Part shown: in pieces, positions 1 through 64,000 of the stretch
Layout of the letters: each line of letters starts with the position of its first letter
Position numbering within the stretch: position 1 is the first letter of the stretch
IMG/VR virus record: IMGVR_UViG_3300014205_005221
Location: 64,001 to 128,000 of that record
DNA length: 64,000 nucleotides
Reading direction: 5' to 3' (one strand)
DNA from: a virus
Taxonomy: Duplodnaviria; Caudoviricetes
The notes under the pieces: model-generated
The model's database searches: none
The model's input: the letters and a program-made list of their open reading frames with translations, nothing else
What the model was told of the DNA's origin: nothing
Position numbers and translations under genes: made by a program

Positions 1-147
1 GGCAACACGGCGGAACTCCTCCGCCGGTGAAAGCAGCTCCTCGCCCGCAGCCCACCGTCCGGCGTACTTCGAACAACCGCCTACGTGAGCATCGATCGCC
101 TTGACCGAACCGGTCTCGCCGCAACCCGGGCACATTCCCTGAGCCAT
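1..147 (-). CDS. Hypothetical Zn-finger protein (3' end outside window)
   Basis: Own translation MAQGMCPGCGETGSVKAIDAHVGGC..., open to the window edge. Confidence 0.6.
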   Translation of the reverse strand, partial: MAQGMCPGCGETGSVKAIDAHVGGCSKYAGRWAAGEELLSPAEEFRRVA

Positions 148-217
148 ACCCGCACCATCCCTCACCCCCGACGATTCGGCCGGGGCCACCGTCCTACCCG
201 CCGGGTCCGCAAATAGT

Positions 218-252
218 ACAGGCCCCCTTGACGAATGCCAAAGGGGGCCTGT
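218..252 (-). terminator. Probable intrinsic terminator
   Basis: 12-bp inverted repeat acaggccccctt/aagggggcctgt just after the methyltransferase stop. Confidence 0.7.
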
Positions 253-266
253 GTCAACATCGAACT

Positions 267-944
267 TCACCAGTGTCGGTACCGACGGTCTTCCTGACGC
301 TTCCGGGCCTTGAGCAGATCCCGAGCCCAGTGGTCGACGAACCCGCAGCGCCGGGAGTACCTGCGCCCCAGCGCTCCCATCTCGGCCAAGTTGTCGGTGG
401 ACAAGTGCTGCCAGATGTCGAACCACGCCGCGTCGAAGCGAAAGTCCTTCGGGAGCACGTCCTTGGGCTCGAACACCGAACCGGTCAGGATCGTGAGCTT
501 CTTCCCCGCCGCCTCGACCAGGCGGGTCAGGTGCGGCCCGACCAGCGCGACCACGGCGAGATCGATCTCGATGACCGTGATCTCCCGGACCGAAGGCACG
601 ATGCACAGGCCCGTGACGACCATGCCCATTCCGAGACCGCCGATCAGCACGGTCTCCGCCTCAATCTCGTGACAACGCCGCACGAACGGAATGTGATCGT
701 CCATCTCGTCGACGGAGTCGCTCATCCAAAGCCCGCCGTGACGGTACAGCGCAGTGATGGTTCCGGCGCCCTGTCGCATGCCACGGCCGCCGTGCATCGC
801 TCCGTAGAGCATCGACGCCCTGGCCTCGTCCTCGCTGATGACCCGAGGACGGACCGATACCACACCGAACTCACCCGTCGGAAGCGTGCTGCGCATGGCC
901 GCGCGAATCTCGCTGTAGCCGATGCGGGTCTCTGTGTTCGTCAT
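267..944 (-). CDS. SAM-dependent methyltransferase / spermidine-synthase-like fold protein
   Basis: VLIGGLGMG motif I, ITVIEID acidic motif, FDAAWFDIW. Confidence 0.75.
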   Translation of the reverse strand: MTNTETRIGYSEIRAAMRSTLPTGEFGVVSVRPRVISEDEARASMLYGAMHGGRGMRQGAGTITALYRHGGLWMSDSVDEMDDHIPFVRRCHEIEAETVLIGGLGMGMVVTGLCIVPSVREITVIEIDLAVVALVGPHLTRLVEAAGKKLTILTGSVFEPKDVLPKDFRFDAAWFDIWQHLSTDNLAEMGALGRRYSRRCGFVDHWARDLLKARKRQEDRRYRHW

Positions 945-950
945 GCCAAC

Positions 951-979
951 AAGCTAGCACACACTGGCAAGGCAAGCAA
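951..979 (-). promoter_or_regulatory. Housekeeping-sigma (HrdB/sigma70-type) leaderless promoter
   Basis: Minus strand TTGCTT-N17-TAGCTT-N6-ATG(944). Confidence 0.6.
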
Positions 980-981
980 GT

Positions 982-1449
982 CTACGGGTTCGGCACCCAG
1001 CGCGTACGCTCCCGGTCCCAGGTCAGCCGACCACGCATGCCCTCCATGATCAAACGGTTCAGATCGTGGTGTGCAAACGGATGGTCAGGACTGCACGCAA
1101 CAGACGGTCCCGACGTCGGCTTTGTCTCGTCACCAATAGGGGACGGAGAGCTGTGAAAATCCGTGCCATCAAAATGCACGTACAGAGTCCACCGGGAGAA
1201 CCATCCGAACTCTTCGCACTCTTCGATACCGGGCCACCAGCCGGTCCAGATCTGGTTCTCTTCCGGAATCGGCTCAAAGACGTTCTCACACATCAAAATG
1301 AAAGATCCGTCTTTTTCTTCTATCTCGTCGCCATGACAGAAAGCCTGACCACCACAAATGACACATCGCGCCACATCACAGCCGTCAACATGACGAGAAC
1401 CCGGCTCCACACCGCAATCAGGACAATTGGTTTTCTCACCCAGAGTCAT
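982..1449 (-). CDS. Hypothetical Cys-rich protein
   Basis: CPDC and CxxC motifs; co-oriented with neighbours. Confidence 0.65.
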   Translation of the reverse strand: MTLGEKTNCPDCGVEPGSRHVDGCDVARCVICGGQAFCHGDEIEEKDGSFILMCENVFEPIPEENQIWTGWWPGIEECEEFGWFSRWTLYVHFDGTDFHSSPSPIGDETKPTSGPSVACSPDHPFAHHDLNRLIMEGMRGRLTWDRERTRWVPNP

Positions 1450-1450
1450 G

Positions 1451-1720
1451 TCAAGCGTGTCCGTATCCGGTGTTCACCATCTCGACACCGAACAAAAACG
1501 CCCTTCCCTCAGAAGAGATGGCCCACGCGCGCTCCCTGCCTCCTTCGGGAGAAATACGGCTTGCCCTCGGCGAAATAAACCAGTGCGCCTCTAACCACTT
1601 CGCGATGTGCAATTCCTCTTCGTTGAAGATAAATGCTCCTCCAGACGCCCTCATGCGAAAAAGACATTCCACAGCCTTGTCTCCATCGTCGGCGCTAACA
1701 AGATTGAACGGCTCCACCAT
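1451..1720 (-). CDS. Hypothetical protein
   Basis: Start re-assigned to MVEPFN after a GGGAG RBS. Confidence 0.55.
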   Translation of the reverse strand: MVEPFNLVSADDGDKAVECLFRMRASGGAFIFNEEELHIAKWLEAHWFISPRASRISPEGGRERAWAISSEGRAFLFGVEMVNTGYGHA

Positions 1721-1751
1721 GCTCTCCCAACCCCCTTCTGTTGCTTGTCTT

Positions 1752-2609
1752 CTACCCGAACACGAGCGACCACAGCGACGAATACAGACCCGGCCACCAC
1801 GCCAGCGCAACGAACGCCGTCACCACCCACGAGAACGTCCGCAGCTTCAGCTCCGCCCACTCCGAGGATCCGGTCGAGAGCAGCGCCGACTGAGGGCGGA
1901 CGTGGATCGGGTAGTACCGCTGCCCCCGGATCCGGATCGGCCACAGCAACGGCACGCCCGTCTTCGTCGCCGCGTCACCGAGTGAGTGCGCGAGCATGCC
2001 GACCGAAACCGACACACCGACACCGAGTCCGACAGCTGGAGCGATCAGCTCGGAGGCGATCCGCAACGGCTCCTCGGCCGTCGTCGTCACGAGCCACCAG
2101 AGCGCCGTACCCGCGACCAACGCCAGCACGAGACCGCGTACCTCTCCGAGCAGCCACGAGCCCACCAGCGCCACGATCAGGCCCGCCACGACAGCCAGCG
2201 CGAGAGCGGGCCAGCGGGTCGCGAGCAGATACGAGACCCACCCGAACACCAGCCCGGATACCACCGCCGAGATGCCGAAATGACTCAGCCCGCGATGTCC
2301 ACGGAAGTCGCCCTCAGATACGTCGCGCGAAGTTGCTGACATGTCGAACACCCAACACGACATGCGATGCACGAACAGATGCACCGCGCCGCTGATCAGC
2401 CCCATCGATCGGGTGGCCGTCGAATTGTGGTGATCGAGGTCGGGCCACAACGCCGCGCGCCCTGCCAGCCACGCAATCAGCAGTGCTCCCGCGACCGCGA
2501 GCACGCACGCCCACACAGGCGCGGGTGCAGGCACGACATACGGGCGCACACACGCAGCCACGCACGCGCCTGCACAGATACCAGTGACGCGATGCGTCAA
2601 GCCTATCAT
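1752..2609 (-). CDS. Membrane metal-dependent hydrolase (YdjM/LexA-binding family-like)
   Basis: N-terminal TH, PDLDH, HRGLSH and HSLGD motifs with several TM helices; start at MIGLTH 7 nt after GGGTATGA. Confidence 0.8.
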   Translation of the reverse strand: MIGLTHRVTGICAGACVAACVRPYVVPAPAPVWACVLAVAGALLIAWLAGRAALWPDLDHHNSTATRSMGLISGAVHLFVHRMSCWVFDMSATSRDVSEGDFRGHRGLSHFGISAVVSGLVFGWVSYLLATRWPALALAVVAGLIVALVGSWLLGEVRGLVLALVAGTALWWLVTTTAEEPLRIASELIAPAVGLGVGVSVSVGMLAHSLGDAATKTGVPLLWPIRIRGQRYYPIHVRPQSALLSTGSSEWAELKLRTFSWVVTAFVALAWWPGLYSSLWSLVFG

Positions 2610-2698
2610 GACGAAGTCATACCCGTCACCCACAGCACCCGATGATGTCCTGCACAAAAGGGGGTCTGGGGGAAAAGTATGTCTTACAGGTCAGAAGG

Positions 2699-2740
2699 CC
2701 GCAGCCCTGTCCTGTGCACAGTGCTAGGACAGGGCTGCGG
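2699..2740. repeat. 15-bp inverted repeat after traB (terminator and/or part of clt)
   Basis: ccgcagccctgtcct (2699-2713) / aggacagggctgcgg (2726-2740). Confidence 0.75.
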
Positions 2741-2763
2741 AATCCTCGTGGACAGCAAGGATG

Positions 2764-4770
2764 TCACTTAGAGCTGTCAACGGCAGACTGAGTGGACAGG
2801 AACCGCGTGAGGACGTAATTGGTCCCCTCACCCCCCGGCTGAGAGATCAGACCCTTGTCGATCCACGTCTTCTTTTCACGGTGGAACCACGAATTTCCGC
2901 GATCGGCCGCCTCGCGCAGCTCCTTGGCTGCAGCTCCGGGCAACCCACGCTGTTCCAACATTGCGAACACCGCCGCCTCACCCTGCGGAAGATCCGCCAG
3001 GCGCTCCGCAGCCGTGCGCGGCTCCTGCGCAGGCACCAGAGGCGTGGGCTGGGCAGCACCCTGTCCGGCAAGGCGAGCATGGTGACGCGCGATCTCCGCC
3101 ATGGACACATCCGGGCCGGTCAGGTCGTAAGCCGGGATCGGATCCGGAGTGATGTCAGTGACCGTCGCACCCTCATCCTCGGAATCAGACATGTCCGCCT
3201 CCTCATCTCCATCACCGTATCGAGCTGCACACCGCGCGGCGTAGAGCGGCGACACCGAGCACGCCGCGTTCCGAGATCCCTCATCAAGAGGCAACCCCGG
3301 TGCCCGTACCGCCAACACCATCTCCACCATCTCATCGGTGACTCGGTAATAGCGCAGCGGCATGCCCGTCCACCTGTCACGATCCTGCACATAGCAAGTG
3401 CCCGGCTGCGAGGACGGAATCAGGTTTGCCCCGACCTTCCGATTCGGGATGATGTAGGACTCGTGCGACTCCGCCTCGGTGCGGAAACAGATCCGCTGAT
3501 TGAGACGGTCACGGAACTGGCTCGTCCGTGTCGCCTCCAGAGTCGGGTTCTGTGTCGCGCCATTGACCGACATACCGAGAGCACGACCGGTGGTCGCCAG
3601 CCGGACGAGAACTTCCTCCACCCGGCGCATGGCCTTGTGGTCACGACCGTTGGATGCCGCCACCATGCGGTGCAGCTCGTCGATCCATACGAACAGCAAC
3701 GGAGCGGTGGGAGAGACCGGCCACGCCTTGCGGCCCGCGCGAGTGTTCTCCTCACCGCGATACGTCATGATCGCGTCGAGCGCCTGCAGCGACTCATCAA
3801 TGTCCTCAGGACGAGTGATGAGGTTGTCCATGATCGCGTCGAACGGCGCGATCTCCATGCCGTCCTTGAGGTCGTAACCCCACTGGGTGCCATCCGAACG
3901 ACACGAGATGTCGAGGATGTGCAGGGTCAGACCGCCGGACTTACCCGAGCCCTGCGAACCGCCAAACAGCTTGTTGACTACAGCGTTGATGTCACGCTCG
4001 TAGTATGGGATGTAGGCGATCTTGCCGTCTTCCTGGATACCCACCGCGCACGGGACGTCCACCGACAGATCTCCGCCGTCGTCGCCCTGCTGCGGACCCG
4101 GCCACTCGACAGCCTCGGTGATTGGGTTGTCCAGGAACGACATGTAGTCGACACGGTTGGTGTCACGGTTGTGCTTGACCAGACGCAACGTGCCCTCGGG
4201 AAGGCCCATCGCGCCCTCCAGCTGTTCGCGACGGTCCAGAACCTGCTTCACCGTTGTCGTGCCGCGCTCCCACACCAGGAAGCCCGCCTCGTTACCGTTT
4301 GGGCTCTTCTCCAAGATGTGCCGATTCGTCATGCCCAGCCCGAAATTGGCCGCGATCTCCGACCAGCCCCGCAGGTCATCCTCCAGATGCACCTGGGTGC
4401 GCTTGAACCGCGACGACCACCAACCCATGCCCAACAGGTGTAGGCCGATGACCCACCAGAACATGACGACCGCCCACTCCGACAGCGTCGTCGTCTGCCA
4501 CAACCACCACACCCACGCAGCCGACGCTCCCGCGCACACGAGCGCGTATCCGAGTCGGGTCCATCCGGTCAACCGGGTGAGCGTCCACATGAGCACGAGC
4601 AAGCCGATGACGGCGAGCGCGATCCACACCTCGGAGTGGTCACGCAGCGGCCAGGACAGATGTCCGAGCAGCAACACCACAAGCCCGGCGTAGTAGGGAC
4701 CAAGTCCCAGCCGCTGGGCATGGCGACGCTCCCACCAGGACATGTCCTCTTGGACTAAACGTCGCGTCAT
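2764..4770 (-). CDS. traB: TraB-type FtsK/SpoIIIE conjugative dsDNA translocase
   Basis: N-terminal TM helices, Walker A GSQGSGKS, DLKDG, Walker B WIDELH, ATQNP, C-terminal winged helix; this architecture is typical of actinomycete plasmid TraB. Confidence 0.85.
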   Translation of the reverse strand: MTRRLVQEDMSWWERRHAQRLGLGPYYAGLVVLLLGHLSWPLRDHSEVWIALAVIGLLVLMWTLTRLTGWTRLGYALVCAGASAAWVWWLWQTTTLSEWAVVMFWWVIGLHLLGMGWWSSRFKRTQVHLEDDLRGWSEIAANFGLGMTNRHILEKSPNGNEAGFLVWERGTTTVKQVLDRREQLEGAMGLPEGTLRLVKHNRDTNRVDYMSFLDNPITEAVEWPGPQQGDDGGDLSVDVPCAVGIQEDGKIAYIPYYERDINAVVNKLFGGSQGSGKSGGLTLHILDISCRSDGTQWGYDLKDGMEIAPFDAIMDNLITRPEDIDESLQALDAIMTYRGEENTRAGRKAWPVSPTAPLLFVWIDELHRMVAASNGRDHKAMRRVEEVLVRLATTGRALGMSVNGATQNPTLEATRTSQFRDRLNQRICFRTEAESHESYIIPNRKVGANLIPSSQPGTCYVQDRDRWTGMPLRYYRVTDEMVEMVLAVRAPGLPLDEGSRNAACSVSPLYAARCAARYGDGDEEADMSDSEDEGATVTDITPDPIPAYDLTGPDVSMAEIARHHARLAGQGAAQPTPLVPAQEPRTAAERLADLPQGEAAVFAMLEQRGLPGAAAKELREAADRGNSWFHREKKTWIDKGLISQPGGEGTNYVLTRFLSTQSAVDSSK

Positions 4771-4786
4771 CGGCTTGCTCGCCTTC

Positions 4787-5761
4787 TCAGTTCAGCAAAG
4801 AGTTCTTGTTGAGCGCCCAGTCATCCTGCGCAGCCTGGATCGCCGGAGCGTAGTGCTCCTCCCACGCCGCGATCGTTGCGTGCGCAGCGTTCTTGATGAT
4901 CTCACCGGCTTCGAGAATGGGCTTGAGGTGCGCGATGACCTCCGGCGGGAAGCCCGGGTTCTCCTCGTTCACTCCGCGCGACAGCGTTGCCGTGAACGAA
5001 TCGGTGAAGTCCTTCATCTTGTCACCGAAGTACCCGAGCACCGCCAGATGGTCATTCACCTGGGAACGCGTCTCCGGATACTGCTCCGCGTAATTCATGA
5101 GCGATGAAATCGCACCGCTCAGATCTCCATCAGCTGCCACAGCTCGACTTCCATTCAACTCGATGAGAGGACCCCAGCTCTTTGCAATCTCTGGAATCCG
5201 ATCCTTGCGGACCTTCTTTGTCTTCCTACCCTTAGGCTTGGAAAACTTCTCAGTCTTCTTACGACTACTTGGTGCTTTGAACTCCTTTTTAGGAGCAGCA
5301 ACCTTCTGTCCGCCGCCGTGTACGATCTGCAAAGAGCCAGAGTACTCAGCTTGATTAGCCGCTCGTGCTTTCTCGTACACTTCTTTGCGCAGCCTGAGAA
5401 TCTCCGAACGCGCCGCCGACTGAGCCGGATACCTCTTGAGCACCTCGAACTCCGTCGGAGTCAGACGGCCCTTCTTGAAGTCCCGGCGATCGAGGGCCTC
5501 ATGCCCCTTTTGCGCAAGATGATCCTTGGCGTAGGACAGCAGCGGGTTCGCCGCCCAGAACGCCGATCCCGTCGCCAATCCCTGCTCACGACGTTCACGA
5601 TGCTGGGAGATGTAGCTGCGCTTGAGAGCACGAGCCTCAGCCTGGCCCTTGCGATACGCGGTCCGGCGGGTAGCCGCAGCCTTACGCTGGTTGGCCCACG
5701 CCTGCTTGGCGGCCTTCTTTGCCTTGGACTTCGCGGCCCGGCGCCACTTCCCGCTACTCAC
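4787..5761 (-). CDS. Putative transfer accessory protein (TraA-like C-terminal helical domain, basic N-terminus)
   Basis: Immediately upstream of traB in the same operon; K/R-rich N-half and helical C-domain. Confidence 0.5.
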   Translation of the reverse strand: MSSGKWRRAAKSKAKKAAKQAWANQRKAAATRRTAYRKGQAEARALKRSYISQHRERREQGLATGSAFWAANPLLSYAKDHLAQKGHEALDRRDFKKGRLTPTEFEVLKRYPAQSAARSEILRLRKEVYEKARAANQAEYSGSLQIVHGGGQKVAAPKKEFKAPSSRKKTEKFSKPKGRKTKKVRKDRIPEIAKSWGPLIELNGSRAVAADGDLSGAISSLMNYAEQYPETRSQVNDHLAVLGYFGDKMKDFTDSFTATLSRGVNEENPGFPPEVIAHLKPILEAGEIIKNAAHATIAAWEEHYAPAIQAAQDDWALNKNSLLN

Positions 5762-6465
5762 GCCGACACCTCCGACTTACGTGCCGCGCGCCAACGTCCC
5801 TTTGTCGTCCGACCGTAATCATCGCCTACTCCGTGTCCCGCCTTGCGTACCGCCGCGACCAGCTCCGGGCCCGACGGAAGCTCGCGTCCCTCGCGCGCCG
5901 CTTGATCCAGGATCGCGAACGCAACCTCCTGCGGAGAACCGACGGGGCTCTTCGCCAGCGACAGCACCACAGGCGCAGGCTCTGTCACGATTTCCTGTGC
6001 AGGCTCCGATACCACGAGAGCCTTCTCCACCTCGTCCTGCACACGCTCCTGCACATGTTGATGGCGCTCATGAACATGTGCAGGAGCGGGCTTCATCGCG
6101 CGCAGCACGACGCCGACCAGGTGGATCAGCGCGCCCGCGATCAACGGGGGAAACACACCCGGCCATCCGGTCTCGGCGTAGTTCACCGCCATCGATCCCG
6201 CCAACGCCGCAAGACAAATGATCGCAGCGTAGTGACGAACCTGAGATGGCAGCACCGCAGACAGCCACACCGGTGTCGTCACCACGACCGTGCCGTCCAG
6301 AGCCACGATCAACATGATCGCAATGTAGCCAGGAACAATCGGGCTCTCGACATAGTGGTACGTCGAAAACGCCGACCAGCACAACGCAGACCCAATGACG
6401 AGACAAAGCGGAATGATCAGGCTGGCAATGCGAAACCGCCGTCGCGTCTGCTCAGACAAAGTCAA
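5758..6465 (-). CDS. Spd-like (DUF2637-type) membrane spread protein
   Basis: Four N-terminal TM helices (ALDG, SMAVN) and a C-terminal HTH-like tail; first gene of the tra operon; TTG start after GGAGGTG. Confidence 0.6.
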   Translation of the reverse strand: MTLSEQTRRRFRIASLIIPLCLVIGSALCWSAFSTYHYVESPIVPGYIAIMLIVALDGTVVVTTPVWLSAVLPSQVRHYAAIICLAALAGSMAVNYAETGWPGVFPPLIAGALIHLVGVVLRAMKPAPAHVHERHQHVQERVQDEVEKALVVSEPAQEIVTEPAPVVLSLAKSPVGSPQEVAFAILDQAAREGRELPSGPELVAAVRKAGHGVGDDYGRTTKGRWRAARKSEVSA

Positions 6466-6498
6466 TCGCACCTCCCTCGTCAACTCGAAAGGACTTTG

Positions 6499-6528
6499 AG
6501 AGTAAAGGGGGTCTTGCCAAAAAGCAAG
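6499..6528 (-). promoter_or_regulatory. Housekeeping-type promoter of the tra operon with overlapping candidate operator
   Basis: Minus strand TTGCTT-N17-TACTCT; inverted repeat CTTGC-N6-GCAAG (6513-6528) overlaps the -35. Confidence 0.55.
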
Positions 6529-6603
6529 TTGCCTTCGGCAGATCGATGCGGCGCAATACTGAATTGGGCAAGGGGCACTAGACAGACAAGCTACTATCAG
6601 AAC

Positions 6604-6906
6604 GTGACGGCCCCCGCTCCCGATGACACACCCTTCTCTTCACGACTGAGGGCGTTCATTGTTACGTATCACGAGGTCGTAGAGGCGATCAACGAAGATC
6701 CGGATCGCCAGCAGGCATGCCTGGACGCCACAAAACTGACCACCGCATTGCGGGGTCAGTACGAAGACGCCTCACACCAGCGTGCGATCATCGCCACAGA
6801 GGTTGTGGACTCCAGCAACATGAAGCTGAGTGGGCTTGCACGTCTTCTCGGAATCTCGAAACAGCGCGCCAATCAAATCGTCAAAATTGGACGCAGCTTA
6901 ATCTGA
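6604..6906 (+). CDS. Small HTH regulator divergent from the tra operon (TraR/Kor-like role)
   Basis: C-terminal HTH KLSGLARLLGISKQRANQIV; GTG start 6 nt after TACTAT; the only convincing plus-strand gene. Confidence 0.7.
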   Translation: MTAPAPDDTPFSSRLRAFIVTYHEVVEAINEDPDRQQACLDATKLTTALRGQYEDASHQRAIIATEVVDSSNMKLSGLARLLGISKQRANQIVKIGRSLI

Positions 6907-6907
6907 C

Positions 6908-7393
6908 TCAGAAAGTCGGGTCCTCAAGCTCCTCACCACGAGCGAGCACAGCTCTAGCTCCGTGGGGCTTGTCCAACGCTTCTCGACGTCCGGTCATGCA
7001 CAGCATGCCGGGGGCAGAACCGCACGGACGGACCGGGCACGGCGTCGCCAGAATCTCCGCTGTATAAAAACCAATCCTGTCGATGCGAGACAGCAACTCC
7101 GCAACAATCTCTGGCGGACACACATGCTTACGATGCAGCTGCGGAGTAATCGCCGAATACTCGTGCGTAGACGAGCGCTGCACCCACACATAATCCTGCA
7201 GGTGACCCGGGTCCACCACCGTCGGATCCAGCGGGTAGTGCCACACCGAACCGTCCGAGTCCTCGGTCCGGTCGAAAGCCCACAGCACCCGTGACTCGCA
7301 GATAGGACACTGCCCGTTGACGAGGGTGCGGTCGGTCGCGAACGGAACCGGGACAGCACCCGGGATGGGGCGCGGGCGGTGCAGGTCGGTCAC
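6908..7393 (-). CDS. Hypothetical Zn-finger protein
   Basis: CPIC...HVC and CPVRPC...C...H motifs. Confidence 0.65.
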   Translation of the reverse strand: MTDLHRPRPIPGAVPVPFATDRTLVNGQCPICESRVLWAFDRTEDSDGSVWHYPLDPTVVDPGHLQDYVWVQRSSTHEYSAITPQLHRKHVCPPEIVAELLSRIDRIGFYTAEILATPCPVRPCGSAPGMLCMTGRREALDKPHGARAVLARGEELEDPTF

Positions 7394-7845
7394 TTCACAG
7401 CATTCGCCGACAGCCGCTGGCGATCCAGCAGCAGCTCAGCGGTCTCGCAGATTTCCGACCAGTAGCGATCGACCAGAATCTCCGCGCGCGACGCCACGTA
7501 GCCGTAAGTGAAATCCGAGCCAGCCCGCAGGCTCTCGAACTCAGCATCATCTTCCGAGCACGACCTGTCGTGGCTCCACCAACTCATGTCGCCAAGATCG
7601 CGCTGACGAAGAAACTTCATCTCCGCCGGACGAGACACCGCCAGAATGGTCAGATGCGCGAGCAGCGTGTCCTCAGAACCATCCCAGGCCCGGACCAGCC
7701 ACGCATTGCCGCGAGTCACCCGACCCGACCAGAAACCGGTAATCAGCTCCACGCGCTCCAGGTCGATGCCGAGCCGCTTCGTCGCGACCGCATGCGCAGC
7801 TTCATGTACCGCGAGAACCCGCGCGGTGCGGTCATCTTCGTGCAT
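7390..7845 (-). CDS. HExxH zinc metallopeptidase-like protein (M41/M50-like)
   Basis: AVHEAAHAV, SEDD, and an M41-like C-terminus AELLLDRQRL. Confidence 0.7.
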   Translation of the reverse strand: MHEDDRTARVLAVHEAAHAVATKRLGIDLERVELITGFWSGRVTRGNAWLVRAWDGSEDTLLAHLTILAVSRPAEMKFLRQRDLGDMSWWSHDRSCSEDDAEFESLRAGSDFTYGYVASRAEILVDRYWSEICETAELLLDRQRLSANAVK

Positions 7846-7871
7846 GTTTCGCTTCTACCCTTCAGAGACGC

Positions 7872-7910
7872 CAGCGGGGGCAGAGCCCGTACGGAACCCT
7901 GCCCCCGCTG
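7872..7910 (-). terminator. Probable terminator hairpin
   Basis: 12-bp inverted repeat cagcgggggcag/ctgcccccgctg. Confidence 0.65.
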
Positions 7911-7927
7911 AGGGGTTGATCAAGATG

Positions 7928-8302
7928 TCAGCTGTTGTCCTCAGCGGCAGCGACACCCTCGCCATCACCGGAGTACACCGCGTAGACCCGGATGACACGC
8001 TGGTCGCCCACGTCCTCGGAACGCGAGACAGCGTTGAACGAACCCTGCGGCTTGTAGGCCGCGACTCGACCCTGCTTGATGAGCGACGCGCGAGAGCTAG
8101 CCTTCGCGCGCACCTTCTTGGACTCGGCGCGAACCTCGTCCTTCTGCTCTTCGGTGGGATTCGCTGGGTACACCGGAACGGGGTACTCCTCGATGATGGC
8201 CCACTCGCCTGGGTTGGCTCGAAGCTGATCGGCAAGCTTCGCAGCAACCCCAGCCTGCTGACGGCCAGCAGGCTCCTTCCACTGCAGCTGAGCATCGGTC
8301 AT
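7928..8302 (-). CDS. Hypothetical protein (possible DNA-binding)
   Basis: Strong AAGGAG RBS; LRANPGEWA motif of the kind seen in small actinophage proteins. Confidence 0.7.
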   Translation of the reverse strand: MTDAQLQWKEPAGRQQAGVAAKLADQLRANPGEWAIIEEYPVPVYPANPTEEQKDEVRAESKKVRAKASSRASLIKQGRVAAYKPQGSFNAVSRSEDVGDQRVIRVYAVYSGDGEGVAAAEDNS

Positions 8303-8449
8303 GTCTGTCTGAACTCCTTGGTTTCAGTGTGGCAATTTGCCACTCTTCTAGACTTGTACCCGACCGCCCACTAAATGATTTGTTAACGGCGGAACGAATC
8401 TGATCTTAGCTCAGAATAACCGACAGCGCCTAATCAATCAGAAGGTTCT

Positions 8450-8758
8450 TTAGGAAACCACGCAATCCCCGCATGTGTAACTACCAGATGGGATCTCCGT
8501 CGCAATCATTAATGTCAGCTCTTCAGGTGTCAACCAACTTTTACAACGCACGCAACGTGTCGTTCCCACCGCACGACTGCCGCGACGAGCTTTCATGTGC
8601 TTGCAATCTTCACCAGCAGGGCCCGCACGATGCTCAAAATTGGGGCAGGTGCACGCGCGAGGAAACTCCCCCAGGAGAAACACCTCGTACACCGCACCCT
8701 TGGATCCGGCTACGCGGATCGCGTGATTTCTGACGTTGGAAAACGAACCTTTAGGCAT
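8450..8758 (-). CDS. SWIM zinc-finger protein
   Basis: CTCPNF...CKH SWIM signature plus CxxC pairs. Confidence 0.7.
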   Translation of the reverse strand: MPKGSFSNVRNHAIRVAGSKGAVYEVFLLGEFPRACTCPNFEHRAGPAGEDCKHMKARRGSRAVGTTRCVRCKSWLTPEELTLMIATEIPSGSYTCGDCVVS

Positions 8759-9287
8759 CTGCCTTCTCCAAAAACTCTTTTGCTGCCGCCAACCACTTGA
8801 GTACGTGATCCGGTGTTGCAATCTGATCTGCCGCGTCCAGACAACGAGCGTAGGACTCGGAGAACCGATCCACGCCACGACGATCTGCCCACACCCCCAG
8901 CGCCGCCACCGCGCCTGTACGCAGCTGTGCAGGCGTGACAGGGACTACCAAAGACGAGTCATCCTCGCCCACATCCAAGCCCTGCATGGCCATCAGACGC
9001 CGCGCAGCCAGCGGGCGGGTCACGTCCCACACCCGGGCAGCCAGGCCCACAGAGTCCCAACCCTCGGCGCACATATGACAGAAAGCGCGGCCGTCGCTGT
9101 AAATACGCATGTCCTTCTCACCCGATCGGTCGGGTGGGTGCGTCTCCTGGAACGGGCACATTACCTTGATGGACACACCGTCTCCCGGAGTGCCCGGGTT
9201 GGCGATACGGAGATGGTCGAGCACCACCACGATAGGAATCAACCGCGCAGCTCGATCCACAAAGCTGCCGCGACGCAATCGACGCAC
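8751..9287 (-). CDS. CHC2 zinc-finger protein (primase Zn-binding domain only)
   Basis: CPF..H...FCHMC..GWD; no TOPRIM domain. Confidence 0.7.
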   Translation of the reverse strand: MRRLRRGSFVDRAARLIPIVVVLDHLRIANPGTPGDGVSIKVMCPFQETHPPDRSGEKDMRIYSDGRAFCHMCAEGWDSVGLAARVWDVTRPLAARRLMAMQGLDVGEDDSSLVVPVTPAQLRTGAVAALGVWADRRGVDRFSESYARCLDAADQIATPDHVLKWLAAAKEFLEKADA

Positions 9288-9309
9288 GACGCTCTCCTAC
9301 CGCAGATAG

Positions 9310-9350
9310 CAGGAAGCCCCGGCAGCGAATGCATACCGGGGCTACTCCTG
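9310..9350 (-). terminator. Hairpin, possible terminator
   Basis: caggaagccccgg / ccggggctactcctg. Confidence 0.5.
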
Positions 9351-9357
9351 TTGTTAC

Positions 9358-9798
9358 TCAGTTCTCGGACGTCAGGCCCACCGACGCGAGTGCCTTCTCG
9401 CCGACATCGGAATCGACATCGAGACGATCCAGCTGCGACTGCTGAGACTGGACCAGATCCGACAGCTCCTCGACCTTGGCCGTCAGAGCCCGCACCTGCT
9501 CCGCCAGCTCGCCGAGAGACATGCCTTCCGCGAGGCGCACCCTCTTCTTGCCGTCGACCCAGGCGTACTTGCCGAACCGAGCACGGCCGTCCAGACCCTG
9601 ACGAGCGACATTGCGCTGGCCAATCTTGATCCGGCGCTCCTCGTCCATCGTCGCGGACTTCGTGCCCATCTCCTTGAGAGCGCGCTCAGCGGGAACTTCA
9701 GCTGCGCCGACCGCGAGCACCTCCTCGACGTCACGCACCTGTCCATCAGACAGGTAACTGTCCATCGCCACGGTCCATGCACTGCTGTTCTGAGGCAC
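9358..9798 (-). CDS. Hypothetical coiled-coil protein
   Basis: GGGGAG RBS; heptad-rich C-terminus. Confidence 0.65.
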   Translation of the reverse strand: MPQNSSAWTVAMDSYLSDGQVRDVEEVLAVGAAEVPAERALKEMGTKSATMDEERRIKIGQRNVARQGLDGRARFGKYAWVDGKKRVRLAEGMSLGELAEQVRALTAKVEELSDLVQSQQSQLDRLDVDSDVGEKALASVGLTSEN

Positions 9799-9869
9799 TT
9801 AACTCCCCTCTCACTCTCGCAACCGGTTCATCCGGAACACCACTGTTCTACCCGGCAGAAAGGGAACTG

Positions 9870-11396
9870 TCAGAATTGCGCGCCCGCACCCAGCAGGTAT
9901 GCCTGGTCAGCCCCGAAATTGCCGCCTTCAGCAGCGAAAGGATCCGCACCGGTCACACCAGGCGCGCCCACCGCTTCGGTAAAATAGCTCGTCGAGTAGT
10001 CCACCAACACAGGAATGGCTCGATCCCCCATGACCACCTCGCCACCACGGTGCTTGAGAATGTTCATTTTGATTCGAGCTGTCTGCGATTCACGCTCCCC
10101 GTCAGGAGACATCGCAATGACGATGTACGCAGAGTTGACCGCCTCCGACGTGTCCGCCAGACCGTTGGGGTCCAGATCGCCGGTGCGCGTCCACTCCTTC
10201 TGCGACTCGCGGTTGAGCTGCCACGGCGACACCGTCGCCACACCTCGGCCCTTGCGGAAGTCGACCGAGAAATGCGCCGCCTCCTTGACCAGGGTCGCCA
10301 GCTCCTCGCGCGAGGACAGCGTGTGGCGCCCGGACGACATCAGCGCGAGATAATCGATGACCACCAGGTCCGGCACCCGGATCCGGGAGTACGCCTCGAT
10401 CTGGGCCTTGAGGCTCAGCATCGTCATGCCGTACGGCATCTGCGACACGTAGCACGCGCCGTCCGAATTGATGGAGCCGTCCGCGCCCCAGTCCTTCGCC
10501 ACGGCCACCAGATACGGCATCACGGTCTCGGGAAGCTTGCCGCGATCGATGAGCGCGGAGTCCAGCCCCTTGGGAAGATTGAACTCGTCGCGGAAGTCTG
10601 CAAACTTCTCGTGCAGCGAATGCCGGGCCACCAGACGCGACCGGACCATCGAGCGCACAGTCTCCGATGTCGCAAAGAAAACGCTGCGACCCTGCAGCTG
10701 GGATGCGTGATAGCTCAGGCCCACGCAGAGCTGGCTCTTACCGAACCCGGACGGGGCGGCGATCATCGCCAAGCCCTTGCCCAAGCCGCCGATCTTCTCG
10801 TCGAGGGTGGGAAGACCGAACAGCGGGCGTCCGGACGTGTCCTCATCGCGAGCCCTGACGTAGTCCGTGAGAACGTCTCGACCCTCTTGCATGACGTCGG
10901 CCGCTGGAGCTTCTTCGAGCTGCGACTCCGTGTTGATTTCCTGGATGCGCGCAGCCGCCCACTCCCGCGCATCCGCAGGACCCGACCACGTCCGACCCGG
11001 GCGCCCGTTCGGGCCTTCCTCGGTGATCGAGCCGACCAGAATGTCCGAGGACTCGCGAAGGGCAATCTGCGTGAGCCGCTTCTCGTGCTCGCGACGCAGC
11101 GTGTGCGCCGCAAACCGAGCGATGTCAGAAGTGACCCCAGCATCTCGGAGAGACTCATACGTCTCCCGGAACAGAGCCGCCGTTCCGGCATCGAGATCGC
11201 CGGTCAGCGCGTCAATCGCCGCAGACGGCAGCACGCCATCGGCCTGACGCCGGTAGTAAATGGCCGAGCGGAACAGGGAGCGAAGCGTGGGATCTACAAA
11301 ATGCTCTTCTTTAACCGACCTGTCGATCTCATCGATCAAAACAACGTCGTTGCTGAGCATCCCCGCAACTACTTGAGACGCCGAATCCAAAGACAC
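9870..11396 (-). CDS. dnaB: Replicative DnaB-like helicase
   Basis: Walker A APSGFGKS, VVIDYL, QLNR, ILKHRGG; start re-assigned to GTG 11396 after GGAG. Confidence 0.88.
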   Translation of the reverse strand: MSLDSASQVVAGMLSNDVVLIDEIDRSVKEEHFVDPTLRSLFRSAIYYRRQADGVLPSAAIDALTGDLDAGTAALFRETYESLRDAGVTSDIARFAAHTLRREHEKRLTQIALRESSDILVGSITEEGPNGRPGRTWSGPADAREWAAARIQEINTESQLEEAPAADVMQEGRDVLTDYVRARDEDTSGRPLFGLPTLDEKIGGLGKGLAMIAAPSGFGKSQLCVGLSYHASQLQGRSVFFATSETVRSMVRSRLVARHSLHEKFADFRDEFNLPKGLDSALIDRGKLPETVMPYLVAVAKDWGADGSINSDGACYVSQMPYGMTMLSLKAQIEAYSRIRVPDLVVIDYLALMSSGRHTLSSREELATLVKEAAHFSVDFRKGRGVATVSPWQLNRESQKEWTRTGDLDPNGLADTSEAVNSAYIVIAMSPDGERESQTARIKMNILKHRGGEVVMGDRAIPVLVDYSTSYFTEAVGAPGVTGADPFAAEGGNFGADQAYLLGAGAQF

Positions 11397-11427
11397 AGTA
11401 CTCCATTCGAGAGGATCCCAGCGGCTT

Positions 11428-11787
11428 CTACCCGCGCAGCTCGATACGGGTGTCCACTCCGTAATCGAATGTAGGAATGCCTGCCTTACGGGCGTGGCGG
11501 GCACAATGTCCCGTCCCGGAACGCCACTTCAGGGCGAACGCCAGACACGCATCCGCGCCCAGCGAAATCATGTGCAGGTTGCGCAGCAGCGGAGTCTCAA
11601 AATCGGCGGCGGGGTAACTTTCCACCGGACCGAACGGCTCCCACATCTGGGCAGCTGTCTTGTCCAAACCTTCCGCGTTACCATGCACAAGGATGTCACC
11701 GCGCTGCATGTGTGCGAGAATGGCCTGAACAATCAGCGCAGGATCAGCCCAACTCTGAGAACCGGTGAACAGAAAGCGCCTCGTCAT
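11428..11787 (-). CDS. SLOG-family (DUF2493/YspA-like) protein
   Basis: FTGS, LVHGNAEGLD, RN..M, SGTGHC motifs. Confidence 0.75.
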   Translation of the reverse strand: MTRRFLFTGSQSWADPALIVQAILAHMQRGDILVHGNAEGLDKTAAQMWEPFGPVESYPAADFETPLLRNLHMISLGADACLAFALKWRSGTGHCARHARKAGIPTFDYGVDTRIELRG

Positions 11788-11802
11788 ACGACGCTTCTAC
11801 CC

Positions 11803-12051
11803 TCAGCCAAACTTGAGAGTAACCGACTTACCATTGACGGAAGCCTTGGCATCCTCAATGTCCTTCAACGCAGCAACAATGTGCTTTGTCTGGTTAGGAG
11901 TAGTCCAGCCGCTGATCTGCACGTCAGAAATAACGTGATCATCTTCTTTGTGGCTGCGGACCTCGTAATCCGAGTCGCCTACCTCTGCGGCCTTCAAAGC
12001 CTTGTGAACAGCTGCGGTGCATCCGGCAGCGGTGAACTCGCTATCGCCCAT
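11803..12051 (-). CDS. Hypothetical protein
   Basis: Co-oriented and tightly packed. Confidence 0.6.
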   Translation of the reverse strand: MGDSEFTAAGCTAAVHKALKAAEVGDSDYEVRSHKEDDHVISDVQISGWTTPNQTKHIVAALKDIEDAKASVNGKSVTLKFG

Positions 12052-12054
12052 GCT

Positions 12055-12384
12055 CTAGAACTCGGCTGCATAGGGCGGAACATCCAGGTTGATGAAGGCT
12101 GCAGAGCTGAACGGAGCCAATCCCAGCGTCGCTCGAACCACCTCAGAAGTAGGCGGATGCGACGGGTCTCCATGCTCAAAACGCGAGCACTCCACGCCCA
12201 CCGGGTTGGCCGCAGACACCTCTACCGAGAACAAAATCTCCGGCCACTCGTCGAACCACGCAGGCATGAAATCCTCGCAGGGACCATCGTCATCGAGAAA
12301 ACGATGCCTACACTTCTCGCAACGATTGCCCACAAATATATCGCCGTCGTCACCGTTGCTAAAAGGCCCGCTAGCCAAGGTCAA
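12055..12384 (-). CDS. Hypothetical Cys-rich protein
   Basis: FSNG..G..F...CEKC motif. Confidence 0.6.
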   Translation of the reverse strand: MTLASGPFSNGDDGDIFVGNRCEKCRHRFLDDDGPCEDFMPAWFDEWPEILFSVEVSAANPVGVECSRFEHGDPSHPPTSEVVRATLGLAPFSSAAFINLDVPPYAAEF

Positions 12385-12598
12385 CCTCCCGCAAAATCTT
12401 GTCGATAGCCTCGTGCAAGTTGCGACTTACCTTGCTCTGCACCCGGGCGCGGGCCATCACAGCCTCGACATCCGTCACCACCGGTTCGACCGTCGCCACG
12501 CCGCTGATCATGCGCAACGCGTTGATGATGAGACCCGCCTCGTCCTCACGAACATCCGACGCCAGCGTGACGATGTACCCGACGTGACGCTCAGTCAC
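12371..12598 (-). CDS. Hypothetical protein
   Basis: GTG start after AAGGAG. Confidence 0.6.
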   Translation of the reverse strand: MTERHVGYIVTLASDVREDEAGLIINALRMISGVATVEPVVTDVEAVMARARVQSKVSRNLHEAIDKILREVDLG

Positions 12599-12809
12599 TG
12601 AAGTACTCCTTTGCGAAACTCGCCACGACAGTCGAGGTGAAGTAGGCGTAGCCCACGAAAACACAGATCGGCCACAGCGTCGCCCAACCGATCGGGTTCA
12701 ACGCAGGAAGCGCGTTCAGATGCACGAACCCCAACACGACGGTCCAGAACCACGCCGACGGAAATGCCAGAAGCGGCGGAAGAAACACCCACATGAGAAA
12801 TAGCTTCAT
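12591..12809 (-). CDS. Small membrane protein
   Basis: MKLFLMWVFL..., two TM helices; start 7 nt after GGGTACAA. Confidence 0.65.
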   Translation of the reverse strand: MKLFLMWVFLPPLLAFPSAWFWTVVLGFVHLNALPALNPIGWATLWPICVFVGYAYFTSTVVASFAKEYFSD

Positions 12810-12832
12810 GTCTGTGTTGTACCCAGCAGTGG

Positions 12833-13058
12833 CGGAACCGGGGTGAAGGCGGGGGATCCGACACCCCGGTTCCGAGGGTCGAGCGAGAGGTGGCTGGGGA
12901 CACCGTCTCGCCCGGGGCTGCAGTTGGGTCAGCCTTCGGATGAGACAAAGAGCCCCCGAACCGGAAATCCCAGCTCGGGGGCTCTTTCGCAAGGGATGAC
13001 CAATCCCTCACTCCACCATCAAAACGACAAGAGAATCGGGGGGCTTCCTCTCTCATCC
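12833..13058 (-). ncRNA. Candidate structured ncRNA with C-rich loops (6C-RNA-like architecture)
   Basis: Intergenic; five hairpins, two with perfect 13-bp stems, plus an outer closing helix; starts ~7 nt after GGGTAGGA. Confidence 0.5.
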
Positions 13059-13066
13059 CGCAAGTC

Positions 13067-13459
13067 CTACCCAACCGGTGCAGAAACGGGCACCAGCAAC
13101 GGAAGAATCAACGTCTGGGCTGCACCAAACTTATCACCCTGCCCGACGAACCACGCCTGGGCTCGCTCCCGGGAAAGGAAGGGACCGAACCCCATCGACA
13201 TGGTCTCAGAAAAGACAGCCACCACAACGAACTTGTCGGCGCGATCATCTGATTCCTGATCTGCATGGTAGAACACCGACTTCCCCCCGGCCTGCGGCGG
13301 AGACGAATCCGGATGTGCAAGCAGGAAATCTCGCACCTCATGCTTGCTCGGGTCAATGAAAGCTACACGGGGGTTAAACCACTCCAACAACCGCTCACGA
13401 TCCTCAAACGGACCGTACGCGTGCAAAATAGACTGATGTCTCCACACCAACACGCGCAT
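13067..13459 (-). CDS. Hypothetical protein
   Basis: TGATG overlap; internal repeated GPF motif. Confidence 0.6.
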   Translation of the reverse strand: MRVLVWRHQSILHAYGPFEDRERLLEWFNPRVAFIDPSKHEVRDFLLAHPDSSPPQAGGKSVFYHADQESDDRADKFVVVAVFSETMSMGFGPFLSRERAQAWFVGQGDKFGAAQTLILPLLVPVSAPVG

Positions 13460-13764
13460 CAGATCGGCCTCCACTTCTGCACCGAACGCCACGCCACACG
13501 AGACGGTGCAGCACCCGGCTGGTCGTGGAACAGGAAAAGATCCACAGCCTGAGCCACGCTGCCGTACACCGCCTCGCCAGAGAGCCAGCGGCCATCGGGA
13601 GTCTGAATCTGCAGCACGAACTGCAGATCGCCCTCTTCATCGTCGCAGAACTGACAGTTGCCGGACTGCACACGCTGCAAATTCTCCACCGGGCAGCCAG
13701 TCTTACCGTATTTGCATCCGTGCAGCGCACAACAGTGCGTGATGTGAATTCCAGTGTTCGCCAT
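13459..13764 (-). CDS. Hypothetical Cys/His-rich protein
   Basis: HCC..HGCKYG...CP motif; leaderless start. Confidence 0.65.
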   Translation of the reverse strand: MANTGIHITHCCALHGCKYGKTGCPVENLQRVQSGNCQFCDDEEGDLQFVLQIQTPDGRWLSGEAVYGSVAQAVDLFLFHDQPGAAPSRVAWRSVQKWRPI

Positions 13765-13766
13765 GT

Positions 13767-14051
13767 CTACCTTCTACCCTGAAACGGGCTGTAGTGATAG
13801 ATCATGCCTAAAAGCCAACTACGTCCCACCGGATTGGCTGAATGAACACGAACCACACGCGGCCAGCGATCCTCATGCTCACAGAGCCAGAGAACCACCG
13901 GCCGCGTCGTGTCCTCGCCGCCCAGGTCGTGATCAAGCGACATCTCCGAGACCGCACAGATACTCAGAGTTTCGATTGCCGCACTCGAACTCAGCGCCCA
14001 CGCCCACTCGGAGCCCGGAGGCTTGCGAATGTCATCGACCCAGAGCTTCAT
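13767..14051 (-). CDS. Cyclic-phosphate-processing receiver-like domain protein
   Basis: KLWVDDIR, SLDHDLG and VHSANPVG motifs. Confidence 0.75.
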   Translation of the reverse strand: MKLWVDDIRKPPGSEWAWALSSSAAIETLSICAVSEMSLDHDLGGEDTTRPVVLWLCEHEDRWPRVVRVHSANPVGRSWLLGMIYHYSPFQGRR

Positions 14052-14596
14052 GCCACATGTTCTACCCTGTCCGGGAACAGGCACCTGACGTTGTACGGAA
14101 TCCACTCCTCCTTGGAGTAGCGCGACCGGATCAGACCGACCACCCACTCCGGGACCAGCTCCTCAGACTCCAGGTACGACGCACGCGCCCACTCCGGAAG
14201 CTGACGCGTGATAGCCCGGCGCTTACCCTTGAGCGAGCGCGGAGGCATACAGGAGCCCGGATCATCCCAAGGACCGGCAGGAACCTCCGGAACCGAGAAC
14301 TGGCTCCACCGCTCACGGCGCGGAGCGTTCCTTTCCTCGTGCCACAGCGAGATGGTGCAGTGCGCACGGTTGGAACCCTTACGGTTATTGCAGTCGGCGC
14401 ACAGGATCGTCGCGTTCTCCATCAGCGACGCACCACCCAACGAGCGCGGGTGGATGTGATCCAAGGTCAACTGCGAGCCGGTGCCCCAGACATTCGGACA
14501 CCGGCACTGCCTACATCGTTCGTGGCCCAACCGGATGCGTGCTCGATACACTCGCACCCAGTGGGCATGCTTATCCCAGCTGGGGTACGTAGCCAT
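14048..14596 (-). CDS. HNH endonuclease
   Basis: LTLDHIHPRSLGG...N...LCADCNNRKG. Confidence 0.85.
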   Translation of the reverse strand: MATYPSWDKHAHWVRVYRARIRLGHERCRQCRCPNVWGTGSQLTLDHIHPRSLGGASLMENATILCADCNNRKGSNRAHCTISLWHEERNAPRRERWSQFSVPEVPAGPWDDPGSCMPPRSLKGKRRAITRQLPEWARASYLESEELVPEWVVGLIRSRYSKEEWIPYNVRCLFPDRVEHVA

Positions 14597-14663
14597 AATG
14601 ATGTTATACCCGACTACAGAGACCGTGTCATCTGATATTCGAGCAACGACACCGGATCAGACG

Positions 14664-14924
14664 CTAACGGGAGAACTCATCCTTGGTCTCCTCGGTCAGC
14701 TCTTCGAGCTTCTCCAGGAACTCCTCGAAGCACTCCCGAAGCTCATCACCTTTACCCGCGTCCGACTGCACCGTCGCCATGACACCGCACAGCTTGCGCA
14801 CGCGATCAACGTCCTTGGTGTCGCGCGACAGAGTGTCAGCTTCGATCAGATCCCAGTTCCCCAGGAAATCAATGATCTTGCGCAAACGCCGAAGCTCGAC
14901 AAGAGCCAACTCATAGCTACTCAT
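14664..14924 (-). CDS. Hypothetical protein
   Basis: Acidic helical ORF overlapping the upstream stop. Confidence 0.55.
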   Translation of the reverse strand: MSSYELALVELRRLRKIIDFLGNWDLIEADTLSRDTKDVDRVRKLCGVMATVQSDAGKGDELRECFEEFLEKLEELTEETKDEFSR

Positions 14925-15375
14925 CAGCAGGCTCCACATCCAGCCACTCACCAGCAGGCTCCACATCCAGCCGCTCCGGAAGCTTGTTGTGCCTCAGACC
15001 GGTCGCCAGCACCACCGCCCCCGCAAACGGAACATGGACTACCAGCGTGCGATTGCCGTACTCATCGCCGCCACGCCAAATCCACTTGTCTCGATTAACG
15101 TGATCACGAAGGTAATACCACACCCGGCGGGCAGACGGATACGTCATGCGCGCCATCAGATCGGGGCGCTTCACCGTCAGCTGGAAAACGATCTCTTCCG
15201 CAGCAGCCGCAGACCGCCGCGTCTCATCGGAGCCGTCCAAGTCGAGAATATCCTCGATCAGGCCCTGCGCCTCCAGCTGCGCAAGAGCGTAATCGTCCGA
15301 CTCAGCGTCTACACGCTTCTCGTGACGATCATAAATCCAACGGGTAATACGCAGCATTACTGCCCTCTCATACAA
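14917..15375 (-). CDS. Hypothetical protein
   Basis: GGDEYGNRT motif; C-terminal LDVEPA duplication. Confidence 0.6.
   Translation of the reverse strand: MYERAVMLRITRWIYDRHEKRVDAESDDYALAQLEAQGLIEDILDLDGSDETRRSAAAAEEIVFQLTVKRPDLMARMTYPSARRVWYYLRDHVNRDKWIWRGGDEYGNRTLVVHVPFAGAVVLATGLRHNKLPERLDVEPAGEWLDVEPADE
14920..14973. repeat. 27-bp tandem duplication (2 copies, 2 mismatches)
   Basis: ctcatcagcaggctccacatccagcca / ctcaccagcaggctccacatccagccg. Confidence 0.9.
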
Positions 15376-15391
15376 ATTGCTTACCGCTGTT

Positions 15392-15775
15392 CTACCCCGA
15401 CATGCGTGAAAGCAATTCCGCTGCTACCGCAGCCGTGCGCTTAGCCGGTGTCGACGGCTTTAATCCGAGCGCGATGTTGATGGTCACCAGCGCCTCACCA
15501 AGACCCTCATTCGCCTCGATAAGCTGGCAAATGACGTCATTCTCGTTCGGAGACTGGCCCATCGAGGCAAACAGATTCGGAGCGCCAGTAGCCAGGATCG
15601 TGCACTCCCGGCACCAATGAGACTGGTCTTCCGGAGTGCCGACAAACGCCTCTGACCAGCCGCCGTACTCCACCGCCTGCCGCCACGTCTCCGCAGACGT
15701 AGCACCGGTGCCGCCCGCCCACACATCACGGCAGTGGTCACACACGAACTCGTAGAGATGCCTGCGCACCAACAT
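15392..15775 (-). CDS. Hypothetical Zn-finger protein
   Basis: CDHC...HWCREC; TGATG start. Confidence 0.6.
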   Translation of the reverse strand: MLVRRHLYEFVCDHCRDVWAGGTGATSAETWRQAVEYGGWSEAFVGTPEDQSHWCRECTILATGAPNLFASMGQSPNENDVICQLIEANEGLGEALVTINIALGLKPSTPAKRTAAVAAELLSRMSG

Positions 15776-16050
15776 CAGCGCCTCCGCTTCACACGCGCCC
15801 GAGAGCGGCGATGGTATGCCCGGCCATCGATGACCAGCGGGTTGGGTCCGCCCAGCTCGCAACAGCACCCCGCCGGGCCGTAGCCGCCCTCTTTCTCCCC
15901 GCACAGACACGTCCACTCGACGCAGCACAGGTTGATGCACAGCCCCGAAGTGTAAGACGGAGTGTCATCGTCGGGCTCCACACGACGTCCACAACACCAC
16001 TTGTTGTAACCTTCAGGCTCACCGAGACCCAGGTCATCAAGCCAAGACAT
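15775..16050 (-). CDS. Hypothetical Cys-rich protein
   Basis: GGGAG RBS; many Cys. Confidence 0.55.
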   Translation of the reverse strand: MSWLDDLGLGEPEGYNKWCCGRRVEPDDDTPSYTSGLCINLCCVEWTCLCGEKEGGYGPAGCCCELGGPNPLVIDGRAYHRRSRARVKRRR

Positions 16051-16059
16051 CAGACTCCC

Positions 16060-16326
16060 CTACAGACCCGGAACATCATCGGTACCGCCGCCGGAACGGA
16101 AGCGCGACAGCACCTCGGTCACCACTTCATCTCCGCTGTCTGTCAACTGCTGATCATGATAGAAACCCGAGGTGGTCTCCACCATGGGGCGATTCGAAGG
16201 CTCGGAATCGGCAATCACCGACGACACCGAATTGGACGGGACCGACAACGCGGAGAGCACAGCCTCTCGAACGTCATCAAAAGAATGCTGCTCGTCGAGA
16301 GCGATTTCGGTCAGATGGCGACCCAC
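16060..16326 (-). CDS. Hypothetical protein
   Basis: TAGTG overlap start. Confidence 0.5.
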   Translation of the reverse strand: MGRHLTEIALDEQHSFDDVREAVLSALSVPSNSVSSVIADSEPSNRPMVETTSGFYHDQQLTDSGDEVVTEVLSRFRSGGGTDDVPGL

Positions 16327-16544
16327 TAGAGTCCACCGATCTTGCCACGCTTGGCTCGAGCCAGCTTGCGCATCGCATACACCATGCGCTCCGCTTCCTC
16401 GCGCAGCATGTAGCGATACAAGATCTCCAGACTGAGAACGCCACCGTTCGCCGCAGCGATCTCGCCCATGCGGTAACGGCCAATCGCCCACTCGGTGACC
16501 TCGTCCATCTCTTCTTCCGTGAGGTCCAGCGCGAAATCTTCCAT
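16326..16544 (-). CDS. Hypothetical protein
   Basis: MEDFALD start after GGAG. Confidence 0.55.
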   Translation of the reverse strand: MEDFALDLTEEEMDEVTEWAIGRYRMGEIAAANGGVLSLEILYRYMLREEAERMVYAMRKLARAKRGKIGGL

Positions 16545-16546
16545 GC

Positions 16547-17107
16547 TCAAATCTCGCCACCGATCAGCAAATGCGCCATCGTGGCGAGCGCCCATCGACC
16601 GTGATCCGGATCGTCACGCAGCGGGGTCAGATGATCGCGCAACATCTTCAACGCCTCAATCGCAGACGTCTCACCTGTATCCTGCAGATACCGCAATGCG
16701 CCATCAACGCGATCAATAAGAACTTCCGCCTGCTGCTCAGCAGGAAGCGAACGCTGCGCAACCTCATGACCGCGCGACCCGGGGCTGTAAGACCGCGTCA
16801 CACCCTCGGGAAGATTGCCGGGAATCTTTCCGTGAGTTCGATACGGGTCCGTAGACGGAATAACCATAAACGAGTCGCTCGATCCGCGCGCCAGGTCGCG
16901 CACGTCCGCGACATCAATCGGCACGTCGAACACCGCATCCGTACGCTCGGCACGAAACGCCAGGCTGGGAGAGATCGCAGAACGGACGGCACGCTCCGCC
17001 AGATGCGCTGCGTCGCCGTAGTCCACCGCTGGGACGTTGGAAAACACCACCGTAGCGATGCGCCACACCGGCTCGTCAGCGTTGTCGTAAACAGGCTTCT
17101 CGGTCAT
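16547..17107 (-). CDS. Hypothetical protein
   Basis: Start 7 nt after CGGTATGA. Confidence 0.65.
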   Translation of the reverse strand: MTEKPVYDNADEPVWRIATVVFSNVPAVDYGDAAHLAERAVRSAISPSLAFRAERTDAVFDVPIDVADVRDLARGSSDSFMVIPSTDPYRTHGKIPGNLPEGVTRSYSPGSRGHEVAQRSLPAEQQAEVLIDRVDGALRYLQDTGETSAIEALKMLRDHLTPLRDDPDHGRWALATMAHLLIGGEI

Positions 17108-17114
17108 AAGCTAG

Positions 17115-17411
17115 TCATACCGACTCAGCGAGATCATCCAGCTCGCCCGCAAGCGCGGCTCCGCTATAGCCCTGCGCCTCCACCAGCTCACGCAGCGCCG
17201 CTCGCTTCTCCGGGATGGGCCCATCACCATCGACCCAAAGGCGCACCACCGCCCGGCATCGCATGAGCAACCACGAGCGCGCGTGCGCCTCGTCGTAGAG
17301 CGCCTGCTCCAGCGCCACGATTTCACGCTTGAGACGAAGCACCTCGGCCTGCAGGTTCTCCGCCGTGCCTCGCCAGTCCACCAGAGCCAGGTCTACGCCT
17401 TCGGAATCCAC
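17115..17411 (-). CDS. Hypothetical coiled-coil protein
   Basis: GTG after GGAGG; heptad pattern. Confidence 0.6.
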   Translation of the reverse strand: MDSEGVDLALVDWRGTAENLQAEVLRLKREIVALEQALYDEAHARSWLLMRCRAVVRLWVDGDGPIPEKRAALRELVEAQGYSGAALAGELDDLAESV

Positions 17412-17631
17412 GCTTCCTCCACGCACCGCAGGTCAGCGCCGTAGCGCTCATACCAGATGTCATACCCGGTCGGGTCATCATCTTCAGCCCGGGGCAACTT
17501 CTTCGGTGCGCAGACCGGCGGGAAACACGTTCAGCTTGCGCACGTAGACGTCCATGGTCTCGTGCACAGCGATCAGCGGAGACTCCTCTTCGGACATGAA
17601 GCAGTCTCTACGAAACCGCGATCAAACAAAC

Positions 17632-18066
17632 TCACCGCTCCCACCACCCCACCGGTTCCGCTCCGACCAATACTTCAGAATCGCGAGGACTCCACTTTTC
17701 GTAAAACCTGTACCACTCGATCTGCGGCTGAGTATTTCCAATGTGCGTACGCTTTCCATCTGTATAATCAGTGTGTACACCGACATACTTTTGAAAATCC
17801 GCGTGACGCTCCGCCTCTACAGCAGTCTGTTCCGGAGACAGTCGATACAGCTGATACCGGCGATAAAAACCGCACTGATCTGCTTCATCAGTCTTTTCAT
17901 CGTAGCAATCGCACTGCTCGATCATTTGCGCCCAAAGAACTGTCCCGTCTTCAAGGCGCACCATGCCCGAAATGGGACCGTCGTAATACGACGAGTGATA
18001 AACCCACTGGATGTTATCCAGCTGCGGACCCAACGCAGGGTTATCCGGAATGTGCTCGGACTTCAC
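17632..18066 (-). CDS. Hypothetical protein
   Basis: YYDGPISG motif; GTGA overlap. Confidence 0.65.
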   Translation of the reverse strand: MKSEHIPDNPALGPQLDNIQWVYHSSYYDGPISGMVRLEDGTVLWAQMIEQCDCYDEKTDEADQCGFYRRYQLYRLSPEQTAVEAERHADFQKYVGVHTDYTDGKRTHIGNTQPQIEWYRFYEKWSPRDSEVLVGAEPVGWWER

Positions 18067-18770
18067 TTCTCCGACTCCTTGCGGGCCAGATCCCGGGCGC
18101 AGTCCTTGCAGATCGACGGACCTCCACAGCGAGCCCGCGCCCCATCCGGACGGGGATACACGTGGCCGTGACCGGTGTTGGACCCCTCAGAACCCGGCAG
18201 ATCGATGGGCTTCACCGCAGGCTCCTTGTCCTCAGGCGTAGGCATCACCACGGTCGCGCCCACCGGCACCATGAAAATGCGATACGACGGCTCGGGCACG
18301 ACATTTCGATGCCCGCGACACAGGTACAGCTCCGCCGTCACGTTGGGGTCGTCCTCGGCGCGAGCAGACATCAGAGCCCGGACAGGCAGCCCGACCGACC
18401 ACGGCTCCTTGCAGTTGTGGATCATGCACATCCGCGCGCCTCGATGAAGGGCGTACAGGTCCAGGACCGTGACCTTCTTCCAGTTCCGGGCGTAATCCAT
18501 GTCCAGGACAGGCTCGGATTCCCGGATGAACATCACGCCCTGACCGGTCGCACGGTTGAGCTGCCACACCCGCTGCAGTACATCATCGGCGGTGATGCGC
18601 GGAATGTCCTCATCTTCGTCGAGGCAGAACTGCACCACCTCCTCAATGAACTTTCGCGTGTCATCGTGCCACCCGTAGGACCAGAACACCGGCATCGGAG
18701 AGCCCAGCTCCCCGTCAAAATCCATCTCGTAGTCCTGAGTGATTTCCAGAACAGGCTCAGACTCGGTCAC
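18063..18770 (-). CDS. Hypothetical protein with C-terminal Zn-binding motif
   Basis: GHGHVYPRPDGARARCGGP.IC..C motif. Confidence 0.65.
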   Translation of the reverse strand: MTESEPVLEITQDYEMDFDGELGSPMPVFWSYGWHDDTRKFIEEVVQFCLDEDEDIPRITADDVLQRVWQLNRATGQGVMFIRESEPVLDMDYARNWKKVTVLDLYALHRGARMCMIHNCKEPWSVGLPVRALMSARAEDDPNVTAELYLCRGHRNVVPEPSYRIFMVPVGATVVMPTPEDKEPAVKPIDLPGSEGSNTGHGHVYPRPDGARARCGGPSICKDCARDLARKESEK

Positions 18771-19015
18771 GACACACCCGGAATCACGCGCAGCAGCCGC
18801 ACCGACGTGCACGGCCAGCGAGAACCGCATTCACGACACTGACGATCGCGGTGGATGCACTCCTCCTGCTTCTCCACCTCGGTGCCGGGACAGGTGGGAC
18901 ACACCGCTCCCTTCACCACGTGCAGACGGCGCATCTCCTCGACCACCCGATACATCAGCGCGGACAGATCGTTGGTCACCCGCACCGGCTCAGGCACAGC
19001 AATCACACGTTCCAT
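18767..19015 (-). CDS. Hypothetical Zn-finger protein
   Basis: CRECG..WPC.S motif. Confidence 0.6.
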   Translation of the reverse strand: MERVIAVPEPVRVTNDLSALMYRVVEEMRRLHVVKGAVCPTCPGTEVEKQEECIHRDRQCRECGSRWPCTSVRLLRVIPGVS

Positions 19016-19050
19016 CAGGATGTCCTCTCGATGTTCGCCATGCAGCTGTC

Positions 19051-19515
19051 CTACCCTGACTTCTCGACTGTCTTGGCCTCCGCGCGCATACGCTTCGCGT
19101 GAAACATGGTGTCATCCGCAAGATCTTCAGGCATGTTCCTGGCCGCCGCCTCCAGCGCATCCGCAGACTCGCGCAGAGCCCTAGCCCGGCCAGCCGGAGA
19201 CGCCGCGAACGCTTTGCGCGCCGACCGACGCGAGAACCACATCAGCGACGAGTACGCCCCGCACAACAGCCCGATAGCGGCAAGCAGCGGCCAGAACGGA
19301 GCCCCCACAATCGCCGCCACCCACGTGATAGTTACGTCATCCTTGTAATCGCCGAACTCGTCGCGTTTGCGGCCAATCAGCTCATGCCTAGCCTGATTGC
19401 GCGCCGCCAGCACCACGCCGACAACCCACCACAACGCCCACACGTAAATCCAGACAGACAGCACGATGTCCCCGGCCAGCTTGCCGGAACCGTCAATCAG
19501 GAACCACGGAGTCAC
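19051..19515 (-). CDS. Membrane protein
   Basis: Two TM segments with a WP motif. Confidence 0.65.
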   Translation of the reverse strand: MTPWFLIDGSGKLAGDIVLSVWIYVWALWWVVGVVLAARNQARHELIGRKRDEFGDYKDDVTITWVAAIVGAPFWPLLAAIGLLCGAYSSLMWFSRRSARKAFAASPAGRARALRESADALEAAARNMPEDLADDTMFHAKRMRAEAKTVEKSG

Positions 19516-19799
19516 GGTGACACACCGGTATTGGACAAATCAGCTTCCAACGCCTGGCGCAACAACCTCACCGCCGACCGGTACGCCTCCGACTTGAACG
19601 CAGACTCCAGCGACGGAATACAGCTCAGCTGAGCCGCCAGATCCTCGATGTCAGAGACGATCTCCTCGATCAGCGACAGCCGCACTCGCATCCGCACGTT
19701 GTCGGCCGTAAGTTTCAGCGGATCCGTGCGCTCCCCGATATCCGCTGCGCGGGCGAACACCCGGGCAATGCGCTCCTCGACGTCGTCCACGTCAATCAC
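19512..19799 (-). CDS. Hypothetical protein
   Basis: GTGA overlaps at both ends. Confidence 0.6.
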   Translation of the reverse strand: MIDVDDVEERIARVFARAADIGERTDPLKLTADNVRMRVRLSLIEEIVSDIEDLAAQLSCIPSLESAFKSEAYRSAVRLLRQALEADLSNTGVSP

Positions 19800-19933
19800 T
19801 CCCAGAAGTCAAAAAGATCCAGCATGCGCCGACGACGCTTGCGCCCGTACCGAGTCCGCACCCACAGCGTGGCAAACCACAGCGCCGTGCCCACCACGAA
19901 AAACCCGGCCAACCACCACAGCGACTCTGTCAT
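19796..19933 (-). CDS. Small single-TM protein
   Basis: MTESLWWL... TM followed by a basic tail; ATGA overlap. Confidence 0.5.
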   Translation of the reverse strand: MTESLWWLAGFFVVGTALWFATLWVRTRYGRKRRRRMLDLFDFWE

Positions 19934-20367
19934 CCGAACGCCGCCGCCATATGCCATCCCGGGGCCTCGGCGAGCAGCGGAAGCTCCAGACGCTCCATGA
20001 ACGCGTGCAACCGATGCCACCACTCATGCTCGGTGCCCACCGGGAAGAAATCCCGAGGGCTCAGCGGCTCAGGAGAGTACTCACCGGTGGTCAGAGACTC
20101 CGCGATGTACACAAAATGCTTGGTCTCACCGTTGAGATTTCCGTACCAGTCGATACCGCAACCGGCGCCCCGCACCAGATCGCGCAGCTGCTCGTAGGAA
20201 GGATTCTCGATCCCGGCAACCTGCGCCAACCGCTCGTCGTACTCCAGCAGATTGGTGTCACCAGAGAGCAACCACTCCGGGGAACGATCCTCCCAGTCCG
20301 GAGCCATCCCGTCGATGCCGCCGAGATCGGATCCCCAGAAGATGTGTGTCGATACAGAGCTACCCAT
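19930..20367 (-). CDS. Hypothetical protein
   Basis: Leaderless start 7 nt after GGGTAGAA. Confidence 0.65.
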   Translation of the reverse strand: MGSSVSTHIFWGSDLGGIDGMAPDWEDRSPEWLLSGDTNLLEYDERLAQVAGIENPSYEQLRDLVRGAGCGIDWYGNLNGETKHFVYIAESLTTGEYSPEPLSPRDFFPVGTEHEWWHRLHAFMERLELPLLAEAPGWHMAAAFG

Positions 20368-20376
20368 GTCGGTGTT

Positions 20377-20643
20377 CTACCCCTGACCGTTGCGACCCGG
20401 GATGGTTTCGCAGCCCCAACAACACCAGAACCGCAGCGTGCCATCCGCATCCGTAGTGAAATTGCCGTCCTCGATGTCTTCCCAGTCAAAACACCAGGGG
20501 CATAGGATCGCCTCACCGAGCCCGACCGCCTCCAGATACTTGATGTAGTCCGGAACGGACAACGGGGTGTCCGCCGCCTTACACGGCCAGGACACCCCGC
20601 ACACACAGAAATCCAAACGGCTATCCGTCGGAATATGAAGCAC
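20377..20643 (-). CDS. Hypothetical Zn-finger protein
   Basis: CVCG.SWPC, CPWC and CWGC motifs. Confidence 0.6.
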   Translation of the reverse strand: MLHIPTDSRLDFCVCGVSWPCKAADTPLSVPDYIKYLEAVGLGEAILCPWCFDWEDIEDGNFTTDADGTLRFWCCWGCETIPGRNGQG

Positions 20644-20939
20644 TATTCATCCGTCCCCAGCAGATTAGTCACCCGGTTCTGCCGAGCCAACTCCAGCGCC
20701 AGCTTCTCAAACCGGTCATACTCGCGCTCCAAATCTTTGAGCAGCGTGTTATCTCCGTGCGCCATGATCTGCTCCCAGAGCTGCGCCCACCGCAGCGACC
20801 GCATCCAGCCCAACCCGGACGCCGCGAAATGCCGGTGGCGCATACACACCGCCACGCCCTCCACCACGGTAAGCGCCAACGCCTCCTCGCCCTGAGAACG
20901 GCCGGGAAGGTACAGGCAATACGCGCACATCAGATTCAT
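20643..20939 (-). CDS. Hypothetical protein
   Basis: CAYC...C..H; leaderless start. Confidence 0.6.
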   Translation of the reverse strand: MNLMCAYCLYLPGRSQGEEALALTVVEGVAVCMRHRHFAASGLGWMRSLRWAQLWEQIMAHGDNTLLKDLEREYDRFEKLALELARQNRVTNLLGTDE

Positions 20940-20948
20940 GTCAGCCTT

Positions 20949-21044
20949 CTACCCTGACAATCCGGATCGGAGCTGCCGCACTCGCGCGATCAGCAAATGC
21001 CACTCCAGACCCGGAGGCAGATACCGAGGCGAACCGTCCGCCAT
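20949..21044 (-). CDS. 31-aa micro-protein not in the ORF track
   Basis: MADGSPRYLPPGLEWHLLIARVRQLRSGLSG; TGATG start overlap; ends at GGG-TAG motif and fills the gap exactly. Confidence 0.5.
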   Translation of the reverse strand: MADGSPRYLPPGLEWHLLIARVRQLRSGLSG

Positions 21045-21304
21045 CAGGACACACCCGGCCACAGACGCGCCGCCTCCGCGAGCACCGGATTCATCGCAGA
21101 CACCCCGATCGGGGAAGACGCCGCCACCGCCTCCCGAATCTCGTCATCGGTGCAACCCAGGTGATAGAGAGCGATGACGGCCGACACCATTGTGTCTTTC
21201 ACAGACGTGTTCACCCGCTCCGGAGCGCACGCCGCAAACGCCGTGATCACCAACTCGATTGCCTGCACCCGATCAGCAGGCAGCCCAATCTGCATTCCGT
21301 ACAT
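21044..21304 (-). CDS. Hypothetical protein
   Basis: TGATG overlap. Confidence 0.55.
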   Translation of the reverse strand: MYGMQIGLPADRVQAIELVITAFAACAPERVNTSVKDTMVSAVIALYHLGCTDDEIREAVAASSPIGVSAMNPVLAEAARLWPGVS

Positions 21305-22170
21305 CACTTCCCCAACCCGGCATGACGGCGCCACGCGTGATAGGCCACCGCACCCGACTGACTCTGCCAACGACCCACCGAGCCGCAACCACACACCCAC
21401 CGCCAGACGTCAGAACCCTCTTCCCCCGGCAGCTCGAAGCGATGCACACCGAACGCGCTCGACAACCGCACCGACTCCACACACCGCGAACAGTCGCACG
21501 GCCGCGCACCCTCACCGAAAAACTCCGGGGCCAACCCCGACACCTCACCCGGAACACCCTCGACGATCACCATCCCGGCCAACGGATCGACCTTGCGGCC
21601 CTCCCGAGCACGACGAGTCCGCGCATACTCCGAATCCGGCCACAGCAGCATGTCGATGACATCAGCCTCCTCCAGCAACTCCGCCCGGATCAACTCCAAC
21701 ACATCACGATCGAAGTCCACCGCCGACCGATCCAGATCCGGATCCAGCAGTTCCGCCCAGCCCCGACAGCGTGCCGCCAGCGCATCGACGCTCGACCGCA
21801 ACTCGCGCCCCAGCTTCATCAGCGCAGCAGGGTCAGAGCTATTCGAGCCCATCGACGTCGCCACCGCAGCCATGTCGTCAGCGGCTCGCAGAACATCCGC
21901 TTCCAGCCGCTCCCGGCGCTTGCCGTGCTTGCGCTCCAGCGGCTGCCACACCCGGCGCAGCTCATTGTCCGCCTCCACCGAGAGCTTGTCATCGGACGCG
22001 CAGCCGATCAGTACATCGGCAAGATGGCCCAGCGGAGTCCGCCACCCCAGCAGCCGCTCGGCGGTCTCGAACGCCCGGATCAGATCCTTGTTCATACTGC
22101 TGTCATACCGAGCGAGCACAGCATCCACGAACTCACGATGCTTGATTCTCAACCGATCGATCTCACGCAC
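21304..22170 (-). CDS. Hypothetical protein with C-terminal Zn-binding motif
   Basis: CDCSRC and CGCG...H; GTG start overlapping the upstream stop. Confidence 0.6.
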   Translation of the reverse strand: MREIDRLRIKHREFVDAVLARYDSSMNKDLIRAFETAERLLGWRTPLGHLADVLIGCASDDKLSVEADNELRRVWQPLERKHGKRRERLEADVLRAADDMAAVATSMGSNSSDPAALMKLGRELRSSVDALAARCRGWAELLDPDLDRSAVDFDRDVLELIRAELLEEADVIDMLLWPDSEYARTRRAREGRKVDPLAGMVIVEGVPGEVSGLAPEFFGEGARPCDCSRCVESVRLSSAFGVHRFELPGEEGSDVWRWVCGCGSVGRWQSQSGAVAYHAWRRHAGLGK

Positions 22171-22774
22171 GCGGCCACGAATCCACAAGACGACCATCGA
22201 CCCGGGCCTCATGCGCCGAAGCATGATCGAGCACCAGCGAACAGCGATACCCCTCTGCACCCAAAAACGGGATGGGGCTCAGCTCGCCGCACACCCGCGA
22301 AACCTCAGCCTCGAAAGCGCGCAGCGCACACAGATACCCGTCGCGGAAATTGTCGTGCGACTCAGGAGCACGCGGACTCCTACGCAACGCCGCCATCACC
22401 GCACTCAACGAAGACTTCAACCGATCGATCTCGGCGAGCAGCGTCTCCACGTCCACCCGGGAATGGGCGATGAACCGGCCCGTCTCCGCCGGTAACTCCC
22501 CGAACTCCGAAGCCTGCCGGTGATAGTCGCGCGCCTCACAACCCGGACCGGGCTCGGTCAGCACCACCGGAGTCCGCATCGCGTGCATCCACGGAGCGTG
22601 CGCGCAGCCATACCCGTCCCCGCAGTCGCAAAAGTCGTAGTCAGGAATCCACGGACCCGGGATCGCCGCAGCCACCCGCTCCCGGATCGCCACCAGCGAA
22701 TCCCCATGGTCGGGACAATCCACCGACTCCACGAGCTGACCATCCATACGGTGATCGCACACGCAACCAAACAT
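22163..22774 (-). CDS. Ead/Ea22-like protein
   Basis: IRER.AAA.PGPW ... RFIAHSRVDVETLLAEIDRL. Confidence 0.65.
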   Translation of the reverse strand: MFGCVCDHRMDGQLVESVDCPDHGDSLVAIRERVAAAIPGPWIPDYDFCDCGDGYGCAHAPWMHAMRTPVVLTEPGPGCEARDYHRQASEFGELPAETGRFIAHSRVDVETLLAEIDRLKSSLSAVMAALRRSPRAPESHDNFRDGYLCALRAFEAEVSRVCGELSPIPFLGAEGYRCSLVLDHASAHEARVDGRLVDSWPRA

Positions 22775-22776
22775 GT

Positions 22777-22890
22777 CTAATTATCCTCGCTGTCCGGAGC
22801 ACACTCACACGGCCACGTATCACAGTTATCGCACCACCAGCCGGAAAAACTTTCATAACACCCGGAGCAGCGAAAACTCGCATCACTCAC
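22777..22890 (-). CDS. 37-aa Cys-rich micro-protein
   Basis: GTG after AAGGAG: MSDASFRCSGC...CDNCDTWPCEC. Confidence 0.45.
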   Translation of the reverse strand: MSDASFRCSGCYESFSGWWCDNCDTWPCECAPDSEDN

Positions 22891-23017
22891 TTGAAATGCT
22901 CCTTGGAGAACAGACCCTCCGCAGGCTCGACCATCACGTCCCGCCCTCCAAGCACACCGCATCCGGGCCCGGCCAACAGATTCGCCACTTGCGCAACGCC
23001 GCCATGACAAACCCGGA

Positions 23018-23413
23018 TCACAGCGGCCGATAGCGGCGAACCACCGCAGCCAACCACCGAGGAAACCGCTCATCGAGAATGTCTTCCTCCGTGACCACGA
23101 ACTCCGCATCACCGTCCCAGGACACCAACCTTTCCGGAGCAGGATCCGACACCAACCCGGACAGGCACACCCGTTCCACCACAGCCGGATCACCCGGCGC
23201 AGCACGGCCGTAGAGCACCGAAACCGACCGAGCCAGGATCGCACGACCCTCACCAGCCTGAGCCACCCACGCAGCCCCAGACACGGTTACAGACACCTCC
23301 GTGCGCTCACCGAGGAAACCGTGCGAGAACGGAGCAGACGGATTTGAAAGGCGATCATCGATCCGGATGACAAGACCATCGTATGACAGGTCTGCAGCAG
23401 ACTCTTCGCTCAC
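23018..23413 (-). CDS. Hypothetical protein
   Basis: GTG 7 nt after GGGTATGA. Confidence 0.6.
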   Translation of the reverse strand: MSEESAADLSYDGLVIRIDDRLSNPSAPFSHGFLGERTEVSVTVSGAAWVAQAGEGRAILARSVSVLYGRAAPGDPAVVERVCLSGLVSDPAPERLVSWDGDAEFVVTEEDILDERFPRWLAAVVRRYRPL

Positions 23414-23439
23414 ACACCTGTCATACCCGGGGACGGCAA

Positions 23440-23472
23440 CAGGCCCGGCTCCCAAAGCGGAAACCGGGCCTG
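23440..23472 (-). terminator. Hairpin, possible terminator
   Basis: caggcccgg / ccgggcctg. Confidence 0.5.
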
Positions 23473-23521
23473 CAGGCCGCGAGCGGATCAGAGACACCCA
23501 GCGACAGGGGGTAGGACACGC

Positions 23522-23851
23522 CTAACCCGGAGGGGCGAACTCACCACCGATCCGAGAAGACACATCCCGCAACGCCGCCAGCAAATCCGGACGAGCAAGC
23601 AACACATTGACGAACCCGGCGGACTCGCGCAAATGCAGATTCAACGAACACTCCGGATCACAGCCATCCCGGGTAATCGATGCCAACTCCCGGAGCAGAT
23701 CCAGATACGACAAACGCCGATACGAGAAGTTGATGGGCTCCGACAACAACTTGTCCATGGTGATCTCGCCCTCCATCAACGCGTTCGCGCTGATCTCCGA
23801 ACGAACCACAGAATCAGCCCGGATCACACTATCCGGCTCAGGCGCTGTCAT
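23522..23851 (-). CDS. Hypothetical protein
   Basis: MTAPEPD start after GGAGGGA. Confidence 0.6.
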   Translation of the reverse strand: MTAPEPDSVIRADSVVRSEISANALMEGEITMDKLLSEPINFSYRRLSYLDLLRELASITRDGCDPECSLNLHLRESAGFVNVLLARPDLLAALRDVSSRIGGEFAPPG

Positions 23852-24044
23852 CGGTGTCTCCCTCCACGTAGTAGGTGCCGTCCTCACAGCGTGTCACCCG
23901 GGAAGCCCGGCCCGCCAGGAACACCTCGCGCATCCGCTCCGGGGTCCAGATCTCCTCGCCCGGAGCCAGCGTCACCCACACCTCACCCGCCGGAGGAACC
24001 ACACCTCCAGGATGGAAAGACTGATCCGACCCACCATCACTCAC
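23838..24044 (-). CDS. Hypothetical protein
   Basis: FHPGGVVP...LAPGE motif. Confidence 0.5.
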   Translation of the reverse strand: MSDGGSDQSFHPGGVVPPAGEVWVTLAPGEEIWTPERMREVFLAGRASRVTRCEDGTYYVEGDTDDSA

Positions 24045-24153
24045 AGCAACCCCCTCACGCCAACCTTTTCACCGATCACCGGGCAAGTACAGATCTACTA
24101 ACTACTGTGTAGCAGACTTATGTTGGATCCCGGAGCTAGATGGCGGAGCCGTT

Positions 24154-24957
24154 CTACCCGGCCAGGGGGTTCGCTTCGCCGCGACGCGCCCATTCCGAGG
24201 AAAGTTCAGCCTTCAGAACAGCCGTGATCATCGACGCACCCTGTTCTCTAAAAGTCCGAACCCACTCCGTCGCATATGGACTCATCAACGGATCACAACT
24301 GATCTCCGGAAGCTTCCGGGCGATAGCCGCGTCGTCCATCTCCAAGTAGTACGCCATAGCCAGCACGAGCTGGTGTGTTTCCGGCAACCCCTGGATCACC
24401 GCCACGACCTTGTCGCACACGGTATTAGTCAGCGCATCGTCTGCGACATCGACCGGATCCGCAGGCCAAGTGTCCTCTGTGGTCTCTTCCAGAGACACAG
24501 GCATGCGCTGCAGCGCGCCCACCGCTCGCTTCACATCGACGGGCGTGATGCCCACCCGGGCAGCGATGGACTCGGCGGACTCGGCCTCCCACGGCGAGGA
24601 CAGATCCACCCCCGCTGCGAGGATCTGCTTGATCAGAGCCCGCTCACGGCGCGTAGCCGGATCCTGGGAGCGGAGGGCATCAATGACCGCACCGTTGATG
24701 CGGCGCGAGGCGTAGGTGTCGAACCACGACCCCGCTTCGCCCTCGTACGCCTCGTAGCCGTTCTCCTCGCAATACTTCTCCCACCGCAGCGCGGCAGCGA
24801 TCAGACCGGAGATGGCGTACGCGATGATCTCATCACGTTCGTATCCGACTAACCGCTGCCACGCTCGATGGCCGCAGGCGCGGGCAAGGCCCACGCGATC
24901 CTCAACAAGCTTACGTTGCCTGTCCGTCAAACGGACCACGTCATCGGCCATGCCCAT
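24154..24957 (-). CDS. Phage-encoded sigma-70 family factor (group 3, FliA/WhiG-like)
   Basis: Region 2 GLIAAA...FDTYASRRINGAVIDALR, region 3 IAARVGIT...PVSLEE, region 4 LPETHQLVLAMAYY. Confidence 0.85.
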   Translation of the reverse strand: MGMADDVVRLTDRQRKLVEDRVGLARACGHRAWQRLVGYERDEIIAYAISGLIAAALRWEKYCEENGYEAYEGEAGSWFDTYASRRINGAVIDALRSQDPATRRERALIKQILAAGVDLSSPWEAESAESIAARVGITPVDVKRAVGALQRMPVSLEETTEDTWPADPVDVADDALTNTVCDKVVAVIQGLPETHQLVLAMAYYLEMDDAAIARKLPEISCDPLMSPYATEWVRTFREQGASMITAVLKAELSSEWARRGEANPLAG

Positions 24958-24969
24958 TACTCCCCTGTG

Positions 24970-27690
24970 TCAGCTACACCCGCTGGTGTCGCCGCAGCTG
25001 TCACAGGTCCAACAAACGCCAGCCTTGCGCATCGCGATCCCACATCGACCACAGATCGGAGCCTCCAAAGAGAACCCGGCTGTGCGAGGGAGACGCTGCT
25101 CTGCAGGGGTGTGAGCGACTGGCTCGGTCTCCACGGACTCGGCCACCGGCTCCAGAGCAGCTGCACGCTCAGACATGGAAAGCACACCCAGCGCTTCCCT
25201 CTGATCGCGAGAAAGGTAGTCAACTGCAAGGCGCTTGAAGACATAGTCGAGCACAGAACTGGAAAGTCGGATATCGGGGTCCGACGTCATTCCACGCGGC
25301 TCGAACTGCATGCCTGTGAACTTATCTACGAACGATTCCAGCGGAATTCCGTACTGCAATCCGATAGAAACGGCGATGGAGAATGCATCCATCACGCCAG
25401 CCAGCGTCGATCCCTGCTTACCAAGCTTCAGGAAGATCTCGCCAAGCTGACCATCTTCGGTATCCGACGACGTCAGATACCCGCTCGCGCCTCCGACCTC
25501 AAACGATGTCGTGAGACCATTACGACGTGCAGGAAGACGGCGGCGCTGAGGCACGACCACCGGAGCGTCTTCCGCCTTCTTGTCCGCGCTGGTCGCCAGC
25601 GGCTGCGTGGCCTTGCAGCCATCGCGATAGACCGCAAGAGCCTTCAGGCCCAGCGACCACCCGGACATGTAGACGTTGGCGATGTCCTCGACTGAAGCGT
25701 CAGCGGGGAGGTTCACCGTCTTGGAGATCGCGCCAGACAGGAACGGCTGCACCGCAGCCATCATGTTGACGTGCCCCATCGGAGAAATGAACCGCTCACC
25801 CGTAGCGCAATCGAACACTTCGTAATGCTTCTCGTCCAGACCGGGAGCGCCGACAACAGAGTTGTTGTCCTTGACGAACGCGACAATACCCTCGATCTGC
25901 GCAGATGAGTAGCCCAGGTTCCGCAGCGCCGACGGGACCGTCTGGTTGACGATCACCATAGAACCGCCACCGTGCATCTTCTTGTGCTTGACCAGGCTGA
26001 AGTCCGGCTCCACACCAGTGGTGTCACAGTCCATCATAAAGCTGATCGTGCCCGTCGGAGCGAGCAACGAAATCTGCGCGTTACGGAAACCGGTGACCGC
26101 GCCGATGTCCAGCGCGTCCGCCCACTCCTGCGTCGCGAAATCCCGGATACCGACGTCAGTACCCGGAGCCAGCCGCAGGTGCTCGTTGGCCGCAGCGTGC
26201 ATCCCCACGACCTTGAGGTGCGCCTTGGCGTTGCGCGCGTGCCCCTGGTACGCGCCCTTGGCCCGAGCGATGACCGCCGACTGCCGGTAGCTCGTCGCGC
26301 TCATCAGCGAGGTGATCGACGCCGCGATTGCCCGGCCACCCTCAGAGTCGTACGCCAAGCCCATGGCCATGAGCAGCGCACCCAGGTTGCTGTAGCCGAT
26401 GCCCAGCTGCCGGTACTCGCGGGTGACCTTCCCGATCTTCTCGGTCGGGAAGTCCGCAAACGACACCGAGATGTCCATCGACGAGATGACGATTTCAACG
26501 GCCTGCGAGAACTTCAGGTAATCGAAGCGCAGGTCCGGGGTCAGGAACTTGAGCAGGTTCAGCGATGCCAGATTACAGCTGGAGTTATCCAGATGCATGT
26601 ACTCCGAGCACGGATTCGAAGTCGTGATCCGGCCCGACTCCGGACAGGTGTGCCACTTGTTAATCGTGTCACCGTACTGAATGCCCGGGTCCGCACATTC
26701 CCACGCAGCCTTGGACAGCGCCTCGAAGATCCTGCGCGCGGGCAGCGTCTCCGCTACCGAGCCGTCGGTGCGGTTGTGCAACGAAAACATCTTGTCATCA
26801 CGCACCGCCGCCATGAACTCATCGGAGACACGAATCGAGTTGTTCGCATTCTGATACTGAACCGAGTTGTAGTTCTCAGACGCCATGCCCATGTCGAACC
26901 CGGCGGCGGAGAGGGCGCGGATCTTGTCCTCTTCGCGAGCCTTGATCTCGATGAACTTCATGACATCGGGATGGTCCACATCCAGGCAAACGAGCTTCGC
27001 CGCCCGACGATTCGCTCCGCCCGACTGGATCGTCCCAGCGGACGAATCCGCGCCCCGCATGAACGACACCGGACCGGACGCCTGACCACCCGATGAGAGC
27101 AACTCCTTGGAGCCCCGAAGACGAGACAGGTTCACACCCGCGCCGGAGCCGCCCTTGAAGATCATCCCCTCTTCTTTATACCAATCGAGAATCGCCTCCA
27201 TGTCGTCCTCGACGGCCAGAAGGAAACACGCGCTGACCTGCTGCGGAGCCTTGGTGCCGACGTTGAACCACACCGGCGAGTTGTAAGCAAAGATCTGGTG
27301 CAGCAGCATGTAGGTCAGCTCAGCGCGGAACGCATCCGCCGACTCGGTGTCTGCAAAGTAGTTGTTGCGAATACCTTCATCAGCGTACTTATTCGCAACA
27401 CGACCAATAACCTGCTTGAGCGACCACTCCCGATCGGGGGTGCCCATCTTGCCTCGAAAATACTTCGAAGCAACGATCTGGCGCGCATTCATCGACCACT
27501 CAGCGGGGAACTCGGTGCCCAGCTGCTCGAAGTTGATCTCGCCAGTGCGGTAGTCCTTCAAAACGATGTCGGTGCTCTCCCACGCCACCTCAGAGAACGG
27601 ATCCACGCCTGGCTTTGTGTAGACCCGGGTTACGACGATTCCCGTCGGCCGAGTCGAAACTTCATCAGTGGTCTGCACAGACACGAGCAA
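24970..27690 (-). CDS. nrdJ: Class II (B12-dependent) ribonucleotide reductase with C-terminal TSCPD/Zn-ribbon region
   Basis: NSPVWFN, SACF, RRAAK, NPCSEY, CNLASLNL, APTGTIS, ISKTVN and C-terminal CxxC..TSGCS. Confidence 0.95.
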   Translation of the reverse strand: MLVSVQTTDEVSTRPTGIVVTRVYTKPGVDPFSEVAWESTDIVLKDYRTGEINFEQLGTEFPAEWSMNARQIVASKYFRGKMGTPDREWSLKQVIGRVANKYADEGIRNNYFADTESADAFRAELTYMLLHQIFAYNSPVWFNVGTKAPQQVSACFLLAVEDDMEAILDWYKEEGMIFKGGSGAGVNLSRLRGSKELLSSGGQASGPVSFMRGADSSAGTIQSGGANRRAAKLVCLDVDHPDVMKFIEIKAREEDKIRALSAAGFDMGMASENYNSVQYQNANNSIRVSDEFMAAVRDDKMFSLHNRTDGSVAETLPARRIFEALSKAAWECADPGIQYGDTINKWHTCPESGRITTSNPCSEYMHLDNSSCNLASLNLLKFLTPDLRFDYLKFSQAVEIVISSMDISVSFADFPTEKIGKVTREYRQLGIGYSNLGALLMAMGLAYDSEGGRAIAASITSLMSATSYRQSAVIARAKGAYQGHARNAKAHLKVVGMHAAANEHLRLAPGTDVGIRDFATQEWADALDIGAVTGFRNAQISLLAPTGTISFMMDCDTTGVEPDFSLVKHKKMHGGGSMVIVNQTVPSALRNLGYSSAQIEGIVAFVKDNNSVVGAPGLDEKHYEVFDCATGERFISPMGHVNMMAAVQPFLSGAISKTVNLPADASVEDIANVYMSGWSLGLKALAVYRDGCKATQPLATSADKKAEDAPVVVPQRRRLPARRNGLTTSFEVGGASGYLTSSDTEDGQLGEIFLKLGKQGSTLAGVMDAFSIAVSIGLQYGIPLESFVDKFTGMQFEPRGMTSDPDIRLSSSVLDYVFKRLAVDYLSRDQREALGVLSMSERAAALEPVAESVETEPVAHTPAEQRLPRTAGFSLEAPICGRCGIAMRKAGVCWTCDSCGDTSGCS

Positions 27691-27744
27691 GCCTTTCCTG
27701 CAGGTAATGCGCTCAAAGCGTCTTGATGTAAAGCGCCAGATACG

Positions 27745-29430
27745 TCACGCCACGCGGCGGTTGAGCGCCTGCGGTGCGATCAGCGCGGAGATTTCTGCCG
27801 GAGACAGCGTGCGGAACAGATCGGACTCCTCTTCCCACACGGCCGACGCCAATGCGGCCTCGGTCTCCAACATCGCCAACGCCCGCTCCTCGTGGGTATC
27901 TGTCGTAAGTAGATTGTGTACGTACACAGCCTGGAAACGAGAGCCCTGACGACGAACCCGACCAGCAAGCTGCTGCATACGTGCTGGGTTCGGCAGCTGA
28001 TCCACGTTCACCAGATGCCGAGCCACCTGCAAGTTCAGCGACTTCTCGATGGCCGAGGTCCCCAACAACACTCGACAGGACGGATCCTCACGAAACCGCT
28101 CCAGGGCGGCGTCACGAACAGCGCCACGGCGTTCCTCGCCCCAGATGACCTCGTACCCAAGCCCTTCGGATTCCATCCGATGTGCGAGCGAACGAAGACC
28201 GTTCTTGTACTGGATGAAAACGACAACCTTCTCGCCCGCGTCGTCTTCAGATTCACCAGCCCAGTCCCCGGTCAGACGGTCGAGCAGCCAATCGAACTTC
28301 ACGGACTTACCCGGACCGTCGGGATCCCCGATTACCGACAGTCCTTCGCAAATCTGCTTCCCGTAGAGCAGCTTGTTCAACGCATTGATCCGCTGGTTCT
28401 CACCGTTGCGCACCATTTCGAGAACACCCTGCTGCAACTCGCGATACTTCTCGCGCTGCAACGGGTGCAACTCCAGAAAAATGTTCGAGGGCACGATCTC
28501 GGGAAGCTCGACATCATCGATTTGCGCCAGCGAACGGCGCAGCACCATCGGCGCGATCTTCTCCCGAAACTCCGGAAGCCGACGAATACCGGTGGTCTCC
28601 ATCTTCGTGCGCTTGACCGGACGTCCGCGCGGACCGTTGACCCAGTAGTCCACCGGCTCCTTGCGAATGTGTCGGCGCTCGAACTCGGTACGCGGACCGA
28701 GCCGGTGCAGCGCTGAACCACCGATCTGGCTCAGCGAGTCATACAGCTCCAGCAGCTTCTTATGCAAAGGCGTGGCGTTGAGCAGGATGATGCGGTCGCA
28801 CGAATTGTTCTCGATGCCCAGCTTCTTGAGCGCGTGCGCCGTCTTCGTCTCGGAGTGCCGCAACGGATCCACGTCATCCATCACCAACGTGGAGATCCCC
28901 AGCTCCTGCAGCTGGTAGTAGTCCTGACGCGCCATCTGGTGACCGATGATCAGAACATCCCACGGCTCGGCATAGCGGTCCGCGCGCTTACGCTGCGAGC
29001 CCTCGGCCAACTCCGTGATCAGACCCGGGACCGCGCGGCGAATCTCGCGCTGCCACTGCCTCATAGCCGTTGGCTCGCACACCACCAGAGCGCGGCCACC
29101 GCCCCGAGGTCGACTCAGCTCGCCGGTCTCGAACAACAGCGCGAACAAACCCGTGATCACGTGAGTCTTGCCGGACCCGACAGGATCAGCGATCAGACCA
29201 CGCTTGACCAGCCAAAGCCACATGACCGCAACCCGCTGGTGACGACGCAGCTTGATGCCGCACGCCCGGCAATACGGGTTCGGATCTGGGTTTTCGGGGG
29301 CGTGCTCTGAGCACGGAGATGAGTTGAACAACGACATCTCTGGCATGCCAGGAATGTCGTAGGAATTGCGGACAATTTCGGCTGCCTCCGCCAGCGCAGC
29401 CGGATTGACCCTATCCAGAACTGAGGGCAC
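27745..29430 (-). CDS. SNF2-family helicase/ATPase
   Basis: ADPVGSGKT, LNATP, KVVVF, LNLQ.A, NPA..QQ..GRVRRQG. Confidence 0.88.
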   Translation of the reverse strand: MPSVLDRVNPAALAEAAEIVRNSYDIPGMPEMSLFNSSPCSEHAPENPDPNPYCRACGIKLRRHQRVAVMWLWLVKRGLIADPVGSGKTHVITGLFALLFETGELSRPRGGGRALVVCEPTAMRQWQREIRRAVPGLITELAEGSQRKRADRYAEPWDVLIIGHQMARQDYYQLQELGISTLVMDDVDPLRHSETKTAHALKKLGIENNSCDRIILLNATPLHKKLLELYDSLSQIGGSALHRLGPRTEFERRHIRKEPVDYWVNGPRGRPVKRTKMETTGIRRLPEFREKIAPMVLRRSLAQIDDVELPEIVPSNIFLELHPLQREKYRELQQGVLEMVRNGENQRINALNKLLYGKQICEGLSVIGDPDGPGKSVKFDWLLDRLTGDWAGESEDDAGEKVVVFIQYKNGLRSLAHRMESEGLGYEVIWGEERRGAVRDAALERFREDPSCRVLLGTSAIEKSLNLQVARHLVNVDQLPNPARMQQLAGRVRRQGSRFQAVYVHNLLTTDTHEERALAMLETEAALASAVWEEESDLFRTLSPAEISALIAPQALNRRVA

Positions 29431-29456
29431 GAAACGCGTCCTTCACTTGCGAGTGG

Positions 29457-29747
29457 TTACTGAATCGCTTGATCAGTCCTACCCGCCGAAGGCAGATCCC
29501 GGACGAACCGAGGGGGCGACCCCCACGTCACGAGAGGCGGTTGAGCTGCAGGTTTGCGGGGTGTCACCACCGCGACCGCATAATTCAAATCCCTAGAGAA
29601 CGCCTGAATTGCCTCAGCAATCAAAGACGTGCGCCAGTCAGCCTTCATGGACATCTCCCCAGTGATGTCTGCCGACAGATCTACCAAGATAGGTGACCTG
29701 ATGAAGGCGGTTAAGGCGACGTGCTCGGTGGCATCCCTGCACCACAC
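29457..29747 (-). CDS. Hypothetical protein
   Basis: Fills the gap; weak support. Confidence 0.35.
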   Translation of the reverse strand: MWCRDATEHVALTAFIRSPILVDLSADITGEMSMKADWRTSLIAEAIQAFSRDLNYAVAVVTPRKPAAQPPLVTWGSPPRFVRDLPSAGRTDQAIQ

Positions 29748-29784
29748 CGCTGCGGGACAGATTAACCCCTCGGCACGCGAACTC

Positions 29785-30219
29785 CTACCTCAACCTCCGT
29801 TCCGGCCAAGGAACCGCGTGACCAGCAGAGATCATGAGCTGAGACATGTCTTCGCCGTCAATCCACACCTTTGACAGACGCTTATCGAAATTCCAGCCTC
29901 CAATGTCGACAACGAAATCTCCGCATCTATGCAGGCAGTCCACCGTCCACTGTTGAGCCACCGCGCCCTTGGGCGTCGACAGACCCGGAGCATCACAACC
30001 GGACAACCGCAACCACGGCCAGAAACCCACACCCTGCTCGTCATCGGCAATGAGCACCACGCGGAACGTGTCCGCATCATGCACGTCGACCAGCGACAGC
30101 ACTCCGCCGACGAACAGACCGTGGTAGCGAGAGATCTGCGGTGTCTCCGGATGCCGAGAGTTCCTGCGAAACGCGGGAAACCGGCGCGTGACATCTACAG
30201 CGGGAAGCGGCCAGGTCAC
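29785..30219 (-). CDS. Thermonuclease (SNase-like)
   Basis: VHDADTF, RLSGCDAP and MISAGHA motifs. Confidence 0.7.
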   Translation of the reverse strand: MTWPLPAVDVTRRFPAFRRNSRHPETPQISRYHGLFVGGVLSLVDVHDADTFRVVLIADDEQGVGFWPWLRLSGCDAPGLSTPKGAVAQQWTVDCLHRCGDFVVDIGGWNFDKRLSKVWIDGEDMSQLMISAGHAVPWPERRLR

Positions 30220-30914
30220 GTCGGGATCCGACCGTACTCTGTCATTGTTGAATACACCTTGTGAATCCCCACCGTTGTACCCGGCTGGGGGGCATCGATC
30301 ATCACGCCGCCCCCCAGATAAATGCCGACGTGCCCAGGCCCGTACACCAGGTCTCCGGCACGAGCCGCCGAGCGCGAGATCGGTGTTGTCCAACTACGGA
30401 GGGTCAAAGATGTTCGGTATGTGTTTGTCAACCCCGCCTGCTTGAGCACGAGATACACCAGACCAGAGCAATCAACACCGGAACGCGCCTTGCCGCCCCA
30501 GCGGTACGGCACACCGATGTAGGTCTTCGCGATGGCAACAATCCCCGCCACGCCTGCAACCTGCTCGACCAGCCCACCCACCAGACCCGGATCAGCGGCT
30601 GTAGGCGGCGCTGTGGAGGTTCGCGGGGGAGCAGACGACGTAGCAGAAGCCGTCGGCGTGACGAACTTCTGAGGGATCTCAGCGGGCTCCGCTGGAATGA
30701 CCACAGGAGTCAAAGATGTGGTGTCCGCCAACGATTGCGACGGCACGGCAGCAAGCCCGATCGGCACCGTGGTCGAAGTGTCAGCGGGAGAAGTGACAGC
30801 TCGAAATGCGCCGGAATCGGACACGACCAAGCCGCCAGCTGCAGCGATGGCAGCAGCGGTGGTCAAAAGCTTCTTGTTGGAGTGCGCGGGCGGTTTGCGG
30901 TGACGTCCAGCCAT
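30216..30914 (-). CDS. Secreted NlpC/P60 (C40) peptidase
   Basis: PYRWGG...DCSGLV...GDLVY..GHVGIYLG; signal-peptide-like N-terminus MAGRHRK. Confidence 0.9.
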   Translation of the reverse strand: MAGRHRKPPAHSNKKLLTTAAAIAAAGGLVVSDSGAFRAVTSPADTSTTVPIGLAAVPSQSLADTTSLTPVVIPAEPAEIPQKFVTPTASATSSAPPRTSTAPPTAADPGLVGGLVEQVAGVAGIVAIAKTYIGVPYRWGGKARSGVDCSGLVYLVLKQAGLTNTYRTSLTLRSWTTPISRSAARAGDLVYGPGHVGIYLGGGVMIDAPQPGTTVGIHKVYSTMTEYGRIPT

Positions 30915-30951
30915 GCGTGACTACCTCTAGTCATGGCCCGACGTCCAGCGC

Positions 30952-31680
30952 TCAGTTCGGCCTGTGGTCCTTCAAGCGGCGGGTGCGCGCCGCTTCACGG
31001 TCTTTCATCTTCATCAACCACTCTGGAGGGGGAGTAGCTCCAAAGTACGTGTTGATCTTTCCGCCCTCATAGTTGAGGACGTAACCGCCCTTGGCGATCT
31101 GGAAAGGCTTCCGCAACTTTCCCATGTAGTCGAACTTGTCGCCTCGCGAAACAACCGGGGAGAAAAAGTCTGGCAGGACGAAGTTCGAGACCGACACACC
31201 ATCAATTGTGTAAAAGTCGCTCTGCACGGGGTCACAGACCTCAGTAGCGACCAGCCACCCCTTGCCTGAATCCGACCAGCCCGAGCAGGACGGATTCACC
31301 AGCATCTCGCACACCTCATGCGAGACGATCGTCGACACCGACAGCTTCCCTGTCAGAATCTTTGACCCGGCATCGAGCACCGTGCCGACACCTACAATAC
31401 CAGTAATTACGTCGCCTTCAAGCTCCGTGTGATATCCCAGAGCATTAGACTCGTCACTCACCGATACCAGACGGAGAACCCAGTCTCCCTTGCCCGGCTT
31501 CTGACCCGGGTTAAGCACCATGACTGGACTGGGCAGCAGACGGTATGCGGGCGCCAGATGAGCCTGCACCTGCGTATGACAGGCGCGGGCCATCCGAGCT
31601 ACATCATTGTCCGTCACAAGATCTGTCTCACGAGACAGATACAGGACCGGACCTACAGTCTGGTAGGAAAGGTTGCCCAC
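30952..31680 (-). CDS. Putative zinc metallopeptidase
   Basis: LGYH, SHEVCEMLVNP, EVCDPV motifs. Confidence 0.55.
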   Translation of the reverse strand: MGNLSYQTVGPVLYLSRETDLVTDNDVARMARACHTQVQAHLAPAYRLLPSPVMVLNPGQKPGKGDWVLRLVSVSDESNALGYHTELEGDVITGIVGVGTVLDAGSKILTGKLSVSTIVSHEVCEMLVNPSCSGWSDSGKGWLVATEVCDPVQSDFYTIDGVSVSNFVLPDFFSPVVSRGDKFDYMGKLRKPFQIAKGGYVLNYEGGKINTYFGATPPPEWLMKMKDREAARTRRLKDHRPN

Positions 31681-31934
31681 TACCCAGTCTTCGCCGGAAC
31701 CTTGCCGTTGGTCTCCGGCTTGGCCTCAGCAACCTCGGCGGCCAACTCAGGTGCGACTGCAGACTCCGCCTCATCAGTGCTCAGACCAAGCACGTCAGCC
31801 TTGGACTCCAGGTAAGCCACGAGCTGCTGGTATTGCGCTCGAACGATAGACAGGTTTTTAGCAGACTCAGCCAGCTGGTGCGCCAGGTCAGCAAGAGCAA
31901 CATCAGCAATACTGGGCGCTTCATTCTCGGCCAC
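31680..31934 (-). CDS. Small coiled-coil protein (possible tail fibre chaperone)
   Basis: Follows the tail fibre gene; GGAGGAG RBS. Confidence 0.6.
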   Translation of the reverse strand: MAENEAPSIADVALADLAHQLAESAKNLSIVRAQYQQLVAYLESKADVLGLSTDEAESAVAPELAAEVAEAKPETNGKVPAKTG

Positions 31935-31981
31935 GAAAGCTCCTCCAGGGAATCAGAACAACACGGCAATGTTCGGCAAGG

Positions 31982-34900
31982 CTACGCAGCAGGCTTCAAA
32001 TCATTGACATCCCTGCGGAGCTTTCGAAGCTCCTGTTCCTGCTCTCGACACACCTGCCACAAAAATCCCACAAAGTCCCGGATGTCGATGCCGAGACCAC
32101 CCTCAATAGCAGGAGCATCCCTCACCAACTCAGGAAGAACAGCCTGCACATCCTCGGCAATCGGGAAAAAGTGCGGCTTGTGAATTGGCTCATCTAAAGC
32201 GTCAGATTCTACAATTTCATATACAGGAGCCTTGGTCTCCACATCCAAGACAGGCATTCCCTTTTGATCCCGCTTGGCAATACGCTGACGAACTTTACGT
32301 TTTGCGGGAACAGCTTCACCGGGAACACGCTCGTTCTTGTAATTCCACTGCTTAGACTCAACCGCCATAAGACCCTCGCGGGCGCTGGCAACATTTTCAA
32401 AAGAAATCTTCTTCTCGTTCTTCTTGGAACCACGACCCGAAGGCGCATTCCAATATGCAGCATATCCACCGCGCAAAACCGAGTAGTTTTCGTTTCCGTA
32501 CAAAAACATCTCAGTGTTGGTAGAAAGAAGAATACCAACGTTACCCGAAATACCATGTAAGAACGGGCCTGAAGTGGAAGGACGAACAATCAATGTTCCC
32601 TGGCTGACAACAGCACCGCCAGAGGTGCGTCGAGAAAAACCGATAGTGCCGTTACCCGACACCTGCTGGCCTTCGAGGTTAACCTCACCACCCCAAATGT
32701 TCATGTCATCACCGAACGCAGAACACGCAGTACGCGTAACACCGTTCAACTGATTAGCAATAAACGCCTCACCCGGGTAGCAACCCACAGCTCCCAGTCG
32801 ACCACTAATGGTCTGCGAACGAATGATGCAAGACGCCCCGCTACCAATACCAGCAGGCTCAGCAGAAATAGTGCAGTAGTTTGTATTGTCCTGGTAAAAA
32901 CGAATAGCGTCAGGAGCAGAGCTGCCAGGGTTAATAACAATACGAGTTCCTGTAGAAGCTGTTGTCAGCTCTCCCATAAAGAACGCGCTACCGTTAGTGG
33001 AGTTCAAAAAGAATGTACGAACACCAGCCGCAGTAAACGCCTGCAAGCCAGTACCCGCCGTCATTTCCACCCGAGCGCCGGTGGCAGCAGCACCCGCGAT
33101 GATTCGAGACGACAACACCAGGTCAGCCTGAAGCTTGTCCGCCGTGATCAGACGAGCCGTAAGGTTTGTAGTAGTAATTGTATCAGCGGCAATATTTGTA
33201 CCAGTAATAGTAGCAGCGGCGATTTCAGTAGCAGTCAGAGTCGCTGTCGCAATCTTATCCGCAAGAATAGATCGCGCAGTAATTGCATTACCATTAATGG
33301 TGTTCGCCAGAATCTGATCACCATTGATTTGATTACCCTCAATGATGTTACCGACGATCCGGCCACCTTGGATATACGTACCGAAGATGCGGCCTGCAAA
33401 GAACGATGCTGACGTCAGCGAACCGCCCACGATGGCACCCGACACCGCCGTACCTAACGTGGGCGAGATGCGCGTGACGATGGTGTCCTGCGCACGCACA
33501 GACGCCGATTTGGCCTCCAGGCCCTCCCAAGAGCAGCCCGGCTCACCGCCCGCACAGAACGGCGTGGCGATCTCACGATCCGCCTCCACCTGCACACCGG
33601 ACCACCAGATAGGTGACACCGTGATGCGATTCTGCCGAGCCTGATCTTTGGACGGGTTATGCAAGCGGACCTTGTCCATCACGCCGGTGCACTGCACCTG
33701 CACGCGGGTCCACTGATTCGGCACCACAGGCGTAGCCGACGATGTGCCGCGTCCGAGATTGAGCGTGGAGTCCCGGCCCTCGATCTGCACCCAGCACGCG
33801 ACATCCGACCACACGTAGATCGACAGCAGGTTGTCGAGGGTGTCCGGGATCGGAACCGGGATCAGCGACGACGTCGAGATGCCAGGAGAGCCATCCCACT
33901 GGTAGCCCTCGGAGTCGCCGTCGAAGAATGCGCGGATCGCGGATGTCTGCTCATACAGCACATCCGAAACCTGCAACGTGTCAGTATTGTTGAGCGTCGG
34001 AGCATAAATCTCCAGCTTGGCCGTCACCGCATTCGAGGGTGCGACCTTCACCAGTCCGATCTGCATGACACGGTTGGCGAACAGCGAGAACAGCGACGAC
34101 GAATCTGTCTGAATCACCTCGCTGGTGACGTCGAACCACACGATGCGCGCCTGAACGTACTGCGCCACCGACGCGCGGACCGAACACGAGAACGCCCACT
34201 GCGACAGCCCTGACACCGCGAGCGACGTCGCACGCATCGCAGCCGGGCCGGTGCTGGTCGCCTGCAGCTGCGCGGCGTGAGACTTCACAAAGCCGAGAAC
34301 GGACTCACGAGTGAAGTTCTGGTACGCCACGGGGGACTGCGGAGTGCTAATAGTAAACGTGACATTGTCAATCCAGACAGTGTCAGATCCACCAGTAGTC
34401 GCAGCGTTCTTGATGTAAGTAAATGTAATGTTCTGACCCGGGACCACGGCGTACGCAGCGGACTGGGTCCACACCGCCGATGTACCGGACGCCTGCATCT
34501 GCTGTACACCATTGACGGCAAAACGGAAGAAGTCGTTGACCTCGGACGAGACGCGATACCAGAACTGCACCTGCGTGGCGTTGGCGGGCACCACGAACGT
34601 CGCCACCGAGGACGCGCTGTTACCGATGGTCGACGCCTTGAAACACCACGACCCGGACTGCGGAGTGGTGTTCACCCGCGTCCACGGACCGCTGATCGTG
34701 GTCACATATGTGGTGTCTTCAAAGTCCTCGGTCAGCGACGTGATAACCGGCGGAACAGGGTACAGCGGGGACGACTGCTCCCACCCCGACAGCGTGGTGT
34801 CGAGACCTGGGTTCGTGCTCTTGTTGTAGCGAGTGGCCGCAGGAGAGGTGCCCGTGCCGACCGTGTTCTTGAACGGCACATCGACATACGACGGAGCCGC

Positions 34901-36700
34901 AGGGTTCGGGTTGGTGCCACGGAATTTGACCGCGTACTCACCCGCAAAAACATGGCGCTGATCGTCGTATGCCTCACCCGCAACCGCCGTCTCACACTCG
35001 GAGCTTCCGATGAAGCCCGGGTTGAACGCGAGGTTGCGGGTGGCGCCAGCGATGAACTGAATGCCGTCCTGGGAATTCAAGCTCATGCGAGCGCCGTCGA
35101 TGAGCGAGTCCAGCTGGAACTCACCGAGCGGGGACAAATAGCCGGTGCGCTCTCCGGTCAGTCCGAACAGCTCAATACCGTTCGCGGCATCGAACTCCAG
35201 GCGCTCACCCGTGTCACCGGTACGAAGGGTGAAGCCGCCAGGAGTGAACTCCGCCAACGGCGTGTTGAACGCGTTGTAGGAACGGATACCCGACGAGTCG
35301 ATCTGGATGCGCTCATCGAGAATCTCAGAGACGTCGGTCGGGCCGAGGTAGATGTGTCCAGACGGGCCCATGAAGACCTCGTCCGCATTGAGCGTGCCCG
35401 AGACCAGCTTGCCGACACCCAGCGATGCGACCACCCGGTCGATGACCGAGCCGTCGGCCAGCGCGACCTCACCGACCGCTCCCGCAGCGATAGCCGCAGC
35501 CACCACAGCACCCGGGCTCAGCTCGGTCGAGGTGATCGACGCGTTCTTGATGTTGTAGCCGTAGACGGTCTCCGCCGCGATGTTGCCCACGCCAGGACCG
35601 TTCCCGCCGGTGATCGTGTCATACGCGATCTGGGTGCCGATGAGACCGGACGCCGCCGAGGTCACCACGCGATCGGTGCCAATGTACATCCGGTCCGACT
35701 CTGCCAACGAGCCGCGCAACACCGGACCACCGGTACCGAGCTGCAGCTCCGCCTTGTTGACGTCGGAGACGCCCTCCAGGATCACCCGGTTGGGGTGCGC
35801 CGGAAGGTCGGTGCGGATGTGGGCGGCGCCGCCGAGCTTTGCTGTGTAGCTCGACGGGAACACCGGCTCCGCCGCGAACGTGGCGATACCCGAGACACCC
35901 AGCGCCGAGAGCAGGAACGAATCTCCGGCGACCTGAACGCCCGCCAGGAAGTTGCCCTGGTTCGTAACCGTGAGCGCACCCTGGATGGCCAGAGAGCCCG
36001 CTGTGCCAGAGTTACCAGCCAGGGACGAGATCGATCCGCCGAACGTAGCGTTGCCAGAGCCGTCGACGGAGAACAGCAGCTGACCGTTGGTCTTCTCCGC
36101 GAGGATCGCTCCACCGCCACCACGCAGACGCAGCACCGTGTCATTGCCAGCGGTCTGCATAGACACAGCGGAAGCCGCAAGATCCGTACCGATAGACACA
36201 TGCGTGCTGTCCACCCGGAACCGCTGCACGCCGTCTCGGAGAACGCGGAAAACATCGCCCGCATGATCGAAATCGACATCAAGCGTCAGAGCGGGAGATG
36301 CGGGAGAAGCTCCGTAAAGCTTCATCGACGTGATGGCATCGATGAAGTCCGCGAACTTCGACCCCGTCACCGCGCCAGCCGCCAGCTCCAGCTCGGTCAC
36401 CGAATTCGACGCCAGCTCATCGGTGGTGACGGTGTTGAGCATGAGCTTCTCGCCGGGGATGGAGCGATCATCGATCGACCCGCCATCACCGCCACCGGTG
36501 GGCTCCGCCGACGCGACGAGCAGCGTGGTCTCTTCGTCGACCTTGATGTACGCCTTCTTCTCATCCGTGCGAATCCACAGCAGACCGAGATCCGGAGCTG
36601 CAGGGTCGGATGAGAACCGAGGATTCAACGGCGTGCGCTGCGCGCCGGACTTCGCCAGCGACATGAGCCGCTTGATGGACTCAGCCTGCGGATCAATCAT
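31982..36700 (-). CDS. Tail fibre / receptor-binding protein with carbohydrate-binding modules and C-terminal S74-like chaperone
   Basis: ITADKL-type repeats, NP...CBM segments, PS....KKN...IAEDVQAVLPELV...coiled coil. Confidence 0.85.
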   Translation of the reverse strand: MIDPQAESIKRLMSLAKSGAQRTPLNPRFSSDPAAPDLGLLWIRTDEKKAYIKVDEETTLLVASAEPTGGGDGGSIDDRSIPGEKLMLNTVTTDELASNSVTELELAAGAVTGSKFADFIDAITSMKLYGASPASPALTLDVDFDHAGDVFRVLRDGVQRFRVDSTHVSIGTDLAASAVSMQTAGNDTVLRLRGGGGAILAEKTNGQLLFSVDGSGNATFGGSISSLAGNSGTAGSLAIQGALTVTNQGNFLAGVQVAGDSFLLSALGVSGIATFAAEPVFPSSYTAKLGGAAHIRTDLPAHPNRVILEGVSDVNKAELQLGTGGPVLRGSLAESDRMYIGTDRVVTSAASGLIGTQIAYDTITGGNGPGVGNIAAETVYGYNIKNASITSTELSPGAVVAAAIAAGAVGEVALADGSVIDRVVASLGVGKLVSGTLNADEVFMGPSGHIYLGPTDVSEILDERIQIDSSGIRSYNAFNTPLAEFTPGGFTLRTGDTGERLEFDAANGIELFGLTGERTGYLSPLGEFQLDSLIDGARMSLNSQDGIQFIAGATRNLAFNPGFIGSSECETAVAGEAYDDQRHVFAGEYAVKFRGTNPNPAAPSYVDVPFKNTVGTGTSPAATRYNKSTNPGLDTTLSGWEQSSPLYPVPPVITSLTEDFEDTTYVTTISGPWTRVNTTPQSGSWCFKASTIGNSASSVATFVVPANATQVQFWYRVSSEVNDFFRFAVNGVQQMQASGTSAVWTQSAAYAVVPGQNITFTYIKNAATTGGSDTVWIDNVTFTISTPQSPVAYQNFTRESVLGFVKSHAAQLQATSTGPAAMRATSLAVSGLSQWAFSCSVRASVAQYVQARIVWFDVTSEVIQTDSSSLFSLFANRVMQIGLVKVAPSNAVTAKLEIYAPTLNNTDTLQVSDVLYEQTSAIRAFFDGDSEGYQWDGSPGISTSSLIPVPIPDTLDNLLSIYVWSDVACWVQIEGRDSTLNLGRGTSSATPVVPNQWTRVQVQCTGVMDKVRLHNPSKDQARQNRITVSPIWWSGVQVEADREIATPFCAGGEPGCSWEGLEAKSASVRAQDTIVTRISPTLGTAVSGAIVGGSLTSASFFAGRIFGTYIQGGRIVGNIIEGNQINGDQILANTINGNAITARSILADKIATATLTATEIAAATITGTNIAADTITTTNLTARLITADKLQADLVLSSRIIAGAAATGARVEMTAGTGLQAFTAAGVRTFFLNSTNGSAFFMGELTTASTGTRIVINPGSSAPDAIRFYQDNTNYCTISAEPAGIGSGASCIIRSQTISGRLGAVGCYPGEAFIANQLNGVTRTACSAFGDDMNIWGGEVNLEGQQVSGNGTIGFSRRTSGGAVVSQGTLIVRPSTSGPFLHGISGNVGILLSTNTEMFLYGNENYSVLRGGYAAYWNAPSGRGSKKNEKKISFENVASAREGLMAVESKQWNYKNERVPGEAVPAKRKVRQRIAKRDQKGMPVLDVETKAPVYEIVESDALDEPIHKPHFFPIAEDVQAVLPELVRDAPAIEGGLGIDIRDFVGFLWQVCREQEQELRKLRRDVNDLKPAA

Positions 36701-37827
36701 GTTGTACTCACTGACGTGTCATCCAGCTTGGACTCGAAGTCAATCTTGACGGTCTCCGCGCCCGGCGAATCCGCCGAACCGTTGGGAACCGACACGGTGA
36801 TCTTTTCAACGCTGAAGTCACCATCTACGTGCACATAGCCGTCGTCGATCGAAACGTGACACTGATGCCCGGGGCGGAGCACACCGAGCACGGGATCGCT
36901 TCCCGCCTGCATGGTCACCGACGGCTGCGACGGCGAACCCGACAGCCGCTTGAGCTGGTTCACCGCCAGGTTGAGCACTCCCTCGTCACCGAGCAGCTCG
37001 CGGTTCTCGATGGACGACTCGATGCGCGGCTGTCGGGCCAGTGCGTCATCATTTTGAGCGGTGCGGCGCAGCATGGCCTCGTTGTCGAAGCCGCCGAAAC
37101 CATCGACGAAGTTCGGGGACGGAGACAGCGGAGTCCAGTCGTAGTCATCGACGTTGCCTCCATAAATGAGCCGATGCGGTGTCGGAATCGGGTGCACCGC
37201 GTCGATGACCAGCCGGAAGCCGAGAACGTTGCCCGGCTGCCACTCACCCTCGATGCGGAAAGAGAACGCCGGGTTCATCTTCAGCAGCGTCTCGGCGGTC
37301 TCCACCACGCCCTTGTTCTCCCACCACGGGACCTTGTAGGACTGTGGCGGGCCGCCGACGGTCTCAGAGCCGATGGACACGCCCAGATCCCCCGCCGGAC
37401 CCATCTGCGCGTATGTCAAAAGATTGCGGAGCATGAAACCGCGATCCTGGTTGATCCAGTCGAGAGTCTGTCGCACCCGGCGATGCCCGAAGATCGACCA
37501 GACCTCCTGCGCTACGACATTCAGATTCTTGCCCGAACGCGTGGGCTGCCACAGGAACCCGCACCAGAACGGCTTGCCCAGCCGCTCAACCACCAGGTAG
37601 GTCTCCTGCGCCTTGAGGTAGCGCGTATTCGGATCATAAAGATCTAAAGTAGCACCGAACTCGCCTGCGACATTGTTCTGAAACGTGTACCCAACGTCAG
37701 CAAACTTGAACTCATGTGTGATACGACGAGACGCAAAATCGACCGCGAGATACCGCGTTCCCCGGCTGCGGTTCTGCGCAGCCACACGTACGGCATACGG
37801 ATCGTCAATAATCGTAGAATCTGGCAT
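36697..37827 (-). CDS. Minor tail protein (Gp37/Tal-like)
   Basis: Position after Dit; VVER.G..FWCG motif. Confidence 0.75.
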   Translation of the reverse strand: MPDSTIIDDPYAVRVAAQNRSRGTRYLAVDFASRRITHEFKFADVGYTFQNNVAGEFGATLDLYDPNTRYLKAQETYLVVERLGKPFWCGFLWQPTRSGKNLNVVAQEVWSIFGHRRVRQTLDWINQDRGFMLRNLLTYAQMGPAGDLGVSIGSETVGGPPQSYKVPWWENKGVVETAETLLKMNPAFSFRIEGEWQPGNVLGFRLVIDAVHPIPTPHRLIYGGNVDDYDWTPLSPSPNFVDGFGGFDNEAMLRRTAQNDDALARQPRIESSIENRELLGDEGVLNLAVNQLKRLSGSPSQPSVTMQAGSDPVLGVLRPGHQCHVSIDDGYVHVDGDFSVEKITVSVPNGSADSPGAETVKIDFESKLDDTSVSTT

Positions 37828-37846
37828 TAGATGCTCTCTACTCAGC

Positions 37847-38770
37847 TCAGGTGGGCTGCTCGTAAACTCGAATTTCGTGAGTCACTACACTCTGCTGGGT
37901 CTCAAAAGTCATTGCAGTAGTCTGAGAACCCACACGCTGCACCTGCAGCTGAGAGAATGGCGTAGTCAATGCAGGAAGAACGTATTCTCCGCTGACCAAG
38001 TAGTTGAACATTCCTGCGCTGTAAAGCTTCTGCGGAAACGGAACAGTCTTGCACTGATCGTCTCCCGACGAGTTGCCCAGAATGGCCCGCATCAACGCTT
38101 CACCGGCTGCGAGAATGCGCGCGGTCGAACTGATCTTGTGGTGGCAACGGTGACCACCGTGACGCGCCCAGAACGGCCAGTTGGGAAGAAAGAACCCATT
38201 AATGTTGATGTAAGTGTTCTGATTTACAACAACAGTGGTGTTCTGAACAATAGTAATCTGATTGACATACTCCCGAGGCTTTACCATCTCCCGACGATCC
38301 GTGATCTTCGAAGGAGAGGACGCGTTCGGATTGATCACAATGTCCGAGAGCAGCATCGAGCGATCCGGAAGGGCGGGCAACGGTGGGTTGTTGCTGGCCG
38401 AGTTCGCTCCAGGGACAACCTCGATGTTGAAAGAATTATCGCCGTCGCCGGATACCAGGGACGCATCGCGAACCCGGGCGATGATTGCGTCACGTCGGTA
38501 CTGAGTAGAAGACGCGGTACCGAGGTTGAGAACAGTGTCTTCATCCTGCGTACAGTGATAGCTGCCGTTGAAAGACACGTCCGAGTAGATGACGCCGCGA
38601 CCAGGACCGATCGTCACACTCATCGGCGTAGCACCGCCGCCAGTAGTGGTCCGGAACGAATCAGGCGTGACGATTCCGGTGGCCCCGGCGCCCCACTGAT
38701 CCTCGATCTGCAGGCGATCGGTGACCGCGTCGACGCCCACGGCCTGGGCGTATGCAAAACGCGCAGTCAT
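37847..38770 (-). CDS. Minor tail protein
   Basis: RRDAIIARVRD...PPLPALP...LSDI...ITDRR motif typical of actinophage minor tail proteins. Confidence 0.75.
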   Translation of the reverse strand: MTARFAYAQAVGVDAVTDRLQIEDQWGAGATGIVTPDSFRTTTGGGATPMSVTIGPGRGVIYSDVSFNGSYHCTQDEDTVLNLGTASSTQYRRDAIIARVRDASLVSGDGDNSFNIEVVPGANSASNNPPLPALPDRSMLLSDIVINPNASSPSKITDRREMVKPREYVNQITIVQNTTVVVNQNTYININGFFLPNWPFWARHGGHRCHHKISSTARILAAGEALMRAILGNSSGDDQCKTVPFPQKLYSAGMFNYLVSGEYVLPALTTPFSQLQVQRVGSQTTAMTFETQQSVVTHEIRVYEQPT

Positions 38771-38785
38771 GTCAAATCCTTCCGA

Positions 38786-41296
38786 TCACAGGTACGCAGG
38801 CTCCCAGCGCCACACGACATAGCCCGACTCCGAATAGCCTTCGTGCGAGAACTGCAGTCGCTGGTAACCCGGGCGGGCATGCAGCCAGTCCGTAGTGCGG
38901 TCCAACCACCAGTACCGAGAACCCGTGCCGACCAGCTCAACTGTTCGCTCAGTGAAATCAATGCGGATAACGTCATCAGCAGACAAGTCAATATCGTTAA
39001 TGAGACGGAAACGCTCATTGGTGTCCATGTTGAAAAGAACTGGATTCACCAGATCTCCATGAAGCTCCGCTACCAGCCGAGCCTCATGTGTTCCGTCATT
39101 GAAAAGCGTGAAGATTCCGGTCGAGCCGAAGTTTCCGTACTCCAGCCGATACGTACGCGGGTAGCGCCGAAGCCCACCGGGGGTCCGCACGATCACCGGA
39201 TCCGAATGCTGCTCTTCAGCACGCCAGAACGGATCGTTCATCATCAGATCGACGGTGAACGTCGCGCGCATAGGACCCGTAGGGTTCAGGTCCATCTGCG
39301 ACATGGGCTCGACCCACGTCCGCATCTTCATGATTCCGTAGCGCGTCGGAACACGGCGGATCAACATGATCTGCCTGTCCCACACCGCAAAAAGCTGCTT
39401 CAGCTTGTTGTAGTGCTCCCAGAACTGAGTGCGCAAGTAAATGTCCTCGGGAATGTCTCCATTCACCGTGGTGCCCTGCACCCACATCGCCAGCGACAGC
39501 TGCTTCTGGTCCGGAGTCTTAGGGATCCAACGCCGACCCGGGCGCGACGAGATACGGATGTTCTCGGTGTCAGCCACCGGGATGCCCTCGCGACCTGCCA
39601 GCGTGGAGATGTTGAACGCCAGCGTGGCAAGCGAGACCGGAGAGTCGTAGACCCACTCTCCACGGACCAGGCGGCCGGGATCGACTTCCCAATACTCCTT
39701 AGTGGTGTAAAGGAGATGGCCGTCATCGTCGTAGCCGAACTGCTCCGAGTCCTCGGAGTAGACCTGACGGTCCGAACCCGGAAGGGGCTCGGCAGGCAGC
39801 ACAGACACGCCCGTGAACGCCGTGAGGCCCAGATCCGGCATGGTCGCGGTGATCGCCGCCGATCCCTCGCCCACGGCCGTCACGAGACCCGAGGAATTGA
39901 CCGTCGCGACCGACGGATCCGAGGTCGACCAGATCACGCTCACCGGAGATGCCGTAGCACCGCTGGAGTACTGGATCGTCGCGTACATCTGCTGCGTGAC
40001 GAGCGCGTGCTGGACCAGAGTCAGAACACCCTGGCGAGGCTCAACGTAGGTCGATGTGATGACCTCGCCGAACTCTTCATCCAGCGACATCCAGTGCTGA
40101 TGAATCCGGCCGTCATCGAGGTCGCGCGGGTAGACCGCGACCTCATCGAGGGTGGCTGCTACGTCATTGTTGGGAGCGAATACCAGAGCGCCGGACCCGA
40201 CACCATCATAGTTCGTGTCCGCAAAAGCAAGAATGTCCTCACCATCAACGTAAATGGTAAGAAGGCCATCGTTGTACGTAAAAGCGTAGTGATGCCACTG
40301 GTTATCCTGCCACGGCGCATTGACCTGAGCACCCGTGGAAGAACCGACCGGCATAAACCCGATCTGCGTCGTCCCGACCGTCGCGATCTTCCACTTATCC
40401 GTGGCGAACAGCGTGCCGCCAGTATCGGTGTCAAAACGCGCGAGGAACTCAAAGGTCCACTGGCCGAGCCCTACGGTGCCCAAATCCCAGGCGCCGTTGC
40501 CACCAACCACCGTGGCCGACCCGGCGGCAGCGAACTGCGACGCACCATCCCCGTCTTCCGGCCGAGACGTCACATTGTAAGTAACACCCGACGCGGAATA
40601 GTCGCCTCGGTAGATACCGTTTTCATCGACCATGTAACGGCGAGTGAATGTAGTATCCATACGAGACTGCGACTTGCCTACAGTTCCCAACCACACACAG
40701 TTGGCCGAGCCACCATCGAAATACGTCCCCAGCGTCGACGTCGCCTCGTAATGGACTCCGTCAACCTCCAGGCGATCAGTATTGGTAAGTGACTCCACCA
40801 CCGCGAGCGCGCGCAGCTTCACGCCGTTCGCCGGAACCGTGTGCACCTGCGAGACCCGGGTCCAGGTATTCGCGGGGATAGAGATCGGTGTGCCGACCAC
40901 CAGGCCGACCACGGAATCGTTGGAGCGCAGCGACTCCACGTTCACCGAGACGGTCTGCGCGCGGTTGACCCGAACCCAGTAGGACACCACGTACGACGTG
41001 CCCGCTGTAGCAGCGGTTGTCGGCATCGTGATCCACGACTTGAAAGACCAGTTCGCAGTTGCTGTCGCACGGTAATACGACGAGCCCTGCTGACCGCCGC
41101 TGGTCTGCCTGGATCCAGCGAAAGCCGCGTTATTGAGCGAGCTGCCATACCGCTGCGTGCTGTAACCCGTGGTGTCAACCTCGACCGACGGGTTGGGACA
41201 CAGGTTGAACCGCGAAATGACTTCGTCGAACGGTGCATCCGACATGCGCCAGTACGCCAGCGGGCCGTCCAGCAGGATCTCGGTGTAGAGGCTCAC
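38786..41296 (-). CDS. Distal tail protein (Dit) with N-terminal LamG, CBM and Ig-like domains
   Basis: PLAYWRM/LDEVAVY LamG, WSTSDPSVATV Ig-like, C-terminal DPFW...WEPAYL; directly after the tape measure. Confidence 0.8.
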   Translation of the reverse strand: MSLYTEILLDGPLAYWRMSDAPFDEVISRFNLCPNPSVEVDTTGYSTQRYGSSLNNAAFAGSRQTSGGQQGSSYYRATATANWSFKSWITMPTTAATAGTSYVVSYWVRVNRAQTVSVNVESLRSNDSVVGLVVGTPISIPANTWTRVSQVHTVPANGVKLRALAVVESLTNTDRLEVDGVHYEATSTLGTYFDGGSANCVWLGTVGKSQSRMDTTFTRRYMVDENGIYRGDYSASGVTYNVTSRPEDGDGASQFAAAGSATVVGGNGAWDLGTVGLGQWTFEFLARFDTDTGGTLFATDKWKIATVGTTQIGFMPVGSSTGAQVNAPWQDNQWHHYAFTYNDGLLTIYVDGEDILAFADTNYDGVGSGALVFAPNNDVAATLDEVAVYPRDLDDGRIHQHWMSLDEEFGEVITSTYVEPRQGVLTLVQHALVTQQMYATIQYSSGATASPVSVIWSTSDPSVATVNSSGLVTAVGEGSAAITATMPDLGLTAFTGVSVLPAEPLPGSDRQVYSEDSEQFGYDDDGHLLYTTKEYWEVDPGRLVRGEWVYDSPVSLATLAFNISTLAGREGIPVADTENIRISSRPGRRWIPKTPDQKQLSLAMWVQGTTVNGDIPEDIYLRTQFWEHYNKLKQLFAVWDRQIMLIRRVPTRYGIMKMRTWVEPMSQMDLNPTGPMRATFTVDLMMNDPFWRAEEQHSDPVIVRTPGGLRRYPRTYRLEYGNFGSTGIFTLFNDGTHEARLVAELHGDLVNPVLFNMDTNERFRLINDIDLSADDVIRIDFTERTVELVGTGSRYWWLDRTTDWLHARPGYQRLQFSHEGYSESGYVVWRWEPAYL

Positions 41297-44200
41297 GAGA
41301 ACACCCCTGCGAAGTTCAGCTTCTGCATTGTGCCCTCGAACGAATCAGTAGAACGTTGCGGGGCTGGGTTCGTGATCTGAACAGCGCCCTCGGAGAACAC
41401 CACAGACTTACTATTCGTGTCGCCCGACGATGCCGAAGAAATAGCCTTGGCAAGCTTCTCCTGAACCGCACGCCCGATACGCGGACGCGACAGCGACGGA
41501 GAGCCGACAAAGCTGAACAGATCCGCTGCATCCAGCACCGGCCCGCCGTTGGCGAAGTGCTGCATCGGATTGTCGTTCAGCTCATGCAGAGCCTGCACGC
41601 CGATCTTGCGGACTGCGTCTTTGCGCAGCACAAACTCGCCCGGAGTAAGCATTGCCGGGACAGTGTCACCCACCCCGGTACCCGGGACACGGCCACCGCG
41701 AGCGAACGGAAGACCGCGCTTGTAGGCGTCCATGTTGGAGAGGAACTTGTCCTTGTTCGGCGACGGAAGCTGCGCGATCTGCGCCGCCACCTGAGCGTTC
41801 TCCATCATGGTGAAGATGTCCTTGGTATCGATCTTTGTCGCCGTCGATACCTCACGCACACCGAGCCCTGCAGTCTTGCGCAGCGCACCGATGACGGTCA
41901 GCGCGTTCTCCAAATTCGCGCCGATGACGTTCTTGGACTCTTCCAGGATCTTCTCGACCTTGGCCGCGTTCCCCGGAGACTTGACCGCCTCGCGAGACAG
42001 CGCCAGGCCGCCACCGTCGGTGGTGCCCGTGCCGAGCCCCATCTTCGCGAGCGCGATAGCCAGATCGTCGTAGCCCCAACCCGAAAGCTTCAGGAGGTTG
42101 GACTCGAACTCCTTGGTCTGCGCGGTGCTCTCAGCGATGCCCTTGGACCAGCTGTCCAGCGTCATCGGGGTGGTCGTGCCATCGCCGGTAGCCGGGGCGG
42201 TGGGATCCGGAGTCGGCGCAGGTGTGGTGGTGTCCGGTGTAGCACCCTTCTTCGGGTACGACAGCCAGGCGCCCGTGAAGATCTTGCCGGGGTCCTTGAT
42301 GTTGTTGATTCGAGCCAGCTCCGAGACCGTGGTCTCAAACCGCCGCGCGAGCGACCAGAGCGTGTCTCCGCGCTGAATCTGATAACGACCCATGTCGCCG
42401 GTGGTCGACTTCGCAGCCGCAGCAGGCGTAGGCGTGCGCGGCATGTTCAACCACTGACCGGTCAGAACCTTGTTGACGTTGGCGATCTTGTTAAGACGCT
42501 TCAGCTCATCAACAGTGGTTCCATACGCGCGAGCAATGCCCGACAGCGAGTCGCCGCGCTTGATCTGGTAGGCCAGGCCGTTGTTACGCTGCACGACGCC
42601 GCCGAGCGCCATGTACTGCGCCGCGTTGTCGGAGAACGCACCCGGGCGCATGGCGTTGAGGGCCGCGAGGTTCTGCGGGCCAAGCGACTCCGCCGCCGGG
42701 CGCGAGAGCACATACTCGCCAGGGGTGAGCATGGCAGGCTCGGTGTCGCCGTTGCCACGTCCAGGGACGTAACCGCCCTTGGCATACCAGTGCGGGGAAC
42801 GACTCGACCACATGCGGTACGCGGTGATCGGGTCGCCGTACTTGCCCTTGATGTAGTTCAGACCCCACTCGGCCTGACCCGCAGCTGTCGGCTCAACAGG
42901 TCCGTGGGTTCCGGTCAGCTTCTGGAACAGACCGCGCGCCGAGGACGTCGGGTTCGCCGCGTTCGGATTCCAGCTCGACTCACCCTGGACCAGAGCAGCC
43001 AGCGCATCCCACTGCGGGCCCTCGCCCCAGCCGTAGCGAGCCGCTACCGCCTTGACCGCAGCGATGACATCCGGAGACCCGGAGACGGCGCCCGCCAGCG
43101 GTCCGGCCATAGCGGTGGCCGCCATGACCTTGGCGAGGGCGGCCTCCTTGACCTTGTCCGCGCCCTGCTGAGCGATATCCGCCAACTGCTGTCCGTGCGG
43201 GCTCGGGTTACCCGCACGGAAGTCAGAAATCATCTTGTTGGCTTTGTCAAACTCTGCATTGACAATTGGTGTCGGATCGAACGCTACGCCGCCAACACCG
43301 CCAGAAACGAACGTACCGCCCACCTGCGGCAGTGAGTACTGCGCGGAGAACATGCCATCATTCGCGCCACGAGCACCTGGACCCATGATTACCGCAGGCG
43401 GCGTGGACTCAACATTGATTCCACCGAGCGTGCCCGCCATGTGCGAGCCCGGCAGAACACCGATTGAGAACGCCGACGACAGTCCAGGAACAAATCCTGC
43501 CGTAGCTCCACCCGCGAACGATGACGTGGTGTAGCGACGAACGTAAGGGTTACCCGTGGTCAAAGCACCATGGATAGCGCTCATGAAGCCCGAACAGTCG
43601 TAGCTGCCCGGTCCGGTAGCACCCCAGACGTACGGCTTGCCTACCTGAGAACGTGCAAACGCCAGACCGGCCTCGACCGGGCCACCCTCGGCCATGTGTG
43701 CCCAGCCCGGACCACCCGGATCCCCGCCCTGATCCATCTCTTGCATCGAACGGGTGTCGCCGCGACGCACTGCCTTGTGCCACGCATCAACGGCGCCCTG
43801 GCCGCCGAGCCGGTTAACAGCACGCTTGGAGAGCATGTACTCACCAGGCATACCCATAATCGGAATGCTGTCCTTGTTTGCTTCTCCGCCCTTCAGCGGA
43901 CCACCCTTGGCAAACCCAGGAACAACATCCGGAACATGCTTGTTCAGCGTAAACTGCGTGTCAAGCGCATTCCACGCAGCAATAATACCCTTGTTGAATG
44001 GGCCCTCAATAACAGCCCTGACAGGAACCGAAGCCGATTCCTGCATAGTAGCCATCTGAGTCTTAAACCACGCAGCAGTGTTACCCACCGACGTGTCAGT
44101 TGCGGTCAATCCAGCGCGCACCGCAGTCAACGCGGTATCAGCGCGAGTCTTGAAGTCTTCCGTCGACACCGACATTGCGGTTGTCGATGCCGCAGTGTGG

Positions 44201-47200
44201 GTCTGCGTCGTAGTCAGGTCCGTACGCAGCGGGAGCAACCCGGCGGTACGCACAGCCAACGTGGCCGCGTTCGACAGATCGCGATGCAGATTCATCGCGT
44301 TGGTCATTGCGGTCGTAGTGGTCTGCTCATGCACCTGAGTGGTGGTCAGGTCCGTACGAAGCGGGAGCAGCCCGGCAGTACGGATATTGAGCAGCGAAGT
44401 GTTCGCGGCAAGATCGTGCGTCTGCATCGCCAGCGTCATTGCCTGCGTCACAGCGTCTGTAGTGGTCTGCGTTGTAGTCAGGTCCGTACGCAGCGGGAGC
44501 AACCCGGTTGCCCGGAGATCCGCGAGCGCAGCGTTACCAGCGACGTGCGTCGCCTCGATCGCGGCAGAGATTGCCGTGCCCACCGTCTGCGACGTGAGCG
44601 AAGTCAGATCGAGGTCGGTACGCAGCGGCGCCAGGCCGCCGGTGGAGATCTGCTGCAGCGCCGGGAACGCCTTGGCTGTCAGCTCCGTAGCCATGGCGGT
44701 AGCCGCCACGGTGAAGGTGTTCAGCGCAGCGGCCGACTCCGCGATGGCAGCAGCATCGATCGGGGCAGGAGCCTCTGGTGCGTTGGTAGCGCCTACACCT
44801 GTCGATGCAGAAGCCTGTGCGACCGGACGCCTGCGGCCAACGATGCCTCCGCCTGCGTAAGCACCCGCACCGGTGGAACTGTTCCGGTTGGGCGAACGTC
44901 CAGAAGCTTCTCGGTTGGCCCGGAGAATGTTCTTGGCGCCGATCTTCTTGACCAACTCAGGAACGAGAACAGCTTCACCCGGAGAGAGAGTCGCCGGAAC
45001 AGTATCCTTGCCTGGAGCGTATCCAGGGACAATACCTCCACCCGCAAAATCATTCTTCAGGCGCGAATAATCCTCGCTAGTTGCCTGACCTGCGTCGAAC
45101 CGCATGCGAATCTCAGCAAGATCCTGAATCTTCTTAAGCTGAGACTCAACTTCACGAAGACGTGCGATTGTTTCTGGAGCGTTGTCAGAAAGCTTGATCT
45201 CTTTGCCACCAGGCAAAGTGATGACAGCGTGACCTGTCTCGTCAATACGGACCTTGGCGCCAGCAGCGGCGAACGCCGTACCGTCCATGCCCGTAATGAT
45301 CTTCTGCAGAGCTTCCGGCAACGGACCCTTATACGTCCCCGCAAGCTCCAGCGCAGCCGTAGACTGACCACGCAGCGCAGCAGTGTCAAGATCTGTCTCA
45401 CCGCGCAGCTTAGCCGCAGCAACTTCGGCGGTGCCAGCAGTTGTAATGTAGTTAAGAATGTCTTGCTGAAGTGCATTGCTGGCAGCTTGTGCTTCAGCAC
45501 TTGCCGCACCATTAGCAGCTACAGCATCATTATACGCCTTTTGCGACTCTTTAACACTGTCCAAAGACTGCTTTTTAGCAAGATCTCCGTTGAGAGAAGC
45601 CAAAAGCATATCATTATGATTGCGAGAAGCTTCAGTAGCCTTCTGCTGCTCAATAGTTACACCATTAAGAGCAGCTCGAACACCAAGCGCTTCGTACTGC
45701 TCACGAACGAATCCCTCACGAAGCTTATCAATCTCCGCAAGCAACTCACGAGCACCCTGCCCAGTAGCGTTATATTCTTTATTCCATGTCTCAATGTAGG
45801 TGCCTCCCTGAGCACCTCCCGAAACGTACCCACTCCTCGCCATGTAAGAGTTAGCTTCAGCGACATCGAGCAATCGCTGACGCAACGTATCCAGAGACTG
45901 CCCACCACTAGTGATAGCAGTAGTAACCTGCTCCTGACCAATCTTAAAGTCTTTAAGACCGTCAGTTACCAGTCGTCCAGAACGCGCCATAGTCTGATCA
46001 GAAACAGACTTAGCTACAGACTTACGAATTGATTCGTCAATGACGCCATTAGAAGAATCAATAGCAGAACGATAATTAGCAATTGCTTGATTGTTCTGCT
46101 CAATAGCATTGCGAGAATTAGCCGTCGCCGACCGAAACAGCGCAAAAAGCCCAATAGCACCGAGCATGGCAACCATGAACGGGCCACCAAGAGCACCCGA
46201 CAAGCCGCCTAACACCTTGCTGAAACCACCCGCAGCTGCACCAGCCGTGCCAGCAGCTCCCGCGAGCGCGCCTGCTCCACGAGCACCATTCGTTGCAGCC
46301 GTGGCGTACGACGTCATTCCGCCAGCCGCACCAGCCGCCAGCGTTCCCGAGCTACGCACCGCAGAACCCGCGCCAGTTGCTGCGGTGGCGTACGACGTCA
46401 TACGACGCTCAGAATCCGCAGCCGCAGTCCCAACAGCACGAATGTTGGTAGCCGCTGCCGTAGCAGCAGCGCCCACCCCACCAGTCATTGCGCGACCGGT
46501 GTTGTTTGCCGCAGTAGTAGCGTTGTTCAGCGAACTCGACGCAGAAGCGGCACTTGTCTCAACCGGCTTGAATACGCCGGTGAGCTTCGATGTCATCGAG
46601 CCAAACGCCGAGGACACCTTGCCCGCTGCGTTCGATGCAGCTGTAGCCGCTCCACCGAACGCAGTAGTAGCAGTCTTGGCAACAGGCGCAAACGCGCCCG
46701 AGACCGCCGCTCCCACCTTCGAGAACGCGGAACCGATCTTCGAGCCGGACGACGTCGCGGTCGATGCTGCACTGCTTGTTGCTGCAGCGGCTGCCGATGC
46801 CGCAGAACCGACTCCACGCAGCCCGGCAGACGCCGAATTGGCTCCAGCGCCGATCTTAGAAGATGCGGAGGCGACACCTGCAGCAGACTGCGAGAGCCCG
46901 GATGCAGACTTCCCAGCGGCTTGCGCGGCCGAACTCAGGCCGGAGACCGACTTCGTGGAACCCGCAGCAGACGTTCCCACACGCGAGAGCGAACTGGACG
47001 CTCCCGTAGCGGTCTGTCCGAACGCGCCGGTAGCCCTCGCAGCCGCCTGCGTGGCCGCGCTGTAGCCCGCCATCGCCTTGGTGGCAGCCGACAGGTTCGA
47101 CGTGTTGATCGGCTTCGGAGCAGCAGGAGCGGGAGCCGCCGTCGAACCGACACCGCGCGAGCCAGGAACATTGCCCGCTGGGCGTGTCTGGGCACCGCTC

Positions 47201-50200
47201 TGGTTGGTCACCTGACCGGCGTTGCGGCCCGTCAGAGCAACAGACTCGCCAGCCTTGAGGCGAATCGGAGCTGGCTTGGCGCCCGGTGCAGGGAGAGTCT
47301 GCGCGGGACGGCTTGGGTGGTTGAGATTGGTCTTGGCCGGGGTCGACGCCGACGGAGTGGCCGATCCGACCACCCGGACAGGCAAAGGCTTCGCCGGTGT
47401 AGCCAGCGGACGGGCACCAGCGGACGGACCCGGAGGCAAGGCCAACGGAGCACGACGCGCCGCTGAAGCACCCGCTGCAGTCTGACGCGCGCCAGTCGTT
47501 CCCGGAGTGATCGGAGGAACCCGACCGCCCGGAGGCGTCGCCACCGGAGATGGGACACGAGAAACAACCCCACCAGGCCCCGCTACAAACGAAGCTCGCG
47601 TAGGCGGCACAACATTGCCCGCACCAGGACCAGCGGTGAACTTGTACGGGTTACCCGCAGGAAGGGCGCGCGTGGTGCCCGGAGGCAGGGCACGGACCGT
47701 GCTCGGCTGTGTAACCGTGGGGGAGAATCGAGAAGTAGGAACAGCGCTGCCCGCGCGGTTGACCACCGGTGTGCCGACCGCCGACGCGCCCGCACGGAAC
47801 AGACCGCCCACAGCCTGACCAGCACGAGCGGTACCGGTCACCGGCTTGGTGTCCGCCGCCTTGCGTCCCGCCGTGAAACCACTGCCGAACGTCGATGCCG
47901 TCCTGGGCTGGTTGGCAGCAGCAGCCGCGCGGGCCGCCGATCCGCCCAGCGCCGCGTTGAGCTTGGAGGCACCCGGCAGGAACGCCATGACCTTGCCAAG
48001 CGCAGCGAACGCGATCGTCGCACCCTTGGCAGCCAGCATCATGCTGACCAGGAACGACACGATCGGAATCGACGTCAGGAAGTCGAGCAGCTCGACTGCC
48101 TTGCCGATGATCGAGACAAACGCGCTCAGGCCACCGCCAGACCCATTCTCGGAGAGGTTCGAGAAGAAGTCCATGAGGTTCGAGAGCAGCTCGATGATCT
48201 GCGGACCGAGCTTGTCGAACGCCGCACCGATGGCTTTGAACATGCGCTCCAGCGCAGGCCCCATGGTGTCGCGAATGGACAGCAACATCTTCGTTACTGT
48301 CTCACTAGCGCCCATATCAATGAACGCCTTGGCAATATCGCCAAGAATGCCCATTGTCAACTCAAGGTTGGGCTTAACCTTCTTGAAGTACTCCGCCATG
48401 GCATTTTTGCCCTCGGCGGTGCCCATCCATTTCCGCGTCTCAGCGGTGAGCTTCTCGAAGTCCTCCAGGATCCCGGTACCCGTCGGATCACCGGCCTTGA
48501 AGACCTCCTTGATGATGCCGCCGACGTTGAAAATGATCTTGCCGAGAAGCTCCAGGCGCGCGCGGACCTTCTCGAAGTACTTGACCAGCGACTCATCGCC
48601 ACGGCCGATCTCAGCTTCCTTCTTGTAATACTCAGAAAGCTGCAGTACAAGGTCGCCAATCCACTGCGCGAGCGGCTCGGCGGCAACACCGACGTCTTCC
48701 AGCGCGGAAGCAAAGTTGATGAACGCCTGACCGAACTTGTCGATCAGCGCCGGGCCGCCGCCGGTACCGAAGCGCTTAAGATCCTCTTCCCAGCTCTTGA
48801 CCTCTTCAGCCAGCTTGAAGCCGAGGTTGCCGAGCACCTCGCCGAACGCCTTGACCGCCGGTGTGGCGACCGTGTCCAGCATCGGGATGAGAAGCTGCAG
48901 ACCCTTGATCAGGCCCGGGAACATCGCGGTCTGCGCGGTGCGGCTCAGCTCGTCGAACTTCGGGGTCAGATTGCGGAGGATCTCCACCATCTGACGGCCC
49001 TCAGGTGAGAGCTTCGCAAGCGCAGCCGCAAGCTTGTTCGCCGCAGCCGACGCTCCACCCGACGACTTCGTCGCCTGATCTTGGGCCTCGGCGAGGCGCT
49101 GCATGGCGTCGGAGACACGCTCAGCCGCATCACGCTGACGCTTGGCCGAGTCTGTCTTCGCTTCCGCGAGATTGCGCTCCGCATCCGCAACCGACTGCGC
49201 AGAATCGCGCTGCTGCTTGGCCTGGGCCTGCTGGGCATCTCCGAGCGAGCGCGCCGCGCTCTGCTGGGCCTCCATCGCGGACTTGAGGGAATCCTGCGCC
49301 GAGACAACGCCCGGCATCCCCTCGACGCCGCCCTGCTGGGCCTCGTTGAGATCCGCCTGATCACGCGCAGCCTGGCGCGCTACATCGTTGATCCGGTCCT
49401 GGGCCTCAGCGACCCGCAACGCCGCTTCACGACGATCCAGCGACGACGCCGTGGCATCAGCGTTGACCTCAGCCAAACGCTCCTGAGCCCGGAGCAGGCT
49501 GATCTCCGCGCCCTCCTGGGTGAGCGCGCTGTCGTGAACCCGATCGGAGAGATCCTCCAAGTCGCGAATCGCCTGACGGCGCGCGTCGTGAAGATCCTCT
49601 TCCGCCCGGAGAACGTCTTCGTTGGCCCGGATCAGATCGCGGTTGGCGTCCTCGACACGGCGCGCCGCCTGCACAGCACCCTCGGCTGCGTCCTCGCGCG
49701 CACGCTCCACCGCACGTTGGGCATCAGCGACCTGTCGAGCGCCAGCAACCTCAGCGTCCTGCTGACCCTGAACGGCATCACGGACACCACGCTGGGCCGC
49801 GCCGATCGCCTTCGCTGCCGCCACCCGCTGCGCCGCAGCAGACGTAGCACCCGAAGCAGCCTGCTGATCCACAGCCTTGTACGCCGCGAGCGCATCACCG
49901 ACACCACGGAACGCCGATGCGATCGTGCCGACCGCTCCCGCCGCAGCGACGGCCATGGGGCCCAGAGCGGCGATGGCGTTCACCGCAGGACCAGCAGCCC
50001 CGACGATCGCCACAAGCCCGGAGACAAGCGATGAGAGCGCTCCTACGAGCAGCTGCACACCGGGGACCACGGCGGCGAAACCGAGCCCGAGCAGGATCGT
50101 CCGCAGACCGGCACCCGCAACACCCGTGCCGTTGAGCGTGGCCCGCAGCGGACTCATCACGCTGGCGAGCTGGCGGGCTCCGTTGGAGGAATCCCGCGAC

Positions 50201-51171
50201 GACGATCCGACACCGCGCAGCGACGAGGACAGCCGGTTCGCCGAGCTGTCACCCTCGCGCATCGCAGAGTTGCTGTCGCGCACCGAGCTGGCGTTTGACC
50301 GGTTGGCCGACGCCGCGCTCGATGCCGCCGGGCCGACCCGGAGCAGCGACGCGATCAACCCATCCTGATCGCTAGCTGCCGAGCGCGCCGCCGTGCCCGA
50401 CTCACGGTAAGACGACGAAGACGCCGACACCGAGTTGCGCGCGTTCGCCGCAGACGGTGTCAGACGGTCGAGCGCAGCTTTGAGCGCGTCATGGTCTACC
50501 GCCGACTGCTTGGCAGCGGTTCCCGACTCGCCGTGCGCGGTCGCCAAGTTTCGATGCGAGCTGACAGATTGATCCGCCGCGTCGCGCGACCTGTCAAGGG
50601 AATCCGCGTGATCTTTGGCTGAAGCCGCAGCCTTGTCGTCGGCTTCAGCGACCTTGCGGATCGACTCGGTGAGCTTGTCGATGACCGACGACTTGTCGCG
50701 AGCCGCGTTGCGCTCATCCGAGAGCGACTTCGCATGCTGCTGCGCCGACTTGGTCGCGCGCTCTTCCTGATCGGCCAACCCGCGCATCGATGTCGCCAGC
50801 GAGCCGACCTCGCCCTTGGCCGCAGACGCGCGATCCCGGAGGCGATCCTGCTCCGTCGCCAGCGACCCGGCGGACTTGCGGGCCCGCTCCTGGGTATCCG
50901 CCAGCCGAGCCATGGACTTCTCCAGCTGCGACGTAGCAGCTGTGCCCTTACCCAGCTTGGACTGCGCCGCAGCCAGCGAGTTGGTCTCGGTACGAAGATT
51001 CTTCTGCGCGGTTGTTGTCTTTTCCAGCGCAGAATTAAACTTATCAAAATCGCCGGTCTTACCAGACTGACGCTGAAGCTTCTCAATCTCCGCGCGAGTC
51101 TTCTTGACCTCGCGGTTAAGGGAGGCGAAATCGGCGACCGCCCGGAATACCGCAGTACTCGTAGGAGCCAC
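41293..51171 (-). CDS. Tape measure protein with NlpC/P60, lytic transglycosylase and two LysM domains
   Basis: 3292 aa after the tail assembly chaperone; Ala-rich coiled coils; PYVWG..DCSG, ESSWNPNA.NP.SSA.GLFQ, two LysM repeats. Confidence 0.93.
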   Translation of the reverse strand: MAPTSTAVFRAVADFASLNREVKKTRAEIEKLQRQSGKTGDFDKFNSALEKTTTAQKNLRTETNSLAAAQSKLGKGTAATSQLEKSMARLADTQERARKSAGSLATEQDRLRDRASAAKGEVGSLATSMRGLADQEERATKSAQQHAKSLSDERNAARDKSSVIDKLTESIRKVAEADDKAAASAKDHADSLDRSRDAADQSVSSHRNLATAHGESGTAAKQSAVDHDALKAALDRLTPSAANARNSVSASSSSYRESGTAARSAASDQDGLIASLLRVGPAASSAASANRSNASSVRDSNSAMREGDSSANRLSSSLRGVGSSSRDSSNGARQLASVMSPLRATLNGTGVAGAGLRTILLGLGFAAVVPGVQLLVGALSSLVSGLVAIVGAAGPAVNAIAALGPMAVAAAGAVGTIASAFRGVGDALAAYKAVDQQAASGATSAAAQRVAAAKAIGAAQRGVRDAVQGQQDAEVAGARQVADAQRAVERAREDAAEGAVQAARRVEDANRDLIRANEDVLRAEEDLHDARRQAIRDLEDLSDRVHDSALTQEGAEISLLRAQERLAEVNADATASSLDRREAALRVAEAQDRINDVARQAARDQADLNEAQQGGVEGMPGVVSAQDSLKSAMEAQQSAARSLGDAQQAQAKQQRDSAQSVADAERNLAEAKTDSAKRQRDAAERVSDAMQRLAEAQDQATKSSGGASAAANKLAAALAKLSPEGRQMVEILRNLTPKFDELSRTAQTAMFPGLIKGLQLLIPMLDTVATPAVKAFGEVLGNLGFKLAEEVKSWEEDLKRFGTGGGPALIDKFGQAFINFASALEDVGVAAEPLAQWIGDLVLQLSEYYKKEAEIGRGDESLVKYFEKVRARLELLGKIIFNVGGIIKEVFKAGDPTGTGILEDFEKLTAETRKWMGTAEGKNAMAEYFKKVKPNLELTMGILGDIAKAFIDMGASETVTKMLLSIRDTMGPALERMFKAIGAAFDKLGPQIIELLSNLMDFFSNLSENGSGGGLSAFVSIIGKAVELLDFLTSIPIVSFLVSMMLAAKGATIAFAALGKVMAFLPGASKLNAALGGSAARAAAAANQPRTASTFGSGFTAGRKAADTKPVTGTARAGQAVGGLFRAGASAVGTPVVNRAGSAVPTSRFSPTVTQPSTVRALPPGTTRALPAGNPYKFTAGPGAGNVVPPTRASFVAGPGGVVSRVPSPVATPPGGRVPPITPGTTGARQTAAGASAARRAPLALPPGPSAGARPLATPAKPLPVRVVGSATPSASTPAKTNLNHPSRPAQTLPAPGAKPAPIRLKAGESVALTGRNAGQVTNQSGAQTRPAGNVPGSRGVGSTAAPAPAAPKPINTSNLSAATKAMAGYSAATQAAARATGAFGQTATGASSSLSRVGTSAAGSTKSVSGLSSAAQAAGKSASGLSQSAAGVASASSKIGAGANSASAGLRGVGSAASAAAAATSSAASTATSSGSKIGSAFSKVGAAVSGAFAPVAKTATTAFGGAATAASNAAGKVSSAFGSMTSKLTGVFKPVETSAASASSSLNNATTAANNTGRAMTGGVGAAATAAATNIRAVGTAAADSERRMTSYATAATGAGSAVRSSGTLAAGAAGGMTSYATAATNGARGAGALAGAAGTAGAAAGGFSKVLGGLSGALGGPFMVAMLGAIGLFALFRSATANSRNAIEQNNQAIANYRSAIDSSNGVIDESIRKSVAKSVSDQTMARSGRLVTDGLKDFKIGQEQVTTAITSGGQSLDTLRQRLLDVAEANSYMARSGYVSGGAQGGTYIETWNKEYNATGQGARELLAEIDKLREGFVREQYEALGVRAALNGVTIEQQKATEASRNHNDMLLASLNGDLAKKQSLDSVKESQKAYNDAVAANGAASAEAQAASNALQQDILNYITTAGTAEVAAAKLRGETDLDTAALRGQSTAALELAGTYKGPLPEALQKIITGMDGTAFAAAGAKVRIDETGHAVITLPGGKEIKLSDNAPETIARLREVESQLKKIQDLAEIRMRFDAGQATSEDYSRLKNDFAGGGIVPGYAPGKDTVPATLSPGEAVLVPELVKKIGAKNILRANREASGRSPNRNSSTGAGAYAGGGIVGRRRPVAQASASTGVGATNAPEAPAPIDAAAIAESAAALNTFTVAATAMATELTAKAFPALQQISTGGLAPLRTDLDLTSLTSQTVGTAISAAIEATHVAGNAALADLRATGLLPLRTDLTTTQTTTDAVTQAMTLAMQTHDLAANTSLLNIRTAGLLPLRTDLTTTQVHEQTTTTAMTNAMNLHRDLSNAATLAVRTAGLLPLRTDLTTTQTHTAASTTAMSVSTEDFKTRADTALTAVRAGLTATDTSVGNTAAWFKTQMATMQESASVPVRAVIEGPFNKGIIAAWNALDTQFTLNKHVPDVVPGFAKGGPLKGGEANKDSIPIMGMPGEYMLSKRAVNRLGGQGAVDAWHKAVRRGDTRSMQEMDQGGDPGGPGWAHMAEGGPVEAGLAFARSQVGKPYVWGATGPGSYDCSGFMSAIHGALTTGNPYVRRYTTSSFAGGATAGFVPGLSSAFSIGVLPGSHMAGTLGGINVESTPPAVIMGPGARGANDGMFSAQYSLPQVGGTFVSGGVGGVAFDPTPIVNAEFDKANKMISDFRAGNPSPHGQQLADIAQQGADKVKEAALAKVMAATAMAGPLAGAVSGSPDVIAAVKAVAARYGWGEGPQWDALAALVQGESSWNPNAANPTSSARGLFQKLTGTHGPVEPTAAGQAEWGLNYIKGKYGDPITAYRMWSSRSPHWYAKGGYVPGRGNGDTEPAMLTPGEYVLSRPAAESLGPQNLAALNAMRPGAFSDNAAQYMALGGVVQRNNGLAYQIKRGDSLSGIARAYGTTVDELKRLNKIANVNKVLTGQWLNMPRTPTPAAAAKSTTGDMGRYQIQRGDTLWSLARRFETTVSELARINNIKDPGKIFTGAWLSYPKKGATPDTTTPAPTPDPTAPATGDGTTTPMTLDSWSKGIAESTAQTKEFESNLLKLSGWGYDDLAIALAKMGLGTGTTDGGGLALSREAVKSPGNAAKVEKILEESKNVIGANLENALTVIGALRKTAGLGVREVSTATKIDTKDIFTMMENAQVAAQIAQLPSPNKDKFLSNMDAYKRGLPFARGGRVPGTGVGDTVPAMLTPGEFVLRKDAVRKIGVQALHELNDNPMQHFANGGPVLDAADLFSFVGSPSLSRPRIGRAVQEKLAKAISSASSGDTNSKSVVFSEGAVQITNPAPQRSTDSFEGTMQKLNFAGVFS
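44110..44640 (-). repeat. Four 44-aa (132-bp) tandem repeats within the tape measure
   Basis: GL(L/A)PLRTDL recurs at 132-bp spacing. Confidence 0.85.
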
Positions 51172-51186
51172 CGATTTCCCCGTTCC

Positions 51187-52193
51187 TTACTCTTTTGGCT
51201 TAGGAGGAAGAATCATCCGTCCACCAAAGATTGCAGTGAGCTTCTCGAAGCTCCCCGCCTTGGGATCCGCCGAACTACCGACAGATTCCTCGTACGGGGC
51301 GTTGCCATTCTGTTTTGCTTTCTCCTCGGCAATGAGGTGATCAGCAGTGGGCTCTTTCGATTTACGCTTGTTAGACATAATCGAAAGCTCTGCTGCCGCC
51401 TTGCTCAGCTCCTTAGCTCCATCACTAGACATCGAAAGATTCGCTAAAAAGAATGCCAGCATCTTGGTCTGCCACTCGATGTAGGTACGTTCTCGATAAT
51501 CTGTAAGTGACTTTCGCTCGTTGATCGTCTCTACAATCTGCCTCAGTCGGCAGATTCGGAGGTCGAGGACTTCTTCGTCTTTCCAGCCGTACTCCGACGA
51601 GACGAGGTCTGCGGCTCGGGCGTAACTACCGACAATTCTGGGGTCGGCGAACCGGACTCCGGCTGGGAGTTCGAAGTCTGCGAGTTTGTCAATTGGCCGG
51701 TCTTCGTCATCATCGTGAAGGCCGCGCTCAGTCGTTTTCCCAGGGCCGCCAGGTCATTCTTCTCGCGCATGATGACGGCCTCGATGATCGAGATCGCGTC
51801 CTCAGGCTCGGGGTTGAACAGCTCCTCGGACAGCTTGCGACGCAGATCGTCGTTCGTCTCACGCTGCTTCTTGTCCGCACCCGGGGTCAGGCCATCGGGC
51901 TCGACCACCGACATGATGAACTCGACGGCCTCATCCTCTGCCTCGGGCAGCGCGATGAGCGCGATGGCGAGCAGCTGCGTACCGAACGCCTCCGCCCGCT
52001 CCTCATCACCGGAGATCGACATGGCCTCGCGCAACATCGGGATGTACGCGGCACCACCACGGGTGATGATGCGCAGCAGCCGGAACAGCTGGCGCAGCTT
52101 CAGCCGCTGAATCTCCACCTTGGAACCGGAGACAAGCTCAATCAGCTTGCCCTCCGGGTCCAGACGGTCGGTCTCAGAGTTCGGTAACGACAC
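51187..52193 (-). CDS. Frameshifted tail assembly chaperone (gpGT-like), -1 shift at GGGAAAA 51735-51741
   Basis: In-frame CTG GGA AAA; the -1 frame is open from there through SEYGWKDEEVLDL to the stop at 51187. Confidence 0.85.
51543..52193 (-). CDS. Tail assembly chaperone (gpG-like)
   Basis: Between the major tail and tape measure genes. Confidence 0.85.
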   Translation of the reverse strand: MSLPNSETDRLDPEGKLIELVSGSKVEIQRLKLRQLFRLLRIITRGGAAYIPMLREAMSISGDEERAEAFGTQLLAIALIALPEAEDEAVEFIMSVVEPDGLTPGADKKQRETNDDLRRKLSEELFNPEPEDAISIIEAVIMREKNDLAALGKRLSAAFTMMTKTGQLTNSQTSNSQPESGSPTPELSVVTPEPQTSSRRSTAGKTKKSSTSESAD

Positions 52194-52229
52194 AGGTGCT
52201 CCTTGGCATCAGAAAACGACTAACAGGGA

Positions 52230-52778
52230 TCAGGTGACCGGCGAGTTCACCAGACGACCGATGGCCTTCTCGGGCAGAGGGTCGCCCTGCTCATCGACCG
52301 GGGACACAACCGCACGACCGGAGTAGTTCAGGACGAGACCGTCCTTGTAGGTCGGACCGTCGAAGCTGATCGGCATGAACTGCACGCGGAACAGCACGAT
52401 GTCCATCGTCCGCACCGCACCGGCCGAGTCCTTCGACGGAATGCGGATCAGAACCGGGCGCGGGGCCTGGTTCAGCGAGGACTGGGTCCACAGCGGCATG
52501 CTCCACTCGTCACCGGTGGAGGTGACAGGGGCTCCGGTCAGCAGCGAAATCACGTTGAACGGGACGTAGCCCGAGCTGATCGTGACCTCGGCGTAGTTGA
52601 ACCAGAACCAGTTCGACAGCACCGCGTCATCACCGGTGTTGTCGTAGCTGTCAGAGTCAACCGACACAGAGCCTTCACGAACACCGTAGATGTCCGCAAG
52701 CTCCGCACCAGTCTGACCATTCAAAATTGCTGCATGGCTGACCGAAAATGCTTCAAAGATCCCGGTTGCGGGCATCAA
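52230..52778 (-). CDS. Major tail (tube) protein
   Basis: Position upstream of the chaperone; beta-rich 182 aa. Confidence 0.8.
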   Translation of the reverse strand: MMPATGIFEAFSVSHAAILNGQTGAELADIYGVREGSVSVDSDSYDNTGDDAVLSNWFWFNYAEVTISSGYVPFNVISLLTGAPVTSTGDEWSMPLWTQSSLNQAPRPVLIRIPSKDSAGAVRTMDIVLFRVQFMPISFDGPTYKDGLVLNYSGRAVVSPVDEQGDPLPEKAIGRLVNSPVT

Positions 52779-52857
52779 AGATTCCCTTCATAAAATCCCG
52801 GGGCATCTCCGTGCTTCGTGGGATCGCTTCACTGGCTACGGGAATCTTCGGCTGCCT

Positions 52858-53682
52858 CTACTCGGCAGAACCGCGCGCAGCCTTCCGGCGAGAAGCCGCG
52901 TAAAGACGGTTACACTCTCTGCAAGTGCCATTCTTAGACAAAGAGTTCTCTAAATCCAAAAAATGTCCGTCTTCGCATACAATTCTGTCCAAGCCCTGCT
53001 GATAGCAAATTTCAGCACGACGAACAAAAAAAGTATCACGAGACTTAATTACCTTGTCTCGCTCACACTGCTTGCACACAGCAGTGCCATTCTCATTAAT
53101 TCGAATACCAACTTCCGCAAGCACGTGTCCATGATTACAAGTCTCACGCTTGGTCAGCGACAACTTCACCCGGCCACGCCGAGCACTCTCTTCAGACGTG
53201 GTCCCATCCAGGTGCGCGGGATTCACGCACCGACGAATACCGCAAATGTCATTGAGATGGTCCACCACCTCACCCTCCTCAAGAGGGCGGTTGTAGAACT
53301 CGAAACTCCAGCGGTGCGCGCCGACCGTCTTGTACTTGCCGTCGACCTTGACCGAAAACCTGCCGTAACCCTGATGCGTCAGGTGACCGGTCCAATACCA
53401 ATGGCCGTCGCGGTCCTTCTCCACCCGGCGAAGGAACTTGGTCTCCAGGTCTTCATTACGCGGCCCGTACTCACGGCGGGGAACATGCTCGTACGCCACG
53501 GGCACCGCGTAGATGATCACCGAACCACGGGGAGTGCGGGCGACCTCCAGACGCGGAGACTTCAAGCCCGGCTCGGTGATCTGCTTGCGGCGCCCGTCCT
53601 CGTAGAAACGACGCGGCCTGGTCGGGATCCCCATCTGACGAATCAGAACGTCGCGCAGCGGGACGCCAGCGATCTCAATCAA
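52858..53682 (-). CDS. HNH homing endonuclease
   Basis: WTG...GYGRF...AHR...VDH..C..RRCVNPAHL, CxxGH Zn motifs. Confidence 0.88.
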   Translation of the reverse strand: MIEIAGVPLRDVLIRQMGIPTRPRRFYEDGRRKQITEPGLKSPRLEVARTPRGSVIIYAVPVAYEHVPRREYGPRNEDLETKFLRRVEKDRDGHWYWTGHLTHQGYGRFSVKVDGKYKTVGAHRWSFEFYNRPLEEGEVVDHLNDICGIRRCVNPAHLDGTTSEESARRGRVKLSLTKRETCNHGHVLAEVGIRINENGTAVCKQCERDKVIKSRDTFFVRRAEICYQQGLDRIVCEDGHFLDLENSLSKNGTCRECNRLYAASRRKAARGSAE

Positions 53683-53725
53683 CTTACACTCCTCTAGGTA
53701 TGACTACTTTGTCGTACCCAAAAGA

Positions 53726-53995
53726 TCAGCTGTCGCGGTCGACTACCACAGATTCAATGAGGTCACCGGAGATGTCGAAACGGTGCAACACGAGGGCAAC
53801 GTCCTTGCCCTCGGAACGCATCCGGCGGCGGCAATCCTGGCACGCAAGCTCAATAAGATTGTCTGTGGTGACAGGAGCAGTCTGACCAGCAAGTCGGAGT
53901 TTGGCGAAAAGCTTCCGGGGGCCGGTGGGACACCGAAGCTCGACCTCGCGTGCGCTATCCACCGACATGCCCCAGACTTCGACCGAAGCCGTCAT
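53726..53995 (-). CDS. Hypothetical protein
   Basis: ELRCP...LFAK...IELACQDC. Confidence 0.65.
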   Translation of the reverse strand: MTASVEVWGMSVDSAREVELRCPTGPRKLFAKLRLAGQTAPVTTDNLIELACQDCRRRMRSEGKDVALVLHRFDISGDLIESVVVDRDS

Positions 53996-55188
53996 GATGA
54001 CAATCCGTCTAAGGCGCCGCGACGCAGCATATCCTGGAACTGCGCTGACTCAGGCTTCTCCGGTTTGCGGCACATCCGCATACGTGTAGCGACCTCGACT
54101 CCTCGACTGCCCGCAACAGTTTCCAAGCGATCACAGAACCGCTCCAGGACCCGGGTCCAGCTCACCATGTTCGGGAGCGTGCGAGCGGCAACCTCGCCGC
54201 GACGCGCCGCCTCAGAACGATTGTTGTAGATACCGAGCATGATCTCCGCGAGATGGTCCTCATCCGCGATAGCCGCTCGCGCCTTGAGACCGGAGAACGT
54301 TTCCTTCATCTCGAACCGCAGCGGATAGGCGTACTGATCGCTCATCCACTGCGCGTGCCCGCCCACGTTGGTCGCCACGACCGCACCACCGGTGGAGGCG
54401 AACTCGATGGCCGGTCGGTTCTTTCCCTCGCCCCAGGACGGCGCCAGCAGCACGTGCGACTCACGGTAGAGCGCGTGAACGGCCTCGACCGACCACATCT
54501 CCCCGATGATCTTCAGACCCGAACACCAGGACTCCATGGCCGGATGCAGACCGGGATACGTGGTCTTGAGGACCAGCTGCGCATCTTGCAACTCGCCCGC
54601 GTCGCGCAGCTTCTTGAACGAATTGATCGACACCCACGGGTTCTTGCGTGACGACAGAGCGCCCAACATGAGAAAACGGAACGGGGACGCATTCCAGTCA
54701 CGCTGATGCGGAGGAAGTGTCGTCACCCCACCCTGAAGTACAGAAACTTTGTCGTGGTACGGGCTCAGAGCTGACTTGGACACTTCGTCGTAGGCGAACA
54801 CCGCGTCGAAGTGTGTCAAAGCCTTGCCCAGGTGATCGGTCACCCGAAACGCGTGCTCGCAGTTCGCCTGATTGACCTCATCGACGTTGTCGAGAGAATC
54901 CCACTCCCACATCGACCACGCCACCGACACCGTCGACACCGAGTACAACCCCGCCGACTCAGGAGAGCGCGCCAGCTCCTGGGGGCAGCGATGCGAAATC
55001 AACAAATCCACATGCTCGGGAATGGGCTTGGTGATTAGGGCCGCGACATCCGCCGGGAGCGGGGGATGAACACCGGAAGGGTGCAGATACACATCCGCGC
55101 CCCACGCCATCAGCGCCTGAGCAAGTTCAATACCATCTGTGCCGTAACCTGTTTGACTGTTCACCGGGCACGACAAAAGTACCTTCAA
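53992..55188 (-). CDS. Glycosyltransferase (GT-B/GT4-like)
   Basis: TGYG, MWE, RKN, PSWGEG..PAIE...G..VVAT; TTG start after AAGGAG. Confidence 0.88.
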   Translation of the reverse strand: MKVLLSCPVNSQTGYGTDGIELAQALMAWGADVYLHPSGVHPPLPADVAALITKPIPEHVDLLISHRCPQELARSPESAGLYSVSTVSVAWSMWEWDSLDNVDEVNQANCEHAFRVTDHLGKALTHFDAVFAYDEVSKSALSPYHDKVSVLQGGVTTLPPHQRDWNASPFRFLMLGALSSRKNPWVSINSFKKLRDAGELQDAQLVLKTTYPGLHPAMESWCSGLKIIGEMWSVEAVHALYRESHVLLAPSWGEGKNRPAIEFASTGGAVVATNVGGHAQWMSDQYAYPLRFEMKETFSGLKARAAIADEDHLAEIMLGIYNNRSEAARRGEVAARTLPNMVSWTRVLERFCDRLETVAGSRGVEVATRMRMCRKPEKPESAQFQDMLRRGALDGLSS

Positions 55189-55201
55189 GGTATCTCCTTG
55201 C

Positions 55202-55726
55202 TCAACCTGTATTAAGCCCGTAATGGCATTGAAGACGTACGCCTTCCGGCCAGTCCGAGACCTCATAGACGTCGGGGAGCGACATCAGTTGCGAGCCCCA
55301 TACTCGCAATCCCGGATCTCCCGAAGCGCTGCCCCACACTTCGGAGAAACCATCAACCCGATGCAACACTGTCTGGAAATGCTCCCAGACCATACGAGCC
55401 CTAGATTCCGCATCATCTCGCAGCGGGGGCCCATTCAAGGACTCGCGCGAGCAATCCGCGTAAATCTCCAGCGACAGCCGTGGAAACCGAGCTGTGTTGT
55501 GCTGATTAGGACGTGTCCACGCGCCCTCTTCACGTAAAACTGCAGCGGCTTTCCCCGTTCCCTCCACCACTGCCTGAAGCTTGCGAACGAACAGCCAGAC
55601 TCCAACAGGCGCAGACCCCACGGGGGAGGCGAGCGCACTCACCACACCGGGAACGGTCGACAATTTGCGATGAGCGGCGACTGCGAGATCATTGCGCGCC
55701 AACAGAGGAAACAGCGAACTTGTCAC
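55202..55726 (-). CDS. Tail terminator / completion protein
   Basis: Position after the neck gene. Confidence 0.6.
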   Translation of the reverse strand: MTSSLFPLLARNDLAVAAHRKLSTVPGVVSALASPVGSAPVGVWLFVRKLQAVVEGTGKAAAVLREEGAWTRPNQHNTARFPRLSLEIYADCSRESLNGPPLRDDAESRARMVWEHFQTVLHRVDGFSEVWGSASGDPGLRVWGSQLMSLPDVYEVSDWPEGVRLQCHYGLNTG

Positions 55727-56097
55727 TGCAACCTCGCACGGACTGTCGCACCCATAGCGTGCAAAAAATCATCGCGGAGCAGATCGAGGTTGCTCATCGC
55801 GTCGTGCTCCTCGCCGCGCCCGAACTCCTCTTTGGCGTACCTGACGATGGGGTGCGCGTAACCCGGGGCAGGCCCGCCATACGAGATCTCTCCCGACCAG
55901 CTGCTCTCATCTCGACGGTTCGAGACGCGACCTGAGCCCTTCAACGAGCCGGTGATGACGTGGACACGGGCCTGAGTCTCCTCAAAGCCCTTTGCCAGCA
56001 CCTGCGACAGCTCCGCCAGCGTCTCCACGCCGGGACCTTCGTGGGCGTCGAGAGCGTCGAGCCACTCCGACACATCGACATAGAGATAGACCGACAT
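55723..56097 (-). CDS. HK97 gp10-like neck protein
   Basis: HVITGSLKGSG...YA.EEFG motif. Confidence 0.75.
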   Translation of the reverse strand: MSVYLYVDVSEWLDALDAHEGPGVETLAELSQVLAKGFEETQARVHVITGSLKGSGRVSNRRDESSWSGEISYGGPAPGYAHPIVRYAKEEFGRGEEHDAMSNLDLLRDDFLHAMGATVRARLQ

Positions 56098-56495
56098 CAG
56101 AGATTCACCGCCACAGCACCCTGGGCCACAGAAGGGGCCACCTCGATCGCTTGTCCCTCAAGGTGATGGAAATTCCGCATGTTGATAGCGCGATCGGGAG
56201 CGGTGCGGACCTCCCAGGTGCCCACCACCGGACCCGCCACGCACTCCATGCGATCACCGGGACGCAGCTCGGTGCCCGGGGCACACCAGTATGTCGCCAC
56301 CCGATCGGGGGCACGACCGGCTTGCGCGGGCATGGGGACGTCCTTGCCGGGACGGTAGAAGCCGACCTCGATCCGGCACTGCACCCGCTCCATGCCCGCC
56401 ACCACGACCCAGCTGGTCGCGAGCACACCGTCGGTGAACACGCCCTGAGAACGTGTCACTCGCACGTATGTCGGCATAAGTCGATACGGGATCAC
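56097..56495 (-). CDS. Head-tail stopper / closure protein
   Basis: LRPGDR...W.V...HHLE motif; position. Confidence 0.7.
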   Translation of the reverse strand: MIPYRLMPTYVRVTRSQGVFTDGVLATSWVVVAGMERVQCRIEVGFYRPGKDVPMPAQAGRAPDRVATYWCAPGTELRPGDRMECVAGPVVGTWEVRTAPDRAINMRNFHHLEGQAIEVAPSVAQGAVAVNL

Positions 56496-57031
56496 CGGTA
56501 CATGCCTCCACCGGACTCCAGCGGAGGACCCTGCCGGAAGTTCTCCGTATCCGCCGGACCCGTCAAGATCGGACGGCCACCGGCCCAGCCGATGTCACCA
56601 GGACGATCGAAGGCCGAGATGGACGCGTTGGAGATCGTCGACGTGAACGCGTCCGCCGCTGCATCGAGCAGCTTGGACACCGCGACGTCGAACCACGACA
56701 CACCCGACGGGATCCCGGCCAGCACATTCTGCTCAGCCAGGGTGTAGGAATACGAACCGATGTTCTCCGTCTTGAACGGAGAGAACCTCATGTCGCGATG
56801 GTTGTTGCCTTCAAAGATGGCCTCCGCCATCGCCAACACGCCGCGACGAGCAGTGCGCCCGAGCAGCGTGTTGGCCGGTGGCAGCTCCGTGATGGAGACA
56901 GACGACAGCGCAAGCTCCAGCAGATCACCAGCCTGCGCCAGAGCCTCCATCACGAACGGACGGTCGTAGTGCTCCGGGCTTTGACCGGTGAAGTTGGAAA
57001 GATCAATTTCCGTAAGCCCGGTATCCACCAC
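56492..57031 (-). CDS. Head-tail adaptor protein
   Basis: ENIGSYSY motif; position. Confidence 0.75.
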   Translation of the reverse strand: MVDTGLTEIDLSNFTGQSPEHYDRPFVMEALAQAGDLLELALSSVSITELPPANTLLGRTARRGVLAMAEAIFEGNNHRDMRFSPFKTENIGSYSYTLAEQNVLAGIPSGVSWFDVAVSKLLDAAADAFTSTISNASISAFDRPGDIGWAGGRPILTGPADTENFRQGPPLESGGGMYR

Positions 57032-57040
57032 AACCTCCGA

Positions 57041-57799
57041 TTAGGTCAGCTTGGTCTTCAAGGTCGCCAGCTGCTGAATCGGACGTGCAACGCGGTTGCG
57101 ATTACGCTCGCGATCCGCTGCAGCGCCGTCCTTCCACGGCAAACCCGGCCATGGTCCATGTCCGAACTTGACCTGACCCCAACGGCGAAGCTGCTCACCA
57201 TCGGTCAGCAGCACCCACGACTTACCGGTGCGATCACAGGTGTCGCGCCACGCTGGAGTGCCCACCTCGAACTCGATCTCCTGGCCGACATACCAGACCT
57301 GACCGTTGGAAGTGAACCCGTCCTCGCGGACGTGAATGATCACCGTGTCGCCGGGAGCCGGGTCGATCGGAGGCGGGCCCACAGCCCACGACGCGACCTC
57401 CGCACCAGAGCCGGACAGAGCGGCCCGTGCTGCCGCCAGTTCGGCTTCCAGACGCAGCACCAGCTCGGTCTGGGCGGTGTTAGGGACCGGACCCGCCGGG
57501 AGGTTGTCCGAGCCAACGGTGTCGTTCGCCAAATTCTCCACATTGGTGTTGGAGATGACCACAGACTCCGACACATTCGAAGTAGTGACCGGCGGGACGT
57601 TGATGCCCGGGGTCGCATCGATCACCGGCTCGGGGTCCGGCGGAACGATGTAGGCGGACAGATCATCATCGGGCTCAGCCGACGCCACCTCATCGGGGGC
57701 ATCCGCAGGAGGGATCGCTCCCTTGGTCTTAGGAGTGCGCCCCGATGGGGGTGGCGGGCTGGACCGACGGATAGCAGGCTTCTCGTCTTCAGATGGCAT
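57041..57799 (-). CDS. Hypothetical protein (probably virion-associated)
   Basis: AAGGAG RBS; Pro-rich N-terminus with a folded C-domain. Confidence 0.7.
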   Translation of the reverse strand: MPSEDEKPAIRRSSPPPPSGRTPKTKGAIPPADAPDEVASAEPDDDLSAYIVPPDPEPVIDATPGINVPPVTTSNVSESVVISNTNVENLANDTVGSDNLPAGPVPNTAQTELVLRLEAELAAARAALSGSGAEVASWAVGPPPIDPAPGDTVIIHVREDGFTSNGQVWYVGQEIEFEVGTPAWRDTCDRTGKSWVLLTDGEQLRRWGQVKFGHGPWPGLPWKDGAAADRERNRNRVARPIQQLATLKTKLT

Positions 57800-57819
57800 T
57801 GAATGCTCCTTGAGCTAAC

Positions 57820-58176
57820 TCAGACCTCAGCGATGTTGGTGTCGTCGTACGACACCGTCTGGCCACGGTTGGGGATGGCGTAGACGCCGACAGCACCGGC
57901 TGCAGCGATGAGCATCTGAATCAGCTCGACCGTCTGGATGCCGCCGACGATGGCCGACGCCAGCACGGTCAAAATCGCCGCGAGTGCCGACACGATGAAC
58001 TTGGTGTACTTCGCTCCCGGGATGTTCGGTGCGGTGAACACGGCAGCGGCACCGACGCCGATGATGGCGACGTTGACCCACTCCACAGAGTCCACAACGT
58101 TGTCACCCGCAAGCGCCGCCACCAGAGCAGCGGCGATCGTGACAACCACCTGCATGACGAGCTTTGCGTACTTCAT
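57820..58176 (-). CDS. Holin-like membrane protein
   Basis: Duplicated KY.K...TM-EW-TM-PN unit, 4 TM helices. Confidence 0.7.
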   Translation of the reverse strand: MKYAKLVMQVVVTIAAALVAALAGDNVVDSVEWVNVAIIGVGAAAVFTAPNIPGAKYTKFIVSALAAILTVLASAIVGGIQTVELIQMLIAAAGAVGVYAIPNRGQTVSYDDTNIAEV

Positions 58177-58242
58177 GACAACCCTCCTCAGGAAGCGCAG
58201 CAGGAAAGCCGTGCTTCTCCGAGGTCTTCGACCTGGTGTCGG

Positions 58243-58425
58243 TTAAACTCCTCGACCCCGTACAAGTCCCAGGATCGCCAGAATGAACAGGACCACGGCG
58301 GCGATGTAGCCGATGATCATGACAATGGAGCCGCCCGGGGCAGGGATGTAGGGCGGAACGAAGATGGCGATGAGCAGGCAGATGACTGCGCCGATGAGGC
58401 AGCCGATCCAATTTGTACGCACCAT
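58243..58425 (-). CDS. Small two-TM membrane protein
   Basis: Hydrophobic hairpin. Confidence 0.65.
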   Translation of the reverse strand: MVRTNWIGCLIGAVICLLIAIFVPPYIPAPGGSIVMIIGYIAAVVLFILAILGLVRGRGV

Positions 58426-58449
58426 GTAAGTGTCTTCGACCTAGAACGC

Positions 58450-58479
58450 AAAAAAGGGACCGGATTCGTCCGGTCCCTT
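58450..58479 (-). terminator. Intrinsic terminator
   Basis: aagggaccgga-ttcg-tccggtccctt, followed by a T-run on the minus strand. Confidence 0.85.
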
Positions 58480-58480
58480 C

Positions 58481-58723
58481 TCAGCTGGCCTCCGCATCCG
58501 GGACCAACCCCGTCGCCTGCCAGTGCGCCAACTGACCCTCGGTCCAGCCGAGCCACACGTGCAGCGGCTCACCGATGGTCTTCTTACAACGACGCCATTC
58601 TCGTTCTAGAAGTCTGACTTCCTCCGCGTTCAACTGACGAACCGGATAATTCTTCTCATGAACGGAATTGAGTCTACGTGCTACTTCCTGCGGAGTTTCC
58701 GGGGGAAGAAAACTCATCCGCAC
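58481..58723 (-). CDS. Hypothetical protein
   Basis: LHVWLGWT..Q...W motif. Confidence 0.6.
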   Translation of the reverse strand: MRMSFLPPETPQEVARRLNSVHEKNYPVRQLNAEEVRLLEREWRRCKKTIGEPLHVWLGWTEGQLAHWQATGLVPDAEAS

Positions 58724-58806
58724 TTACAAAAAAGGTAAGGACGTCCACACTTTGTGCAGTTACCGCGCTGAGGCGGACGGTAGAAATACCAGAACATGAC
58801 TCTCCT

Positions 58807-59061
58807 TTAGTAGGGAGGATAGTAGCCACAATTCATACCAATGTTAAACATGCACTTACAGCAAAGATACCGCGTCAGTTCGTGAAAATGCCGAGGGCCT
58901 GATTGATCACCAATCTTGTGTGTAGCCGGGCCTCCGCACACGCAGATTTCTTCTACCGCCGAGATCGAGATGGAATGGGGAGCGTAGTCCACATTGACCC
59001 GATCCGGTTCCGCCCACGGCTGGCCCAACGAAGCCAACAAATCATCCATCTCACCCGGCAC
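58807..59061 (-). CDS. Hypothetical Cys-rich protein
   Basis: AAGGAG RBS; CVCG...LCCKC. Confidence 0.6.
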   Translation of the reverse strand: MPGEMDDLLASLGQPWAEPDRVNVDYAPHSISISAVEEICVCGGPATHKIGDQSGPRHFHELTRYLCCKCMFNIGMNCGYYPPY

Positions 59062-59072
59062 GATGCGCTCCT

Positions 59073-59258
59073 TTAGTCTGTCCGACCATCAAGAGGCTGA
59101 TGCACTTCCTGCCACTCGATGGATCCGTCAGGACTGACTTCGCCTTCAGAAACCGGACCACACTGACAGTCATTCACAGGATCAACATCATGCTCTACAA
59201 GATCGTCCAACGGCACGATATGCACCCCGTGGATGGGATCATCTACTCGCGCCCACAT
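59073..59258 (-). CDS. Hypothetical protein
   Basis: H..P.DDLVEH...CQCGP...H..LDGR. Confidence 0.6.
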   Translation of the reverse strand: MWARVDDPIHGVHIVPLDDLVEHDVDPVNDCQCGPVSEGEVSPDGSIEWQEVHQPLDGRTD

Positions 59259-59635
59259 CAGGACGGTCCCAGCAGAAGCGAGATCGCATCTCGAAGCTCC
59301 GGGCACCCGGTCATCTCAGAAGACGCGCTCAACTTCTTGCCGTCCGTGACCTCGATACCCCGACCATACTTGCAGTCGCAGGTACGGTTCCCGAACGACC
59401 GGTACGCGCACACCTCCCGACGTACCGCCTCCAGCGACGCCGCCAGTTCCACGCGCCTATCGTATTCCGGCGCGAGCACATGCTGGGCCATCAACGGAGC
59501 CCATTCGGGATGTCCAGCACGCTGCATCTCGTAGAGAGCGACGTTCAGCGCCCGCTTCGCGTCATCGACCTCAACGTTGGTCTTCAGATAGACCCGCTGC
59601 AGGTTGGCCCGCGCTTCCTCAACCGACATCGACAT
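59258..59635 (-). CDS. Hypothetical protein
   Basis: CDCKYG...SE.TGCPELR motif. Confidence 0.65.
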   Translation of the reverse strand: MSMSVEEARANLQRVYLKTNVEVDDAKRALNVALYEMQRAGHPEWAPLMAQHVLAPEYDRRVELAASLEAVRREVCAYRSFGNRTCDCKYGRGIEVTDGKKLSASSEMTGCPELRDAISLLLGPS

Positions 59636-59999
59636 TCGAATCCTCCCAACCCGGAGACATGCACGTCGTCCACGACGCCTTGGTCAACGACCCGTCCTTA
59701 GAACGCCGGACCAGAGAATCCCGGCCGTTCCACGTCACGCACGGCTCGACTACCACGCACCGATCACCAGAGCAGATGGTCACCACCTCGTTGCGCACCG
59801 GCATCCAGTACTCAGACTCGACGTCGCCCCGATGCAGCAACCACTGCAGGCGCCACCAGTACTCCAACAGCGGGAGAACGATGCCTCGGCGCCAGAACAG
59901 ATACACCAGCATGAACGGAACGCGAACGGCCCAGAACCGCGTCGACACCGAGCCGTCCGTAGGCTTCTTGATGTACAAACGAATCGTCGAAAGTTCCAT
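59619..59999 (-). CDS. Hypothetical protein
   Basis: TGATG overlap. Confidence 0.55.
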   Translation of the reverse strand: MELSTIRLYIKKPTDGSVSTRFWAVRVPFMLVYLFWRRGIVLPLLEYWWRLQWLLHRGDVESEYWMPVRNEVVTICSGDRCVVVEPCVTWNGRDSLVRRSKDGSLTKASWTTCMSPGWEDSNVDVG

Positions 60000-60217
60000 C
60001 AGATGACCGGATCAAACTCTTCCGGATCGAACTCACCCAGCTTCACGCCACGAATGAATGCGCTCCACTCGCTCCGGGTAAATCGCAACTTCGGGCCGTC
60101 CGACTCCTTGGTGTCGCTGATGAGGAACACAGCGTCCTCGCGCGAGAACTCGACGTCGACACAGTCACCGGACGGGTTCGAAAAGGACGACTTCACGGCT
60201 TGGTGCGCTCCTTCCAT
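59999..60217 (-). CDS. DUF397 (BldB/Scr2-like) protein
   Basis: KSSFS...CVDV...SDTK...L.F...EW.AFI.GVK.GEFD. Confidence 0.85.
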   Translation of the reverse strand: MEGAHQAVKSSFSNPSGDCVDVEFSREDAVFLISDTKESDGPKLRFTRSEWSAFIRGVKLGEFDPEEFDPVI

Positions 60218-60405
60218 GCCTTCTTGAACAGATCCCAGTTCACCCGCTGCCGATCGATCCATGGCGCCGCGTCCCAGGCGTCCACGATCTGCTCGTACAA
60301 CTCTTCACACGAGTTCAGATCTTCAGCTCGCTCTGCGGCGTCGTACTTCTCATTCAACTCCAGCCACTCCTGCAGAGACGGCGGGACTGCCAAATCAGCG
60401 CTCAT
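60193..60405 (-). CDS. Hypothetical protein
   Basis: Start 7 nt after GGGTAGAA. Confidence 0.6.
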   Translation of the reverse strand: MSADLAVPPSLQEWLELNEKYDAAERAEDLNSCEELYEQIVDAWDAAPWIDRQRVNWDLFKKAWKERTKP

Positions 60406-60414
60406 GCAGGTGTT

Positions 60415-60621
60415 CTACCCGCTAGTGAGCTGCCAGAGCCCCCACAAAGACAGGCCAAAGGCCACCACCGTGATCACCGGCAGCAAAACCCACGCCCACT
60501 GCCCCGCCTCATCCGAGATGCAGAACAGAATCACCCACAACATCCACACGAGGAACGCCGCAGCGACCGCACCAAAAAAGACTCCGAGCAACTCCAAAAA
60601 CGGAGGAAGCGTGATCGTCAC
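60415..60621 (-). CDS. Small two-TM membrane protein
   Basis: Hydrophobic hairpin. Confidence 0.6.
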   Translation of the reverse strand: MTITLPPFLELLGVFFGAVAAAFLVWMLWVILFCISDEAGQWAWVLLPVITVVAFGLSLWGLWQLTSG

Positions 60622-61280
60622 GTCCGGATCACCACGGTATTGCGCACCTCAACACTGTTAGTGCGGCCACGTTGCGCGCGAGAATCCGCCTTGACCGACG
60701 ACGACTGTGTCTGAGTCTCCGAAGGGAAACGACCGGACAGCAGATCCATCATTTTCTCGACATTGTTCTCAACAATGTGAGTGTAATCCACACCATCCAA
60801 AACCAGCAGAATGGCAAGCTTGCCGTCACGAAGTGCGTAGATCAGCTCTACAGAGTCGGTGAACAGACTCAGAGCCCAATAGCCGCGCTCGTGACCCACT
60901 TCAAGAGACTCGCCAAACCCGGCCGACAGATGCTCATACGCCTTCTGAATGAGCTTGGGGGCATCTTCGATATTTGCGCCAGTCGGAAAGTCGCGAGGAA
61001 GACTTTGACGGTAAGTAGGGTCGCGCCACAACTTACCGAAATCGTCATCCAGCCACACAGTAGGACGCTGCTTACCATCAACAGACAGCTTCACGTTCTT
61101 GAGGAACGTGCGTCCGCTCGGACTGACCTTGAAAAACGCCTCGTTGCGGACCCGGCCGTTATTGGCGATCAGCGTCCAGCCGCGCGTCACCTTAATGACC
61201 TCGGGGACCTCCCCCGTCTGTGCAACAACACGTTCGATGTATTCCTGCACAGACGGGGGATAGATCGAAACATCAGCCAC
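60618..61280 (-). CDS. Hypothetical protein
   Basis: Abuts the nucleotidyltransferase gene. Confidence 0.65.
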   Translation of the reverse strand: MADVSIYPPSVQEYIERVVAQTGEVPEVIKVTRGWTLIANNGRVRNEAFFKVSPSGRTFLKNVKLSVDGKQRPTVWLDDDFGKLWRDPTYRQSLPRDFPTGANIEDAPKLIQKAYEHLSAGFGESLEVGHERGYWALSLFTDSVELIYALRDGKLAILLVLDGVDYTHIVENNVEKMMDLLSGRFPSETQTQSSSVKADSRAQRGRTNSVEVRNTVVIRT

Positions 61281-62093
61281 TCAGCACCAGCCCCAGTACT
61301 TCTTCAGCGTGTCGATGACCCACGCATCGATCTTCTGGTAGTCCGGCTTCTCCGGGAGCGGACCGGCACCGGACTTCATCAGATCAAAGATCTCCGCTTC
61401 CAGCGCTTCCGCGCGACCCAGAGCTTCCTGCTTGGTGTACTTACCCACACGAAGGTCCCGGATCCAGGTGAGATCCGGTTCCGGGATCGGAAGCGTGATC
61501 GAACCGGTCTTGAGCAGCTCCACGCCCTGCACGCCGAGACGCACCATGTGCCCCGCGAACTTCGTATCGAAACCGTACTGCTCCCTGATATCCGCACGGC
61601 CCTGGTTGCGAGTACCGCCCGAGCGCAGGCCCAGCAGACCCTCACGCTGCGAACGCAGATATCCCGCGTACTTGAACCCGTTGCTCCGCGAAAGAAAAAG
61701 ATGCCGGTTCTCTCGCAGCGAGCGGCCCCACTGATTTGCAAACAGCACATGCTCCTGGGGGACAAACAGCGGAAGCTGCATTGTCGGATTCCCCTGTGCC
61801 ACCAGATCGACATAATGCCGAAGATTGTAAGCAACAAAGTCCAGGTCACCCGGACCGGAGCACACACCCTCGGGCTTGGTGCGCCAGGTGTACGTCTTGG
61901 TGTTCACCGACCCCAGAACCTGACGAGGGTGCTCCAGCCACACACCCATCTCATCGCGGTCGTCGGTTCCCTCGATCGACGTGCCATGCACACCCGAGCC
62001 CGCCAGCACGCGCAGGATCATGCCCTCGCGTGCGACCTTCTGGCGCGGGCTGTCCGGAAGGATCGGAATAACTTCGTTGAATTTAGCGCTCAC
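61281..62093 (-). CDS. Pol-beta superfamily nucleotidyltransferase (RlaP/YcgL-like)
   Basis: GS.VHG....DDRDEMGV, GNP, YGFDTK.A.H..RL, LPEKPD. Confidence 0.85.
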   Translation of the reverse strand: MSAKFNEVIPILPDSPRQKVAREGMILRVLAGSGVHGTSIEGTDDRDEMGVWLEHPRQVLGSVNTKTYTWRTKPEGVCSGPGDLDFVAYNLRHYVDLVAQGNPTMQLPLFVPQEHVLFANQWGRSLRENRHLFLSRSNGFKYAGYLRSQREGLLGLRSGGTRNQGRADIREQYGFDTKFAGHMVRLGVQGVELLKTGSITLPIPEPDLTWIRDLRVGKYTKQEALGRAEALEAEIFDLMKSGAGPLPEKPDYQKIDAWVIDTLKKYWGWC

Positions 62094-62106
62094 GTAAATC
62101 TTCTAC

Positions 62107-62571
62107 TCATTCCTTAGGAGGATCGCAGAACTCCGGAGGCGGGTCCGTCACCCACGCCGGAGTGATATCCCGGTCCTCGAACTGAGGATTGCGCGTCCAC
62201 ACGCCGCCGGGCTTACGCTCCCACGCCTGCTCGATGTAGCACCCGACCGACGACATCGACTCGCCCGCACCACGACACTCATGCCACGGCGGATCACCGT
62301 AGCGGAAGTTCTCCGTCAGGTAATCGAGGTTCCACTCCGGCGGAAGCTCATCGCCTTCACGGAAGCTCCGGTACCGGTCATAGCGTGTCCAGCCCTCACC
62401 GACCGACATGCGCAGAGCACACGCCTGACACTCGATGCGAGCCAGCACGGCCCACGTGTCGTAGACGCCCAGCATCCGAGGATGGAAAGCCGCGTAACGC
62501 GGAACCCCGTAGCCATCGTGCCACAACGGGGTTCCGGCAATCTCGCGAATATCCTGATAGTCAGGAAGCAT
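62107..62571 (-). CDS. Hypothetical protein
   Basis: GVPRY..FHP, CQAC and YGDPP motifs; leaderless start. Confidence 0.65.
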   Translation of the reverse strand: MLPDYQDIREIAGTPLWHDGYGVPRYAAFHPRMLGVYDTWAVLARIECQACALRMSVGEGWTRYDRYRSFREGDELPPEWNLDYLTENFRYGDPPWHECRGAGESMSSVGCYIEQAWERKPGGVWTRNPQFEDRDITPAWVTDPPPEFCDPPKE

Positions 62572-62580
62572 GTCAGAGTC

Positions 62581-63021
62581 CTACCCCGGGAGAAGACGCC
62601 TTGAGAACAAGTCCTTCAGCTCAAGGCGCGCCTGCGCTTTCCACTGCTCCTCGGTGCACGGGGAATACTCACCCCACACCTTCTGACCGAGCAGCCGACA
62701 ATCGTAGTCCGCCTCGGTGGGATCGTTGTCGATCGAATAGCCCTCCCGCTCCTGATAGCTCGGAGCGGGATCCCGGAACGGGCAGTCAGGACAGAACGAA
62801 CCCGGACCGTAGTCCGGGGACATCGTCGAACCGTTGAGCAGCCACTGCAAAGCCGGATAGAAATGCTCGTCAGCAGAGTCCGCCATCTCAGCGAGAGTAT
62901 CGCCGTAGAGAGACAGCGTGCACTCAGAGCACGACAGTCCCCAAAACACCTGACCGGTGTAACGGCGGTAGGAACGCAGCTTCGAGCGGTGCACCAACGG
63001 CATCGCCCCGCGCTCAGACAT
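62581..63021 (-). CDS. Hypothetical Cys-rich protein
   Basis: CSEC and CPDCPF motifs. Confidence 0.6.
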   Translation of the reverse strand: MSERGAMPLVHRSKLRSYRRYTGQVFWGLSCSECTLSLYGDTLAEMADSADEHFYPALQWLLNGSTMSPDYGPGSFCPDCPFRDPAPSYQEREGYSIDNDPTEADYDCRLLGQKVWGEYSPCTEEQWKAQARLELKDLFSRRLLPG

Positions 63022-63250
63022 CAGAAAGTCCCGGAACCTTTACGCCCCAGCACCTAGCTACCTTGCGAAGCACCGTCGTCGCATAAATGACGGACTCCTG
63101 CGTGTTGTACCCCGCCTGCGAGTAAATACGAATCAGATGATGAACTGCCTCGTGGAGAGCGTCTTCATCCACCGAAACCGGCAGACACACCATGACATCC
63201 TCGACGTTCTCCACGACTACACCTCCGGAGGGAACGCCACGTCCCAACAC
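63014..63250 (-). CDS. Hypothetical protein (start uncertain)
   Basis: Co-oriented packing. Confidence 0.5.
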   Translation of the reverse strand: MLGRGVPSGGVVVENVEDVMVCLPVSVDEDALHEAVHHLIRIYSQAGYNTQESVIYATTVLRKVARCWGVKVPGLSDV

Positions 63251-63420
63251 GACGGGCAGATACCTGACATCAGCTGCTCACGACGGTCCACACTCAGATC
63301 ACTCAGAGCTTCCTGAATATGTGCACCGTGCTTCCACCGGTTGTACCCGATCTGATCGACCTCGAACTCGTCGACCTTGTGACACGTCGGGCACTCGGAA
63401 CTTACCAACAATACGGACAT
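63217..63420 (-). CDS. Small Zn-finger protein
   Basis: CPTC...IQEAL..LS...RE.LMSGICPSCWD. Confidence 0.7.
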   Translation of the reverse strand: MSVLLVSSECPTCHKVDEFEVDQIGYNRWKHGAHIQEALSDLSVDRREQLMSGICPSCWDVAFPPEV

Positions 63421-63421
63421 G

Positions 63422-63751
63422 TCACTTACCCACCGGACGCTTGCCTCCGCAAAACTGATCCCACTCGGTCATCCGCAGCAGCGGCGTCGCGCCACCACCG
63501 CTGTCGCTACGGCCCGACGACGGCGTGGCGAAACCCAGGCCATCGACACACACCTTGGCGATGTTCGGGTACAGGTCTGCGTTGCGATACACCTCGATGT
63601 AGTCCACGTCGCTAACCACATCGACCGGAGAGCCCTCGTGGCCGCCCCGGTCACCGAGCTGCTCCGCACACCCGGTCAGCAGCGCGAGCGACAGCCCAGC
63701 GCCGACCAGAACACCCACAACACGCTTAGTCCTCACGGGGATCCCTTTCAC
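63422..63751 (-). CDS. Lipoprotein
   Basis: Signal peptide with lipobox LTGC. Confidence 0.75.
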   Translation of the reverse strand: MKGIPVRTKRVVGVLVGAGLSLALLTGCAEQLGDRGGHEGSPVDVVSDVDYIEVYRNADLYPNIAKVCVDGLGFATPSSGRSDSGGGATPLLRMTEWDQFCGGKRPVGK

Positions 63752-63760
63752 AACGAAGTT

Positions 63761-63916
63761 CTACCGGGGACGACGCTTCTTGCGGTCGACCACAACAGGC
63801 TTAGCAATGCTCAAAATATGCTCAGAAAACTCGCACCCGGGACGGGCGCAGTACCGCATGCTGCGCTGGGTCAGAAACTTGCCGTGACCACACTCAGGGC
63901 ATTTCCATGCGCTCAC
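63761..63916 (-). CDS. Small Zn-ribbon protein
   Basis: GTG after GAGGAG: MSAWKCPECG...C..PGC. Confidence 0.5.
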   Translation of the reverse strand: MSAWKCPECGHGKFLTQRSMRYCARPGCEFSEHILSIAKPVVVDRKKRRPR

Positions 63917-64000
63917 GGCACACTCCTCAGCGGTCGCCTTCGAGCAGCCGCTCGAACGCCTCGACGTTGCCCTTCGCATCGTTGACCGGGTTATGGTCAT

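Follow-up and report, generated by a model that had tools for sequence, protein, structure and literature searches.

Judging from its sequence context, the motif GGGTA-G/T/C-R-A(-S) that recurs along this DNA is probably the extended -10 element of a phage-specific promoter class, read by a FliA/WhiG-like sigma factor that the phage itself encodes and leaderless at about half of its sites. The stretch analysed (the window, 64,000 nt) belongs to a contig that is a phage of 186,050 bp with 40 tRNAs, whose genes were confirmed with Infernal, and the minus strand is the coding strand for nearly all of its genes; the source is an uncultured phage of actinobacteria. A preliminary description of the window had proposed a -10-only leaderless class giving each accessory gene its own promoter, a reading which several independent lines of sequence evidence now support.

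In the proposed model the motif would lie at -15 to -8 and be read by the host RNA polymerase core together with the phage sigma factor. At roughly half of the copies +1 would coincide with the first base of the start codon (A or G), exactly 7 nt past the 8-mer, and the start-adjacent genes would yield leaderless mRNAs translated from a 5' RTG; leaderless mRNAs are common in Actinomycetota. The remaining copies would give rise to short leaders of 22-44 nt containing a Shine-Dalgarno (SD) sequence or drive tRNA genes and non-coding stretches, and many accessory genes would each carry a promoter of their own.

Enrichment of the motif at a fixed distance from start codons

Across the whole contig the coding (minus) strand carries 96 copies of GGGTA[GTC][AG]A and the plus strand 4, where a 3rd-order Markov model predicted approximately 15 copies and 20 simulations gave 5-18. 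The contig copies extend the consensus to GGGTA-G/T/C-R-A-S, with C preferred over G at position 9, and the eleven 8-mers most over-represented in the genome are GGGTAGGA and GGGTAGAA words together with the early-gene tag ATGACGAACACC. Per 10 kb, the phage coding strand has 5.2 copies of the motif, and the rest of the 2.9-Mb bin has 0.38 per strand. The placing of the motif relative to start codons that was first described is borne out by 48 sites in the whole contig with an RTG (ATG or GTG) at exactly 7 nt (N7), where simulations gave 0-2 and the frequency of RTG predicts 3.5, and the histogram of motif-to-start spacing has a single sharp peak of 48 at N7 with no more than 10 at any other spacing. 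ATG accounts for 35 of these starts, GTG for 13 and TTG for none; 40 of the 48 are the first start codon of their frame and 43 open at least 52 codons. Within the window the motif is found 29 times on the minus strand and twice on the plus strand, and GGTA[GTC][AG]A-N7-RTG 16 times and 0 times respectively. No enrichment of upstream hairpins (terminators) was seen at motif copies, a point against the model. Six GGGTA-type copies lie within ORFs, more than 60 nt ahead of the ORF stop (5224, 11426, 28151, 30275, 63105 and 63341), and these may be chance occurrences.

The leaderless candidates in the window are all on the minus strand. GGGTAGAAG stands at N7 before ATG codons at 7845 (motif 7853..7860, 151 aa), where the TAG of the motif terminates the upstream ORF, and at 11787 (11795..11802, 119 aa), 13764 (13772..13779, 101 aa) and 20939 (20947..20954, 98 aa). 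GGGTATGAC precedes the ATG at 2609 (2617..2624), which opens 285 codons, and the GTG at 23413 (23421..23428, 131 aa), CGGTATGAC the ATGs at 17107 (17115..17122, 186 aa) and 22095 (22103..22110, 263 aa), and GGGTAGAAC those at 20367 (20375..20382, 145 aa) and 60405 (60413..60420, 70 aa). The other N7 starts are a GTG at 9287 behind CGGTAGGAG (9295..9302, 178 aa), ATGs at 12809 behind GGGTACAAC (12817..12824, 72 aa), 14596 behind GGGTATAAC (14604..14611, 182 aa) and 62571 behind GGGTAGGAC (62579..62586, 154 aa), and GTGs at 63751 behind CGGTAGAAC (63759..63766, 109 aa) and at 62093 behind the variant GAGTAGAAG (62101..62108, 270 aa). With a spacing one base longer (N8), GGGTAGGAC at 13065..13072 and GGGTAGAAC at 14060..14067 each precede an ATG, opening ORFs of 153 and 94 aa; the second of these ATGs overlaps the TGA with which the upstream gene ends (ATGA).

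All 16 start-adjacent sites of the preliminary description have the sequence and spacing it gave and its 11 further copies are likewise present; its list lacked the two N7 sites at 9295-9302 and 22103-22110. At 19041 the motif (GGGTAGGAC, 19049..19056, -) and its N7 spacing stand, whereas the ATG opens just 8 codons and does not hold as a gene start. The likely gene there is an 82-aa ORF 26 nt further downstream behind GAGAGGA, and this copy is therefore better described as leadered.

Start-site signature and predicted promoter register

A pyrimidine occupies position -1 in 44 of 45 motif genes, compared with 29 of 57 genes led by an SD (Fisher p=3e-8), and also in 32/32 sigmaA-type leaderless genes of the phage and in 15/15, 21/26 and 22/25 motif genes of its relatives. 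Of the 48 copies away from start codons, 34 have a purine at the predicted +1 (p=0.003). The Y(-1)R(+1) signature is common to the motif class and the canonical sigmaA-type leaderless promoters and is missing from SD-led genes; a pyrimidine just before +1 is what RNA polymerase usually prefers.

With N7 spacing the 8-mer places T-A at -12/-11 and its final A at -8, a register that would be identical to that of the group-3 sigma-28 -10 element, (-15)GCCGATAA(-8), in which A-11 is flipped out (PMC12784957). The two are alike as 8-bp extended -10 elements with A at -11 and -8 and differ in that the phage motif reads GGGTAGRA and is not accompanied by a TAAA-type -35. Both a position matrix and k-mer enrichment failed to detect a -35 element, as the preliminary description had held, and no GTTT-like element was found at any spacing. 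Sigma-28 is normally -35-dependent and the lack of a -35 at motif sites counts against the model.

The many copies in a single orientation within short intergenic spaces also recall the 'stoperators' of Cluster A mycobacteriophages, which are likewise oriented, but the sharp N7/N6 spacing to starts and the -1/+1 signature would be unexpected for an operator and the parts examined showed no sign of a repressor or integrase module, making the binding site of a DNA-binding regulator the most improbable of the readings considered.

Copies ahead of tRNAs and leadered genes

Ten copies in the phage lie 12-101 nt upstream of tRNA genes, with 1, 2 and 2 copies ahead of tRNA genes in three relatives, and others are found 22-44 nt upstream of genes with SD sites, SD-like words occurring in the interval from the predicted +1 to the start. 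On the minus strand of the window, GGGTACAAG at 8354..8361 has a 44-nt leader with AGGAG, GGGTAGAAC at 9846..9853 a 40-nt leader with GGGGAG, GGGTAGAAG at 1750..1757 a 22-nt leader with GGGAGAG, and GGGTAGAAC at 15390..15397 a short leader of 7 or 25 nt; for GGGTATGAC at 17460..17467 a candidate GTG lies 26 or 41 nt past the predicted +1. GGGTAGGAC at 29477..29484 (-) is separated by a 39-nt leader from an SNF2 helicase (561 aa) and heads a string of genes for the helicase, a ribonucleotide reductase and the sigma factor, so that the sigma gene itself appears to lie behind a promoter of its own class, which counts against the model. The motif was earlier described as nearly absent from the virion operon and indeed no GGGTA-type copy occurs between window positions 30282 and 53712; GGGTACGAC at 53712..53719 (-) is the sole copy at the head of the tail module, its predicted +1 lying 22 nt ahead of a TTG behind AGGAG that opens a 274-aa ORF under the match to Magritte's tail region. 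GGGTAGGAC at 192..199 (-) is followed by a G+C-rich hairpin-like stretch with candidate starts 19-49 nt downstream, and GGGTAGAAC at 24152..24159 (-), immediately after the sigma gene, has no convincing ORF in the approximately 100-260 nt that follow; the sequence downstream of it recurs elsewhere in the contig.

The copies ahead of tRNA genes, in four genomes, and of SD-led genes argue against the motif acting as a translation-initiation signal on the mRNA, either as an unusual ribosome-binding site or in the manner of the Start-Associated Sequences (SAS) of Cluster K mycobacteriophages (GGGATAGGAGCCC; PMC3203893). Such a signal would account for the motif occupying the place of the SD sequence and for the AGGA or AGGAG found at SD distance inside about one third of copies, and SAS and motif do share an actinophage setting, one orientation, a position a few bases ahead of ATG-biased starts in non-structural genes, an upstream TAG stop often within the motif and similar cores, GGG(A)TAGGAG. 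SAS is however 13 bp long with a full SD and is thought to act in translation with separate promoters upstream, whereas half of the phage motif variants lack an SD, the GAA, TGA, TAA and CAA variants are not complementary to the anti-SD, and position 9 favours C and not the G with which SD pairing would be extended. The pyrimidine at -1 is moreover a signature of transcription missing from SD-led genes, and no match to the SAS consensus with up to 2 mismatches is present anywhere in the contig. We consider a translation signal very unlikely as the general explanation, although the third of copies with AGGA/AGGAG could have some role in translation.

Copies before tRNAs, mRNAs and non-coding stretches alike would also be expected of an RNA-processing signal, with a sequence-specific endonuclease cleaving long transcripts at a set distance downstream of it to release tRNA precursors and AUG-first mRNAs, and the phage has RNA-repair enzymes such as RtcB. 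Against this, no candidate nuclease was identified, a cut 7 nt from a 9-nt single-stranded word would be unusual, and T-A at -12/-11, Y-1R+1 and a sigma factor of cognate type suit initiation better; we give processing only a very slight chance.

The phage sigma factor as putative reader

The putative reader is a divergent group-3 FliA/WhiG-like sigma factor of 267 aa (24157..24957, -), the TAG stop of which (24156-24154) falls inside the motif copy at 24152-24159. An HMM from the host's sigma factors matches it (E=1e-5), Pfam r2, r4_2 and r4 matches are sub-threshold but collinear, and NCBIfam TIGR02479 gives E=6e-17 with 62 bits, far below the cut-off of 189.6 bits, which weighs against the model. 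Its homologs in JGI are named FliA or 'specialized sigma', the profile of its family matches the PDB entries 1rp3 (sigma-28, E=2.7e-14) and 6pfv (WhiG, 9e-14), and with its AlphaFold2 model (pLDDT 82.5) the Foldseek matches listed (ranks 1-50) are sigma factors only. FliA and WhiG (1rp3, 6pmi, 6pfv) are both the nearest families and the nearest solved structures, and like them the phage protein is a group-3 sigma with domains 2, 3 and 4. It is unlike them in being phage-encoded, in scoring far below the family cut-offs, in having an insertion within region 4.2 at the site of the canonical recognition helix, and in its proposed targets, approximately 100 phage genes plus tRNAs, half of them leaderless. 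Given this insertion and the lack of a -35, the long -10 would be the only determinant of promoter strength. A phage RNA polymerase was not detected among the 38 largest proteins scanned and no other over-represented target word for the sigma is obvious among the genome 8-mers.

The link to a group-3 sigma made in the preliminary description is retained, with FliA/WhiG nearest, and the phage sigma is a likelier reader than a host SigB/SigF factor. SigB/SigF-type promoters of Actinomycetota and Firmicutes have a -35 GTTT, N14-17 and a -10 GGGTAT. GGGTA(T/C) is the textbook -10 of these factors and the GGGTA core is common to both, so a host sigma could read the motif at promoters otherwise leaderless as modelled; the host bin does encode a SigB/F/G-family sigma (320 bits, above the curated cut-off). 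Yet SigB/SigF promoters need a -35 and the motif sites have no GTTT-like element at any spacing, the conserved R-A at -9/-8 lies outside the SigB/SigF consensus, and the motif word is at background density in host contigs. The phage moreover keeps its own sigma in every relative examined, with no other over-represented candidate target. A host reader is thus in our view unlikely and, being host-encoded, SigB/SigF is a rival reader and not the family in which to file the phage system. The host bin also encodes a WhiG.

Co-occurrence of sigma and motif in relatives

Relatives with a sigma 70%, 51% and 46% identical have the motif 29, 84 and 70 times on the coding strand against 11, 18 and 12 times on the other, with a spacing peak at N7 or N6. 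No clear enrichment was seen in phages with a sigma at most 33% identical (three records) or in G003, G004, G005 and Magritte, where the sigma profile match is weak (60-124 bits vs 363). The overall relatedness of the phages confounds this association between motif and sigma similarity. In the closest relative a motif-like word keeps the same spacing in 4/5 orthologous gene pairs while the flanks differ. The motif-sharing phages range in G+C content from 49.5% to 60.4% and therefore probably have different hosts, a further point against a host-encoded reader.

A host-type promoter class and other phage systems

A canonical host-type class of approximately 37 promoters (TTGACA, N17, TANNNT, N6-7, then ATGACGAACACC) would, on its sequence, mark early genes, and the GGGTA class would therefore represent a later, sigma-switched programme. 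In phage T4 the late promoters (TATAAATA) are the target of gp55, which works with gp33 and the gp45 clamp. Like those proposed here, these are 8-bp, -10-only promoters served by a phage sigma-family protein on the host core polymerase, and the phage here also encodes sliding clamp and clamp-loader homologs; gp55 however lacks region 4, whereas the phage sigma is a full-length group-3 protein, and T4 late mRNAs are leadered while half of the motif sites here are predicted to be leaderless. In phiEco32 the sigma gp36 serves middle/late promoters with the helper gp79 (PMC12276001), resembling what is proposed for the phage sigma in having its own promoter class and in the takeover from early promoters of the host sigma-70. 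It differs in that gp36 is ECF-like and makes essential -35 contacts, and in its use of gp79, for which no similar helper was identified in the phage. The host-type class has a single copy in the window, a sigmaA-type -35/-10 pair abutting the start codon at 941..979 (-), TTGCTT-N17-TAGCTT-N6-ATGACGAACAC.

The motif in its genomic context

The window covers bases 64001-128000 of a contig of 186,050 bp (60.4% G+C) that was binned with a 2.9-Mb metagenome-assembled genome, the putative host. The primary sigma factor of this bin most resembles those of Actinomycetota MAGs, Nanopelagicales-like ones among them. Of the 251 genes that we called on the whole contig, 249 are on the minus strand, and so are all 40 tRNA genes. 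The encoded proteins include a Mu-type portal, an HK97-type capsid protein and tail fibre proteins as well as DNA polymerase A, RecA, DnaB, a sliding clamp, a clamp loader, a class II ribonucleotide reductase, RtcB and an SNF2 helicase, which identifies the contig as that of a large tailed phage. Among cultured phages, Microbacterium phage Magritte is the nearest relative, with a capsid protein 58% identical. Pfam or PHROGs scans of the 38 largest proteins found no phage RNA polymerase, and tRNAs were the only known RNA families detected in the window and four flanking loci. The RecA and RtcB homologs (838 aa, L029:14229-16742 minus, and 744 aa, L030:9684-11915 minus, in two other loci of the contig) are far longer than usual; Pfam matches span only part of each and they may contain inteins or extra domains.

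The preliminary description had listed copies of a GGGTA-type octamer seven nucleotides (N7) before start codons on the minus strand. When checked against the window all of the listed coordinates were correct, as were motif and spacing at the listed starts, but the ATG at 19041 opens only 8 codons and is not a gene start, and two further N7 sites, at 9295 and 22103, had been missed. The window has 29 copies of the motif, GGGTA(G/T/C)(A/G)A, on its minus strand and two on its plus strand; for the contig the figures are 96 on the coding (minus) strand and 4 on the other. A third-order Markov model leads to an expectation of about 15 copies on the contig (5-18 in 20 simulations). Its density is 5.2 per 10 kb on the phage coding strand versus 0.38 per 10 kb per strand in the rest of the bin. 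A start codon follows at exactly N7 in 48 of the 96 copies (ATG 35, GTG 13, TTG 0), compared with 0-2 in simulated sequence, and the spacing histogram has this one sharp peak with no more than 10 copies at any other spacing. Reading frames of at least 52 codons follow 43 of these 48 start codons, and 40 of the 48 have no earlier start codon in frame. The extended consensus is GGGTA-G/T/C-R-A-S, with A and G equally frequent at R and C about twice as frequent as G at S. In a ranking of the genome's 8-mers by over-representation, the GGGTAGGA and GGGTAGAA words are near the top, joined by just one other family, ATGACGAACACC.

Upstream of the motif we found no -35 element at 14-17 bp, no column of a position matrix exceeding 0.3 bits and, by 4- and 5-mer enrichment between -32 and -8, no shared word, so that the earlier statement that a conserved -35 is lacking stands. 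Terminator hairpins are likewise not a general feature, the folding energy of the 48 nt upstream of the motif being no different from that of random positions and of other gene starts; hairpins do precede it at a few individual sites. The TAG within the motif is in frame with the N7 start codon and was considered as a termination-reinitiation device, but it is the stop codon of the upstream gene in 10 of 45 cases, near the one-frame-in-three expectation, and no special role is needed.

Transcriptional or translational signal

Position alone is indecisive because the motif stands where one would expect either a leaderless promoter's -10 or a Shine-Dalgarno (SD) sequence. Ten of the copies are followed by a tRNA gene at a distance of 12-101 nt, and in the tRNA regions the motif is found at many times the chance level. 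Copies away from starts also lie 22-44 nt upstream of starts that bear their own SD-like word, such as those of the SNF2 helicase (motif at 29477, minus strand) and of a 274-aa tail-module ORF (53712, minus strand). RNA polymerase prefers Y(-1)R(+1) at start sites, while we know of no need for a pyrimidine at -1 in translation. The motif genes have a pyrimidine there in 44 of 45 cases, the SD-led genes in 29 of 57 (Fisher p=3e-8). Of the 48 copies without an N7 start, 34 have a purine at the predicted +1 (p=0.003). The tRNA copies, the leadered copies, the pyrimidine at -1 and a second class of leaderless promoter in the same genome favour transcription as the function of the motif, and they support the leaderless-promoter interpretation proposed in the preliminary description. 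If +1 is the start codon there would be no upstream RNA to carry an SD, and given this predicted +1 the putative leaderless mRNAs have an ATG or GTG start and no SD on the transcript. Primary 5' ends are predicted at the first base (A or G) of the start codon, with indirect support from the fixed N7 spacing and from the Y(-1)R(+1) pattern of 44 of the 45 genes.

A translation signal resembling the Start-Associated Sequences (SAS) of Cluster K mycobacteriophages, start-adjacent phage motifs whose function is still not established (PMC3203893, PMC11373665), would share many surface features with what we observe. It does not however explain the tRNA copies, the leadered copies or the evidence at -1, and a search of both strands of the 186-kb contig for the SAS consensus GGGATAGGAGCCC, allowing up to two mismatches (the criterion of Pope et al. 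2011), gave 0 hits. An RNA-processing site or an operator is possible but fits the geometry more poorly.

A second class of start-adjacent promoters

The second class, which we call MTNT, has about 37 copies on the contig and consists of TTGAC(A/T) or TTGCTN, N17, TANNNT and N6-7 followed by ATGACGAACACC. One lies in the window (941-979, minus strand) and about 36 others outside it (loci L027, L028, L030 and L034). These are canonical sigmaA-type -35/-10 pairs abutting the ATG without room for a leader, and all 32 that could be assigned to a gene have a pyrimidine at -1. Some 37 unrelated small genes share their first four codons (M-T-N-T) directly at a sigmaA-type promoter. Since such pairs abut the ATG, leaderless expression is predicted to be a habit of this phage, the GGGTA class having the same geometry. 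The clustering of MTNT genes at both contig ends suggests a complete, permuted genome. The tag ATGACGAAC occurs 20 times in the relative IMGVR_UViG_3300049324_000002, but two other relatives with the GGGTA motif lack it. The tRNA clusters at contig minus-strand indices 10887, 12933 and 157877 (L033, L028) carry both sigmaA-type (TTGACA, N17-18, TANNNT) and GGGTA-type promoters, and these tRNAs may therefore be made in both phases of infection.

A phage-encoded sigma factor as candidate reader

Pfam sigma domains gave no match on the phage contig at E<=0.01. With an HMM that we derived from the sigma factors of the bin, and only in this way, one phage protein, of 267 aa, came to light (24157-24957, minus strand; E=1e-5). 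It has collinear, sub-threshold Pfam matches to regions 2 and 4 and 35 homologs on phage-sized contigs, several of them named 'FliA' or 'specialized sigma' by JGI. A profile of this family aligned with the sigma-28/FlgM structure 1rp3 (E=2.7e-14, positions 6-210 of 255 to residues 14-215, regions 2 to 4), with Streptomyces WhiG 6pfv (E=9e-14) and with E. coli sigma-28 6pmi (E=5.5e-11), regions 2, 3 and 4 being collinear with the solved sigma-28 structures and the region 2.3-2.4 string in the alignment (SWF.TYASRRI.GAIIDALRS) being typical. An AlphaFold2 model had a pLDDT of 82.5 and the PDB matches listed for it were sigma factors only. The best NCBIfam family was FliA_WhiG (TIGR02479, E=6e-17), ahead of SigB/F/G, with a score of 62.2 bits that falls well short of the cut-off of 189.6 bits; by its sequence the protein is a divergent relative of FliA/WhiG, not a member. 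The homolog in Magritte (OR553905.1 47155-47895), annotated only as 'DNA binding protein', adjoins a DNA helicase, and in our contig the sigma gene likewise shares a gene string with the SNF2 helicase.

The 1rp3 alignment ends before the recognition helix of region 4.2, where the phage family has an insertion, and such an alteration would fit the absence of a -35 element. We know of no characterised case of a sigma-28-type protein reading a promoter without one. Sigma-28 promoters have the -10 (-15)GCCGATAA(-8), in which A-11 is flipped out (PMC12784957). With the start codon as the predicted +1, the motif would span -15 to -8 with T-12, A-11 and A-8, which is the sigma-28 register. The phage FliA/WhiG homolog is available as a candidate cognate factor, alongside the SigF-type factor and WhiG of the bin, and it probably reads the motif. 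The observation made in the preliminary description is confirmed and its interpretation is sharpened by this probable reader.

Alternatively a host SigB/SigF-type sigma could read the motif, as the bin encodes a true member of this family as well as WhiG, and the textbook SigB/F -10 is GGGTAT. This would have to accommodate the missing -35 and the conserved R-A at -9/-8, and it leaves the phage sigma without an evident target.

Co-occurrence in related phages

Comparison of related genomes suggests that the phage sigma and the motif travel together, with the limitation that their co-occurrence is confounded by overall phage relatedness. The motif is found 29 versus 11 times (coding versus other strand), with 15 sites at N7, in IMGVR_UViG_3300048606_000075, whose sigma is 70% identical; 84 versus 18 times, with 25 sites at N6, in IMGVR_UViG_3300049434_000014 (51% identity); and 70 versus 12 times, with 26 sites at N6, in IMGVR_UViG_3300049324_000002 (46%). 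IMGVR_UViG_3300015371_000001, 3300037780_000050 and 3300020583_000010, where the sigma is 28-33% identical, show no enrichment over a reversed-word control and no spacing peak. G003, G004, G005 and Magritte, which match the sigma profile weakly (60-124 bits, compared with 363 for 3300049324_000002), have no clear enrichment and no peak. The three motif-sharing genomes range from 49.5% to 55.4% G+C, so that their hosts probably differ; this argues for a specificity factor carried by the phages. Five motif genes have orthologs in the closest relative and a motif-like word stands at the same spacing in 4 of the 5 with differing flanks, 3 of these words fitting the scanned pattern, although five pairs are too few for statistics. 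Magritte lacks the motif, and its over-represented word TAGCGCGT sits in the spacer of apparent host-type promoters and is not comparable.

A possible two-stage expression programme

The two promoter classes suggest a programme in which early genes, in clusters at both contig ends and a few islands, would be read by host sigmaA as leaderless mRNAs all starting MTNT. The phage sigma would then redirect core enzyme to the roughly 100 GGGTAGRA promoters, which are found at the start of the structural operons and in the regions of replication, accessory and tRNA genes. The helicase-reductase-sigma string, in which sigma comes last, is preceded by a putative promoter of the GGGTA class (29477); this arrangement suggests positive feedback and does not account for how sigma is first expressed.

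As a tentative synthesis, whose full extent we consider doubtful, a full-length sigma-28-type factor may have been remodelled in this phage lineage as a -10-only reader, an insertion replacing the -35 recognition helix. Its 9-bp promoter would be fused to start codons genome-wide, one word acting as promoter, upstream stop (TAG) and, on read-through transcripts, weak ribosome-binding site in GGA form, and with the MTNT-tagged host-type early promoters it would form a complete, mostly leaderless two-stage programme in uncultured actinobacterial phages. A phage sigma with its own promoter class is a known kind of system, as in T4, SPO1 and phiEco32. What would be new is a sigma-28 lineage working without a -35, the fusion of promoters to start codons genome-wide and the actinophage setting; in the literature searched we found no characterised phage sigma and promoters from Actinomycetota phages.

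Around 50 genes per genome are predicted to be expressed singly as leaderless messages. If so, the lineage lends itself naturally to asking to what extent a long -10 alone can specify initiation by a group-3 sigma, and how leaderless translation serves whole gene programmes. The motif also provides an independent check of start-codon calls and, with its probable sigma, could offer a compact orthogonal pair for actinobacterial synthetic biology. In its light, other start-adjacent phage motifs, the Cluster K SAS among them, merit reconsideration as possible promoters.

Possible non-coding transcripts and other strand-biased words

Motif copies at 192-199 of the window and at contig minus-strand indices 153053, 155471 and 181627 (L028, L027) precede hairpins that resemble one another, are rich in G+C, have AGTTAGG or AGATAGG in the loop and are followed by CTAAGTCC or CTGAGTCC. 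These may be a small family of motif-driven non-coding RNAs; searches of the window, L027 and L028 against Rfam yielded no match to them. Two copies of GGGTAGAAC (24050-24159 of the window, minus strand, and contig minus-strand index 182504 in L027) precede a near-identical non-coding sequence of about 50 nt reading GGCTMCGCCATCTAGYTCCGGG...CTACACAGTA, and at index 182504 this runs into a sigmaA-type MTNT promoter, placing the two classes in tandem. Further strand-biased words are GGCCGGGT (50 versus 0) and GACTACTC (39 versus 1) in loci L114-L121 of IMGVR_UViG_3300049324_000002, and CTCCGGGT (40 versus 7) in the contig studied here.

Follow-up and report, generated by a model that had tools for sequence, protein, structure and literature searches.

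A GGGTAG-R-A-S element of an actinobacterial phage: a probable −10-only promoter whose TAG also ends tightly packed upstream genes

T4 late promoters can overlap the ends of upstream genes. Leaderless mRNAs are common in mycobacteria (PMC4633059). In Streptomyces, mapped promoters of SigB homologues, of which Streptomyces coelicolor has nine, carry GGGTAT, GGGTAC or GGGTAG as the −10 hexamer, with GGG and the A at position 5 near-invariant, and a stretch of mostly 8 to 10 nt separates the hexamer from the transcription start site (PMC8346170). In work on the start-associated sequences (SAS) of cluster K mycobacteriophages, upstream stop codons were marked as falling within the element itself (PMC3203893, PMC11373665, PMC12699233).

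Here we analyzed a 186-kb phage contig (C1) that includes a 64-kb window, whose coordinates are prefixed w where ambiguous. The host of the phage, represented by a MAG, is an actinobacterium. All genes in the window lie on the − strand, so the coordinates in the earlier sequence-only reading mark the low end of CTACCC, that is, of GGGTAG on the − strand. C1 was compared with its relatives G001/L083, L103, G002, G003 and G004; the closest show 70 to 83% DNA identity and have ~20% of genes in common. We assign a probability of about 0.75 to the reading in which GGGTAG-R-A-S is a −10-only phage promoter, probably read with the phage sigma factor g116, and the Gly-TAG gene ends are a by-product of this promoter and of compaction. 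Five lines of evidence support the promoter part: a host-like leaderless register, copies before tRNAs, absence from the head and tail modules, a match to SigB-type hexamers, and a group-3 sigma gene.

Register and gene-class specificity of the motif

On C1 the motif occurs in 83 to 91 copies on the gene strand versus 6 to 11 on the opposite strand. A PWM scan returned 83 and 6 sites, respectively, of which 52 and 0 have a start codon exactly at +1, and exact −15 to −7 placement before ATG or GTG is found for 52 or 53 copies. In this register GGGTAG occupies −15 to −10, GGGTA is invariant in the seed set, and A at −8 is invariant. The start codon begins at the 10th nucleotide after GGGTAG, with Y at −1 (pyrimidine in 36/38 sites) and R at +1, and the spacing to the start is rigid (9 nt, rarely 10). 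The base at −10, left unscored, was G in 66, T in 17, C in 7 and A in 1 of 91 sites, while −7 is C (22) or G (16) and never the T of the actinobacterial TANNNT. The pattern GGGTAGRAS-N5-Y-RTG was found 8 times in the window, versus 0.01 expected from shuffles, and 36 times on the gene strand of the whole contig with none on the opposite strand. A single occurrence in the other 2.7 Mb of the MAG indicates that the host genome does not use the motif. The host MAG shows a sharp leaderless TANNNT peak of its own, starting at −12 from start codons (60 versus ~2 background, among 1336 starts).

No −35 element (GTTT or GNNT, 12 to 16 nt upstream) was detected; there is no information content upstream of −20, and a k-mer search of −45 to −20 with variable spacing allowed gave no significant k-mer. 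Strong hairpins (−20 kcal/mol or stronger) precede only 6/83 copies, against a background of 3.5%, so the element is no composite promoter-terminator. In about half of the copies, AGGA or GGAG is so placed that Shine-Dalgarno pairing would also be possible, which counts against the promoter reading.

The motif is specific to one gene class, since the long tail module lacks any copy; neither the full tail interval (w31680-60415) nor the head module (C1:132078-161479) contains one. Ten copies lie ≤100 nt upstream of tRNA genes on C1 (9 by regex scan plus a GGGTAGGCG variant before tRNA-Gln). For five (Gln, Tyr, Asn, Glu, Pro) the gap to the 5′ end of the tRNA is 14 to 20 nt, with ~0.2 expected by chance, and all ten lack an in-register start codon 9 nt past the TAG. 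In G001 a copy lies 21 nt before tRNA-Tyr. Features of the window that show this distribution are as follows.

7843..7860 (−): motif-led start of a 151-aa gene, without a fused stop; a strong terminator-like hairpin lies directly upstream.
11785..11802 (−): motif-led start of a 119-aa gene; the upstream TGA ends right before GGGTAG.
13762..13779 (−): motif-led start of a 101-aa gene; the upstream gene passes through the motif and stops 7 nt later.
20937..20954 (−): motif GGGTAGAAG with the ATG of a 98-aa gene (20643-20939).
29476..29484 (−): motif copy without an in-register start, upstream of a gene run of SNF2 helicase, class II ribonucleotide reductase and sigma factor.
31982..57800 (−): tail module with a 3292-aa tape measure, a Dit-like protein and others; no motif copy.

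Upstream genes ending at the motif

The sequence-only reading had pointed out that many unrelated proteins end in Gly-TAG and had proposed a comparison with expectation. The enrichment is strong: 23 of 255 called C1 genes end in GGG-TAG versus 0.72 expected (p = 4.5e-27), 22 of 250 in the first gene set, and 10 of the 79 genes in the window. GGG makes up 13% of all Gly codons, yet it accounts for 24 of 43 terminal ones. Eleven GGG-TAG ends had been listed, and nine (1752, 11428, 13067, 15392, 19051, 20377, 24154, 60415 and 62581) proved to be in-frame stops of credible genes inside a motif copy. Of two variant ends named in the same reading, the one at 17115 was confirmed, and the one at 63761 closes a plausible small ORF. 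The junctions are listed below.

62569..62586 (−): fused junction; GGG-TAG in motif GGGTAGGAC terminates a 146-aa gene (62581-63021), and the ATG of a 154-aa gene (62107-62571) follows 9 nt past the TAG.
60403..60420 (−): fused junction; GGG-TAG in motif GGGTAGAAC terminates a 68-aa gene (60415-60621), followed by the ATG of the 70-aa gene g89 (60193-60405), whose G001 orthologue is also motif-led.
24154..24957 (−): sigma factor gene g116, 267 aa, ending Ala-Gly-TAG within motif copy 24151-24159.
20365..20382 (−): fused junction; GGG-TAG in motif GGGTAGAAC terminates an 88-aa gene (20377-20643), followed by the ATG of a 145-aa gene (19930-20367).
19039..19056 (−): fused junction; GGG-TAG in motif GGGTAGGAC terminates a 154-aa gene (19051-19515); from the +1 ATG runs a mini-ORF of only 8 codons, and its TGA overlaps the following ATG.
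15389..15397 (−): GGG-TAG in motif GGGTAGAAC terminates a 182-aa gene (15392-15940); an in-register start codon is missing, so the downstream gene is leadered.
13064..13072 (−): a 141-aa gene (13067-13492) ends GGG-TAG in motif GGGTAGGAC.
11425..11433 (−): GGG-TAG in motif GGGTAGAAG terminates a 119-aa gene (11428-11787) that precedes a DnaB-like helicase gene (9870-11396).
1749..1757 (−): GGG-TAG in motif GGGTAGAAG terminates a hydrolase-like gene of 301 aa (1752-2657); the gene that follows is served by a Shine-Dalgarno leader of its own.
17105..17121 (−): variant junction GGTATGAC; GTA-TGA within the motif terminates a 103-aa gene (17115-17426), with the in-register ATG of a 186-aa gene (16547-17107).
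63749..63766 (−): variant junction CGGTAGAAC; a plausible zinc-ribbon-like small ORF, left uncalled by the gene finder, ends CGG-TAG at 63761, with the in-register GTG of a 109-aa gene (63422-63751).

The remaining two listed sites failed for different reasons. At 31680..31685 (−) the Gly-TAG stop of an 84-aa gene is real and the GTG of the next gene overlaps the TAG; as a motif copy it was rejected, GGGTAGTGG being a chance hexamer. At 20949 the motif copy is genuine, and the proposed gene ending in LSG is unsupported (ORF ≤37 aa, no coding signal).

Across C1, stop, motif and start are fused into an 18-nt junction (GGGTAG, 9 nt, ATG or GTG) at 13 places, and at 8 further places the TAG serves as a stop with a non-coding RNA or a leadered gene as the downstream target. 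Where junctions are tight, the upstream gene ends on the motif TAG 21 times, ≤14 nt before it 12 times, and reads through 10 times; the balance between ending on the TAG and reading through deviates from the 1:2 expected from frame (p = 1.5e-4). Compaction, one of two explanations offered in the sequence-only reading, is thus the better one. Only ~1/4 of motif copies serve as stops, and 45 of the 66 TAGs with G at −10 are not stops; G is the majority base at −10 also among copies whose triplet is not a stop.

The excess follows the motif among relatives. GGG-TAG ends number 6 versus 0.47 expected in G001 and 11 versus 1.24 in G002, and only 3 versus 1.74 in G003 and 0 versus 0.11 in G004, where the motif differs or is absent. 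This restriction to motif-bearing genomes indicates that the Gly-TAG excess is a by-product of the motif. GTA-TGA endings are enriched in G001 and G002. The terminal Gly itself is labile and is not kept by orthologues: a fused stop is common to both members in none of the C1–G002 pairs and in 2 of 51 C1–G001 pairs, one of which is the sigma gene. In the g89/h8 pair, a replaced C-terminal tail continues to the TAG of the next promoter. The Gly-stop ends of ~23 unrelated upstream proteins are therefore real and incidental to tight gene packing.

A phage sigma factor and a proposed mode of transcription

The gene g116 encodes a divergent group-3 (FliA/WhiG, SigB/F-like) sigma factor. Its profile matches include the PHROG sigma factor (1.7e-9), FliA (2e-8) and sigmaF (4e-5) in the PDB, and the NCBIfam families FliA/WhiG (6e-17) and SigBFG (1.5e-7), with scores far below the curated family cut-offs. 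Homologues are present in four relatives, and G001 retains the Gly-TAG end. G001, L103 and G002 retain the motif; the sigma homologues of G003 and G004 are only 35 to 38% identical. Other points count against the overall reading. g116 is closer to FliA/WhiG, with its known −10 of GCCGATAA, than to SigB/F, and a motif copy is present upstream of the sigma gene itself. Recognition of a −35 element as well is usual for group-3 sigma factors, and −10 elements of the sigma-70 family normally carry a flipped-out T at −7.

We propose that GGGTAG-R-A-S acts as the −10 element of a phage-specific promoter that would not need a −35, and that the polymerase is probably the host core enzyme with g116. Transcription would start at the 10th base after GGGTAG, which at 52 or 53 copies is the A or G of ATG or GTG; because the start base would then be the first base of the start codon, the mRNAs from these copies are predicted to be leaderless. 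From the other copies, a short leader would precede a Shine-Dalgarno-led gene, or the product would be a tRNA or other non-coding RNA. Packing is so tight that the proposed promoter fills the entire gap between two genes. An upstream frame reaching the promoter TAG in phase would end there and gain a terminal GGG (Gly), the terminal Gly-TAG arising because the element contains TAG and genes are tightly packed. Mild selection may favor a stop at or before the promoter over read-through.

Other explanations and described systems

The motif might instead act in RNA, as a SAS-like start-associated translation signal or a 5′ tag read by a phage factor or small RNA, with the TAG overlap still incidental; we regard this as unlikely. 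It would fit the fixed position and the strong ATG preference (34/42 motif-led genes versus 100/209 others), as reported for SAS (PMC3203893), and the motif resembles the SAS core (GGGATAGGAG versus GGG-TAGGAG), with copies carrying G at −9 placing AGGA ~7 nt from the start. However, any Shine-Dalgarno-like 4-mer is missing from 13 of the 19 motif-led genes that carry A at −9, copies also occur ahead of tRNA genes and of leadered genes with their own Shine-Dalgarno, and the rigid spacing departs from the 3 to 9 bp of SAS (PMC3203893, PMC11373665). Moreover, the motif register equals the host leaderless −10 register, and SAS with up to 2 mismatches has no match on either strand of the contig. 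A hairpin at C1:9432-9494 carries an 8-nt contiguous complement (10/13 positions) to the commonest spacer version, but ~6 such complements are expected by chance in 186 kb.

Less probable still is that the junction is mainly a recombination joint, in which ~18-nt copies exchange promoter-plus-gene cassettes within and between phages in a PeSL-like manner and the TAG ends whichever gene lies upstream. The sequence-only reading had raised such micro-homology shuffling, with precedent in other phages (PMC2839356, PMC4122927). C1, G001/L083 and L103 have similar motif density in the block between head and tail, where almost all small genes differ, and the motif stays with its downstream gene even after relocation. 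In two of four comparisons (p = 0.009 and 0.005) motif junctions are commoner at synteny breaks than at conserved adjacencies; the other two are null, and at gene-junction resolution motif junctions are no more frequent at breaks than at accessory/accessory junctions generally, so that gene class explains the association. Because of the relatives' low identity and few common genes, breakpoints are not placeable to the nucleotide. In three relocated genes the 5′ similarity limit coincides with the motif in two cases and with the start codon in the third, but the 3′ limit never falls at the next motif. One relocated gene carries the motif in one phage and, in its place, a Shine-Dalgarno leader in the other. 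C1 contains neither motif-flanked paralogues nor tandem duplicates, and the shared sequence is merely 9 to 18 nt. Of the proposed cassette with a fixed stop, promoter and start junction, the promoter-like motif and the fused junctions hold, but the boundary is not symmetrical: a gene that moves takes along its own upstream promoter.

An RNA processing site, at which a phage or host endonuclease cuts ~9 nt after GGGUAG to free AUG-initial mRNAs and trim tRNA precursors, would also explain the strand specificity, fixed start distance and tRNA copies, but is very improbable, as no such nuclease was identified, the hexamer match and host register would become coincidences, and absence from the long head and tail operons is unexpected for a general signal.

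Read as a promoter, the motif shares TA at −12/−11, as does the host MAG, with actinobacterial leaderless promoters (TANNNT at −12 to −7, PMC4633059), but has S rather than T at −7, GGG at −15 to −13 and an invariant A at −8. With SigB/SigF-type promoters of Actinomycetota and Bacillota it shares the GGGTA(T/C/G) −10 hexamer, a case of the wider consensus GGG(T/A)A(T/A/C/G), alongside a group-3 sigma gene in the phage, and their start ~8 to 10 nt past the hexamer resembles the predicted phage start. Unlike them, it lacks a GTTT/GNNT −35, is conserved over 3 further bases (R-A-S) and would start at the start codon, and the phage sigma scores nearer FliA/WhiG, below family cut-offs.

Among phage elements, the SAS GGGATAGGAGCCC (PMC3203893, PMC11373665, PMC12699233) is likewise a short asymmetric repeat in one orientation, confined to non-structural genes, just upstream of mostly ATG starts, absent from the host and containing TAG. 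It differs in its 13-bp length, AGGAG core and variable spacing, many copies of the C1 motif having no Shine-Dalgarno-like core. It also lies downstream of separate promoters in ESAS, for which reason it is read as a translation signal, whereas the phage motif has no conserved element upstream and also precedes tRNAs. T4 late promoters (TATAAATA; gp55, PMC1524935) are similarly short, occur in many copies directly before genes and contain a stop triplet (TAA); they are −10-only and rely on a phage-encoded sigma-family protein, as proposed for the C1 motif. They differ in sequence, host phylum and sigma type, their mRNAs are leadered with Shine-Dalgarno, and they serve late structural genes rather than the non-structural genes served here. 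PeSL cassettes of T4-type phages (PMC2839356, PMC4122927) likewise place a repeated regulatory motif around small variable genes between conserved modules (hyperplastic regions). Those are composite promoter-plus-terminator units with breakpoints demonstrated in a 96%-identical pair, whereas the phage element spans 9 to 18 nt and is rarely accompanied by a hairpin.

C-terminal Gly-TAG and the motif behind it

C1, the phage contig that contains the window (186,050 bp, 60.4% GC), was binned with a 2.9-Mb metagenome-assembled genome (MAG); the window spans its positions 64001-128000. Judged by its primary sigma factor, the MAG belongs to Actinomycetota, with Nanopelagicales-type MAGs as its nearest relations. 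C1 is a phage: its 3292-aa ORF, from which an N4-like phage had been guessed, is a tape measure protein with actinophage relatives, which rules out that assignment. It also encodes a Dit-like tail protein, a major head protein and protease, two helicases (DnaB-like and SNF2) and a class II ribonucleotide reductase. A search of the phage for a T7-type RNA polymerase domain found none, and neither megablast of 14 kb and 10 kb against a phage collection nor exact-sequence look-up of the head protein returned a match. Genes were called with a purpose-written codon-usage gene finder, giving a first set of 250 and a later set of 255. All of the ~250 called genes lie on the - strand, so the coordinates in the sequence-only reading are the low ends of CTACCC, which is GGGTAG on the gene strand.

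That reading held that many unrelated proteins end in Gly-TAG, and this was confirmed: 23 of 255 C1 genes end in GGG-TAG, where codon and stop usage predict 0.72 (p = 4.5e-27; 22/250 in the first gene set), including 10 of the 79 genes in the window. On C1, GGGTAG itself is found at 80 places on the gene strand and at 19 on the opposite one, and the window has 27 copies versus 14.5 expected. The Gly-TAG proteins are mutually unrelated and include long or homology-supported ORFs, such as a sigma factor, a hydrolase, an endonuclease VII-like protein and a 731-aa protein. Eleven of the 13 sites originally listed hold as stated. Site 31680 is a true Gly-TAG stop, but its hexamer arises by chance and is not a motif copy. 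At 20949 the motif is real, but the ORF ending there has at most 37 aa and no coding signal; 63761, no more than plausible as a site, ends a plausible zinc-ribbon-like small ORF. The latter (window 63761-63950, - strand; C-terminus CPECG...CARPGC) falls below the gene-finder threshold and partially overlaps the frame of the preceding gene; it is probably a real small gene.

Aligned copies of the motif read GGGTAG-R-A-S, followed by five weakly conserved bases, a pyrimidine and ATG or GTG, with the start codon exactly 9 nt past the TAG in 38 of the 80 GGGTAG copies. A position weight matrix recovered 83 copies on the C1 gene strand versus 6 on the other, with a start codon at +1 in 52 versus 0. 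The full pattern occurs 36 times on the C1 gene strand, never on the opposite strand, once in the remaining 2.7 Mb of the MAG, and 8 times in the window (0.01 expected). Upstream of -20, no conservation or -35 element was found, even with variable spacing allowed. Position -7 is C or G; sigma-70-family elements carry T there. The motif is absent from the tail module (window 31680-60415) and the head module (C1:132078-161479). An antisense hairpin RNA against the motif was considered, but its contiguous complement extends to only 8 nt of one spacer variant.

The origin of the terminal glycine was addressed by rescoring the copies with position -10 left out. In the resulting 91 copies position -10 is occupied by G (66), T (17), C (7) or A (1). 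The TAG serves as a stop in only 21 of the 66, and G also predominates across the 70 copies without that role, so the TAG belongs to the signal and did not arise by selection for a stop. Where the junction is tight, upstream genes end on the TAG in 21 cases, at most 14 nt ahead of it in 12, and read through in 10; TAG and read-through are not in the 1:2 ratio expected from reading frame alone (p = 1.5e-4). Upstream genes are thus under pressure to end before or at the promoter, with the TAG as the last chance, which supports the proposal of compaction. The glycine itself is no conserved protein feature. Fused stops are shared by none of the orthologue pairs between C1 and the relative G002, and by 2 of 51 pairs between C1 and G001, one of these being the sigma gene. 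For the pair g89/h8 (window 60193-60405, - strand, in C1), the tail in G001 is another, longer one, reaching as far as the TAG of the next promoter.

Evidence for a promoter

The register of the motif, its tRNA-linked copies, the class of genes it precedes, known promoters and a phage sigma factor all point to a transcription signal. On this comparative evidence we put the probability that the motif is a promoter, with gene compaction explaining the fused stops, at about three in four. Counted from the start codon's first base, the TA of the motif occupies -12/-11. In the MAG contigs other than C1, TANNNT shows a sharp peak at -12 (60 versus a background of ~2 among 1336 candidate starts). TANNNT at -12 is the signature of actinobacterial leaderless promoters (PMC4633059), and from this peak a sizeable share of the host's own genes is probably leaderless. 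The MAG contains only a 16S rRNA fragment whose 3' end is missing, and with it the anti-Shine-Dalgarno sequence.

C1 carries 40 tRNA genes, compared with 19 in G001 and 7 in G002. Ten motif copies stand no more than 100 nt ahead of a tRNA gene, none with a start codon in the C1 register; in five the mature 5' end begins just 14 to 20 nt away (Gln, Tyr, Asn, Glu and Pro), and in G001 a copy lies 21 nt from tRNA-Tyr. Still others are followed by a gene that has a Shine-Dalgarno leader of its own, or by a ~58-nt conserved non-coding leader found twice in C1. The features concerned are:

C1:8988-9813, 25659-27310 and 170051-175117, - (gene) strand: three tRNA clusters, in which several tRNAs have their own motif copy
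Window 24095-24159 and C1:3480-3546, - strand: ~58-nt conserved non-coding stretch after the motif, beginning GGGTAGAACGGCT.CGCCATCTAG and including TGCTACACAGTA
Window 24154-24957, - strand: g116, a group-3 sigma factor gene with PHROG, PDB and NCBIfam matches

The ~58-nt stretch, whose second block is also kept downstream of the G001 sigma gene, may serve as leader to a non-coding RNA unit. Two other copies are followed by very short ORFs of 8 codons (window 19012-19041, - strand) and 6 codons (C1:13480-13510, - strand), the former ending in TGATG that overlaps the start of the next gene. These may be leaderless upstream mini-ORFs coupling translation into the next gene.

The mapped -10 hexamers of Streptomyces SigB-homologue promoters are GGGTAT, GGGTAC and GGGTAG; they hardly vary in GGG or A5, and transcription begins ~8 to 10 nt downstream of them (PMC8346170). 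The product of g116 matches a PHROG (1.7e-9), FliA (2e-8) and sigmaF (4e-5) in the PDB, and the NCBIfam models FliA/WhiG (6e-17) and SigB/F/G (1.5e-7), all below curated cut-offs; it is nearer FliA/WhiG than SigB/F. A genome-wide Pfam Sigma70_r2 scan missed it, leaving it visible only via these three resources. A peptide-pattern search for the gene in IMG/VR gave no match; direct search of the relatives' records yielded homologues in four of them (70, 46, 38 and 35% identity). The g116 factor, a divergent member of group 3, and a -10-only element carrying S at -7 form a candidate pair which, if confirmed, would widen the range of elements that group-3 sigma factors can read.

Relatives and the small-gene block

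The motif follows lineage. Its register is unchanged in G001 and L103, G002 has the version GGGTA-K-GA with the start one base nearer, G003 has a different junction motif, AGGGCAGGCAC, and G004 has none. Gly-TAG ends are in excess in G001 (6 versus 0.47 expected) and G002 (11 versus 1.24), with no excess in G003 (3 versus 1.74) or G004 (0 versus 0.11). The variant GGGTATGA places TGA in another frame, and GTA-TGA ends are correspondingly enriched (G001, 3 versus 0.26; G002, 6 versus 0.74). G003 is more distantly related (70% GC, with a sigma homologue at 38% identity); in it AGGGCAGGCAC, a hexamer without a stop triplet, stands 2 to 6 nt before ~20 start codons at variable spacing (L200-L201, + strand, ~5-35 kb), often after GTAAGCA or ACAAGC.

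About a dozen motif copies lie in one region that interrupts the structural genes:

Window 57800-64000 plus C1:128001-132100, - strand: block of ~24 small genes, flanked by the head protein gene and the tail genes; a nucleotidyltransferase gene and an endonuclease VII-like gene are among them

Its content is almost wholly different across three related phages. In G001 (86% head-protein identity) this position is taken by 16 small genes, one with a homologue in the C1 block and one more matching a C1 gene 48 kb away; in L103 (92% head-protein identity) the block genes are again mostly different. The motif and fused stops are kept in both. By this comparison, the block is a hyperplastic region of promoter-led genes, recalling the PeSL regions of T4-type phages (PMC2839356, PMC4122927).

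The sequence-only reading had offered a micro-homology joint for gene shuffling as the alternative to compaction. The 18-nt stop-promoter-start junction would then be a mobile cassette boundary: recombination between copies would transfer genes together with their promoters, both inside one phage and from phage to phage, and the in-frame TAG, with an AUG 9 nt behind it, would end the upstream gene and allow ribosomes on read-through transcripts to re-initiate. Inserted genes would be expressed at once, in both transcription and translation. We regard this as unlikely. On the 5' side, similarity reaches as far as the motif for two relocated genes and as far as the start codon for one more; on the 3' side it does not end at the next motif. 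A test for motif-mediated duplication found no motif-flanked paralogues in C1. Enrichment of synteny breaks at motif junctions gave mixed results, confounded by gene class. DNA identity to relatives is only 70 to 83% (74 to 83% for L103, which came from a metagenome scan), and a search with a gene inside the block for closer relatives suited to breakpoint mapping reached no more than 49% identity. In the comparison of C1 with G001 the motif is mostly retained by its downstream gene; between C1 and G002 most motif-led C1 genes have Shine-Dalgarno-led orthologues. Promoter turnover proceeds gene by gene.

Significance and known systems

The motif provides a clean, quantified case of a regulatory signal writing protein C-termini: ~9% of the phage's proteins end in a Gly with no role in the protein, a point relevant whenever small phage proteins are annotated or compared. 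For an uncultured group of 90 to 190-kb actinophages it can also aid annotation by fixing start codons, flagging leaderless genes and marking promoters of tRNA and non-coding RNA units.

SigB-type -10 elements share the hexamer and start distance of the C1 motif, which differs in having no -35. T4 late promoters are likewise -10-only and read through a phage sigma-family protein. PeSLs are a precedent for the shuffling idea, and mobile cassettes, if real, would be their actinophage counterpart. The start-associated sequences (SAS) of cluster K mycobacteriophages, none of which was found in a sequence search of the contig, share the layout of the C1 motif, including stop codons inside it, already marked by Pope et al. 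2011; unlike it, they vary in spacing, contain an AGGAG core and have separate promoters further upstream, and their function was still without experimental verification in 2025 (PMC3203893, PMC11373665, PMC12699233). With its rigid register and tRNA-linked copies, the C1 motif offers a useful contrast to these still unexplained elements. The Gly-TAG effect is a new, well-quantified case of an already-known type of overlap, and the promoter system is a new version of known promoter types.

Follow-up and report, generated by a model that had tools for sequence, protein, structure and literature searches.

A sigma-28-like factor and a candidate class of GGGTAGRA promoters that it may read in an uncultured family of actinobacterial siphoviruses

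The siphovirus studied here encodes a sigma factor nearest to the FliA/WhiG (sigma-28) branch and carries, almost exclusively on its coding strand, dozens of copies of an 8-bp word, GGGTAGRA, that we call class II elements; the most economical reading of the two, to which we give a probability of about 60%, is that the phage sigma reads the class II elements as promoters. According to this reading, the phage group 3 FliA/WhiG-type sigma would bind the host core RNA polymerase and direct it to promoters made of a single 8-bp element, from -15 to -8, with no -35; transcription would mostly start from the A of the start codon and give leaderless mRNAs; host sigma-A would read about 40 other promoters, called class I below; and the phage sigma would run the replication, nucleotide-metabolism and virion genes and, through positive feedback, the operon to which it belongs. 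The pairing is proposed because class II has the -10 geometry of sigma-28-type promoters and no -35, because a separate host-type promoter class exists on the phage, because the comparison genome lacks the motif, and because motif and sigma subfamily occur together.

The window (the whole stretch of DNA that was analysed, 64,000 nucleotides) covers bases 64001-128000 of a 186,050-bp contig, C1, on which a codon-usage gene caller finds about 239 genes, all on the minus strand. The contig is that of a siphovirus, with a tape-measure protein of 3292 aa along with LysM, Dit and tail proteins, a virion and lysis set (portal, protease, major head protein, endolysin), and a replication and accessory set (DnaB, DNA polymerase, clamp, clamp loaders, helicases, RtcB, methyltransferase). 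It was binned with an actinobacterial MAG (80% complete), whose primary sigma is nearest to those of Candidatus Nanopelagicales and other Actinomycetota MAGs. One has to keep in mind that this MAG, whose G+C content equals that of the phage, serves as a sample actinobacterial genome and may not be the host.

The sigma gene closes an operon opened by an SNF2-family helicase and a ribonucleotide reductase (RNR). Tail genes, SNF2, RNR and sigma follow each other in the same order in every relative fetched, the gap between RNR and sigma is 12 nt, and Rfam gave no match around the sigma gene. The features concerned are as follows:

27745-29430, minus strand: SNF2-family helicase, upstream of RNR, opening the SNF2-RNR-sigma operon
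24970-27690, minus strand: class II (B12-dependent) RNR, directly upstream of sigma
24154-24957, minus strand: phage sigma gene, 267 aa from the first ATG, last in the operon
24640-24732, minus strand: regions 2.3/2.4 to 3.0, FliA/WhiG-like (TYA..RI.GA.ID.LRS.D), residues 76-106
24172-24447, minus strand: region 4, sigma-4 fold with a long C-terminal helix, residues 171-262 approximately
24271-24312, minus strand: stretch LPEISCDPLMSPYA holding a 10-residue insertion in the turn of the region 4.2 HTH, residues 216-229

The second ATG (24951) is the likelier start of sigma: a GGGGAG box lies 8 nt ahead of it, a suitable Shine-Dalgarno distance, and the gene call in the database has 265 aa.

The best NCBIfam match of the protein is the FliA_WhiG model TIGR02479 (E 5.9e-17, residues 68-214), which at 62.2 bits remains below its cut-off of 189.6; the WhiG and FliA equivalog models (42-60 bits for cut-offs of 201-343) and the SigB/SigF/SigG model TIGR02980 (31.3 bits for a cut-off of 234.35) also stay below theirs, Pfam regions 2 and 4 match below cut-off only (Sigma70_r2 at residues 70-99), and PHROGs annotates the protein as an RNA polymerase sigma factor. 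Both profile and single-sequence searches of the PDB returned as best relatives FliA of E. coli (6pmi), WhiG (6pfj/6pfv) and FliA of Aquifex (1rp3), followed by SigF. The AF2 model of the whole protein (pLDDT 90.7) has a sigma-3 domain of three helices at residues 103-151, and its whole-chain Foldseek partners (240-297 columns, probability 1.00) are SigD of B. subtilis, Pseudomonas sigma-28, FliA, sigma-S and mycobacterial sigma-A, with TM-scores that are low (0.26-0.37), as expected of a flexible multi-domain chain; 9wsm is among the top matches in sequence and fold. Profile scores, PDB matches and fold therefore describe a sigma of three domains whose nearest relatives are in the sigma-28 branch, although the curated threshold leaves it outside that family. 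The original prediction, which had called regions 2 and 3 FliA/WhiG-like, agrees with TIGR02479 being the top match, and all three peptides that it quoted are present in the translation.

The NCBIfam and PDB alignments cross the FDTYA..RI.GA.ID.LRS stretch of region 2.3/2.4, whose melting and -10-reading residues are invariant among 17 homologues, and nearly all sequence alignments to other sigmas end at residues 205-220. Two peculiarities precede that limit: an extra stretch of about 12 residues in sigma-2 (RW..YC..GY), common to the whole phage sigma family, and a region 3.0 that reads DP-ATRRER in the insertion-bearing subfamily and DW-xxRSxR in the host WhiG and the distant phage homologues. 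The protein is isolated in sequence space: two of 1.8 billion cluster representatives match it below 1e-30, the next being ordinary sigmas at 1e-24, its close family is made of 36 metagenomic proteins (42-78% identity), and it shares 25% identity with the WhiG-like sigma of the MAG. Among cultured phages, tblastn gave a single match, in Microbacterium phage Magritte (26% identity), and megablast none; the bacterial genomes searched, one per species, held no prophage copy. The contig has one detectable sigma gene and no second.

Region 4.2 of a sigma factor reads the -35. The original prediction had noted an insertion in the HTH of this region and had proposed a structure prediction of region 4 as a check. 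In a MAFFT alignment, each of the nine close-subfamily sigmas has this insertion, 10 residues long and within the HTH turn; none of the nine distant phage homologues does, nor do the WhiG-like and SigF-like sigmas of the MAG. Around the turn, AF2 predicts a short helix (217-220), a loop (221-225) and a helix (226-262). The model of the domain alone (residues 163-267, pLDDT 83) was compared by VIA, where the best 50 rows are all sigma factors and sigma-4 domains score Z 8-10: 9.9 for 2h27, the region 4 of sigma-E on -35 DNA (rmsd 2.0 A, 71 aligned residues of an 82-residue span), and 8.3 for WhiG 7lq4, while the sigma-4 of M. tuberculosis SigD superposes with an rmsd of 1.3 A; Foldseek E-values for this domain model are weak (0.2-0.3). 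Since the domain superposes on sigma-4 domains, the sigma-4 fold is kept, with an enlarged turn of about 10 extra residues. For the residues by which sigma-28 contacts the -35, the alignment with the phage recognition helix is ambiguous.

The original prediction had seen in an altered region 4 a fit with -35-independent promoters; the promoters below indeed have no -35, yet region 4 is not lost, and the independence of the phage sigma from a -35 is something we infer from the promoters. The 10-residue insertion and the DP-ATRRER motif are likely adaptations to promoters read around the -10 only.

For counting, we defined the class II element as the 8-bp GGGTAGRA, with a relaxed form [GC]GGTA[GT]RA that was counted as [GC]GGTA[GT][AGT]A. 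The exact form occurs 67 times on the coding strand of the contig for about 4 expected, that is, 33 copies of GGGTAGAA and 34 of GGGTAGGA for about 2 expected of each, with one copy of each on the opposite strand; in the window, the 12 copies of GGGTAGAA (0.64 expected) are all on the minus strand. The relaxed form is found 99 times on the coding strand versus 13 on the other, and an ATG or GTG stands exactly 7 nt downstream of 54 of these 99 sites. Exact sites lie outside ORF interiors in 61 of 67 cases, hairpins with T-rich tails directly precede many class II sites, and many are located 30-120 nt ahead of genes equipped with a Shine-Dalgarno site of their own. In the window, these sites and the elements associated with them are:

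58951-63766, minus strand: four class II elements upstream of the tail module, of which 60413-60420, 62579-62586 and 63759-63766 are leaderless
29510-29526, minus strand: G+C-rich, terminator-like hairpin separating the tail genes from the operon promoter, with a sequence conserved in relatives
29477-29484, minus strand: class II element GGGTAGGA at the head of the SNF2-RNR-sigma operon, some 4.5 kb before sigma
24152-24159, minus strand: class II element GGGTAGAA, overlapping the sigma stop codon TAG (24154-24156), putative driver of the downstream genes with a leader of about 100 nt
192-23428, minus strand: 21 further class II elements ([GC]GGTA[GT]RA) downstream of sigma
951-979, minus strand: class I example, TTGCTT-N17-TAGCTT, then 6 nt, then ATGACGAA

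Among the 21 elements downstream of sigma, 13 stand 7-8 nt before the ATG or GTG of an ORF of at least 40 aa, such as those at 20947-20954, 20375-20382, 13772-13779 and 7853-7860. Genes headed by class II include those for replication and the clamp loader, many small genes and the SNF2-RNR-sigma operon, as well as the packaging/head operon, where the element is CGGTATAA at position 149533 of C1 and GGGTAGAA at 112004 in G002, a related phage with a complete genome. The location of the sigma stop codon within a copy of the motif, already pointed out in the original prediction, is thus real (TAG 24154-24156 in GGGTAGAA).

When the first letter of the ATG is counted as +1, class II occupies -15 to -8, with T-12 and A-11 invariant; position -7 is C or G and almost never T, and no position upstream of -20 is conserved. 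None of the 67 class II sites has GTTT 14-18 nt upstream, and the WhiG/sigma-28-type promoter TAAA-N15-GCCGATAA is absent from the 186-kb contig and from three related phages (G002, G012 and G013). In the open complex of Pseudomonas sigma-28, the -10 element is written (-15)GCCGATAA(-8), a conserved arginine reads the G's at -15/-14, A-11 is flipped out, and -7 stays unflipped, unlike in sigma-70 (PMC12784957). With its register, its A-11 and its lack of a T at -7, class II is the expected target of a sigma-28-like factor and a predictably poor site for sigma-A. GGGTAGRA is, judging from its abundance, strand and position, a real class of phage-specific predicted promoters with about 90-100 candidates.

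Class I is different: its roughly 40 sites are all on the coding strand and have the form TTGACW-N17-TANNNT followed after 6-7 nt by ATGACGAA. These are plain predicted sigma-A promoters, which would produce leaderless mRNAs; they cluster at both ends of the contig, are scattered through the replication region and mostly head small genes. The distance to the ATG is the same for their TANNNT hexamer as for the TAGRAS part of class II. The MAG has the same kind of leaderless gene, with TANNNT at 6-7 nt before the ATG in 272 and 132 cases versus a background of about 40. Class II has no such counterpart there: GGGTANNN-N7-ATG is not enriched in the MAG (25 versus about 20 in the background), no GGGTAGRA has a start codon at 7 nt, and the two class II 8-mers occur at chance (41 and 33 seen versus 43.5 and 42.7 expected). 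Since the phage has ordinary host-type promoters, GGGTAGRA needs another reader, and since the MAG shows the TANNNT signal and no class II signal, the phage mixes host-type promoters with host-foreign ones. A two-tier programme may be inferred from this arrangement, in which class I would be used early via host sigma-A and class II afterwards.

The original prediction had also proposed to check whether related phages carry both sigma and motif. They do: the motif is present in eight of nine phages with an insertion-bearing sigma (this phage, L013, L015, G001, G002, G003, L335 and L336) and in none of nine capsid-related phages with a sigma of normal turn. Relatives with both include:

L013: sigma 74% identical; 16 copies of GGGTAGGA in 20.8 kb, 11 of them at 7 nt before an ATG
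G002: complete 153-kb genome, circular assembly; relaxed class II 99 versus 20 on the two strands, mostly with a 6-nt spacing; class II in another count 63 versus 10
G003: insertion-bearing sigma; class II 36 versus 5
G001: insertion-bearing sigma; class II 21 versus 7
L336: sigma 47% identical; class II 10 versus 0
L335: sigma 42% identical; class II 8 versus 0, leaders mostly about 30 nt, separate Shine-Dalgarno sites

In L335, the position of the motif, about 30 nt before separate Shine-Dalgarno sites, makes it promoter-like rather than a ribosome site. The overlap between motif and sigma stop recurs in L013, L015, L016, L017 and L335, and in L018 the motif begins 3 nt after the stop. The exception is L014 (45% identical, insertion present): the 10 kb to each side of its sigma contain no class II site and display Shine-Dalgarno-led genes and sigma-A promoters. 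At a larger scale, the major head protein is common to 74 IMG/VR contigs; among 15 larger contigs tested, the nine that are at least 51% complete all have a sigma homologue (E 1e-17 to 1e-37), and in these nine capsid-related contigs the sigma turn has a normal length and no motif enrichment is seen. From this distribution, the motif follows the insertion-bearing subfamily as far as 42% identity; as the carriers form a single clade, the co-occurrence amounts to about one evolutionary event. An IMG/VR scan for GGGTAGGA-N4-GACATG returned, among the matches listed, mostly chance hits, with motif-rich loci only from two already-known sigma-bearing contigs, which is weak evidence. In G012 and G013, which have normal-turn sigmas, k-mer enrichment gave nothing clearly bipartite or sigma-28-like; the enriched words are sigma-A-like promoters with conserved leaders, a palindromic box and a AAGAATTT word.

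Another word, TCGAAGAC, was considered as a "late" target of the phage sigma and rejected: it is neither enriched nor positioned in G002 (16 forward versus 12 reverse copies, mostly in coding DNA), and the virion operons of both G002 and this phage are headed by class II sites. Of its eight copies on the coding strand, five are intergenic in virion modules, and the word can be aligned with the CGA core of sigma-28 promoters.

The promoter of the sigma operon itself raises a particular difficulty. Six of the eight motif-bearing phages examined have a class II site and a hairpin before the SNF2-RNR-sigma operon, the site being located 4.5-4.7 kb upstream of sigma and about 20 nt past the conserved G+C hairpin; in L335 and L336, class II-like variants directly precede sigma. 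A relaxed sigma-A scan of the 1.5 kb upstream of sigma found nothing in five of the six class II phages scanned, nor in L014; in the sixth, L018, it gave a single weak match, probably by chance, that falls within the RNR gene 1144 nt upstream. In our phage, the class I PWM has no match within 7.5 kb upstream of sigma. We also considered a GGTTYGT word, located ahead of the operon promoter, as a possible -35 of SigF type and rejected it; since its spacing varies (17, 17, 20, 20, 20 and >30 nt) and the hairpin precedes it, we read it as a terminator tail. With an operon headed by class II and devoid of a host-type promoter, the sigma, if it is the class II reader, would be needed for its own first expression. 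Class II read by the sigma thus implies a self-driven loop that something must prime; class II read by a host factor would make the sigma a middle-gene product for which no target motif was found. The original prediction of a self-contained transcription programme keeps its phage-specific promoter class and loses part of its footing here, the sigma gene being headed by class II with no host-type promoter found. In its most specific version, with a rebuilt sigma-4 turn, a -15 to -8 element read alone, about 90-100 mostly leaderless promoters and a closed self-feedback loop without host-type entry, the scheme is tentative, and we would sooner expect at least one of its parts to fail. Were the loop closed, infection would need a starter, for example sigma that enters together with the DNA, a host group 3 sigma that also recognises class II, or a bypass by an early protein.

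Could class II have a host reader instead? A host holoenzyme, either with a SigB/SigF-type factor or with a sigma-A re-targeted by an early phage protein, would then transcribe these genes, and the phage sigma would have another target or an auxiliary role, which we consider unlikely while taking it seriously. GGGTA is the textbook -10 of actinobacterial SigB/SigF-type sigmas, and this explanation stays alive because the -10 is so similar and the MAG encodes a sigma of the SigB/F/G family (320.6 bits, above the TIGR02980 cut-off of 234.35). It would accommodate the sigma operons of six phages, driven by class II without a host-type promoter, and would fit with class II coming first in the cascade; the Thermus phage P23-45 reportedly uses the host sigma on promoters lacking a -35. 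However, the GTTT -35 that SigB/F-type promoters need is missing at every one of the 67 exact sites, the near absence of T at -7 is bad for sigma-A, the MAG does not use the class II form, and no second phage-specific motif was found for the phage sigma, whose subfamily the GGGTAGRA motif tracks. The shared GGGTA word, the L014 exception and the self-driven operon are observations in tension with the pairing of sigma and class II. On balance, the original proposal that the sigma reads the GGGTA promoters is favoured by the geometry, the MAG without the motif and the co-occurrence, and is weakened by the class II-driven operon of the sigma itself.

Two other explanations dispense with the pairing altogether. 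GGGTAGRA could be a start-associated translation or RNA-level signal unrelated to sigma, like the SAS (GGGATAGGAGCCC) of cluster K mycobacteriophages, which it resembles and which likewise stands just before start codons (PMC12699233), and the AGGA within GGGTAGGA could pair with the anti-Shine-Dalgarno; we judge this very improbable, as GGGTAGAA, GGGTATAA and GGGTATGA, which together account for half of the copies, make poor ribosome sites, T-12 and A-11 never vary, just like the key bases of -10 elements, the fixed 7-nt spacing is that of the class I -10 hexamer, and many sites lie 30-120 nt before genes with their own Shine-Dalgarno or directly after terminator-like hairpins. Least probable of all is that the sigma acts mainly by competition, occupying core RNA polymerase or titrating a host anti-sigma and so skewing host transcription, including WhiG-dependent genes. 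WhiG drives sporulation in Streptomyces, and the phage protein is WhiG-like; some developmental sigma homologues encoded by Firmicutes phages are reported to alter host dormancy (work cited in PMC10117723). The invariant melting and -10-reading residues of region 2.3/2.4 argue for promoter reading, however, the sigma is a core gene at a fixed position in every reasonably complete relative, and no host-side target sites were found, the motif being at chance in the MAG. With the same chance counts, the absence of WhiG-type promoters from the phage and the distance from the MAG WhiG-like sigma, the interference with host development that had been suggested for this gene is left without support: beyond generic competition for the core enzyme, nothing points to such a role.

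If the phage sigma does read class II, it can be compared with several known systems. It is like the sigma-28 family (FliA of E. coli, Pseudomonas and Aquifex, WhiG of Streptomyces) in its three domains, its region 2.3-3.0 motif, the -15 to -8 element, A-11 and the lack of a T at -7, and unlike it in the insertions of sigma-2 and region 4.2, in DP-ATRRER, in a promoter word that is GGGTAGRA and not GCCGATAA, and in the lack of a TAAA -35. With the GTTT-N14-18-GGGTA(T/C) promoters of SigB/SigF/SigG, class II shares the -10 word without the GTTT. T4 late promoters consist of an 8-bp element around -10 only, read by gp55 and present in very many copies; gp55 lacks region 4 and needs gp33 as well as the sliding clamp, whereas the phage sigma described here retains a full sigma-4 fold. 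The gp36 of coliphage phiEco32, which serves middle/late promoters and has a helper, gp79, is a two-domain, ECF-like sigma that needs base contacts at -35 (PMC12276001). Like gp36, ours is a phage sigma with an altered sigma-4-like domain, and it would likewise redirect the host core RNA polymerase to a phage-specific class of promoters; unlike gp36, ours has a sigma-3 domain, no conserved -35 and no known helper. As with phiEco32 gp36, T4 gp55 and SPO1 gp28, the motif is over-represented, strand-specific, absent from the MAG as a signal and co-inherited with the sigma; the sigma gene does not sit behind a host-type early promoter, the nearest 7.5 kb being free of class I.

The SAS of cluster K mycobacteriophages is a 13-bp sequence located 3-8 bp from the start, whose function is experimentally untested (PMC3203893, PMC12699233). 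Class II and SAS are alike in placing a G-rich ..TAGGA.. word just before many non-structural gene starts of actinobacteriophages, and unlike in that SAS has an extra A and a good ribosome site while class II tolerates TAGAA or TATAA and is also placed far from starts. We know of no sigma in cluster K phages. Lastly, Schwartz, Lehmkuhl and Lennon (2022), as cited in PMC10117723, describe sporulation-type sigmas of Firmicutes phages that are close to SigF/SigG and are proposed to act on host genes. Judged by that citation, both cases concern a phage homologue of a host developmental group 3 sigma; unlike those, the present sigma closely resembles no host sigma, and the targets proposed for it are phage promoters.

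A phage sigma with its own promoter class is thus known as such, and what would be new here is the insertion-bearing turn and the one-piece promoters set against start codons. If the pairing is true, a sigma of 265 residues and an 8-bp word ignored by the host polymerase would make up a compact, portable transcription module for high-G+C Gram-positives, as well as a natural experiment in which a sigma-28-type factor does without -35 reading and yet retains its domain 4. The self-driven sigma operon poses the question of how the programme switches on. The two promoter classes provide a ready map of early versus middle/late genes for a large uncultured family of actinobacterial siphoviruses, 120-190 kb in size, that has the sigma among its core genes.

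Some 40 leaderless promoters of the sigma-A type (class I) are present on the phage contig C1, with the architecture TTGACW-N17-TANNNT-N6/7-ATGACGAA and a small ORF directly behind each of them. They occur on the coding strand only, as a PWM score above 10 returned 49 matches (some of them overlapping) versus 0 on the opposite strand, and their conservation continues into the coding sequence, over its first eight bases.

Window 951-979, minus strand: class I promoter
C1 296-11722, 22597-28173, 39444, 55786-64979, 175163 and 183268-185905, coding strand: class I promoters

A repeated unit of about 60 nt combines the class II element (GGGTAGRA, a candidate promoter without a -35) with CGGCTNCGCCATCTAGNTCCGGG ... 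TGCTACACAGTA; it is found in two copies, one 3' of the sigma gene and the other at C1 3546, and has no match in Rfam.

Window 24030-24175, minus strand: unit with class II element
L003 (a piece of C1) 3420-3562, minus strand: unit with class II element

At C1 3546, the 3' half of the unit has the appearance of a working class I promoter; this half is decayed in the copy downstream of sigma.

The capsid-related phage G013 (pieces L248-L254) carries a sigma-A-like promoter, TTGCAATTGCA ... TAGACT, in 17 copies on its reverse strand, between 36 and 95 kb. Downstream of the promoter come a leader that is conserved, TAAGGTCA, and then a ribosome site and start, AGGAGACACCATG. A separate word in this genome, AAGAATTT, is strand-specific (26 vs 6 occurrences).

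In the virion modules of C1, five intergenic gaps contain the word TCGAAGAC (or TCGAATAC), one copy lying 6 nt upstream of an ATG; the word lacks conservation in G002, a relative with a complete genome.

Window 58231-58238 and 58439-58446, minus strand: TCGAAGAC or TCGAATAC
C1 154102, 159799 and 161456: TCGAAGAC or TCGAATAC

Also on this contig, the 3292-aa tape-measure protein (window 41293-51171, minus strand), which contains two LysM domains, implies an exceptionally long tail. A UvsX/RecA-like protein of 838 aa (L005:6229-8742, minus strand, or C1 46226-48742), also matched by terminase- and primase-like ATPase families, is possibly a fusion or an intein. The relative L335 has a LAGLIDADG insertion within its RNR (L335:6117-9905).

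The phage sigma factor itself contains an extra stretch, RW..YC..GY, which lies between region 2.2 and region 2.3 and includes a conserved Cys.

Window 24742-24790, minus strand: extra stretch, sigma residues ~57-72

It was found in all of the wider family's phage sigmas, 18 of which were compared, and is missing from the WhiG-like and SigF-like sigmas of the co-binned actinobacterial MAG G000. The latter encodes (contigs C22, C102) a WhiG-like sigma of 317 aa that is extended at its N-terminus, and a member of the SigB/F/G family scoring above the curated cut-off, in addition to two group 1/2 sigmas.

Between the tail genes and the promoter of the SNF2-RNR-sigma operon lies a G+C hairpin with GGTTYGT, kept in six phages.

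Window 29510-29526, minus strand: G+C hairpin, then GGTTYGT

This hairpin is probably a terminator insulating the SNF2-RNR-sigma operon.
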